Positions 1 to 32,000 of a stretch of 32,000 nucleotides of DNA are shown here, in pieces. Positions within the stretch are counted from its first letter, which is position 1, and the number at the start of each line of letters is the position of its first letter. Source of the DNA: Candidatus Nanogingivalaceae bacterium (GTDB lineage Bacteria; Patescibacteriota; Saccharimonadia; Saccharimonadales; Saccharimonadaceae); NCBI GenBank assembly GCA_015257795.3, contig CP072208.2:540001-572000 (forward strand). Reading direction: 5' to 3'. A program made the position numbers and the translations under genes. Below the pieces are notes generated by a model. That model searched no databases. It was not told the DNA's origin and saw only the letters and a program-made list of their open reading frames with translations.

Positions 1-1
1 A

Positions 2-538
2 AAAACTCAAAAAAAGCGGTTTGGCGTTTTTCGAAAAGAAATTAAATTTAGCGAAATGAATTTTGAAGAACGAGTTGATATTTTAAATCAAATTGCTTTA
101 ATCGATAATGTTTATATTTATTACATTGCTATCTATAAACCTAATGCAGCGATTCTACGCAAGCTGCCTCATAATCTAGCCTATAATTACTTTTCTGGAA
201 TGTTAATTGATCGTATCGTTAGTGATTTCAATGAAGATATCAAGGTCGTATTTGACCAGCGCTCAACTGCTATAAAATCTCAAAATTCACTTCTTGAATA
301 CATCACTATCCGCGCAGCAACTAACCCAAACTTTAATCGTACAATTTTTGTTACTCAAAAAGATTCGCGTAGTAGTAAACGCCTCCAGTTTGCAGACGTT
401 ATTGCGGGTGCTATCGGAAGCTTCTATCGACACAGTGGCGACACTTCCCTAATCTCTATTATTGAGCCAAAAATTATAAAATGCCATTGCGAAGAATATC
501 CTGAAGCCAATTTTATAAACCCCTTTCTCAAAAAATAA
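2..538 (+). CDS. DUF3800-like protein, 5' end probably cut by the window edge
   Basis: The frame is open from nt 2, with no stop upstream of the ATG at 56, so the gene likely starts left of the window. C-terminal RLQFADVIAGAIG resembles the conserved Q-x-AD-x-x-AG motif of DUF3800. A hairpin terminator follows. Confidence 0.5.
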   Translation, partial: KTQKKRFGVFRKEIKFSEMNFEERVDILNQIALIDNVYIYYIAIYKPNAAILRKLPHNLAYNYFSGMLIDRIVSDFNEDIKVVFDQRSTAIKSQNSLLEYITIRAATNPNFNRTIFVTQKDSRSSKRLQFADVIAGAIGSFYRHSGDTSLISIIEPKIIKCHCEEYPEANFINPFLKK

Positions 539-560
539 ATAGGGCCTTTAGCCCTATTTT
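537..560. terminator. bidirectional hairpin terminator between the DUF3800-like gene and trxB
   Basis: AAATAGGGC (537-545) pairs with GCCCTATTT (551-559) around a 5-nt loop, with an A-run before and a T-run after. Confidence 0.6.
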
Positions 561-1540
561 TAATTATTATGGATAAAATTAGCGATGTTTATTGCAGCCT
601 GAACCCCTGTTGAAGCCGCCACTACAATTTGTTTTTGAGAATTTTCTAAAATATCACCAGATGCATAAACTCGCGGAATATTCGTTTCAAAACTTGAATT
701 TACAATAATTTCACCCCTATCGTTCGTTTCAACTCCCGATTTTTTAGCAAAATCAGAATTTGGGTTCAAACCGATAAATTCGAAAATTGCCGCCGATTTG
801 ATATTGAAAGTTTTTTCACCCTCTTCGGTCTTTTGCTGAACTTGTGCACCAATTATTTTTTCACCAAAATCGGTTTTCTCAAATAACAATTCTTTAATCT
901 CAGTTTTTAAAAACAGATTAATTTTACCTCGTTCAACCGCTTCAAACAGCCTCTTTTGAAGTATCTCTTGTGCTGAAATTTGATTTCGAACTAAAAGATT
1001 CACTTTCGAAAACTTACTCAAGAACAAAGCTTCTGTAATTGCCGAGTTTCCGCCACCAACTGCAATCAAATCTTTTCCTGCGTAAAACGGACCATCGCAG
1101 GTAGCGCAAGTGTGGATTCCGCGCCCAAAAAACTCTTCTTCACGAGGGAGTCCAAGCATTTTATAGGAATTTCCGGTTGCAATTAAAACTGTTTTCGCCT
1201 CTAAAAAACCACCATCAATATTTAATTCTATAAAGTTTCCTTTGTCCGAAAATTCTAAAACTTCACCATAATCAAACTTTGCACCAAATTTTTCGGCCTG
1301 AACTTTCATTTTTTTCGAAAGCTCTAAACCAGAAATACCCTCATCAAAACCAGGATAATTCTCGATTAAATCTGAATTTGTTACGATTCCGCCAAATGCT
1401 GATTTTTCAAAAACTCGAACCTCCAGCCCATCGCGAGCGGCATAAATTGCCGCACTAAGGGCTGATGGACCAGAGCCAATAATTACTAAATCTACCACTC
1501 TATTCAATACCTTGCAAGTCTGGCTGCGGAACTTCCTCAA
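560..1540 (-). CDS. trxB: thioredoxin-disulfide reductase
   Basis: FAD fold VIIGSGPSALSAAIYAARDG, redox-active CATC (HTCATCDG) and NADPH site AVGGGNSA. The ATG at 1540 overlaps the upstream gene by 41 nt. GTG 1498 or TTG 1507, just before the GSGPS fold, are likelier starts. Confidence 0.9.
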   Translation of the reverse strand: MRKFRSQTCKVLNRVVDLVIIGSGPSALSAAIYAARDGLEVRVFEKSAFGGIVTNSDLIENYPGFDEGISGLELSKKMKVQAEKFGAKFDYGEVLEFSDKGNFIELNIDGGFLEAKTVLIATGNSYKMLGLPREEEFFGRGIHTCATCDGPFYAGKDLIAVGGGNSAITEALFLSKFSKVNLLVRNQISAQEILQKRLFEAVERGKINLFLKTEIKELLFEKTDFGEKIIGAQVQQKTEEGEKTFNIKSAAIFEFIGLNPNSDFAKKSGVETNDRGEIIVNSSFETNIPRVYASGDILENSQKQIVVAASTGVQAAINIANFIHNN

Positions 1541-2183
1541 AATCCGGAATTAACATCACGATAAATTTCAAAGGTGTATTCGGAGCGATACTCTTTGAAG
1601 AATCTTCACTGTTAGGCGATCCTTGAGCACCATAAGCTTTATCTGCAGGAATTGTTAATTCGCGAACTCCGCCAACTTTCATTCCTTTCAAACCTTCACT
1701 CCAACCTTTAATGACATTCCATTCATTATTATCCTTCTTAAAGACAACTGGGGACTTTAAACTACCATTCGAAAAGCTACTATCGAACACTGTTCCATCA
1801 GGCTTCCAGCCAATATAGTAAGCCTGGAATTTCGTTGTTGAGTCGGTAATTTCTGCACCATCACCTTCTTTTAAATCTACCTTTGAAAGTTCTTTTACAC
1901 TTGCAGCATTAAATGCACTTGGAGTTTTTTCATACTCTTTAAAAGTATCGTAATATTTTGCTGAAAGTTCTTTAGCTTGAGCTTCAACTTTCTTTTGATA
2001 TTCTTGGTAAGTTTTCAAAAGTTGTGATTGCTTTTTTTGATCTTCTTGTTGAGTTTTAGTTTGCAAGAATGATGAAGCATAAAGCGCAACTGTTGAAACT
2101 ATTGTTAAAATTAGAATTCCCCAAATCGATACGCGTAACCAAGTTGGTGTTCCAGTTTGTAATGAATTTTTCTTATTTGCCAT
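1500..2183 (-). CDS. membrane-anchored FKBP-type peptidyl-prolyl cis-trans isomerase
   Basis: N-terminal TM helix (WLRVSIWGILILTIVSTVALYA). FKBP core DGTVFDSS ... VIKGWSEGLKGMKVGGVRELTIPADKAYG. SD GGAGGG lies 4 nt upstream of the ATG. Confidence 0.85.
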   Translation of the reverse strand: MANKKNSLQTGTPTWLRVSIWGILILTIVSTVALYASSFLQTKTQQEDQKKQSQLLKTYQEYQKKVEAQAKELSAKYYDTFKEYEKTPSAFNAASVKELSKVDLKEGDGAEITDSTTKFQAYYIGWKPDGTVFDSSFSNGSLKSPVVFKKDNNEWNVIKGWSEGLKGMKVGGVRELTIPADKAYGAQGSPNSEDSSKSIAPNTPLKFIVMLIPDFEEVPQPDLQGIE

Positions 2184-2191
2184 TTTCCCTC

Positions 2192-4693
2192 CTAGATTAT
2201 TTTTCCGCCATTTTTTACGGCTTTTTCTTCGATTTTTTGCATAATATCCCGAATTTCATCACCATTTAAAGTTTTTTCGAAAGGTGTGATCTTGAACCGA
2301 ATTGAAATATTTTTTGTACCATCGCCGTTATTAAACATATCTATTGGCGAAGTTTCAATCTCAACACCCTTAAATTCACTCGAAATATCTTTAAAAATAT
2401 CAAAAATTTCAGCAAATTGCCGCGATTCATCAACGTTTATTGAAATATCACGCTCAACAGATTGGAATTTTGAAAAATCTTTAATTTTAACACTTGTTCT
2501 TCCTGTATTTTCAAGCAAAATTCCCAAATCAAGTTCAAAACCGGCAGTTGATTCTGGTAGTTTCAAGGCTTTTTGAATCTTTTTCTTGAATTCACCAATT
2601 ACGCCCAAGGTCTTTTCGCCTTCAGAATTCGAAACCTGAATTAAAGCCGAACGTTTTGGTTCAAATTCGGTTGAAAGTGGTGATTTCGAAAGATCAAATT
2701 TTATAAATTTAACCTTTAGACCGAGCTTCTTGAATAGAAAATCTGCATAATTTTTAGCCTCGAAAAATGTATTTTCGCCCTTACTTTTTGTGTAAATAAA
2801 GGCTAGTTTTTTCTGCTCAAACGGAACATTTTCTTCATTCAAGCCAAGCGTTTTTTCAGTTATTTTATTCATCTCAAAAATAGCAAATTCACTAAAACCA
2901 GCACGAATATTCTGGTTAACTTTCGAAAGTAAGCTTGGCATTAAAGTTTGGCGATAATATTGCAATTCTGGTGAGATTGAATTTACAATTTTATAGGCAT
3001 TTTTTGGATCTTGTCCGGCTTTTTTAAGCAGATCGCCATGAACAAAAGTATAGGTTAAAATTTCATTTGCGCCACTTGATACTAAAATTTCACGAATTTC
3101 AGATTGGAGTAAATCAATTTTCGCTTTCTTTACAGCCCTAAATGTTCGTTTTGGAAGCTGCAATTTAATATTATCATAACCGTTCAATCGGCCAACTTCT
3201 TCAATTAAATCTTCTTCAATATGCAAATCGTTTCGCCAAAATGGAACTACGAATATTTCAGAATTATCATTTTTGGTCAAAATTCCAACATTTTCTAGAG
3301 TTTTTCGAATCTCTTCACTAGAAAAATTCGTTCCCAAAATTTGATTAATTTTGTCTTTCGAAACTGAAATCTCGGATTTATTGTAGTAAAAATCACCTTT
3401 CGAATCCGCAATTTCACTTAAAGATTTTCCGCCAAGCGCCAAAAGTTGCACACCAAACAAATCTAGAACTTTTCGTGACATCATTTCTGGCACGCCTTTT
3501 GTAAACCGAGTAATTGCTTCCGAAAAAATTCCGTGTCGCATTTGAGTGTTTCGCAAATTATAAAGGTTAAAAGTTGCACTTTCTACTAAAATTCGTGTCG
3601 TATTTTCATCAATTTCGGTTGATTTTCCGCCCATTGCGCCTGCAAGAGCCACAGCATTTTCACCGTTTTCACCCGTTGCAATTACGATATCATTTTGACT
3701 CATTTTAATTTTTCGGCCATCCAAAAGTTCAAGCTCTTCATTTTCGAAAGCTTTTCGAACAGTCATTTTAACATTTTCGCTCCCGTTGATTTCAACCAAT
3801 TTATCAAAATCAAAAGTGTGGAGCGGTTGGCCAGTTTCAAGCATTAGCTCGTTTGCTAAATCAGTTATTGTATCAATTGGCCGCATTCCAGAGCGCAAAA
3901 GATAAGTTTTTTCAAGTGTTAAATTTGGATTTTTCAAAATATCAGAAACATCAAAAATAGCCGCAGTGTAACGTTCGCAGATTTCAGAATCCTGAGCATC
4001 AATCACAATCGATTTATCATTATTAACTTCAAAACCAAAATCTGATTGCTTTATAAAATCTGGTTCAACAAATTTCTGCCCCAAAATACCAGCAACTTCA
4101 CGCGCAAATCCAATAATTCCAAAACAGTCAGGTCGATGCGTTAAGCTTTTGTTTTCGACCTCAAGAAGATAATCATTAAGTTCAAATTTCTCTGTAAAAG
4201 AATCACCTGCCTGAAGACCATTTTCGAAAGCTTCTGGTGAAATCTCTAGAATTCCGTCATGCTCATCACCCAAGCCAAGTTCGCGCAAGCTCGCAATCAT
4301 ACCATTGCTCATGTTACCCATTAGTTTTCGAGCGCTAAGCTGGAAATTTTCACCACCAAAAGTTTCTGGAACGATTGCTTTAGGTGGCAACCAAGCTACA
4401 AAAAGGCCTTCTCTTACGTTTGGCGCACCACAAACTACTTGAACAAACCCGTTTTCGTCACGTTCAACACCGTCACGCTTACCGCCGTCATCGATTTTAC
4501 ACAAATTCAAATGATCGCTACCTTCAACTTTTTTAGCTGAAATTACGCGCGCGATAACTACATCTTTATATTTTTCGTTTAAATTTTCAATACTTTCAAT
4601 CTCAACTAACCGTGCGCCAATCAATTTCGAAAGCTCATCAATCTCTGGCAAATCTGGAACAAACTTTTTAAGCCAATTTACTGAAATTATCAT
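2192..4693 (-). CDS. pheT: phenylalanine--tRNA ligase beta subunit
   Basis: 833 aa with an N-terminal tRNA-binding OB (VVIARVISAKKVEGSDHLNLCKIDDG), B3/4 and B5 domains and a C-terminal FDX-ACB-like domain. It sits directly downstream of pheS. Confidence 0.93.
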   Translation of the reverse strand: MIISVNWLKKFVPDLPEIDELSKLIGARLVEIESIENLNEKYKDVVIARVISAKKVEGSDHLNLCKIDDGGKRDGVERDENGFVQVVCGAPNVREGLFVAWLPPKAIVPETFGGENFQLSARKLMGNMSNGMIASLRELGLGDEHDGILEISPEAFENGLQAGDSFTEKFELNDYLLEVENKSLTHRPDCFGIIGFAREVAGILGQKFVEPDFIKQSDFGFEVNNDKSIVIDAQDSEICERYTAAIFDVSDILKNPNLTLEKTYLLRSGMRPIDTITDLANELMLETGQPLHTFDFDKLVEINGSENVKMTVRKAFENEELELLDGRKIKMSQNDIVIATGENGENAVALAGAMGGKSTEIDENTTRILVESATFNLYNLRNTQMRHGIFSEAITRFTKGVPEMMSRKVLDLFGVQLLALGGKSLSEIADSKGDFYYNKSEISVSKDKINQILGTNFSSEEIRKTLENVGILTKNDNSEIFVVPFWRNDLHIEEDLIEEVGRLNGYDNIKLQLPKRTFRAVKKAKIDLLQSEIREILVSSGANEILTYTFVHGDLLKKAGQDPKNAYKIVNSISPELQYYRQTLMPSLLSKVNQNIRAGFSEFAIFEMNKITEKTLGLNEENVPFEQKKLAFIYTKSKGENTFFEAKNYADFLFKKLGLKVKFIKFDLSKSPLSTEFEPKRSALIQVSNSEGEKTLGVIGEFKKKIQKALKLPESTAGFELDLGILLENTGRTSVKIKDFSKFQSVERDISINVDESRQFAEIFDIFKDISSEFKGVEIETSPIDMFNNGDGTKNISIRFKITPFEKTLNGDEIRDIMQKIEEKAVKNGGKII

Positions 4694-4737
4694 TATTCCC
4701 TCTTAATTTATTTATTACTTTTATAACTTGTTTAGTG

Positions 4738-5769
4738 CTAAAATTCCCTTAAGAATTCCAGTTTAGCACTTTCGAAATAACGAATATCCGAAATTCCATA
4801 TTTCAACATAACTAACCGTTCAATTCCGCCACCCCACGCAAAACCACGATATTTTTTGCTATCAATTCCAGCCGATTCTAAAACATTTGGGTGAATCATT
4901 CCGCATCCAAGCATTTCAAGCCATTCGCCTTTTTTACCACCGAGAGCCTCTGGTTTTTCAATTAGAAACTCAAGGCTAGGTTCTGTAAATGGAAAATAAC
5001 CCGGTTGTGTACGGATTTCTAATTTTTGACCATAATATTCTTCAAAAAAGGCGTGAAGTGTACCTAACATTTGCGCTAAGTTTGCAGTTTCGCTCACAAA
5101 AACGCCTTCACACTGATAAAAAGTATGTTCATGAGTTGCGTCTAAGTCTTCATTTCGAAAAACTCGCCCATAAGAAACGTGCGCAATTTGACCTTCTTCT
5201 TCAAGTTGTTTTTTACCGTGTTTTAAAACGCGGTTTTGCATCGTTGAGGTGTGTGCTGGCGGAATAAAGTTTTCCTCGGTTCGAAAAGTATCGTAACCAT
5301 CTCGTGCTGGGTGATTTTCTGGAAAATTCAACGCTCCAAACATATTCCAATCATTATCGATTTGGCGAGATTCGATTGCTTCAAATCCCATTCTAGTGTA
5401 GATGTCTATAACTTTTTCAAGTTCCTTTTGAAGTGGATGCTTTGAGCCATTCTTTGCGCTTAAAAGTTGAGGTTTTTTAGCAATTTTCTCGTGTGAGCTT
5501 GCTGCGAAAGGAGCAGAAATATCGATTTCTTCAATTTCAGAATTTTCTTTTTCTTCAAGAATTTCTGAAACTTCAGCTTGAATCTCATTTTTTAAATCAT
5601 TAACTTTTGATCCAAACTCACCCTTTTGCTCATTTGGTAAAGTTGGGATAATCTTATAAAGTTCCTTAATTTTTGGCGATTTTAAAATATCACTTGGATT
5701 TTCAAGCGTTTTAAGCTCCGCCAAAAGCTCTTCCCTAATCTGTTGAATTTGTTCCATAACTGATATCAT
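4738..5769 (-). CDS. pheS: phenylalanine--tRNA ligase alpha subunit
   Basis: Class II motifs ENHPARDGYDTF, GRVFRNEDLDATHEHTFYQCEG and GFAWGGGIERLVMLKYGISDIR. The first ATG (5769) lies inside a TGgTATAAT box, so ATG 5757 (MEQIQQ...) is the likelier start. Confidence 0.93.
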   Translation of the reverse strand: MISVMEQIQQIREELLAELKTLENPSDILKSPKIKELYKIIPTLPNEQKGEFGSKVNDLKNEIQAEVSEILEEKENSEIEEIDISAPFAASSHEKIAKKPQLLSAKNGSKHPLQKELEKVIDIYTRMGFEAIESRQIDNDWNMFGALNFPENHPARDGYDTFRTEENFIPPAHTSTMQNRVLKHGKKQLEEEGQIAHVSYGRVFRNEDLDATHEHTFYQCEGVFVSETANLAQMLGTLHAFFEEYYGQKLEIRTQPGYFPFTEPSLEFLIEKPEALGGKKGEWLEMLGCGMIHPNVLESAGIDSKKYRGFAWGGGIERLVMLKYGISDIRYFESAKLEFLREF

Positions 5770-5808
5770 TATACCACAATTGTACTATTTTGTCGATTTT
5801 CGAAAAAT

Positions 5809-6075
5809 CTAAACTCGCTGTGAAGCTACCCAAATATAAAGTCCTAAAGCGATCAAAATCGCCAAAAATACCAAAAACCAAACAAATGCCAAACCTGTTG
5901 TTTCTTTAGTTCCTTCAAGGTATGCACTATCTTCAATATCAGGATTTTCTTTCTTATTTTTTGGTGTATCGCCCCCTTCACCAAGTGAATTTTTAATCTG
6001 TTTTTCACGAAGTTCTGCTGCAATCTTCTCTTGCAGCTCCGTTCGATTATCGTCTTGTCGTACATATAAAGCCAT
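5809..6075 (-). CDS. hypothetical tail-anchored small membrane protein (88 aa)
   Basis: Charged N-terminal half plus a single C-terminal TM helix (LAFVWFLVFLAILIALGLYIWV). TGaTACAAT ends 6 nt upstream of the ATG. I recognise no family. Confidence 0.5.
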   Translation of the reverse strand: MALYVRQDDNRTELQEKIAAELREKQIKNSLGEGGDTPKNKKENPDIEDSAYLEGTKETTGLAFVWFLVFLAILIALGLYIWVASQRV

Positions 6076-6094
6076 ATTCCTATTGTATCAAATT

Positions 6095-6124
6095 TTGACT
6101 TTTTAGAAAAGTTTATGTTAAAAT
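6095..6124 (+). promoter_or_regulatory. sigma70-type promoter of the aquaporin gene
   Basis: TTGACT (6095-6100), 18-nt spacer, then TGtTAAAAT (6116-6124). It is followed by a leader carrying the strong SD AAGGAGG (6143-6149). Confidence 0.6.
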
Positions 6125-6153
6125 ATAAGCATAAGTTAAACTAAGGAGGAAAA

Positions 6154-6990
6154 ATGGCAACAAAAAAAGCCAGTTCAAAGAAAGCTTCAAAAGCTACCTC
6201 AAAAGTAGCAGAAGAAATTCAAAAAACCGAAGCAATAGTTAAAACTGTTGTTAAAAAAGAGTCTAACTCTGTGAGCGAAATTTCAAAACCAAGCTTCATT
6301 ACAGCTGTAGTTCTTGAATTTATCGGAACATTCCTGTTAGCCGCTGCCGTAATTGCAGGACAAGGTCAACCGCTTGTTGTATTATTTGCTCTAGCTGCAA
6401 TCGTGTTGATTGCTGGAAAAATCAGTGGTGCTCACGTTAATCCATTAATTACTGTTGGCGCTTGGGCGACTCGACGTATTAGCACAGCTAAAGCTTTGTT
6501 TTATATCGTTGCTCAAGTTCTGGGTGCAATGATCGCTTTCGTAATTTTGAATGCTTTTGTTTCAAATGCGCCAGAAGTTTCACAACAAGCTGCATTGTAC
6601 GGCCAACAAAAAGCCACAATGTTTACAGCTAATGTTATTCCACATGGTAAAGAACTTCTAATTCTTGCTTCAGAATTAATTGGATCTTTCCTATTTGCTT
6701 TTGCTGTAGCATCTGTAACATCAGACAAAAAGAAAGGAAGTTCAGCTGTAGCTTTTGGCGTTGGTGGTGGATTATTCCTTGCCGTATTAATCGCAGGCTC
6801 ACTTTCATCAGTGGTTGGTGGATCTGCAATTCTTAACCCAGCTGTAGCATTTTCATTACAAGCATTTACGCTTAAAGGACAAAACGTTCTATTCGCAATT
6901 GCAACATATGTTGGAGCTGCACTACTTGGTGGAATCCTAGGATTTGCGCTAGATTCATTAATTCAAGAAGCTTCAAAAGAAGAAAAATAA
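6154..6990 (+). CDS. MIP-family channel (aquaporin/glycerol facilitator-like)
   Basis: Six-TM pattern with the two hemipore motifs HVNPLITVG (an NPL variant) and ILNPAVAF (NPA). It has a Lys/Ser-rich N-terminal extension of about 48 aa. Confidence 0.85.
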   Translation: MATKKASSKKASKATSKVAEEIQKTEAIVKTVVKKESNSVSEISKPSFITAVVLEFIGTFLLAAAVIAGQGQPLVVLFALAAIVLIAGKISGAHVNPLITVGAWATRRISTAKALFYIVAQVLGAMIAFVILNAFVSNAPEVSQQAALYGQQKATMFTANVIPHGKELLILASELIGSFLFAFAVASVTSDKKKGSSAVAFGVGGGLFLAVLIAGSLSSVVGGSAILNPAVAFSLQAFTLKGQNVLFAIATYVGAALLGGILGFALDSLIQEASKEEK

Positions 6991-6997
6991 ATTATAC

Positions 6998-7027
6998 AAA
7001 AAAGAGCGAAGCAACATTCGCTCTTTT
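6998..7027. terminator. bidirectional terminator shared by the aquaporin gene and rmuC
   Basis: Perfect 8-bp stem AGAGCGAA (7003-7010) / TTCGCTCT (7017-7024) with a 6-nt loop, flanked by an A-run and a T-run. Confidence 0.75.
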
Positions 7028-7037
7028 AATTTTGCTT

Positions 7038-8138
7038 TTATTCTCTTGGCTTGTCTAATAGTTGAGGCTCAACTCCAGATTTACTATCTTCGCCTGCAAT
7101 TTTCACCACGTCCTTATCGATTTTACCTAATTCTTTATGTGCGTTATTAAAATGATTAACTGTAGTTCCAAGTGATTTACCTAGACGCTGCATCAAATCT
7201 TCATACTTTGAAATATGAGTTCCAAGCTGAGAGACTCGTTTTTGAATCTCTTTACTCTGTTCTTCAATTTTCAGTGATTTCAAGCCTTGCAAAACAGTTT
7301 GAAGATATGCCATAAAGCTTGTTGGGCTCACTACAATCACCCGCTTATCACGAAAAGCATATTCAATTAAATCACGCTCAGAACCTTGTGAACCAACTTT
7401 ATTTATTAGCATATCATAGTATAAACTTTCACTCGGAATAAACATAAACGCAAAATCCATTGTATTCTCATCTGGGCGAATATATTTCGAAGTTTCATCA
7501 ATTCGCATTTTTAAATCGTCGCGAACCTTTTTCGCCAAAATTTTTCGCTCCTCACCTTCAGATTCAATCATCCGATTATAGTTTTCAAGGCTAAATTTCG
7601 AATCTACTGGTAAAATTTTATGCTGATCTAAGAAAATCGCTGCATCAACGATTTCACCATTTTTAAATTTATATTGAATCTGAAATGCATTAGGCGGCAA
7701 AACATTTTCTAACACTTGCGCTAAATAAAACTCACCCAAAACTCCTCGCTGCTTCGGATTTTGCAACGCATTCTGTAGAGTTTTCAATTCGTCCGCAACA
7801 TTTACGACACGATTATTTGTTTCGTCAAGCTTTGTAAGACGTTTCGAAACTTCTTCGACAATTTTTGCACTTTCTGAAATCTGTTTTGTCATCGAGTTTT
7901 GTAACTGAACATTATTTCGCTCTATTTTTTCAGAAACTTTCTCATTAAAATTATTCAAGTTTAAATCAAGGTTTTCACGCATTCGATTCAAACTCTTGTT
8001 TAATTCGATGACGTCCATTTTTAGTAAATTAATACCTTGGTCTTGATTTTTAGAATTTAAGTTTTTATTAATTTTAATTGATTGAAAAATTATAACTGCC
8101 GCTAATGCAATTATAATAATTATCGGTATTATTTCCAT
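7038..8138 (-). CDS. rmuC: DNA recombination protein RmuC
   Basis: N-terminal TM helix, a long coiled coil and a C-terminal RmuC nuclease-like region (DFAFMFIPSESLYY, RVIVVSPTSFMAYL). SD AAGGAG and TGcTATAAT (8179-8171) lie upstream. Confidence 0.85.
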   Translation of the reverse strand: MEIIPIIIIIALAAVIIFQSIKINKNLNSKNQDQGINLLKMDVIELNKSLNRMRENLDLNLNNFNEKVSEKIERNNVQLQNSMTKQISESAKIVEEVSKRLTKLDETNNRVVNVADELKTLQNALQNPKQRGVLGEFYLAQVLENVLPPNAFQIQYKFKNGEIVDAAIFLDQHKILPVDSKFSLENYNRMIESEGEERKILAKKVRDDLKMRIDETSKYIRPDENTMDFAFMFIPSESLYYDMLINKVGSQGSERDLIEYAFRDKRVIVVSPTSFMAYLQTVLQGLKSLKIEEQSKEIQKRVSQLGTHISKYEDLMQRLGKSLGTTVNHFNNAHKELGKIDKDVVKIAGEDSKSGVEPQLLDKPRE

Positions 8139-8190
8139 TTTTCTCCTTTTAAAGTTACTGTAATTACTTAAATTATAGCAACATTAAGAC

Positions 8191-8218
8191 AAAAATAAAA
8201 GGCGCTTTTCGCACCTTT
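8191..8218 (-). terminator. greA terminator
   Basis: On the minus strand, AAAGGUGC pairs with GCGCCUUU (8 bp including one G-U) around a 5-nt loop, followed by a U-rich tract. Confidence 0.55.
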
Positions 8219-8227
8219 TATCTGTTT

Positions 8228-8692
8228 TTAACCAATTGCTACAAGTGTCATATTCATATTCCGCGAATTCGCCGTCCAACTAACAATCTCATTCACAGTT
8301 CGCCCGAGCACACTTTTACCGAGTGGGCTTTCCGCAGAAATTTTCCCGATAAGCGGGTTAGCCTCTAAACTTTCAACGACTCGAAACTTCATGATTCGCC
8401 CAGTTGCGCGATCGAAAAGCTCCACGAACGAACCGATTGAAACTTTCGAATTTCGTTTTTTGCTGCGTGGCAAAATTTTAGCATTATGAATTTGAAAATT
8501 CTTCTCATTAATTTCGCTTCGAATTGCATCAATCCGCGCAAAAATATCATTTTGTCGTAACAAATCCTCTTTAACATCTCCATCGCGAAGTTCAATTTCG
8601 AGCATCTTCTGTTCTCGCTCCAATTTCGCAACTTTCTTTTTTAACTCTTTAAATCCTTGTTTACTTAAATAAATTTTAGTTGTATCTTTCAT
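8228..8692 (-). CDS. greA: transcription elongation factor GreA
   Basis: 154 aa with an N-terminal coiled coil (LSKQGFKELKKKVAKLEREQ) and a C-terminal FKBP-like domain (GKISAESPLGKSVLGRTVNEIV). SD AAGGAGG lies upstream. Confidence 0.9.
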   Translation of the reverse strand: MKDTTKIYLSKQGFKELKKKVAKLEREQKMLEIELRDGDVKEDLLRQNDIFARIDAIRSEINEKNFQIHNAKILPRSKKRNSKVSIGSFVELFDRATGRIMKFRVVESLEANPLIGKISAESPLGKSVLGRTVNEIVSWTANSRNMNMTLVAIG

Positions 8693-8796
8693 ATTGATCC
8701 TCCTTTTGTAGCAACGCTACATTGTTATTATATCGAACTATTCTTAAAAAACGCTTAAATTTATCATTTCTTTCATTTTTATGGTAAAATATAATC

Positions 8797-10827
8797 ATGA
8801 AACACTTTAAAAAAATCAGCCTTAAAGGCTTTAAATTCCCACAAAAAGCTAAAACTCCTTTCGAAAAAATTACCTCTTTTTCTCGAAAGCAAAACAAAAA
8901 AATGAAAAAGAAATTACATAAATTGTTTAAAAAACACTTTTCAAAAAAAGCTCAAAAAAGAATTAAAAAATATTACAAAGTTTTTAAAAAAGTCGTTAAA
9001 AGCAAATCTTTCTTTTTGCTATTTTCGATATTTTGTATTTATTTTCTCGGAAAATTTTTAACATCATTTATTTTAGCGCTTCAGTTTGGAGATTGGCAAA
9101 AAGCACAAAATTTACTTTCGGAAAAGCCTGAAATTGCAAATTATAGCTCAGTCATAACTGTTTTACTCAGCTTTTTATTTGTTGGAATCTTTCGAAATTG
9201 GCGTATAGGGCTCGGTGTTTTATATTCGCTTGCAACCATAATTATGTACATCAACACTGAAAAAATGGCTTCACGGAATACTCCATTTTTGCCCGAAGAC
9301 CTTGCAATGTCGGGTGAAGCCGGAGGGTTAGCGTCAATGATTAACCTTGGCCGTTTTTTAAATATGATTTTAACTATTCTGGTTATCGTTTTTATCGCCT
9401 TTATTCTTAATAAAATTTCAAAAAGAATTTGGCATTTCAACCTTTCGAAAAAACAAAAAATAGCCATTTTCATTCCACAAATTGCAGTAATTCTAATTTG
9501 TGGTTTTAATCTCAACTCATACACATCTGAAATTCGAAACCTAAACGGCAAAGGAACCTTCGTTAAAGTTGAAAGCCTTAAAACTTCGGTTGATTTTACT
9601 AACCAGTCTTATAATTACCAAATAAATGGTTTTATTGTGGGGACAATTTCAAATCTTCAGGCTAAAACTCAAAAAGAGCCCAATGGATATTCAAAAGAAG
9701 CTGTTCAAAAAATTGTTCAAAAATATCAAAAAATCGCCGCAGAAAAAAATCAAAACCGCAAAGAGCTTAGCGGCGAAAAAGTAAATGTGGTCTATGTTAT
9801 GAGCGAAAGCTTTATTGATCCAGCATTAGGTAAACACCTTTACGATTATGGAAATACAGAACCAATCCCCTATACAAAAGAAATTTTAAAATCACAGAGT
9901 TCAGGCTGGGCAGCATCAAGTGAATATGGTGGCGGAACGGCAAATGTTGAATTTGAAGCACTTACTGGATTAAGTAATTTCTTTCTAAACTCAATTCCTT
10001 ACACCTCAATTGTACCATCAAATAAAGATACACCATCGGTTGTAAAAAACTTTAACGATAATGGTTATAAAACTCTAGCAATGCACCCATATAACCGAAA
10101 TATGTATCGACGCGAAACGGTTTATCCGAACCTCGGTTTTCAAGAGTATAAAAGTATTGAAAGTTTCAAAAATACTTCTAAACTAGATAATTCAAAATAC
10201 ATTTCAGACGATTCTGCTTTTAAAGAAGTTTTGTCAGAACTCAAAAATAGCAAAAAACCCGAATTCATCCATCTTGTAACCATGCAAAATCACATGCCTT
10301 ATGAAGAAAACCTTTACAACAAGAAGAATTTTAATGTTGAAGCAAAAAACGGCGGCAACAACGATAGCGCAAAAAGCATTCAAACCTATCTTGAAGGAAT
10401 TTCAAAATCAGATGAAGCGTTAAAAACCTTTTTAGCAGAACTTAATAAAATGGACGAGAAAACAATTGTTGTCTTTTGGGGTGATCACTGGCCTGGAATT
10501 TATGGCGAAATGTTCGATAAAGAACTAAGAAAAAACGATATCCGCCGAACTCCGCTCTTTATTTATTCGAACTTCGAAAAAGAAAAACAAGATCTGGGGA
10601 CTTCAAGCTTAATCTATAATCAACTCTTAGTATTAAACTCAATAAACACAAAACTCTCCCCATTCCAATTCTTATTAGCCGATTTGCGCGAAAAATATCC
10701 AGCGCTCACAAAACAGTTTGTCGATTCGAACGAAAACAGCGAAATTCTGAAAGACTACGAAATGATCGAATATGACATTTTAAACGGAAAAAAATATAGT
10801 CTTGGTGATTTTTATAAAATTAAATAA
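8797..10827 (+). CDS. LTA synthase / sulfatase-family membrane protein (LtaS-like)
   Basis: N-terminal multi-TM block plus an extracellular sulfatase fold (VVYVMSESF, GGTANVEFEALTG, HLVTMQNHMPY, FWGDHWPG). It has a very Lys-rich leader of about 70 aa. TGgTAAAAT ends 6 nt before ATG 8797. An internal ATG at codon 36 is an alternative start. Confidence 0.8.
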   Translation: MKHFKKISLKGFKFPQKAKTPFEKITSFSRKQNKKMKKKLHKLFKKHFSKKAQKRIKKYYKVFKKVVKSKSFFLLFSIFCIYFLGKFLTSFILALQFGDWQKAQNLLSEKPEIANYSSVITVLLSFLFVGIFRNWRIGLGVLYSLATIIMYINTEKMASRNTPFLPEDLAMSGEAGGLASMINLGRFLNMILTILVIVFIAFILNKISKRIWHFNLSKKQKIAIFIPQIAVILICGFNLNSYTSEIRNLNGKGTFVKVESLKTSVDFTNQSYNYQINGFIVGTISNLQAKTQKEPNGYSKEAVQKIVQKYQKIAAEKNQNRKELSGEKVNVVYVMSESFIDPALGKHLYDYGNTEPIPYTKEILKSQSSGWAASSEYGGGTANVEFEALTGLSNFFLNSIPYTSIVPSNKDTPSVVKNFNDNGYKTLAMHPYNRNMYRRETVYPNLGFQEYKSIESFKNTSKLDNSKYISDDSAFKEVLSELKNSKKPEFIHLVTMQNHMPYEENLYNKKNFNVEAKNGGNNDSAKSIQTYLEGISKSDEALKTFLAELNKMDEKTIVVFWGDHWPGIYGEMFDKELRKNDIRRTPLFIYSNFEKEKQDLGTSSLIYNQLLVLNSINTKLSPFQFLLADLREKYPALTKQFVDSNENSEILKDYEMIEYDILNGKKYSLGDFYKIK

Positions 10828-10845
10828 TTCCAATTGAAACAGATT

Positions 10846-10870
10846 AGCTCCTCGCTTGAGGGGCTTTTTC
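10846..10870 (+). terminator. terminator of the ltaS-like gene
   Basis: AGCTCCTC (10846-10853) pairs with GAGGGGCT (10858-10865), with one G-U and a GCTT loop, then TTTTT. Confidence 0.65.
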
Positions 10871-10890
10871 TTTTATGCTATAATTTACTT

Positions 10891-11490
10891 ATGAACAAGC
10901 AAATCCTACGCCTCAAAAATCAAAAAAAGAACGATTCAGTAAAAATTATTGCCCTGGTTGGCCTTGCTGGTAGCGGTAAAAGCACTACCACAGAATATCT
11001 TAAACAAAAAGGCTACCCGAGTGTCTACTTTGGGGGTGTAGTAATTAATGCTCTGAAGGATGCCGGCTTAGAAATTACACCTTCAAATGAAAAAATGATG
11101 CGCACAAAACTGCGCGAGGAATTTGGAAAAGACGTAATTGTTAATAAAATTGTCGAACAAATTCAAAAACTAATAAAATCCGGCCAAAAGCGTATCATCG
11201 CTGATGGGCTTTATACTTGGACCGAATATAAAATCCTCAAAAAGCACTTCCCAACCGAATTAAAGCTTATTGCACTAGTTCCGCCTAAAAATCTTAGACA
11301 CAAGCGAATTTCTGTCCGTCCAGATCGCGCAATGACTCTAGCCGAAGTTAATGATCGTGATTTTAATGAGATAGAAGCTCTCGAAAAGGGTGGGCCAATT
11401 GCGATTGCTGATTACTTCATCGTAAATAAAGGCTCTGTTCTTCGAACTCGCCTTAAAATCGATCGCATCCTTAAAGAAATTAATTTTTAA
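10891..11490 (+). CDS. P-loop nucleotide kinase, UPF0200 / dephospho-CoA-kinase-like
   Basis: Walker A GLAGSGKST and C-terminal IAIADYFIVNKGS, as in archaeal-type UPF0200 kinases. The tracked ORF starts at 10834, but that stretch overlaps the upstream terminator. TGcTATAAT (10876-10884) sits 6 nt before ATG 10891. Confidence 0.65.
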   Translation: MNKQILRLKNQKKNDSVKIIALVGLAGSGKSTTTEYLKQKGYPSVYFGGVVINALKDAGLEITPSNEKMMRTKLREEFGKDVIVNKIVEQIQKLIKSGQKRIIADGLYTWTEYKILKKHFPTELKLIALVPPKNLRHKRISVRPDRAMTLAEVNDRDFNEIEALEKGGPIAIADYFIVNKGSVLRTRLKIDRILKEINF

Positions 11491-11493
11491 CTT

Positions 11494-11526
11494 AAAAAGA
11501 GCTCTTCTTGTTCGAGAGCTCTTTTT
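11494..11526. terminator. bidirectional terminator between the kinase gene and argS
   Basis: AGAGCTCT (11498-11505) pairs with AGAGCTCT (11515-11522) around a 9-nt loop, flanked by AAAA and TTTT. Confidence 0.7.
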
Positions 11527-11539
11527 CTTGCTTTGAAGC

Positions 11540-13225
11540 CTACATTTTTTCAGGAATTTCAATACCAAGCAAGTCTAAACCGTTTTCAAAAGTTTTCGAA
11601 ACTTTCTTTAAAAGTGTTAATCTTGCTGATTTTTCGATTTCTGGCGCATCTGCAACGCGTGTTTTTTCATAATATCGATTCATTTCTCGCGCTAGATCAT
11701 AAAGGTATTTTGAAATTTTGTGAGGTTCTAAGTCGCGTGCAGCAATCTTAACCACTTCCGGAAAGGCCAATAATTGCAAAATTATATTCTTTTCAGCTTC
11801 GAAATTATAATTTTCAAAATCAACTATTTCGAAATTCTGTTCTTTTCGCAAAATATTATTTACACGCACGGCTGAATATTGAACGTATGGGCCAGAAAAT
11901 CCAGTTAACGCAAAAATATTTTCCCAATCAAAAAGAATATTTGTTCGCCTATCTGCAGCAAAATCTGAGAACTTAATCGCACCGAGCGCGATTTTCTTAA
12001 CATCTTCCTCAGAAACATCTCGCCCAGCCACAATTTCACGCGCACGCTCTTCAGCCTTATCGAGAAGTTCCTCCATCAAAACTACGCCTTTTCGTGAAGA
12101 CATTTTTTCACGCGTCCCATCTTCATTAAGCTGGTCAATCACACCAAACCAAAGGTGATACAAATCAGTTTTAATACCAAGTTTTTTCGCCATTGCAAAA
12201 ATTTGTGAAAAATAGAATTGCTGCTCAGCACCAACTGAATAAACCACTTTATCAGGAGCGAATTCTTCCTCACGGAACAAAATTGTTGCGAGATCATTTG
12301 TGGCATAAAGTGCAGCACCGTTACTTTTTTGAACCAAAAGTGGAACATCAAATCCATATTCATCTAGAGGAACAATCACTGAACCGTCTTCATTTTGAAC
12401 CGCAACGCCACTTTCAAGTAGCTTCTGTACTGCCGCTTTACCTTTTGGCGCAAAAAACGCTTCACCATACTCATAATCCGTTGAAATCTTAAGACGCGCC
12501 ATTACATCATGAATATGCTTTAAGCTAATCTCTTTAAACCTGTTCGAAAACTCAATCGCTTCTTTATCTCCTTTTTCAAGTTTCAAGAGCCACTCTTCTG
12601 CAAGTTTTTCGATTTCTCCACCTTCACCCTGTTTTTTCATTGCCGCTTTAGTTTTAATATAAACATCACCAAGCTCGTAAATTCCACGGCTAGCAAGTTT
12701 TTCTTCACTTGAAAACATTTTAAAGCCGACAACCCAAATACCAAAAGGTGTCCCATAATCACCTAAGTGATTATCTGTGATAACCTTCCATCCAGAAAAT
12801 TCTAGTAGTTTTTTTGCTGCCCATCCTTGATTTCCAGGTCGTAAATGACCAACGCTATAAGGTTTTGCCATATTTGGGCTTGGTCCATCAATTAAAGCTA
12901 ATTTCCCCTTACCTTCATCATTTGAACCAAACCTATCGCTAAATTCTTGACTCAATAATTTTTCAAGACTTTTTGCCGAAACTCGTAAATTCAAAAAACC
13001 AGGACCCGCAATTTCAACCTTTTCAAAAATTTCATTTTTCGAAAGCTCCTTTGCTAATTCTTCGGCAATTTCGCGCGGATTTTTCGAAAGTTTACCTGCA
13101 AGTTGCATTGCAATATTTGTTGCAAAATCACCAAATTCTGGCCGTGGCCGAGTTAAAGAAACCTCAATTTCAATATTAAATTTGTCCTTAATTAATTGGT
13201 TAATTATTTCTGCAACTTTATTCAT
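11540..13225 (-). CDS. argS: arginine--tRNA ligase
   Basis: 561 aa with a class I HIGH-like PNMAKPYSVGHLR, a KMSKS-like KMSSRKG and a C-terminal DALR anticodon-binding region (KYLYDLAREMNRYY). Confidence 0.93.
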   Translation of the reverse strand: MNKVAEIINQLIKDKFNIEIEVSLTRPRPEFGDFATNIAMQLAGKLSKNPREIAEELAKELSKNEIFEKVEIAGPGFLNLRVSAKSLEKLLSQEFSDRFGSNDEGKGKLALIDGPSPNMAKPYSVGHLRPGNQGWAAKKLLEFSGWKVITDNHLGDYGTPFGIWVVGFKMFSSEEKLASRGIYELGDVYIKTKAAMKKQGEGGEIEKLAEEWLLKLEKGDKEAIEFSNRFKEISLKHIHDVMARLKISTDYEYGEAFFAPKGKAAVQKLLESGVAVQNEDGSVIVPLDEYGFDVPLLVQKSNGAALYATNDLATILFREEEFAPDKVVYSVGAEQQFYFSQIFAMAKKLGIKTDLYHLWFGVIDQLNEDGTREKMSSRKGVVLMEELLDKAEERAREIVAGRDVSEEDVKKIALGAIKFSDFAADRRTNILFDWENIFALTGFSGPYVQYSAVRVNNILRKEQNFEIVDFENYNFEAEKNIILQLLAFPEVVKIAARDLEPHKISKYLYDLAREMNRYYEKTRVADAPEIEKSARLTLLKKVSKTFENGLDLLGIEIPEKM

Positions 13226-13279
13226 ATATTATATATTAACACTTTTTATAAAAAAATAAAATATGTTATAATATTTCAT

Positions 13280-15637
13280 ATGGATAACGAAAAAAAACTC
13301 AACGGATTAACCGCCGCCGAGGTTCGAAAAAGAATTTCACAAGGGCTAGTTAATGATTTTAAAATAGATAATAACAATAGCTTTTGGGAAATTGTAAAAA
13401 GAAACGTTTTTACTCTTTTCAATTTGTTAAATTTTTTAATTGCTATTCTTCTTGCACTTGTTGGCGCCTGGAGTAACTTAATCTTTTTTGTAGTTATCAT
13501 ATTTAACGCAATCTCTGGAATCGCAACCGAGGTTCGCGCTAAAAAGATGATCGATAAACTCAATCTGTTAAGTAAAGAAAAAATCACAGTAATTCGTTCT
13601 TCTCGTGAACAAAAAATTACACCCGAAGAAATAGTGATGAATGATATTCTTAAGATTTCTGCCGGAGAGCAAATTCCATCTGATGCCGTTGTTATTGAGG
13701 GGGTTGCTGAAGCAAATGAAGCTATGCTTACCGGTGAAAGCGACTTGGTCTTAAAAGAGAAAGGCGCAATTTTACTATCAGGTAGTTTTTTGGCAAGCGG
13801 CAACATCCTAGCAGAAGTTTCACATGTTGGAGCAGATAATTACGCCTCAAAACTTATGGTTGAGGCCAAAACCCATAAACCGATCAACTCAAAAATTCTC
13901 AATTCTCTCGATCGTATCGCTAGTTTTACTAGTAAAATTATCATCCCCTTCGGTCTTGCACTGTTTTTTGAGGCGCTCCTAATAAAAATGCTCCCAACTA
14001 ATCTTGCTGTAATCTATACATCAACACCACTCTTGGGTATGCTTCCGAAAGGAATTGCCCTCCTTACAATCACTTCATTGCTAACTGCAGTAATTAAACT
14101 CGGACTTCGAAAAGTTCTTGTTCAAGAAATGTATTCCGTTGAAACACTCGCTCGAGTCGATACGCTCTGTCTAGATAAGACCGGAACAATTACTGAAGGG
14201 AAAATGAAAGTTGAAAATCTATACAACCTTTCACGAAAATTTTCAGAAGAAGAAGTTAACACTTTTCTAGCGACTTATATGAAATTTAGCGAAGATAGTA
14301 ACCCGACAGCTCAAGCAATTCGCAAATATTCTTCAAAAACAAAAACCGATCTTAATGCTACAAATATTATCCCTTTTTCAAGTGATCGAAAGTGGGGATC
14401 AATGCAAATCGAAGGTGTTGGAACATTGTTTTTAGGTGCGCCCGAAATGATTTTTGGCGAAACTTTAAAGCAAGCGAACGAAGCGCTAAAAAGAGGATCC
14501 CGTATTTTAGCCTTGGCATTTTCGAAAGATGAAATTGATAATAAAAACATCAAGATGCCTGAAAAAATCTCAAAACTAGCCCTAATCGAAATCACCGACC
14601 CTATCCGTGAAGGGGCACGTGAAACACTAGAATACCTCCGCTCACAAAAAATTGACCTAAAAATTATATCTGGTGACAACCCTATTACTGTTTCGAATAT
14701 TGCCAAAAAAGCCGGTTTTGTAAATTTTGAAAGCTACATTGACTGCTCCAAAGTTAAAGATGCTGAGCTTAAAAAAATTGCCGAAAAAACCGCAATCTTT
14801 GGTCGAGTTTCACCGCACCAAAAGAAATTAATCATTCAAACACTCAAAAAAGCTGGTCGCACAACCGCAATGACTGGTGATGGTGTGAATGATATTCTAG
14901 CCCTGCGTGAGGCTGACTGTTCGATTGTAATGGCCGAAGGAGACCCCGCAACCCGTCAGATAGCTAACCTAGTTCTTCTAAATTCTGACTTTAACGATTT
15001 GCCAGAAATTCTTTTTGAAGGGCGTAGAGTTGTGAATAATATTGCCCGAATTGCACCAATCTTCTTTATCAAAACAATTTACTCATTTATTCTAGCGATA
15101 ATTTGTATTTTGAGCGCCCTTCTTTTCGATAAAAACCTACTTCTAGTTTTCCCATTCATTCCTATTCAAGTTACACTTATCGATCAATTCGTTGAAGGTT
15201 TCCCGCCTTTCGTATTAACTTTCGAAAAAAATATTCGCCCGGTTGAGAAGAACTTTATTAAAAAATCACTCCTGATGGCTTTGCCTAGCGCCTTAATGGT
15301 TGTATTTTCTGTAATCTTCGTACGAATTTGGGGTGCAGCAAATGGTTGGATTGCACAAGAAATCTCAACCGTTTCTTACTATCTTCTCGGATCAATTGGA
15401 ATGCTATCAGTTATTCGAGCATGTTTACCTCTTAATATTTGGCGAGTTTTACTACTAACTTGGTCGATCGGTGCATTTATTATAACCGCTATCCTATTTC
15501 GAAAACTCATCGAAATTAGCGTTCTTTCAGAAAGAGCATTCATACTCTATGTAATATTAATGACTATTTTTACAGCAATCTTCATTTATATTGAATGGTT
15601 GAAAAATCACAAGAAAAATGATACAATTAAAGCATAA
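13280..15637 (+). CDS. cation-transporting P-type ATPase (type II-like, HAD-IC)
   Basis: Actuator TGES (LTGESDLV), phosphorylation site DKTGTIT and hinge TGDGVNDILAL, with about 10 TM segments. The tracked ORF start 13196 would overlap argS. TGtTATAAT (13264-13272) is followed after 7 nt by ATG 13280 (MDNEKKLNGL...). Confidence 0.9.
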   Translation: MDNEKKLNGLTAAEVRKRISQGLVNDFKIDNNNSFWEIVKRNVFTLFNLLNFLIAILLALVGAWSNLIFFVVIIFNAISGIATEVRAKKMIDKLNLLSKEKITVIRSSREQKITPEEIVMNDILKISAGEQIPSDAVVIEGVAEANEAMLTGESDLVLKEKGAILLSGSFLASGNILAEVSHVGADNYASKLMVEAKTHKPINSKILNSLDRIASFTSKIIIPFGLALFFEALLIKMLPTNLAVIYTSTPLLGMLPKGIALLTITSLLTAVIKLGLRKVLVQEMYSVETLARVDTLCLDKTGTITEGKMKVENLYNLSRKFSEEEVNTFLATYMKFSEDSNPTAQAIRKYSSKTKTDLNATNIIPFSSDRKWGSMQIEGVGTLFLGAPEMIFGETLKQANEALKRGSRILALAFSKDEIDNKNIKMPEKISKLALIEITDPIREGARETLEYLRSQKIDLKIISGDNPITVSNIAKKAGFVNFESYIDCSKVKDAELKKIAEKTAIFGRVSPHQKKLIIQTLKKAGRTTAMTGDGVNDILALREADCSIVMAEGDPATRQIANLVLLNSDFNDLPEILFEGRRVVNNIARIAPIFFIKTIYSFILAIICILSALLFDKNLLLVFPFIPIQVTLIDQFVEGFPPFVLTFEKNIRPVEKNFIKKSLLMALPSALMVVFSVIFVRIWGAANGWIAQEISTVSYYLLGSIGMLSVIRACLPLNIWRVLLLTWSIGAFIITAILFRKLIEISVLSERAFILYVILMTIFTAIFIYIEWLKNHKKNDTIKA

Positions 15638-15661
15638 ACTGAATAAAAGGAGTATCTGATA

Positions 15662-16015
15662 ATGACAATTGACCAACAGTTTGTTGAGTATATCGTTAAA
15701 AATTTAGTTGAAAATCCTGAAGACGTTAAAGTTGAACGAACAATCGACGAAAAAGGTGTTTTACTAACTCTTAGCGTAAATAAAGAAGACCTAGGTAGAA
15801 TCATCGGTCGTCGAGGTGCAACCGCACAAAGCCTTAGAGCCCTTCTCCGCGCATTAGCTCTAAAAAATAATGCTCACTACAATCTAAAAATCAGCGATAG
15901 TGAAGAAAAGAATGAAGCTGTGGAAAACACAACAGATGAAGCTGTGGAAAACAAAAGCACTTTCGCAGATCAGACAAGAAAAGAGCTTGCAGAACTAGAC
16001 GATATTGCGTTATAA
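15662..16015 (+). CDS. khpA: KH-domain RNA-binding protein (UPF0109/KhpA-like) with an acidic C-terminal tail
   Basis: The N-terminal 80 aa match the small KH protein usually encoded beside rpsP/rimM/trmD (GxxG: LGRIIGRRGATAQSLRAL). SD AAAGGAG lies upstream. Confidence 0.75.
   Translation: MTIDQQFVEYIVKNLVENPEDVKVERTIDEKGVLLTLSVNKEDLGRIIGRRGATAQSLRALLRALALKNNAHYNLKISDSEEKNEAVENTTDEAVENKSTFADQTRKELAELDDIAL
15914..15953 (+). repeat. 24-bp tandem duplication inside the KH gene tail (EAVENTTD / EAVENKST)
   Basis: GAAGCTGTGGAAAACA occurs at 15914-15929 and again at 15938-15953. Confidence 0.7.
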
Positions 16016-16020
16016 TATAA

Positions 16021-16170
16021 ACAGTTCAATTTGAAACTTGTAAGTGGAGTTTCAAGTTTCGAAAGAACTGTGGAAACAAAAAAGTCAAAGCTCTATGCGA
16101 GCAAACTAAAGGAAAGTTTGAGAGCTTATACTTGTTAAAAATCCAGCCGATATACTGTGGCTGGATTTTT
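16021..16170 (+). ncRNA. candidate structured 3' UTR or small RNA, terminator-ended
   Basis: Nested hairpins: 16021-16027/16065-16071 enclosing two mutually exclusive 8-bp helices, then 16088-16094/16121-16127 with inner 16102-16107/16115-16120, then a terminator. I recognise no family. Confidence 0.25.
16137..16170 (+). terminator. rho-independent terminator upstream of trmD
   Basis: ATCCAGCC (16141-16148) pairs with GGCTGGAT (16159-16166). The helix can be extended by an A-run/T-run, and a T-run follows. Confidence 0.7.
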
Positions 16171-16217
16171 AGTTCCCTATTTTTGCAAAAACAATAAAAA
16201 AATGCTAAAATATAGTA

Positions 16218-16859
16218 ATGAAAATTCAAGTTATCACTCTTTTCCCCGAAATGTTTGAACCAGTCCTAAATAACGCCATGATATGGAAAGCACAAAAACA
16301 AGGAGTGGTTTCTTTCGAAATTATTAATCTTCGAAACTTTGGAATTGGCCCTCGAAAACAAGTTGATGATATTCCCTATGGCGGTGGAGATGGCATGCTT
16401 TTAAAACCTGAGCCCTTGTTTGAAGCTATAGAATTCGCAAAAAAGAAAACACCAAATGCAAAAATTATCGCAATGACGCCAAGTGAAAATATTTGGTGTC
16501 AAGAAAAAGCTCAAGAAAAAGCAGCCACGCATGAAGATTTAATTATTCTATGTGGTAGATATGAAGGTTTTGACTCACGTATTTTTGAAATTGTTGATGA
16601 AAAAATTAGCGTAGGAAAGTTTATTTTAACTGGTGGCGAAATTCCAGCAATGATAGTCATTGATAGTATTGTGCGGCTAATTCCTGGTGTTCTTGGCGGC
16701 GAAAAATCAGCTGAAATCGAAAGTTATTCCGATGGCGACAATTTGGAGTTTCCTCAATTTACACGCCCAGCAAATTTTAGAGGTATGGAGGTTCCCGAAG
16801 TTCTATTGAGCGGTCATCATGCTAAAATAGACGAGTGGCGAAAAAAATATTCAAAATAG
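16218..16859 (+). CDS. trmD: tRNA (guanine37-N1)-methyltransferase
   Basis: 213 aa with GRYEGFDSRI and the SPOUT knot LTGGEIPAMIVIDSIVRLIPGVLG. TGcTAAAAT (16203-16211) ends 6 nt before the ATG. Confidence 0.92.
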   Translation: MKIQVITLFPEMFEPVLNNAMIWKAQKQGVVSFEIINLRNFGIGPRKQVDDIPYGGGDGMLLKPEPLFEAIEFAKKKTPNAKIIAMTPSENIWCQEKAQEKAATHEDLIILCGRYEGFDSRIFEIVDEKISVGKFILTGGEIPAMIVIDSIVRLIPGVLGGEKSAEIESYSDGDNLEFPQFTRPANFRGMEVPEVLLSGHHAKIDEWRKKYSK

Positions 16860-16869
16860 TATTTTCTTC

Positions 16870-16898
16870 TTGATTTTTCAAAGAATATACGCTATAAT
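16870..16898 (+). promoter_or_regulatory. promoter of tRNA-Pro
   Basis: TTGATT (16870-16875), 17-nt spacer ending in TGC, then TATAAT (16893-16898). Confidence 0.65.
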
Positions 16899-16921
16899 GG
16901 TTGTATATTTCGAGTGAATCT

Positions 16922-16998
16922 CGGGGTGTGGCGCAGTTGGCTAGCGCGCGCGGTTTGGGACCGTGAGGTCGAAGGTTCGAGTCCTTTCACCCCGACCA
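16922..16998 (+). tRNA. tRNA-Pro (anticodon UGG), CCA encoded
   Basis: Hand-folded cloverleaf: acceptor CGGGGTG/CACCCCG, anticodon arm CGCGG-TTTGGGA-CCGTG, T-loop TTCGAGT, G36-G37 present. Confidence 0.9.
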
Positions 16999-17011
16999 TA
17001 GAAATTATATA

Positions 17012-17043
17012 ATGAGCATGCTTCATAAGGTGCTCATTTTTTT
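17012..17043 (+). terminator. tRNA-Pro terminator
   Basis: ATGAGCA (17012-17018) pairs with TGCTCAT (17031-17037), followed by a T-run. Confidence 0.65.
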
Positions 17044-17060
17044 ATATTTATAACACAGTA

Positions 17061-17089
17061 TTGACATTTATAAAAGTTTATGCTATAAT
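17061..17089 (+). promoter_or_regulatory. consensus sigma70 promoter of arcC
   Basis: TTGACA (17061-17066), 17-nt spacer ending in TGC, then TATAAT (17084-17089). A leader of about 35 nt carries a weak SD, AAGGA. Confidence 0.75.
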
Positions 17090-17130
17090 TCAAGAACAAG
17101 TATTGAAAAATAAAAAAGGAAAAAATAAAT

Positions 17131-18066
17131 ATGTCAAAAATTGTTGTTGCCCTTGGCGGAAACGCATTACAAAAAAATGGTGAGCTAACTGCTCAAATCC
17201 AGGAAGAAGTTGCTAAAGAAACTGTCCAAAAATTAATCCCCCTAATTAAAGATGGTCATGAGTTGGTTATTGTACATGGAAATGGCCCACAAGTTGGTAA
17301 TTTAGTTCTCCACGAAGAGGCTGGAAATTCGCCATCAACCCCAGCAATGCCCCTTCACGTAAGTGTTGGAATGACACAAGGAATGATTGGCTACTGGATC
17401 CAGAAAGCACTTCAAGAAGAACTTTCGAAAAATGGAATTTCAAAAAACGCCGTGACAGTTATTACACAAGTTGAAGTTTCGAAAGAAGATCAAGCTTTTC
17501 AAAATCCAACAAAACCTATTGGACCATTTTATTCAGAAGAAGAAGCTCAAAAAGTTGCGCATGAAAAAGGCTATGTTGTAAAAGAAGATTCTGGGCGTGG
17601 ATGGCGAAGGGTTGTTCCATCACCTAAACCAATTCATATTCTTGAAAGTGAAACAATTACCGATTTAATGAAAACTGGAGCAATTGTAGTAGCTGCCGGC
17701 GGTGGTGGAATCCCAGTTGTTTCAACCGGCGTAGGAGCTTTCGAAGGAGTTGATGCCGTGATTGATAAAGACTTTGCTGCTGAATTATTAGCAGAAAAAA
17801 TTAACGCCGACGTTCTCTTAATTTTAACGGCAGTAGATAACGCAATGATTAACTTCGGAAAAGAAAATCAACAATCTTTGAATATGATTTCTCCAAGTGA
17901 AGCAGAAGAATATATTAACGAAGGCCAATTTGGAGCTGGATCTATGTTACCAAAAATCCAAGCATCCCTAAAATTTGCAAAAACTGGTAAAAAATCTATA
18001 ATTACAAGTCTGGAAAACGCTCAAGATGCAATTGCTAAAAATCTTGGAACAATAATTTCAGAATAA
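17131..18066 (+). CDS. arcC: carbamate kinase
   Basis: 311 aa with KIVVALGGNAL, HGNGPQVG, DKDFAAELLA and C-terminal GSMLPKI, typical of the amino-acid kinase fold of ArcC. Confidence 0.9.
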   Translation: MSKIVVALGGNALQKNGELTAQIQEEVAKETVQKLIPLIKDGHELVIVHGNGPQVGNLVLHEEAGNSPSTPAMPLHVSVGMTQGMIGYWIQKALQEELSKNGISKNAVTVITQVEVSKEDQAFQNPTKPIGPFYSEEEAQKVAHEKGYVVKEDSGRGWRRVVPSPKPIHILESETITDLMKTGAIVVAAGGGGIPVVSTGVGAFEGVDAVIDKDFAAELLAEKINADVLLILTAVDNAMINFGKENQQSLNMISPSEAEEYINEGQFGAGSMLPKIQASLKFAKTGKKSIITSLENAQDAIAKNLGTIISE

Positions 18067-18068
18067 TT

Positions 18069-18101
18069 AAAAATAGCCTTTCGAATTGAAGGGCTATTTT
18101 T
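18069..18101. terminator. bidirectional terminator between arcC and pyk
   Basis: ATAGCCTTTC (18073-18082) pairs with GAAGGGCTAT (18088-18097), 10 bp with one G-U and a 5-nt loop, flanked by an A-run and a T-run. Confidence 0.7.
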
Positions 18102-18137
18102 ATATTTCGAACGATTCCTATTAAGATGTATATATTA

Positions 18138-19568
18138 TTAAACTGTTCGAACACGGATGGTGTCTGTTCCACCAACCAAACCAGGTTGACGTCCAGAAAC
18201 AATAACAACCGTAATATTTTCTTTTGAACCAAATGTTCCGTTAGCTTTAAGTTCTTTTGCTAGCTCAAGACCAGCAAATTCACCGTCTGGACGAATGAAG
18301 CTTCTAGTTGCATAATTTAAACCTAATTGTTGAGCAACACGGCTCGAACTTGTTACGGCATAAATTGGAAGTGCTGGGCGATTTGCGGCAACAGTTGCAG
18401 CAGTTTGGCCAGATTTAGTTTCAACAATCAAAGCATCAGCATCAATTTGTTCAGCAAGTTCAACAGCAGCAAGTGAGATAGCATTTAAAGCTTCGTCTTC
18501 ACCACGCTCTACAATATCATCAATTGGAGAAACTGCTGCATGTTCTTGTGTATACATAATCACATCACGCATTGCTTTTACGGTTTCTTCTGGATATTTA
18601 CCAGTTGCAGATTCGTCTGAAAGCATCACAACGTCTGCACCTTGGATCACCGCATTGGCAACATCTGATACTTCAGCGCGTGAAGGTTGTGGATTATCAA
18701 CCATTGAACCCATAGTTTGAGTTGCGACAATTGAAATCTTACCATGCTTACGACAAAGCGCTACAGCTTTTCGTTGGATGATTGGCACAACTTCTGGAGC
18801 AACTTCGTAAGCCATATCACCACGAGCAATCATCACACCATCAGCGGCAAGAACAATTTTTTCAAGTTCTTCGTCTGATACAGCTTTTTTAGTTTCAATT
18901 TTTGCGATAACTTGAGCTTCACTATTGTGACTAACAAGAAGCTGGCGAACATTTTCAATATCTTCAGCAGTTTGCACAAAACTCATTGCTACATAATCGA
19001 TATCTTGAGTTGCGCCAAATTCAAGGTCTCGCATATCCTTTTCAGTAATAACATCGCCACCAAAATCTGTATCTGGTAGGTTTAGACCTTTTCGGCTCAT
19101 CAAAGTTCCTTTATTCAAAACTCGCAACTTGATTGCAGTATTTGAAGGAATGTCAATAACTTCTGTTCGAACCTTACCGTCAAAGATATAAACAGGTTCA
19201 CCAATTTTAACTTTTTCAGCTAAGTTATATTGAACTGGTAAATTAGCTGATCCATCGTGCTGCTGAATCGCATAGTCAAGAACCAATTCATCACCTTCAA
19301 CAACATCGAAACGATTATCTACGATATCTCCAAGACGAATCTTTGGACCTTGCAAATCTTGCAAAATAGCAACTTCACGACCAAGCTTTTCGCTAATTTC
19401 GCGAACTGCTTTAATTTTTGCAGCATGTTCCCCGTATGAACCGTGTGAAAAGTTCAATCGCGCACCATTAATTCCTGCATTAATAAGTTTTTCGATCATT
19501 TCAGGGCTGTCGCTTGCTGGGCCGATCGTAGCCAAAATCTTTGTTCGTTTGTAAACATTATTTTCCAT
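18138..19568 (-). CDS. pyk: pyruvate kinase
   Basis: 476 aa with TKILATIGPAS, NFSHG, MIARGDM and MLSDESATGKYP. TGtTATAAT (19585-19577) ends 8 nt before the ATG. Confidence 0.93.
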   Translation of the reverse strand: MENNVYKRTKILATIGPASDSPEMIEKLINAGINGARLNFSHGSYGEHAAKIKAVREISEKLGREVAILQDLQGPKIRLGDIVDNRFDVVEGDELVLDYAIQQHDGSANLPVQYNLAEKVKIGEPVYIFDGKVRTEVIDIPSNTAIKLRVLNKGTLMSRKGLNLPDTDFGGDVITEKDMRDLEFGATQDIDYVAMSFVQTAEDIENVRQLLVSHNSEAQVIAKIETKKAVSDEELEKIVLAADGVMIARGDMAYEVAPEVVPIIQRKAVALCRKHGKISIVATQTMGSMVDNPQPSRAEVSDVANAVIQGADVVMLSDESATGKYPEETVKAMRDVIMYTQEHAAVSPIDDIVERGEDEALNAISLAAVELAEQIDADALIVETKSGQTAATVAANRPALPIYAVTSSSRVAQQLGLNYATRSFIRPDGEFAGLELAKELKANGTFGSKENITVVIVSGRQPGLVGGTDTIRVRTV

Positions 19569-19609
19569 ACTTTTCTATTATAACACTTTTATTTTTATTA
19601 AAAAAGGGG

Positions 19610-19638
19610 TTGATTTATTTTTTATAATCTGCTAGAAT
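19610..19638 (+). promoter_or_regulatory. promoter of tRNA-Glu
   Basis: TTGATT (19610-19615), 17-nt spacer ending in TGC, then TAGAAT (19633-19638). Confidence 0.6.
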
Positions 19639-19680
19639 AGTAATGAGTTGCTGCTTTATCACCCCAAAGCTCAGCTCGAT

Positions 19681-19755
19681 GGTCTTATCGTCTAACGGTT
19701 AGGACACCAGGTTTTCATCCTGGCAATCCGGGTTCGATTCCCGGTAAGATCACCA
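19681..19755 (+). tRNA. tRNA-Glu (anticodon UUC), CCA encoded
   Basis: Acceptor GGTCTTA/TAAGATC (G2-U71), anticodon arm CCAGG-TTTTCAT-CCTGG, T-arm CCGGG-TTCGATT-CCCGG. Confidence 0.9.
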
Positions 19756-19769
19756 AAAAGAAATTATTT

Positions 19770-19805
19770 AGAATCGCTTTTCTAAAGATTAGCGGTTCTT
19801 TTTTA
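19770..19805 (+). terminator. tRNA-Glu terminator
   Basis: AGAATCGCT (19770-19778) pairs with AGCGGTTCT (19791-19799), with one G-U, followed by TTTTTT. Confidence 0.65.
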
Positions 19806-19814
19806 TGATATTAT

Positions 19815-19840
19815 AAAAAACCATTCTTTTCGAATGGTTT
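19815..19840 (-). terminator. terminator of the sortase gene
   Basis: AAACCATTC (19818-19826) pairs with GAATGGTTT (19832-19840). On the minus strand a T6 run follows. Confidence 0.65.
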
Positions 19841-19845
19841 ATTGT

Positions 19846-20703
19846 TTAAGGTTTGTAGGTTTCCCCAGATTGAGGGTCTTCAATTTTCTCTAGAGCCCCT
19901 CTCACGAACAGCAAGTCATTTTCTCCAGAACAACCCTGAAGAGTAATCATCGGTTCTCCGATATGTGCTGAAAGATTGTCGTAATTAACATCTTTGTACA
20001 CAATATTTTCTGAGTTTCCCTTCTCACCAAATGAAATTTTCGAAACCCTGAATGTATATTTCCAGCCCGTAGAGTTTTCTGTTATAAAAATCTCATCACC
20101 TTTTTTAAGTTTTAAATCTGAGATTTTATCAGTAACCACACCGCTTTCATTAGTCAAAAGCGGAGTAAACCAATCTTTAGAATGGCTTACAGAACCCTTT
20201 ACATTATAGGTGTGACTAGCTATTACGAAATTCGAAACACCAAGTTCTTGATATGCTCGAACAGTAACAGCATTGAATAAACGATTATAATCACCGTTTG
20301 GCGAGCTTGTAGTTGAACCAATTCCATCGAATATTGGCATATTAATTCCCACCTTTGGTACTTCTAATGTGCCAAGAATATCCTCAGGATTAGTGGAATC
20401 TTTATCCCCACCATAGCTCACGTCATAAAAAATCTTCTCTTTACCGTCTTCTCGATAGGATAGTTTTTTTTGCAACGCCTCTTTTCTATTCCGCATTTCG
20501 CTAGCTATGCTATTTGCAATATCAATTTTCTTGGTTGATGTTTTAGCCACAATCGTGGTAGGAGTATCGTTCGTTCTTCGAAGAGTTTTAGCCCAATTAA
20601 AGAAACCAGCATAACTCAATGATAGAAGCAATAATCCTACAATAATAACAAACTTGATTCCTGCTAGAAATCTTTTCTTGATTTCTTTTTTCATTTGTTT
20701 CAT
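19846..20703 (-). CDS. sortase-family transpeptidase (divergent, class A-like)
   Basis: N-terminal TM anchor. Ordered catalytic signature: His in NFVIASHTY, Cys in PMITLQGCS (TLxTC-like), Arg in LLFVRGA. LEVPKVGINMPIF and KKGDEIF match sortase beta-barrel strands. SD GGAGGT and TGcTATAAT (20766-20758) lie upstream. Confidence 0.65.
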   Translation of the reverse strand: MKQMKKEIKKRFLAGIKFVIIVGLLLLSLSYAGFFNWAKTLRRTNDTPTTIVAKTSTKKIDIANSIASEMRNRKEALQKKLSYREDGKEKIFYDVSYGGDKDSTNPEDILGTLEVPKVGINMPIFDGIGSTTSSPNGDYNRLFNAVTVRAYQELGVSNFVIASHTYNVKGSVSHSKDWFTPLLTNESGVVTDKISDLKLKKGDEIFITENSTGWKYTFRVSKISFGEKGNSENIVYKDVNYDNLSAHIGEPMITLQGCSGENDLLFVRGALEKIEDPQSGETYKP

Positions 20704-20784
20704 ATTCTATAACCTCCAAAAAGTTCTTTTCTCGATATTATCAAGAAACATACTCATATTATAGCATAAAATCTACATAAAGTC

Positions 20785-20814
20785 AAAAGCTACCCTTTTT
20801 AAGAGTAGCTTTTT
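20785..20814 (-). terminator. tRNA-Gln terminator
   Basis: AAGCTAC (20787-20793) pairs with GTAGCTT (20805-20811), with T-runs on both strands. Confidence 0.5.
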
Positions 20815-20827
20815 ATATAATTTCGTT

Positions 20828-20902
20828 TGGCTGGGATGGAGGGATTCGAACCCCCGAATGCCAGGACCAAAACCTGGTGCCTTACCACTTGGCGACATCC
20901 CA
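20828..20902 (-). tRNA. tRNA-Gln (anticodon UUG), CCA encoded
   Basis: The reverse complement folds with U1-A72 acceptor TGGGATG/CATCCCA, anticodon arm CCAGG-TTTTGGT-CCTGG and T-loop TTCGAAT. It closely resembles bacterial tRNA-Gln. Confidence 0.9.
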
Positions 20903-20912
20903 ATACCAAACT

Positions 20913-20941
20913 ATTTTAACAAATATTATTCAAAAAATCAA
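20913..20941 (-). promoter_or_regulatory. promoter of tRNA-Gln
   Basis: Minus strand: TTGATT (20941-20936), 17-nt spacer, then TGtTAAAAT (20921-20913), ending about 10 nt before the tRNA 5' end. Confidence 0.6.
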
Positions 20942-20944
20942 GTG

Positions 20945-21685
20945 CTATCGTGGACATTTTTTTGCAATTTCACGAGCATTGTTGGTTATTCTCTTGAGTA
21001 CGTTAGCTTTTCGAATATTCCCGTACAGGATTTTTGGCATATCATAATCCCTATTCTTTAACGCTTGCTCAATTAAAAATAAAGATATTTCTGGATTTTT
21101 AGGTAGGAGCGAACCGTGAAGATATGTTCCAATAACATTTTTATAACAAGCACCCTCAAATTCGCCATCTGGCAAATTACCAGCGCCAATTTTCACTTCT
21201 GCTAAAGGCTTAACATGCTCTGAAAGATAAGTTTTTCCACTATGGTTTTCATAGCCGATAATTTCACCAAATTGATCAGAATTCTCAACAATATTCCCAA
21301 TCATTCGTTGACTACCGCCAATTGTTTTAACACCCCTAAAAATACCGATGCCTTTTATTTTCTCGCCACTAGCCGTTTCGAAAGAATTCCCGAAGAGCTG
21401 ATAAAGACCACAAACTACCAGCATTGGGATGCCGTTGCTTGCAAGCTTCCTTAACTTTGGAGCAATTTTTAATAAATCATCCTGAATCTGGCCTTGGCCT
21501 GAATCTTGGCCGCCACCACCGATAACGATATCTACATCTTCTGGAAAAACATCGCCTGGATTATATTCAATAATCTCAAAACTAATTCCGCGCAGTTCCA
21601 TTTGTTTTTTTAGTGCTAGAATATTCCCGTAATCACCGTAAATATTCATATCTTTAGCATAAAGCCATAATACTTTTAGATTCAT
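20945..21685 (-). CDS. gatD: lipid II isoglutaminyl synthase, glutaminase subunit GatD (CobQ-type GATase)
   Basis: 246 aa with nucleophile Cys in VVCGLYQLFG, His in TYLHGSLLPKNP and VIGGGGQDSGQ. Its start overlaps the murT stop (ATGA). Confidence 0.85.
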   Translation of the reverse strand: MNLKVLWLYAKDMNIYGDYGNILALKKQMELRGISFEIIEYNPGDVFPEDVDIVIGGGGQDSGQGQIQDDLLKIAPKLRKLASNGIPMLVVCGLYQLFGNSFETASGEKIKGIGIFRGVKTIGGSQRMIGNIVENSDQFGEIIGYENHSGKTYLSEHVKPLAEVKIGAGNLPDGEFEGACYKNVIGTYLHGSLLPKNPEISLFLIEQALKNRDYDMPKILYGNIRKANVLKRITNNAREIAKKCPR

Positions 21686-22968
21686 AAGATTTTCTCCATT
21701 TCTGCCATTTTCGAAAGTTCTTTTCGAATCTCAAGCATCGCAGTATAGGTTGCATAAATTCTTTTATTCTTGCTCTTGTCTGCAACAAATTTTTTAACCG
21801 CTTCGTGAATATCAGTATCGATATTTTCCTCTTCAAATGGAACCGCATCATGGAATAAACGAATAGCCATATCATAAGCACGCGAACCCGTTATTTCCTG
21901 AACACCGGCATCTTTCAAGACCGAAAAATCAACATCCCAAAGCCAACTCATATCACGGCCATCAGCATAATTATCATTTATCGCAATCATTGTACTATAA
22001 TTTTCAGGGTTGAAGTTCTTCAAGTTGATTCGAAAACCAGCTGGATTTTTTACCAGCATAATCTCGATCGTCTTACCCTTAATTTTAATTTTTTCACCAC
22101 GACCAAACGCTGGCAAAATTTTTCCAGCAGCAGAAATAATCTTCGTCTTATTAATCTTTTTATTTTCGGATTTCAAAATTTCATCAACTAAAGCAACAGC
22201 AGCCGTAAGGTTTAAAATATTATGAATTCCGCTAATTTTAAGATTAAATCGTTTTACTTTTCCACCCCAAACAATATCGGCAGAATCCTCAGAGAAACCC
22301 TTCAATAAAACATCTGCAGAAATCTTTTGGTGAGCCTTTTTAATATTCTCACTATGCATTTCGTCATCATTGGGGAAAAATTCAGCTAATTTTTGATCAA
22401 ACCCAAATTTAACAACGTTCGAAAAATCTTTCGAAAACGCCTTCTTACCTAAAAGCGTATCATTTGCGTTTAAAACTACACTTTTAGTAGTATTTTCACC
22501 AATTTTCTTAAGAAGCTCTGCTGTGTAATCAATTTCACCAAACCGATCAAGTTGATCACGCATTACATTTAGCAACAATGAATAACGAGGTTTAACTAAC
22601 TTAACAAAATGTGTCGCATGCGCTTCATCGAGCTCCAAAACAGCAATGTCCGCATTTAATTTACCCGTCCAGCTCGACTCTGAAAGAAGCGCAGCTCCAA
22701 CACCGCGAACAAAATTCGAACCAGTCTTATTCGAAAAAACTTTCATTCCTTGGCTTTCGAGCAACTCAACAACCATTTTAGTTGTGGTAGTTTTTCCATT
22801 TGTTCCACTGACAACCACGACTCCGTGTTTCAAATTGCCCAGCATATTACCAATGAAATTTGGATTTATTTTTTCAACCACAAGGCCCGGTAGCGCAGAC
22901 CCGCCCCCGCGTAATCTTGATACAAACTGAATAATTTTTCCAACTATTATCGAAATTCTATCTTTCAT
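21682..22968 (-). CDS. murT: lipid II isoglutaminyl synthase, Mur-ligase subunit MurT
   Basis: P-loop VSGTNGKTTTTKM, LELDEAH and the C-terminal DUF1727 signature ADGRDMSWLWDVDF. It is paired with gatD. Confidence 0.88.
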   Translation of the reverse strand: MKDRISIIVGKIIQFVSRLRGGGSALPGLVVEKINPNFIGNMLGNLKHGVVVVSGTNGKTTTTKMVVELLESQGMKVFSNKTGSNFVRGVGAALLSESSWTGKLNADIAVLELDEAHATHFVKLVKPRYSLLLNVMRDQLDRFGEIDYTAELLKKIGENTTKSVVLNANDTLLGKKAFSKDFSNVVKFGFDQKLAEFFPNDDEMHSENIKKAHQKISADVLLKGFSEDSADIVWGGKVKRFNLKISGIHNILNLTAAVALVDEILKSENKKINKTKIISAAGKILPAFGRGEKIKIKGKTIEIMLVKNPAGFRINLKNFNPENYSTMIAINDNYADGRDMSWLWDVDFSVLKDAGVQEITGSRAYDMAIRLFHDAVPFEEENIDTDIHEAVKKFVADKSKNKRIYATYTAMLEIRKELSKMAEMEKIL

Positions 22969-23354
22969 TATTTCCTCGGTTTCGTTATATTTGCATCTCT
23001 ACCATAAAAAGGTAGTGCAATTTTATCGTTTTCATTATTTTTTAATTTTTCAAAAGCTTTTTGTCGCCAATCATCATTTTCATCTTCTTTTTTTATAGCA
23101 ACAATCGGAATGTTTAGCCCATCTGCTAGAGTATTTGCGACTGAAGCACCAATCCTTAAACCGGTAAAGCTCCCCGGCCCAGCAAAAAAGCCAATTCCTT
23201 CCAAATCTTTATAGTCTTTTCCGATATTTTTGAGACTATCCTCTAAAAATTTTAGAATATCTCTCGACATATTTCTATTTAGCTCTTTTTCGAAACTATT
23301 TTCACCGAGCCAAATTCGGCAATTTCCCGTTGAAGTATCTAAAAATAAAATCAT
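22968..23354 (-). CDS. tsaB: tRNA t6A biosynthesis protein TsaB, short form (128 aa)
   Basis: MILFLDTS ... FAGPGSFTGLRIGASVANTLA matches the TsaB/YeaZ N-terminal subdomain. Its stop overlaps the murT start (TAATG). Confidence 0.75.
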   Translation of the reverse strand: MILFLDTSTGNCRIWLGENSFEKELNRNMSRDILKFLEDSLKNIGKDYKDLEGIGFFAGPGSFTGLRIGASVANTLADGLNIPIVAIKKEDENDDWRQKAFEKLKNNENDKIALPFYGRDANITKPRK

Positions 23355-23797
23355 CTAACTTCCCTAACTTTAACCAATCGTTTATCCTCACTTACACTTT
23401 CGAAAATCAATTTCAAATGTTTTTCTGGTAAGATATCAGCCAGATCCCCAGCCCATTCTACTACTGTAATATTTTGTGGATCGCTTAAATTTTCAGCTAG
23501 CTCCATTTTCATAATTCCATAATCGTTCAACCTATAAAAATCGTAGTGCGAAAGCGTTAAATTATCTCCTTCATAAACCCTCGAAATAGTAAAAGTTGGG
23601 CTCTGTACCGTTTCAAGGACCCCTAGGCCAAGAGCAAGACCTTTTGTAAATGTAGTTTTTCCAGCACCTACATCACCAATAAGCTCTAAAACTGAACCAC
23701 CCTCAAGATTCGAACCAATTTCTTTTCCAAATTCTATCATCTCTTCGGTAGAATTTATTTCTCTTTCGAAATTTTTCACAAAACTATTATACCACAT
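23351..23797 (-). CDS. tsaE: tRNA t6A biosynthesis ATPase TsaE
   Basis: Walker A GDVGAGKTTFTKGL, then SPTFT and HYDFYRL. ATGA overlap with tsaB. Confidence 0.88.
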   Translation of the reverse strand: MWYNSFVKNFEREINSTEEMIEFGKEIGSNLEGGSVLELIGDVGAGKTTFTKGLALGLGVLETVQSPTFTISRVYEGDNLTLSHYDFYRLNDYGIMKMELAENLSDPQNITVVEWAGDLADILPEKHLKLIFESVSEDKRLVKVREVR

Positions 23798-23801
23798 AAA
23801 T

Positions 23802-24968
23802 TCATTCGCTTAAAGTGTTTTCAATATTACGCCTTCTATCTTTGCAGCAAACTATAGAAAGAAATGTAACTGCAACTATTAAGCAAACGTAAAAAATAAC
23901 TAGCCCAGAAAAATCCATTTTAAACTCAATTTGTGCGCCTTTGATTTTCGAAAACCAGTCTATAATAAAGATCGAATATTTCAAAATTAAATCCGAAATA
24001 AACCCGAAGAATTGGGCGAGGGGTGAAAATAAAGAAGAAACTCCCGTTAAGAATACAAAAAGCATTGCAATTGGCACGAACGGCAAAACTAACATATTCG
24101 CGATTATTGATACTATACTTACTGCGCCAAAATTAAAAATTATCAGAGGTAGAGTTACTATTTGGGCGCTAAAGGTTTCGAAAAATAGCTTAAGTGCAGC
24201 ATTTAGCTTTTGTGAATTTTCGAAAAAATATTCTTGCAAAAGTGGCGACACGATCAGCACTCCAAAAAACGATGCAAAAGATAGCTGCCACCCCAAGTTT
24301 AATAAGTTCGCAGGACTAATTATTACTGTTATTGCAGCAACTAAAATAATCAAAAAATAAGAATGAGTTCTTCGTCCAAAATACCACAAAAGTAAACCAA
24401 TAGCTGAAACTATTCCCGCACGTGTCATTGAAGGAGTAAATCCAACAATTAATACAAACCCAAAAACCAATAGTAACGCTAAAAATAAAGCAATTTTTCG
24501 CGAAAATCGATTAAGCACCTTTTGTGCGGCCGAGGCAAGCACGGTTAAATTATATCCACTCGCAACAACAATATGCGTGAGGGCCGTAATTGTTAAAGCC
24601 TTAGTAAGTTGTTCGGGGAGCGAATTTTTCTGTCCCAAAAGATAGCCAAGACCTAAATCTACTTCTGGAGAAGGAATAAACTTTCGAATCCCATCCGCAA
24701 AAGAATCTCGCAAATCTCGAACCAGATCACTTTGAGGTATAATCTTAACCAGCTTTCCCCGCTTAAGCGAAATTGAGAAATCTCCAAAACCTTTCGAAAT
24801 TTTACCTTTCACTAAAATCTTGTCGCTTCTTCGCAACTTCTTTTGCGTTTTTATGTTTACAAAAATCTTTCCTCTTGATTTTTTATTTGAGATTTCTTCT
24901 ACTTCACCACGCAGACTAACTTCATCATTGCTTTTACTATCAGGATCTTCTAAAATTCTTATATACAC
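23802..24968 (-). CDS. comEC: ComEC/Rec2 DNA internalisation channel (model from the first canonical start, GTG 24968)
   Basis: OB-fold segment (VSLRGEVEEI ... KILVKGKI) followed by the multi-TM competence domain. No beta-lactamase-like domain. The reading frame stays open upstream (see next feature). Confidence 0.8.
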   Translation of the reverse strand: MYIRILEDPDSKSNDEVSLRGEVEEISNKKSRGKIFVNIKTQKKLRRSDKILVKGKISKGFGDFSISLKRGKLVKIIPQSDLVRDLRDSFADGIRKFIPSPEVDLGLGYLLGQKNSLPEQLTKALTITALTHIVVASGYNLTVLASAAQKVLNRFSRKIALFLALLLVFGFVLIVGFTPSMTRAGIVSAIGLLLWYFGRRTHSYFLIILVAAITVIISPANLLNLGWQLSFASFFGVLIVSPLLQEYFFENSQKLNAALKLFFETFSAQIVTLPLIIFNFGAVSIVSIIANMLVLPFVPIAMLFVFLTGVSSLFSPLAQFFGFISDLILKYSIFIIDWFSKIKGAQIEFKMDFSGLVIFYVCLIVAVTFLSIVCCKDRRRNIENTLSE

Positions 24969-25241
24969 CGTCTTCTCAAAACCAATATTTTTCGAAATTT
25001 TATGATTTTCAAAATTATAAATTGAACCTCGCCAAAACGAAATTAGAATTCCCGAGCATAAAATAAAAACAATACAAATTCGACGAGCATAAATCCATGA
25101 AAATACTAAAAGAATTAAAGATAAAACCAGCCAAACACTACTTTTAAAGAATGTTATATCCGAAAGAATCGCAATAACTGCACCGAATATTATAGCCGCA
25201 AAAAATACAAAATTTAAGTAAAATCGATGAATCGGTTTGAT
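24969..25241 (-). other. in-frame upstream extension of comEC encoding three TM helices, with no ATG/GTG/TTG
   Basis: My translation of the minus frame is stop-free from 25292. It reads IKPIHRFYLNFVFFAAIIFGAVIAILSDITFFKSSVWLVLSLILLVFSWIYARRICIVFILCSGILISFWRGSIYNFENHKISKNIGFEKT. AAGGAG lies at 25258-25253 and ATC at 25241. Confidence 0.6.
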
Positions 25242-25248
25242 ATCTCTG

Positions 25249-26505
25249 CTACTCCTTAAATTGGCGTTTTTTATTTCGATAAACTCGGTAATTTACAAAA
25301 ATCATCGGTAGAACTAAGATTCCCGAAATAAATACTATTATTCGTAATGCAGTTTCGCCGGTTGGATCAACGCTGCTTGTATTTGCAAATATCCAAAAAA
25401 GCAACAAGACGCCCAAAACTGATGCTAGGTCCACTCCTGCTCCATAGATACACAGATATTGTGTTCGCATCCCAGATTCATCAGCCTCCCCATAGAGACC
25501 TTTTGAGTTAGCCATATCGAAACCGCTTGAAGATATACCGCCTAATATCTCAGAAAATCCAATAAAAGTCGGGTTTGAGCCAAGAAAAACTCTTAAAGAA
25601 TGGACCATCCCCATCAATAAAGAGCTAATCTTTAAAAGCCCACCTTCCTTATTTCTATCTATAATTTTTCCATAAGTAAATGCCGCTACAAACGCAGAAA
25701 TCGAAGCGATTGAGGCCAGGATTCCAGCTGAACCATAGGTGTTTACTCCTTTTAGAATAAAAACCGACGCAAGAAAACTCCAGGTAGTAGTTGAAAGTGC
25801 AGCCATTCCAGTACTAAGGCAAATAATACTTAAGTGTTTATAATTTCGCCAAGGGAAGCCTCGAAAACTCACTTTTTGATTTACCTTAATCGGCTCTCTG
25901 GTTACCAGCAATGGAATAATTGTTAATACTAAAATCACCGAAGAAACAATAAATAGTTTGTCTAGACCAAAAAAAATCGCAAAAAAAGCACCCGCAGCCG
26001 GAGTGATACCACTCACCAACTGCTCTAGGATGTTAGCAATTCCAAGCTGACCACCCACTTTTTTAGCATTCTTAACTTTCGAAAAATTTACATGATAAGA
26101 GACTCCAGATATAGCACCTGATAAACCTCTAAAAACAGCTCCGATTAAGGCAATTATTAGGCCGAATTCTTTATTGAAGCCTCCTATTGAAGCCATTAAG
26201 ATTAAAACTGGAATGTATAAAATATTCCCCAGCAACATCCCATGCTTTGGCCCATTTTTTGAAATGTACAAGAAAGACACCATTGAACCAACAAACTTTG
26301 CAGTAAAATACACGAGTAGATAAGCTAAAACCGCCCGAATAGAATAACCCAAGTTGTAAAGATAAATTAAATTAAAGGCACTCGTCAATTTAATCGCAAA
26401 AAGTCGCATATTTTTCGAAAGATATAAAACAGCGACTTCATCAAAAGAGATATTTCGCCAATAGCTTCGAATTTTCAAGATTGGTCTTAACGTTTTTTTA
26501 AGCAT
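25249..26505 (-). CDS. MFS-type transporter
   Basis: 418 aa with about 12 predicted TM helices and the overall MFS pattern. I cannot infer a substrate. Confidence 0.65.
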   Translation of the reverse strand: MLKKTLRPILKIRSYWRNISFDEVAVLYLSKNMRLFAIKLTSAFNLIYLYNLGYSIRAVLAYLLVYFTAKFVGSMVSFLYISKNGPKHGMLLGNILYIPVLILMASIGGFNKEFGLIIALIGAVFRGLSGAISGVSYHVNFSKVKNAKKVGGQLGIANILEQLVSGITPAAGAFFAIFFGLDKLFIVSSVILVLTIIPLLVTREPIKVNQKVSFRGFPWRNYKHLSIICLSTGMAALSTTTWSFLASVFILKGVNTYGSAGILASIASISAFVAAFTYGKIIDRNKEGGLLKISSLLMGMVHSLRVFLGSNPTFIGFSEILGGISSSGFDMANSKGLYGEADESGMRTQYLCIYGAGVDLASVLGVLLLFWIFANTSSVDPTGETALRIIVFISGILVLPMIFVNYRVYRNKKRQFKE

Positions 26506-26589
26506 AAGCTATTATATTTTAACATATTTTAAGTATTTTAAAAAGCTTAAGACCTTTATTTTAAGGCTTGAAAGTGATAAAATTAAGTT

Positions 26590-27885
26590 ATGAATATTTA
26601 TTTTTCTGGAATTGGTGGCGTTGGAATTGGCGCCCTTGCAAGTATTGCTCACAGTGCTGGGTATAAGGTTTTTGGTAGTGATCAAAATTCAAGTTTAATG
26701 ACCGAAGAACTTCTAAAAAAAGACGTCGAGATTGAAATCGGTAAGCAAGATGGCAGCTTTTTAAAAAGTAAGTTTATTAATGATAGCGTAGATTGGTTTG
26801 TATACACTGCAGCTCTACCTAAAGACCACCCAGAACTTAAGACTGCTCAAGAATTAGGAATTAAAATTACAAAGCGAGACGAGCTTTTGAATGAAATTAT
26901 AACTTCCAAAAACCTTAAGCTTATTGCAATTTCAGGAACTCATGGAAAAACTACCACAACAGGAATGGCAATTTGGGCCTTTAAACAGCTAAATATTCCC
27001 GTTAGCTGGTCAATTGGTACAACTATTTCTTTTGGTGAAAGTGGCTTTTTTGACCCAAAGAGTGAATACTTTATTTATGAAGCAGATGAATTTGATCGGA
27101 ATTTTCTTCATTTTACACCGGCGGTTAGTTTGATAACATCAATCGATCATGATCATACCGATATCTACAAAACTGAGCAGGATTATTTTGATGCTTTTAC
27201 AGAATTTGGTGCTCAGAGCGATTTTATCATTTCTTGGAAAGACCAACATCCAGAAATTTTCGAAAAGTTCAACAATAAAGTAATTCTATCTAAACCTGAA
27301 GAAAAACTAAAAATTCCTGGCCTTCATAATCGCAAGAATGCAAGTCTTGTTCTTGAAACCATCGATTATCTTGTCGAAGCTCAAGATCTACAAGCTCCAG
27401 AAGATTTTTATGAAAAAACTATAGCCGCATTGAATAACTTTCCAGGAACAAATCGCCGTTTCGAAAAAATAACCGAAAATATTTATTCAGATTACGGACA
27501 TCACCCAAAAGAAATTCAAGCAACGCTTCAATTAGCAAACGAGGTAGCAAAAAATAACGGTTTTTCTGGAATTTCTCTGATCTATCAGCCCCATCAAAAC
27601 GTTCGCCAAGTTGAGGTGCAAGATGAATATACGCCAGAAATTTTCAAGTACGCAGATGAAATTATTTGGTTGCCAACATATTTAAGCCGTGAAAATCCTA
27701 ATTTTGAGATTCTCTCACCTGAATTTCTATCTAGAAAAGTATATGAAAAAACAATCGTTATGGATCTTGCAAAAAATGATTCACAATTATTAGAAAAAAT
27801 CAATGAACTTAAAGATGAAAATCGACTAATTCTAGCTATGAGCGCCGGCTCTCTTGATGGCTGGATTCGAAAAAGATTAAAATAA
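26590..27885 (+). CDS. murC: Mur ligase, MurC-like (UDP-N-acetylmuramate--L-alanine ligase or Mpl-type)
   Basis: N-terminal Rossmann FSGIGGVGIGALASIA..G..VFGSD and P-loop ISGTHGKTTTTGM. TGaTAAAAT (26575-26583) ends 6 nt before the ATG. Confidence 0.75.
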   Translation: MNIYFSGIGGVGIGALASIAHSAGYKVFGSDQNSSLMTEELLKKDVEIEIGKQDGSFLKSKFINDSVDWFVYTAALPKDHPELKTAQELGIKITKRDELLNEIITSKNLKLIAISGTHGKTTTTGMAIWAFKQLNIPVSWSIGTTISFGESGFFDPKSEYFIYEADEFDRNFLHFTPAVSLITSIDHDHTDIYKTEQDYFDAFTEFGAQSDFIISWKDQHPEIFEKFNNKVILSKPEEKLKIPGLHNRKNASLVLETIDYLVEAQDLQAPEDFYEKTIAALNNFPGTNRRFEKITENIYSDYGHHPKEIQATLQLANEVAKNNGFSGISLIYQPHQNVRQVEVQDEYTPEIFKYADEIIWLPTYLSRENPNFEILSPEFLSRKVYEKTIVMDLAKNDSQLLEKINELKDENRLILAMSAGSLDGWIRKRLK

Positions 27886-27894
27886 AATTACATT

Positions 27895-27920
27895 CCCGCA
27901 AAAAGCGGGTTTATTTTTTA
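27895..27920 (+). terminator. murC-like gene terminator (weak)
   Basis: CCCGC (27895-27899) pairs with GCGGG (27905-27909) around an A5 loop, then TTTATTTTTT. Confidence 0.5.
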
Positions 27921-27947
27921 ATAAAAATAAAAGCGGTAGAACCGCTT
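27921..27947 (-). terminator. terminator of the orphan gene
   Basis: AAGCGGT (27931-27937) pairs with ACCGCTT (27941-27947). On the minus strand TTATTTTTAT follows. Confidence 0.5.
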
Positions 27948-28014
27948 AAGTATCAAACTGGTGCTAAAAATCAAGATTTTTTAGAATATTCTCAACCCTT
28001 TTCCTGATATCGCC

Positions 28015-28494
28015 CTAAACTATTGATGGGCTGCCCGAAAGCTTGTTGGCAACTATTTTCACAGATTTCTCTAAGGTTAAAGCGAGATTATTAAACAAAC
28101 AAAGTGAGTAAATGTTTAAATATAAATCTGAAGAATAGTCAAAGAGTGAAATTAATTCATGCCATGCTTCCCTTATCAATCCCGAAACATCATCGTATTT
28201 GAATTCATTTCTGGAAGATATTTGAACAATTTCAATAGATAAATCAAGAACTCTTTTTGCGCAAAAATTTAAACGCGTTACTTCATTGATGATTAGAGAT
28301 TCATTTTTTATAAAATTAATTTTTAAGCTTTCTACACCCATACTATGCATGTAAAGATCGGGATCAAGATTAAGCTCATTCATGATTTCTGAAAGTTTTT
28401 TAAATGCACCTAGCCATTCATCAACAGTATGTCTCTCGGACGCAAAAATAATTTTGTCTAAATAATTTATTGTAAAATCTTCGTTTCTAATCAT
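28015..28494 (-). CDS. hypothetical all-alpha protein (159 aa), no recognisable family
   Basis: The tracked ORF runs to 28524, but that ATG lies inside a TGaTATTAT box. SD GAGAGGA (28507-28501) sits 6 nt before ATG 28494 (MIRNEDF...). The gene has its own promoter and terminator. Confidence 0.55.
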   Translation of the reverse strand: MIRNEDFTINYLDKIIFASERHTVDEWLGAFKKLSEIMNELNLDPDLYMHSMGVESLKINFIKNESLIINEVTRLNFCAKRVLDLSIEIVQISSRNEFKYDDVSGLIREAWHELISLFDYSSDLYLNIYSLCLFNNLALTLEKSVKIVANKLSGSPSIV

Positions 28495-28590
28495 TATTTT
28501 TCCTCTCACTTTATATAATATCATAAAATAGACTAAAGCGGTATAAACTAAGTTAACTTTCTGCCTCTACTCCGAGTTTTGCTCAACAAT

Positions 28591-28611
28591 AAAAAAACGC
28601 GCTGGCGCGCG
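28591..28611 (-). terminator. tRNA-Leu terminator
   Basis: Minus strand: CGCGC-GCCA-GCGCG hairpin (28611-28598) followed by T7. Confidence 0.55.
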
Positions 28612-28634
28612 AATATTTTTCAAAAAGTCTGGTA

Positions 28635-28721
28635 TGGTGCGCACGAGAAGACTTGAACTTCCACGAGCCGAAGCTCACTAGCCCCTCAAGCTAGCGCGTC
28701 TACCAATTCCGCCACGCGCGC
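28635..28721 (-). tRNA. tRNA-Leu (anticodon GAG), long variable arm, CCA encoded
   Basis: The reverse complement reads GCGCGCGTGGCGGAATTGGTAGACGC ... CTAGC-TTGAGGG-GCTAG ... variable stem GAGC-TTCG-GCTC ... TTCAAGT ... CGTGCGCACCA. TGaTATAAT (28742-28734) lies upstream. Confidence 0.88.
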
Positions 28722-28745
28722 AAAACCAGTCTTATTATATCAAAA

Positions 28746-30593
28746 TTAAGGAGTCTTGTAAAGAGTTTCCTTTTTAGCAGACCAATAGATTACATCCGAA
28801 TATCTATCAGTATCTGTTACAAATTTATTTTCAGCTGAATAAGGCTGAACTGACTTTCTAAATACATAACTAACTTTTGTTTGACCGAGGCCAATTGCAG
28901 CAGAACTGTTAATCCAGCGTCGAGTAAACTTTGTTAGCTGTGTCTTCTTGTCATCGAAAGTTCGTGCAGTACGAGCATTCAACAATAAATCATCCGAGAT
29001 AGCGTCACTATAGTTTGAAAAATTTAAGCCCTTTTGACTAGCTTGCGAAGAATGCCAAAAAGGATAAATATCGGAGTCTGCACCCATGTCAATCTCATAA
29101 ATTAAAATTCCATAATTTCTTGGTTGAAGAATCGTTTGAACAAAAGTGCCAAGCTTATCGTCTTTATCAATAATCGTACTATTCACATCAAAACCAAGCT
29201 TTTTCAACTGAGACGCGATTTCTTCTGCAGATTTTTTATAATTATAAACACTCGTCGTCGCAATATTAATAGTTGCCTTTTGACCATCTTTTTCACGAAT
29301 ACCTTTTGAATTTTTCATCCAGCCAGTTTCATCCAACATTTTCTCAGCTTGTGAAAAATTATATTCAGGAACGGAAAGCCAATTGGTATTTATAAACTTA
29401 TTTAATGTCGGGTAATCCAAATTATTGATATATTCCATCTTACTATGAATTTTATTCATATCTAAACCAGTCTGGATCGCTTTTCGAACCTTTGCATCCT
29501 TTAAAATTGGATCTGAGTTATTCAAAAAAGCATAAATTCCACGATTAACACTAGTTTCATATGACTTCAACCCTACTTGTTCAGAACTACTAAAATCGTT
29601 AATTTTAACATTAGGTGAAGCTACAATTTCACCAGAAACTAGCGCTTTCTTTAGTTTGGCTTCATCTTGAAAAGCAACAATATCAAAATTATCAATATAT
29701 GGTTCACCCTTATAGTAATTTTTATTTTTTACTAATGAAACTGTAGTTTTATTAGTATTGCTATTAGTTTGCACTCCTTTAAAATTAAAGGGGCCTGAAG
29801 TTACTGGATTATTAGAGAACGAACTCTCACGAATTTTATCTGTAGAAACATCTTTTAAAACATGTTCAGGAAGAATTGAAAAATTGAAACCATATAAAAC
29901 TGATGATGAATTTGAAGGAACTTTAAATTTAACCTCATAATCACCTGATTTTGAAGCCTCTACATTTTTCCAAACTTTATATGCAGATGGGTTTAAATTT
30001 TGGTCTTTTAATTTTTTTATAGTAAAAATAACATCGTCTGCAGTAATTTTTTGTCCATCAGACCAAGTAGCATTTTTACGCATTTTTATAGTGAAATTGC
30101 GATAATTATCACTAGTTTCAACACTTTCCGCCAAATCTCCTTTCAGCGAGCCATCACTATCTATACTATACAATCTAGAAAAAGCAAGCCGCTCGAAAGA
30201 TTTTTCTGCATCAGTTGTAGCAAAAATTGGATTTAAAGTTTTAATTTCACTCAAAAACCCTTCCGAATACGTCCCACCCCTAAAAAAAACCTCTTCAGAA
30301 AAATTACGATCACTCAACCATCTAAATAAACCAATTGACGAAATCAATAGAGCCATCACACAAATCCAAACAACAATTAGTTTTCGAACGTTTGAGAGGT
30401 TTTCGAAGCGTCCAAAGAATAGCTTCTTGGTATGCGAAATAACAGCTTTCTCAGCAATATCAGCCTTCTCTAAAAAAGACAGTTTTTTACTATCTATAGC
30501 CTGAATTGAACGAACTTTCGAAACTTTGCCTCTATTTTTTTGAGACATATTAGAAACTCGCTTAACTTTTTTTGGGTTTTTTTTAAAATCCAT
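28746..30593 (-). CDS. ABC-transporter family-5 (peptide/nickel type) substrate-binding protein, TM-anchored
   Basis: 615 aa with a basic cytoplasmic leader of about 70 aa, one TM helix (LIVVWICVMALLISSIGLF) and an SBP_bac_5-like body (ATWSDGQKITADDVIFT ...). No permease or ATPase genes are adjacent. Confidence 0.75.
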   Translation of the reverse strand: MDFKKNPKKVKRVSNMSQKNRGKVSKVRSIQAIDSKKLSFLEKADIAEKAVISHTKKLFFGRFENLSNVRKLIVVWICVMALLISSIGLFRWLSDRNFSEEVFFRGGTYSEGFLSEIKTLNPIFATTDAEKSFERLAFSRLYSIDSDGSLKGDLAESVETSDNYRNFTIKMRKNATWSDGQKITADDVIFTIKKLKDQNLNPSAYKVWKNVEASKSGDYEVKFKVPSNSSSVLYGFNFSILPEHVLKDVSTDKIRESSFSNNPVTSGPFNFKGVQTNSNTNKTTVSLVKNKNYYKGEPYIDNFDIVAFQDEAKLKKALVSGEIVASPNVKINDFSSSEQVGLKSYETSVNRGIYAFLNNSDPILKDAKVRKAIQTGLDMNKIHSKMEYINNLDYPTLNKFINTNWLSVPEYNFSQAEKMLDETGWMKNSKGIREKDGQKATINIATTSVYNYKKSAEEIASQLKKLGFDVNSTIIDKDDKLGTFVQTILQPRNYGILIYEIDMGADSDIYPFWHSSQASQKGLNFSNYSDAISDDLLLNARTARTFDDKKTQLTKFTRRWINSSAAIGLGQTKVSYVFRKSVQPYSAENKFVTDTDRYSDVIYWSAKKETLYKTP

Positions 30594-30600
30594 AAAACCC

Positions 30601-30828
30601 CTATTTAGGCAAAAGTAAAATTGTAAGAATTGATGCTACAAATATAAATGCAAAAAATATCGTAGCTCTAAAAATACTTTTCTCTACCCCGCGTCGCTCT
30701 GTGTACAATTCACCGGAAGCACCAAAGCCAGCACCAAGGGTCGCACCACGCTGTTGAAGTAAAATTAAAAGCATTGTCAAAATACCCGAAATTACGGTCG
30801 CAAATTGCAAAATAACATTAATATTCAT
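30601..30828 (-). CDS. secG: preprotein translocase subunit SecG
   Basis: 75 aa with two TM helices and the LLQQRGATLGAGFG signature. Confidence 0.85.
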   Translation of the reverse strand: MNINVILQFATVISGILTMLLILLQQRGATLGAGFGASGELYTERRGVEKSIFRATIFFAFIFVASILTILLLPK

Positions 30829-31199
30829 TACAAAGTCTCCTTTTCTTTATCAATACCAAAAAATTGGCTTAAACTATAATTCAACAAACTCATCGCCGCA
30901 CCAACTATAACAGAATTCCAAAATCCCATAGAAATATTTGGCGCCAAAATCATTGAAATCCACACAATTAAGCCATTTACAATTAATGTAAAGAAGCCAA
31001 AGGTTACAATAATCATTGGCAATGATAAGATTGTAAGAATAGTTTTTAGCGAACTATTAACAACCGAAAAAATCAGACCGGCTAAAAAGAAAGTTCCTGC
31101 ACTATGGTTACTGACATTTCCAAAAATTGAAACTAAAATCCATAGCAAAAAACTATTCAAAAACCACCGATTTATAAATGTTATCAATTGATCTTTCAC
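30828..31199 (-). CDS. DUF360 / phage-holin-4 superfamily membrane protein
   Basis: 123 aa with four TM helices. LSLPMIIVTFGFFTLIVNGLIVW and GFWNSVIVGAAMSLLN match the YvlD/DUF360 pattern. GTG start. Its stop overlaps the secG start. Confidence 0.6.
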   Translation of the reverse strand: MKDQLITFINRWFLNSFLLWILVSIFGNVSNHSAGTFFLAGLIFSVVNSSLKTILTILSLPMIIVTFGFFTLIVNGLIVWISMILAPNISMGFWNSVIVGAAMSLLNYSLSQFFGIDKEKETL

Positions 31200-31256
31200 A
31201 TTACCATTTTAACATATTTCAACAATAAAAAAAACACCTTTTGGTGATTTTTAAAT

Positions 31257-31333
31257 TGGTGGGTCTGATGGGGTTCGAACCCATGACACCCTGCTTAAAA
31301 GGCAGGTGCTCTAACCAGCTGAGCTACAGACCC
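31257..31333 (-). tRNA. tRNA-Lys (anticodon UUU), CCA encoded
   Basis: The reverse complement reads GGGTCTGTAGCTCAGCTGGTTAGAGCA-CCTGC-CTTTTAA-GCAGG ... TTCGAAC ... CAGACCCACCA. Confidence 0.9.
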
Positions 31334-31378
31334 GTGCACTAACTGTATTTAAGAGTATATCTTATTTATCAATAAAAG

Positions 31379-31843
31379 TCAAGACTTTTTCTCGTTTTTC
31401 TTAAATTTAACTGGCGCAATACTCAAAATTGAAAGCACAACGCCAGCCAATATCACCCAGTTCATCCAATAGCCTAAAAAGATAGCTATATTTTTAGACA
31501 TATTATCTAAAACAAAAACTTTTTCAAAATATGGTAACAACAATAAAAATGCAAAAAATGCAGAAAATGCAGAAGAAATAACCCTAATAATCCAATTTTC
31601 TTGCTTTGGGTTTTTTGTCAAAATTAATAAAGCTGGTGCTAAAATCAAGACAATCCCAACAATTCCACTTAGTGTTAATTCTGGAATTGTTAAATTTGAA
31701 GTTGTCAAAAAATTCGTAATTTCTTTATTCCAGTATTTATTAAGCACAACCCCAGATAAAACTACTAAGTTGAAATATCCCATTTTTCGTTGCGAAAGTG
31801 TCAAAAAAACAATCAAAATCGCAATAAATATTATTGTTATCAT
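31379..31843 (-). CDS. hypothetical integral membrane protein (154 aa, 4-5 TM)
   Basis: Hydrophobic helices run throughout. TATAAT (31856-31851) ends 7 nt before the ATG. I recognise no family. Confidence 0.5.
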   Translation of the reverse strand: MITIIFIAILIVFLTLSQRKMGYFNLVVLSGVVLNKYWNKEITNFLTTSNLTIPELTLSGIVGIVLILAPALLILTKNPKQENWIIRVISSAFSAFFAFLLLLPYFEKVFVLDNMSKNIAIFLGYWMNWVILAGVVLSILSIAPVKFKKNEKKS

Positions 31844-31872
31844 AATTAATATTATACTCTATTTTTCAATTT

Positions 31873-32000
31873 TCAAAACAATGACTTTTTAGATTTTTTA
31901 AATTCTTTAAGAAGTTCTTTTTGCTTCTTCGAAAGTCGTGTTGGAGTTTCAACAATAATCGTTACAATGTGCGCACCACGTTTATCATTTCGAAGATATG
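31873..32000 (-). CDS. dnaJ: chaperone DnaJ, C-terminal 41 codons (gene continues beyond the window)
   Basis: Not in the ORF track. My translation of the minus frame from 31998 is YLRNDKRGAHIVTIIVETPTRLSKKQKELLKEFKKSKKSLF*, the typical DnaJ C-terminal beta-strand plus the L-x-x-Q-K-E-L-L-x-E-F tail. TGA stop at 31875-31873. Confidence 0.7.
   Translation of the reverse strand, partial: YLRNDKRGAHIVTIIVETPTRLSKKQKELLKEFKKSKKSLF

What the first reader, a model, noticed from the sequence alone, without database searches (positions are those of the whole stretch)
1..32000. Highly iterated palindrome TTCGAA / TTTCGAAA saturates the window
By eye I count about 90 TTCGAA hexamers in 32 kb, one per roughly 350 bp. 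About 45 of them are the full octamer TTTCGAAA. With about 36% GC, a mononucleotide model predicts about 11 hexamers and about 1 octamer, so the excess is roughly 8-fold and 40-fold. The motif lies mostly inside coding sequence, in genes on both strands and in all three reading frames. Within the ltaS-like gene alone it appears as TTC-GAA = F-E (8860), TTT-CGA-AAT = F-R-N (9190) and CTT-TCG-AAA = L-S-K (9442). In two of these frames it requires TCG and CGA codons, which AT-rich genomes normally avoid. That argues the constraint acts on DNA rather than on protein. Copies often come in pairs 11-20 bp apart (3743/3754, 22418/22430, 22715/22730, 30383/30402) and also sit in terminator hairpins (18080, 19829). 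A longer AGCTTTCGAAAGCT-like context recurs (for example 3741-3752, 4221-4232, 4625-4636). The closest precedent is the cyanobacterial HIP1 octamer GCGATCGC. Alternatives are a DNA-uptake-type signal (ComEC is encoded here, although known uptake sequences are not palindromic), a binding site for a nucleoid protein or methyltransferase, or a repair bias. TTCGAA is a BstBI/AsuII-type restriction site, and such sites are normally avoided rather than enriched. I know of no description of such a motif for CPR/Saccharibacteria.
Basis: partly seen in the sequence, partly recalled or inferred. Interest (0 to 1): 0.8.

Follow-up and report, generated by a model that had tools for sequence, protein, structure and literature searches.

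The report
Hyper-abundant TTTCGAAA palindrome in oral Saccharibacteria
A short palindromic DNA word, TTTCGAAA, has been pushed to about one copy every 350 bases throughout the core genes of one lineage of tiny human-mouth bacteria (Saccharibacteria clade G6), much like the unexplained HIP1 palindrome of cyanobacteria, and it may be a tag these bacteria use to recognise their own DNA.

Summary
The window has 93 TTCGAA and 45 TTTCGAAA; TTTCGAAA is its commonest 8-mer. Synonymous-codon shuffles give 24±4 and 6±2 in coding sequence, against 82 and 41 observed. All three frames, both gene orientations and intergenic DNA are affected.

The window is 100% identical to strain JB003 (CP076102.2), Saccharibacteria clade G6/HMT-870.

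Codon choice is bent towards the word at every testable position of the octamer, including non-CpG positions. 41% of positions where the protein allows the hexamer carry it.

The enrichment arose on one branch. About 15 sampled crown-clade G6 species have 2-3.6 sites/kb. A sister pair has 0.9/kb. Nanogingivalis and about 55 other Saccharibacteria have about 0.3/kb.

Sites turn over at roughly the synonymous rate and are spaced like a Poisson process. They are almost absent from strain-variable DNA of similar GC (3 sites in 14.8 kb).

The claimed close pairs and the longer AGCT context are not real.

Best reading (about 0.4): a HIP1/uptake-sequence-like self-DNA tag that accumulates by a drive linked to natural transformation, possibly read when methylated. 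Classical T:G (Vsr-type) repair is disfavoured. No methyltransferase was found in the ~80 kb examined. Undescribed in the literature searched.

The parts
1..32000 (.). Whole window: dispersed array of 93 TTCGAA (45 as TTTCGAAA), 2.9 per kb, Poisson-like spacing. Identical to CP076102.2 (strain JB003, Saccharibacteria G6). Frames below are for the hexamer: f0 = TTC|GAA, f1 = xTT|CGA|Axx, f2 = xxT|TCG|AAx.
29..36 (.). TTTCGAAA, intergenic
779..784 (.). TTCGAA, trxB(-) f0
985..990 (.). TTCGAA, trxB(-) f1
1004..1011 (.). TTTCGAAA, trxB(-) f2
1313..1320 (.). TTTCGAAA, trxB(-) f2
1768..1773 (.). TTCGAA, FKBP(-) f2
2275..2282 (.). TTTCGAAA, pheT(-) f0
2628..2633 (.). TTCGAA, pheT(-) f2
2684..2691 (.). 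TTTCGAAA, pheT(-) f2
2921..2928 (.). TTTCGAAA, pheT(-) f2
3304..3309 (.). TTCGAA, pheT(-) f1
3356..3363 (.). TTTCGAAA, pheT(-) f2
3399..3404 (.). TTCGAA, pheT(-) f2
3742..3749 (.). TTTCGAAA, pheT(-) f0
3754..3759 (.). TTCGAA, pheT(-) f1
4222..4229 (.). TTTCGAAA, pheT(-) f0
4625..4632 (.). TTTCGAAA, pheT(-) f2
4770..4777 (.). TTTCGAAA, pheS(-) f0
5153..5160 (.). TTTCGAAA, pheS(-) f1
5280..5285 (.). TTCGAA, pheS(-) f1
5798..5805 (.). TTTCGAAA, intergenic
7486..7491 (.). TTCGAA, rmuC(-) f2
7597..7602 (.). TTCGAA, rmuC(-) f2
7842..7849 (.). TTTCGAAA, rmuC(-) f2
8445..8450 (.). TTCGAA, greA(-) f2
8518..8523 (.). TTCGAA, greA(-) f1
8859..8866 (.). TTTCGAAA, ltaS-like(+) f0 (F-E)
9190..9197 (.). TTTCGAAA, ltaS-like(+) f1 (F-R-N)
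9443..9450 (.). TTTCGAAA, ltaS-like(+) f2 (L-S-K)
9533..9538 (.). TTCGAA, ltaS-like(+) f1
10566..10571 (.). TTCGAA, ltaS-like(+) f2
10573..10578 (.). TTCGAA, ltaS-like(+) f0
10725..10730 (.). TTCGAA, ltaS-like(+) f2
11441..11446 (.). TTCGAA, AAA_17 kinase(+) f1
11594..11601 (.). TTTCGAAA, argS(-) f2
11798..11803 (.). TTCGAA, argS(-) f0
11827..11834 (.). TTTCGAAA, argS(-) f0
12543..12548 (.). TTCGAA, argS(-) f2
13037..13044 (.). TTTCGAAA, argS(-) f2
13082..13089 (.). TTTCGAAA, argS(-) f2
13323..13328 (.). TTCGAA, P-type ATPase(+) f1
14106..14111 (.). TTCGAA, P-type ATPase(+) f1
14520..14527 (.). TTTCGAAA, P-type ATPase(+) f2
14692..14697 (.). TTCGAA, P-type ATPase(+) f2
15220..15227 (.). TTTCGAAA, P-type ATPase(+) f0
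15497..15504 (.). TTTCGAAA, P-type ATPase(+) f1
16057..16064 (.). TTTCGAAA, intergenic
16313..16320 (.). TTTCGAAA, trmD(+) f0
16330..16335 (.). TTCGAA, trmD(+) f1
17423..17430 (.). TTTCGAAA, carbamate kinase(+) f2
17477..17484 (.). TTTCGAAA, carbamate kinase(+) f2
17740..17745 (.). TTCGAA, carbamate kinase(+) f0
18080..18085 (.). TTCGAA, intergenic, in the loop region of a hairpin (AATAGCC...GGCTATT) between convergent genes
18106..18111 (.). TTCGAA, intergenic
18146..18151 (.). TTCGAA, pyk(-) f1
19166..19171 (.). TTCGAA, pyk(-) f1
19829..19834 (.). TTCGAA, intergenic, at the loop/stem junction of hairpin 19818-19840
20038..20045 (.). TTTCGAAA, sortase(-) f2
20231..20236 (.). TTCGAA, sortase(-) f2
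20577..20582 (.). TTCGAA, sortase(-) f1
20845..20850 (.). TTCGAA inside tRNA-Gln T-arm (ordinary tRNA sequence, not part of the excess)
21010..21015 (.). TTCGAA, gatD(-) f1
21376..21383 (.). TTTCGAAA, gatD(-) f0
21709..21716 (.). TTTCGAAA, murT(-) f2
21723..21728 (.). TTCGAA, murT(-) f1
22029..22034 (.). TTCGAA, murT(-) f1
22418..22423 (.). TTCGAA, murT(-) f2
22429..22436 (.). TTTCGAAA, murT(-) f2
22715..22720 (.). TTCGAA, murT(-) f2
22730..22735 (.). TTCGAA, murT(-) f2
23288..23295 (.). TTTCGAAA, tsaB(-) f0
23398..23405 (.). TTTCGAAA, tsaE(-) f0
23709..23714 (.). TTCGAA, tsaE(-) f2
23764..23771 (.). TTTCGAAA, tsaE(-) f0
23946..23953 (.). TTTCGAAA, comEC(-) f2
24176..24183 (.). TTTCGAAA, comEC(-) f0
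24218..24225 (.). TTTCGAAA, comEC(-) f0
24683..24688 (.). TTCGAA, comEC(-) f1
24792..24799 (.). TTTCGAAA, comEC(-) f2
24990..24997 (.). TTTCGAAA, intergenic
26077..26084 (.). TTTCGAAA, MFS(-) f2
26413..26420 (.). TTTCGAAA, MFS(-) f2
26466..26471 (.). TTCGAA, MFS(-) f1
27258..27265 (.). TTTCGAAA, murC-like(+) f0
27459..27466 (.). TTTCGAAA, murC-like(+) f0
27866..27871 (.). TTCGAA, murC-like(+) f1
29483..29488 (.). TTCGAA, peptide SBP(-) f1
30383..30388 (.). TTCGAA, peptide SBP(-) f1
30402..30407 (.). TTCGAA, peptide SBP(-) f0
30516..30523 (.). TTTCGAAA, peptide SBP(-) f2
31274..31279 (.). TTCGAA inside tRNA-Lys T-arm (ordinary tRNA sequence)
31928..31933 (.). TTCGAA, intergenic
31989..31994 (.). 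TTCGAA, intergenic
23802..24968 (-). comEC-like gene (388 aa, Pfam PF03772 Competence): DNA-import channel of natural transformation. Context for the favoured mechanism, not proof of it.
6154..6990 (+). MIP/aquaporin gene with no site in 837 bp. Its allele is divergent: 65% aa identity to L007 while flanking genes are 94-99%.
28015..28524 (-). Hypothetical 169-aa gene with no site. Other strains have different gene calls (159, 204 or 205 aa) at this position.
30828..31199 (-). Holin_4-like gene with no site. Other strains show different gene calls at this position.

Best explanation
TTTCGAAA (core TTCGAA) is a HIP1/uptake-sequence-type genomic 'watermark' of one lineage of clade-G6 Saccharibacteria.

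Shown:
- A force acting on double-stranded DNA favours the complete 8-bp palindrome over all its one-letter neighbours.
- It acts in every reading frame and in non-coding DNA.
- It began on one branch of the G6 tree.
- It holds core genes at about 40% occupancy of all protein-compatible positions, in balance with mutation.
- It has not filled strain-variable or accessory DNA.

Inferred:
- The force is a molecular drive coupled to natural transformation. DNA fragments that carry the word, possibly only when methylated by a cognate TTCGAA methyltransferase, would be taken up and/or recombined more efficiently.
- Word-creating variants would therefore spread through the recombining population, as modelled for Haemophilus USS and now proposed for cyanobacterial HIP1.
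- The practical effect would be preferential exchange of conspecific core DNA.
For: 1. DNA-level, whole-word preference.
- The excess over synonymous shuffles appears in all three frames.
- Context-dependent codon choice: position 3 (TTC vs TTT before GAA, p=5e-5); position 4 (TCG 46% in T|Ser|AA, p=2e-13); position 5 plus position 3 together (CGA 24/27 in TT|Arg|A, p=6e-10, against CGT/CGC/CGG/AGA); position -1 (T in 19/21, p=2e-5); position +6 (Lys AAA 26/26, p=0.003).
- 82 of 200 protein-compatible positions are occupied, against 24 expected.

2. Equilibrium density rather than positional function.
- Spacing is Poisson-like.
- Orthologous sites flip between species, mostly to synonymous neighbours.
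- The TTY|GAA state differs in 14% of comparisons between ~95%-identical species, against 6.5% for TTY elsewhere.
- Within the species, 89 sites are fixed and 23 polymorphic. That is 20.5% polymorphic against 26.8% for all hexamers, not significant.

3. Lineage-specific origin.
- Occupancy is 0.23-0.38 in crown species spanning GC 35-43%, 0.09-0.11 in the sister pair L010/L015, and 0.06-0.07 in Nanogingivalis and relatives.
- Density is about 0.0-0.7 per kb in about 55 other Saccharibacteria.

4. Core versus accessory DNA.
- A second, independent genomic locus has 2.5-3.0 sites/kb.
- A strain-variable MmeI-family restriction-modification gene has 0 sites in 2.8 kb.
- Two giant hypothetical genes have 2 sites in 7.7 kb.
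- The variable block next to polA (spacer, hyp143 and hyp832) has 1 site in 4.3 kb.
- Together these hold 3 sites in 14.8 kb. Their GC is similar to or somewhat higher than the genome's (0.32-0.43).

5. The machinery and the exchange exist.
- comEC lies in the window.
- ComEC-dependent natural transformation has been demonstrated in another Saccharibacterium (PMC10633639).
- L007 is a mosaic of two clades, which indicates homologous recombination.

6. Precedents.
- Methylated HIP1 raises transformation more than 100-fold.
- HIP1 has been proposed as an uptake sequence.

7. A possible second 'dialect'.
- The non-palindromic TTGCGAAA is hyper-abundant on both strands and in all frames in another Saccharibacteria lineage.
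Against: - Nothing here shows uptake or recombination bias directly.
- No receptor and no TTCGAA methyltransferase was found in the ~80 kb of this genome that I could reach.
- Known uptake sequences are longer (9-12 bp) and not palindromic. A 6-8 bp word discriminates self from foreign DNA only through its density.
- The transformable Saccharibacterium in the literature accepts synthetic, unmethylated DNA. The genus-level relatives sampled here show no such word.
- Motif-poor accessory genes are equally expected if any slow resident process builds the word over time.
- hyp832 is also poor in the precursor words TTTGAA/TTCAAA, so amino-acid composition contributes there.
Confidence: 0.4

Rival explanations
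1. By-product of a cognate methyltransferase coupled to biased mismatch repair or gene conversion. This is Elhai's model for HIP elements and the Dcm/Vsr paradigm. Heteroduplexes or mismatches at near-cognate sites are resolved towards TTCGAA. The word has no function of its own.
For: - The commonest alternative states at orthologous and polymorphic sites are TTTGAA and TTCAAA, i.e. CpG transitions. They account for 13 of 23 within-species polymorphisms.
- The estimated T>C fixation rate in TT_T_GAA is about 3.5 times that elsewhere. This is my own back-calculation from the codon frequencies and the call-27/85 divergences.
- The single-branch origin fits acquisition of one enzyme.
- TTCGAA-specific methyltransferases exist (m6A; PMC5930826).
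- Elhai 2015 links alternative HIPs to matching methyltransferases (abstract).
Against: - The classical T:G-only version is contradicted. Frame-1 sites arise through synonymous Arg changes (CGT/CGC/CGG/AGA to CGA). The outer T and A are driven too.
- TTTGAA/TTCAAA are not depleted: observed/expected is 1.0.
- C>T loss is not elevated, so there is no sign of a 5-methylcytosine hot spot (my back-calculation).
- A repair system that handles any mismatch within an 8-bp word is hypothetical.
- No methyltransferase or vsr-like gene was seen in the DNA examined.
Confidence: 0.2
2. Binding sites for an abundant sequence-specific chromosomal protein (nucleoid organisation, segregation or replication), kept at high density by natural selection. 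Xu et al. argued this for HIP1.
For: - There is a whole-word preference at all eight positions.
- A palindrome suits a dimeric binder.
- Sites are retained between species more often than frame-matched average hexamers: 20/41 against 11.4 expected, p=0.005; and 32/43 against 23.6 expected, p=0.013.
Against: - Retention is no better than for TTTGAA/TTCAAA controls.
- The two-state turnover is at least as fast as at other synonymous sites. Individual sites are therefore not under detectable purifying selection.
- From population-genetic reasoning: maintaining about 2,000 interchangeable sites by selection needs per-site advantages that are implausibly effective in a host-dependent, reduced-genome bacterium.
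- No regular spacing is seen.
Confidence: 0.15
3. A context-dependent mutational bias of the replication or repair machinery of this lineage, with no sequence-reading protein and no function.
For: - The word is lineage-specific, genome-wide and independent of frame.
- CpG is unusually not depleted: observed/expected 1.16-1.18 at 35% GC. CGA is the top Arg codon.
Against: - A mutational process would have to favour one specific 8-bp palindrome through several different substitution types at six or more positions.
- Partial words are not generally raised: ACGAAA and CCGAAA are at or below expectation.
- Resident but strain-variable genes of similar GC have not acquired the word.
Confidence: 0.1
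4. Protein- or translation-level cause: a favoured dipeptide, codon pair or codon bias.
For: F-E, x-S-K/N and [FLIV]-R-x contexts are common in these proteins. Crown species have slightly more such contexts than outgroups: 51-55 against 36-41 in five genes.
Against: - The excess is similar in all three frames and on both strands, and the same density holds in intergenic DNA.
- Shuffles that preserve protein sequence and codon usage give 24, not 82.
- Arg is not enriched in the TT|_|A context: 27 observed against 26 expected from the counts.
Confidence: 0.01

Closest known systems
HIP1 (GCGATCGC), the highly iterated palindrome of cyanobacteria, and the 'alternate HIPs' of some cyanobacterial lineages
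   Same: - An 8-bp palindrome with a central CG.
- It reaches about one copy per gene.
- It lies inside genes in all frames as well as between them.
- It is lineage-restricted.
- Sites are retained between genomes more often than average words.
- It is not part of any longer repeat.
   Different: - This word is AT-rich rather than GC-rich.
- It occurs in a reduced-genome epibiont of a different phylum (Patescibacteria/CPR).
- The fold excess is at the low end: about 7x over codon shuffles, 10x over first-order Markov and 40x over base composition, against the 15-300x reported for HIP1.
- The outer two positions are softer.
- No cognate methyltransferase has been identified yet.
- The 10-90 kb periodicity is untested.
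- Turnover analysis here points to a drive at equilibrium rather than site-by-site selection.
DNA uptake sequences: USS of Pasteurellaceae and DUS of Neisseriaceae
   Same: - Hyper-abundant in both orientations, within coding DNA in all frames.
- A strong core with weaker flanks.
- Lineage-specific, with a possible second 'dialect' in another lineage.
- Scarce in accessory DNA.
- The host carries competence genes.
- From my own knowledge (Maughan, Wilson and Redfield 2010, not retrieved here): accumulation is explicable by molecular drive alone.
   Different: - USS and DUS are 9-12 bp and non-palindromic, at about 1 per kb.
- Their uptake bias, and for DUS the ComP receptor (PMC3868556, abstract), are experimentally established.
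- Here the word is a 6-8 bp palindrome at 2.9 per kb, and uptake bias is untested.
Methylation-marked self-DNA in natural transformation (methylated HIP1 in Synechococcus PCC 7002; RAATTY/CtsM in Campylobacter jejuni, from my own knowledge, Beauchamp et al. 2017, not retrieved here)
   Same: A short palindromic word that is frequent in the genome serves as the self mark for transformation once methylated by an orphan methyltransferase.
   Different: Methylation of TTCGAA in G6 Saccharibacteria is unknown. As far as I know, RAATTY is frequent because of AT-richness rather than being driven above expectation.
Dcm/Vsr very-short-patch repair bias in E. coli (over-abundant CCWGG; from my own knowledge, Bhagwat and McClelland 1992, not retrieved here)
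   Same: A methyltransferase site becomes over-represented through directional repair. CpG-type transitions dominate site gain and loss.
   Different: Here the bias also acts on transversions and on positions outside the CpG. The deamination products are not depleted.
BstBI/AsuII-type restriction-modification sites (TTCGAA)
   Same: The same hexamer. TTCGAA-specific m6A methyltransferases are documented.
   Different: Restriction sites are normally avoided; here the site is enriched 3-8 fold. Many other Saccharibacteria sampled under-represent it (ratios of 0.2-0.6 to second-order expectation).

Membership tests
HIP-type highly iterated palindrome | Palindromic octamer far above Markov and codon-aware expectation | tested here: met
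   45 observed, against 1.1 (mononucleotide), 4.3 (first-order Markov) and 4.18±2.2 (dinucleotide shuffles). In coding sequence, 41 against 6.0±2.2 in synonymous shuffles. It is the commonest 8-mer.
HIP-type highly iterated palindrome | Dispersed single copies in genes (all frames) and between genes, not part of a longer repeat | tested here: met
   Frame counts 21/24/37. Nine sites are intergenic, matching the non-coding fraction. No conserved sequence lies beyond positions -1 and +6.
HIP-type highly iterated palindrome | Sites conserved between genomes beyond background (Xu et al. 2018) | tested here: inconclusive
   Retention is above frame-matched hexamers: 32/43 against 23.6 expected, and 20/41 against 11.4 expected. 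It is similar to the TTTGAA/TTCAAA controls. Codon-level turnover is at or above the synonymous rate.
HIP-type highly iterated palindrome | Cognate (orphan) DNA methyltransferase that modifies the word | not testable with these tools
   Only ~80 kb of the 691,584-bp genome could be reached. The only DNA-methyltransferase domain seen there is in a strain-variable MmeI-family enzyme that itself lacks the word.
HIP-type highly iterated palindrome | Long-range (10-90 kb) periodic density | not testable with these tools
   A 32-kb window is too short. Local spacing is Poisson-like.
HIP-type highly iterated palindrome | Restricted to a lineage, with different words in other lineages | tested here: met
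   Present in the crown G6 clade only. TTGCGAAA is hyper-abundant in Saccharimonadaceae MAG L028.
DNA uptake sequence (USS/DUS) | Non-palindromic core of 9-12 bp | tested here: not met
   The word is a 6-8 bp perfect palindrome.
DNA uptake sequence (USS/DUS) | Competence machinery encoded by the host | tested here: met
   comEC-like gene at 23802-24968 (PF03772). Natural transformation has been shown in another Saccharibacterium. Type IV pili and dprA were not examined here.
DNA uptake sequence (USS/DUS) | Scarce in accessory or recently acquired DNA | tested here: met
   3 sites in 14.8 kb of strain-variable genes, against about 2.9 per kb in housekeeping genes.
DNA uptake sequence (USS/DUS) | Experimentally biased uptake and a specific receptor | not testable with these tools
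   Needs experiments. No cultured G6 strain is known to me.
Vsr/Dcm-type very-short-patch repair bias | Bias limited to T:G to C:G correction at the methylated cytosine | tested here: not met
   Arg CGA is 24/27 in TT|Arg|A, against CGT/CGC/CGG/AGA. Outer positions are driven too: T at -1 in 19/21 and A at +6 in 26/26.
Vsr/Dcm-type very-short-patch repair bias | Depletion of the deamination products (TTTGAA/TTCAAA) | tested here: not met
   95 observed against 94.9 expected under first-order Markov.
Type II restriction site of a resident R-M system | Avoidance of the site in the host genome | tested here: not met
   The site is enriched 2.4-8.7 fold, depending on the model.
REP/MITE-type dispersed repeat | Conserved sequence of tens of bases around the core | tested here: not met
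   The flank logo is flat beyond -1/+6. GCTTTCGAAAGC occurs 0 times.

The most novel reading that the evidence does not exclude
Saccharibacteria, and perhaps CPR bacteria more widely, use short lineage-specific DNA words as self-recognition tags for natural transformation. On this reading TTTCGAAA is the first palindromic uptake/recombination signal outside cyanobacteria, and TTGCGAAA in another family is a second 'dialect'. The tag would be read, possibly as TTCGA(m6A), by the type IV pilus/Com machinery. Adding it to donor DNA would then make so-far intractable lineages such as G6 transformable.
Probability: 0.3. Interest if true: 0.85.

Novelty: new variant of a known kind. Interest (0 to 1): 0.7.

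Why it matters
Hyper-abundant palindromes have been a cyanobacterial curiosity for 30 years. A second, independent case in a distant phylum, with a different sequence, would make the phenomenon general. It also offers an unusually clean comparison: motif-rich and motif-poor sister lineages with complete genomes and existing nanopore reads. This could identify the responsible gene.

There are three practical uses. The word may be a handle for genetic manipulation of uncultivated oral Saccharibacteria. Its density marks core against foreign DNA at kilobase resolution. It also distorts codon usage (TCG and CGA) and some protein contexts, which matters for codon-based and k-mer-based analyses of these genomes.

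Tried and rejected
- Close pairing of sites: 8 gaps of 25 bp or less against 6.4 expected, so chance.
- Extended AGCT...AGCT context: absent.
- Terminator association: two cases only; most predicted terminators lack the word.
- tRNA T-arm origin: explains 2 of 93 sites.
- Half-site idea (CGAAA enriched across Saccharibacteria): not so. It is raised only in the crown clade and in L028.
- Reading methylation from long-read assembly errors in L026: the errors are homopolymer insertions. Only 1 of 59 short indels lies near a site. Private substitutions are not enriched in the word, 5 observed against about 7 expected.
- Within-species allele-frequency skew towards the word: 12 sites have the word as the majority allele, 7 as the minority and 4 are tied. 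There are too few strains to say.
- Literature: no paper in the library combines TTCGAA with Saccharibacteria. The JB001-3 genome papers do not mention methylation, restriction or motifs. A search for TTTCGAAA returned 537 papers, and none of the 20 listed was relevant; those I recognise are incidental, such as cloning or primer sequences.
- Search for the agent: two genome walks (about 45 kb beyond the window) found no TTCGAA-type methyltransferase. They found only a strain-variable MmeI-family enzyme with no site in it, which cannot be the agent because strains without it are equally motif-rich.
- Scans of public collections with three TTTCGAAA within 30 bp of one another mostly returned local tandem repeats.

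Full report
**1. What is there**

The window contains 93 TTCGAA, of which 45 are the full octamer TTTCGAAA, at 35.4% GC. TTTCGAAA is the most frequent 8-mer in the window. TTCGAA ties for fifth among 6-mers, behind only A/T runs.

| Model | TTCGAA expected | TTTCGAAA expected |
|---|---|---|
| Mononucleotide | 10.7 | 1.1 |
| First-order Markov | 23.2 | 4.3 |
| Second-order Markov | 39.3 | 7.2 |
| Dinucleotide shuffles | not run | 4.18±2.2 (max 12; 0 of 100 reach 45) |

TTCGAA has the top z-score of all hexamers. No other palindromic hexamer stands out.

I defined 30 genes covering 91% of the window.
- 82 hexamers lie in genes, 9 between genes and 2 in tRNA T-arms.
- Shuffling synonymous codons within each gene keeps protein sequence and codon usage. 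It gives 24.0±4.1 hexamers and 6.0±2.2 octamers, against 82 and 41 observed (z = 14 and 16).
- The three frames carry 21, 24 and 37 sites, against 8.9, 6.6 and 8.6 expected.

Three details do not hold.
- Close pairs are at chance level: 8 against 6.4 expected.
- The AGCT-flanked longer context does not exist.
- Only two of the predicted terminator hairpins contain a site.

**2. The real word is the octamer, and every position is under pressure**

T precedes the hexamer in 69% of sites and A follows it in 67%. Nothing further out is conserved.

Context-dependent synonymous codon choice shows the pressure position by position.

| Test | In the word's context | Elsewhere | p |
|---|---|---|---|
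| Phe TTC before GAA | 49% | 19% | 5e-5 |
| Ser TCG in T\|Ser\|AA | 46% | 0-15% | 2e-13 |
| Arg CGA in TT\|Arg\|A | 24 of 27 | 14-43% | 6e-10 |
| Base before TTC-GAA is T | 19 of 21 | 45% | 2e-5 |
| Lys after T\|TCG is AAA | 26 of 26 | 78% | 0.003 |

Arg itself is not enriched in the TT|_|A context: 27 observed against 26 expected from the counts. Frame-1 sites are therefore made by codon choice, not by amino-acid change.

Of the 200 positions where the encoded protein would permit TTCGAA, 82 (41%) carry it. Codon usage predicts 24.

**3. Whose genome, and how widespread**

The window is 100% identical over 20.3 kb to CP076102.2. This is the complete 691,584-bp genome of strain JB003, Saccharibacteria clade G6 / HMT-870 ('Ca. 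Nanogingivalaceae'), assembled from saliva (PMC8386444 and PMC9600527).

I fetched the pheS neighbourhood from 80 species-level genomes.

| Group | TTCGAA per kb | Note |
|---|---|---|
| Close clade (about 15 species-level loci, GC 34-43%) | 2.1-3.6 | Top or near-top 6-mer in all but L031, where the Markov expectation is itself high |
| Sister pair L010/L015 | 0.9 | |
| Nanogingivalis gingivitcus and two relatives | 0.2-0.3 | |
| About 55 other Saccharibacteria | 0.0-0.7 | Often below expectation |

These figures come, and the tree.

Occupancy of protein-compatible positions in five shared genes tells the same story:
- 0.23-0.38 in the crown clade, including L031;
- 0.09-0.11 in L010/L015;
- 0.06-0.07 in the outgroups.

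The phenomenon therefore arose on one branch inside clade G6. It has persisted through substantial divergence, down to about 70% nucleotide identity.

A scan of metagenome contigs returned an independent locus, L158. Its proteins cluster with Nanogingivalaceae proteins, including those of JB003. The corresponding 20-kb region in three strains has 2.5-2.7 sites per kb. The excess is therefore not peculiar to the window's neighbourhood.

**4. Dynamics**

In codon alignments of 16 shared genes, 114 aligned positions carry the hexamer in at least one species. Sites come and go even between species that are 90-95% identical. The alternative states are the synonymous neighbours:
- TTTGAA in frame 0;
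- TTCAAA, and less often TTCTAA, in frame 2;
- TTCGGA, TTCGCA, TTCGTA or TTAGAA in frame 1.

Turnover was measured in species pairs about 95% identical.
- The TTY|GAA state differs in 14% of cases, against 6.5% for TTY elsewhere and 8-9% for other two-fold sites.
- From these figures and the equilibrium frequencies I estimate the T>C fixation rate in this context at about 3.5 times the rate elsewhere. C>T loss is about normal. This is my inference, not a tool output.

Conservation is not clearly elevated.
- Hexamer-level retention exceeds frame-matched background (p = 0.005 to 0.013). It is no better than for TTTGAA/TTCAAA controls.
- Among 17 strain contigs of the species, 89 sites are fixed and 23 polymorphic. 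That is 20.5% against 26.8% for all hexamers, p = 0.16.

Spacing is Poisson-like. Together this describes a density held at equilibrium by a directional force against mutation. It does not describe a set of individually important sites.

**5. Core versus accessory DNA**

Housekeeping genes carry roughly 1.4-6 sites per kb, mostly 2.3-5. Strain-variable DNA carries almost none.

| Accessory segment | Sites | Length | Note |
|---|---|---|---|
| MmeI-family restriction-modification gene | 0 | 2.8 kb | Present in some strains, absent in others |
| Two giant hypothetical genes in one strain | 2 | 7.7 kb | |
| Block next to polA (variable spacer, hyp143, hyp832) | 1 | 4.3 kb | |

The total is 3 sites in 14.8 kb. 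Segment GC ranges from 0.32 to 0.43, similar to or somewhat above the genome average.

Within the window, the site-free genes include a divergent MIP allele and two genes whose calls differ between strains at that position.

One caveat applies. hyp832 is also poor in the precursor words TTTGAA/TTCAAA, so amino-acid composition contributes there.

**6. Mechanism**

Shown: a DNA-level, whole-word, lineage-specific directional force.

Rejected:
- dipeptide or codon-pair causes (frame and shuffle tests);
- dispersed-repeat remnants (no conserved flanks);
- classical Vsr-type T:G repair. Non-CpG positions and transversions are driven, and TTTGAA/TTCAAA are not depleted.

Favoured, with confidence about 0.4: a drive coupled to natural transformation. 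Fragments bearing the word, perhaps only when methylated, would be taken up or recombined preferentially. Word-creating variants would then spread through the core genome that strains exchange, while accessory DNA stays poor in the word.

Supporting context:
- comEC lies in the window.
- ComEC-dependent transformation has been demonstrated in a cultured Saccharibacterium.
- L007 is mosaic between two clades, which indicates recombination.
- Methylated HIP1 boosts transformation more than 100-fold, and HIP1 has been proposed as an uptake signal.

Rivals are methyltransferase-linked biased repair or gene conversion (0.2), sites for a nucleoid protein (0.15) and pure mutation bias (0.1). The known TTCGAA-specific methyltransferases make m6A, which would fit the absence of a cytosine-deamination signature. 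Whether this organism methylates the word is unknown. I found no candidate enzyme in the ~80 kb I could reach.

**7. A possible second case**

One Saccharimonadaceae MAG (L028) carries TGCGAA 101 times in 21 kb.
- The extended form is TTGCGAAA, with T at -1 in 56% of copies and A at +6 in 74%.
- It occurs in both orientations relative to genes and in all frames.
- It is 2.4-3.1 times the synonymous-shuffle expectation.

It differs from TTTCGAAA by one letter and is not a palindrome. If the two share a cause, palindromy is not essential. The resemblance to uptake-sequence 'dialects' would then be closer.

**8. Novelty**

The searchable literature holds no description of this word in Saccharibacteria or of HIP-type elements outside cyanobacteria. 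I class it as a new variant of a known kind: a highly iterated palindrome or uptake-sequence-like word.

It is directly testable, because complete genomes and nanopore reads already exist for three strains.

Noticed in passing
L028 1-21005 (JAVBQO010000001.1, Ca. Saccharimonadaceae EPI_MAG_00169): The non-palindromic TGCGAA/TTCGCA occurs 101 times in 21 kb; the extended form is TTGCGAAA. It is found on both strands and in all frames, at 2.4-3.1x the synonymous-shuffle expectation. It has a 66:35 orientation bias on the + strand. This looks like a second hyper-abundant word, one letter away from TTTCGAAA.
   Followed up: partly
L031 1-21023 (CAZVBN010000001.1, crown-clade G6, GC 42.5%): Besides TTCGAA (39 in genes against 20.6 shuffled), AAAATC/GATTTT is 2-2.4x above synonymous shuffles on both strands and in all frames. 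TCGCCAAA is also raised.
   Followed up: partly
L122 1-11983 and L133 1-6983 (IMG/VR UViG_3300044959_000237, 111 kb; UViG_3300020567_000331): Two viral contigs have TTCGAA at 8.0 and 6.3 per kb, evenly dispersed. Their CpG observed/expected is 1.7-1.9 and TpA 0.27-0.40. L122 also has TTCCGGAA 51 times. Eight-mers such as ATGTTCCG/CGGAACAT recur about 45 times, suggesting a longer palindrome of the form ATGTTCCGGAACAT. Their composition differs from the Saccharibacteria. Host unknown.
   Followed up: partly
L007 (CAUQGB010000001.1) versus window 522-17783: Mosaic relatedness. PheT, PheS, ArgS and the ATPase are 95-99% identical to the window proteins. TrxB, FKBP and MIP are 65-79% identical, about the same distance as clade A proteins are from the window. 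This points to homologous recombination between G6 lineages.
   Followed up: partly
L259 11217-14042, L256 1-2555: A 941-aa MmeI-family restriction-modification enzyme lies next to the pgi-like gene. It is present in some strains and absent in others (L261, L262). It contains no TTCGAA.
   Followed up: partly
L259 18652-20922, L261 15688-21044: Five tandem paralogous genes with the T4SS_pilin domain, followed by a TrbL-like gene. Three of the five pilin genes have no TTCGAA.
   Followed up: no
window 1-32000: There is a strong strand asymmetry: C 6389 against G 4946, GC skew -0.13. Most genes are on the minus strand. CpG is not depleted (observed/expected about 1.16-1.18) and CGA is the most used Arg codon, which is unusual at 35% GC.
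   Followed up: no
window, dispersed; also L010, L031, L061, L072: TTGGCG/CGCCAA and TGGCGA/TCGCCA are about 3x over second-order expectation in the window (20 against 6.6; 16 against 5.6). They rank among the top 6-mers in several unrelated Saccharibacteria. This may be a codon-pair effect.
   Followed up: no
window 28015-28524, 30828-31199; L087-L096: Gene calls between murC-like and the SBP gene, and next to secG, differ between strains of about 96-98% identity. There are 159-, 169-, 204- or 205-aa hypothetical genes. The holin_4-like gene is replaced by a 94-aa gene call on the other strand.
   Followed up: no
about 55 non-G6 loci, L027-L086: Many other Saccharibacteria have fewer TTCGAA than second-order Markov expectation (ratios 0.2-0.6). 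This would fit ordinary restriction-site avoidance and sharpens the contrast with the G6 crown clade.
   Followed up: no
window 13196-13279: The longest ORF of the P-type ATPase starts at a TTG that overlaps argS. Gene calls in strain contigs give 785 aa, which corresponds to the ATG at 13280.
   Followed up: partly
L026 (CAKAEX010000001.1, 666-kb contig): This clade-A assembly carries many 1-2 base insertions in A/T homopolymers that break pheS and pheT. This is consistent with unpolished long-read errors, so the assembly is unsuitable for codon-level analysis.
   Followed up: yes
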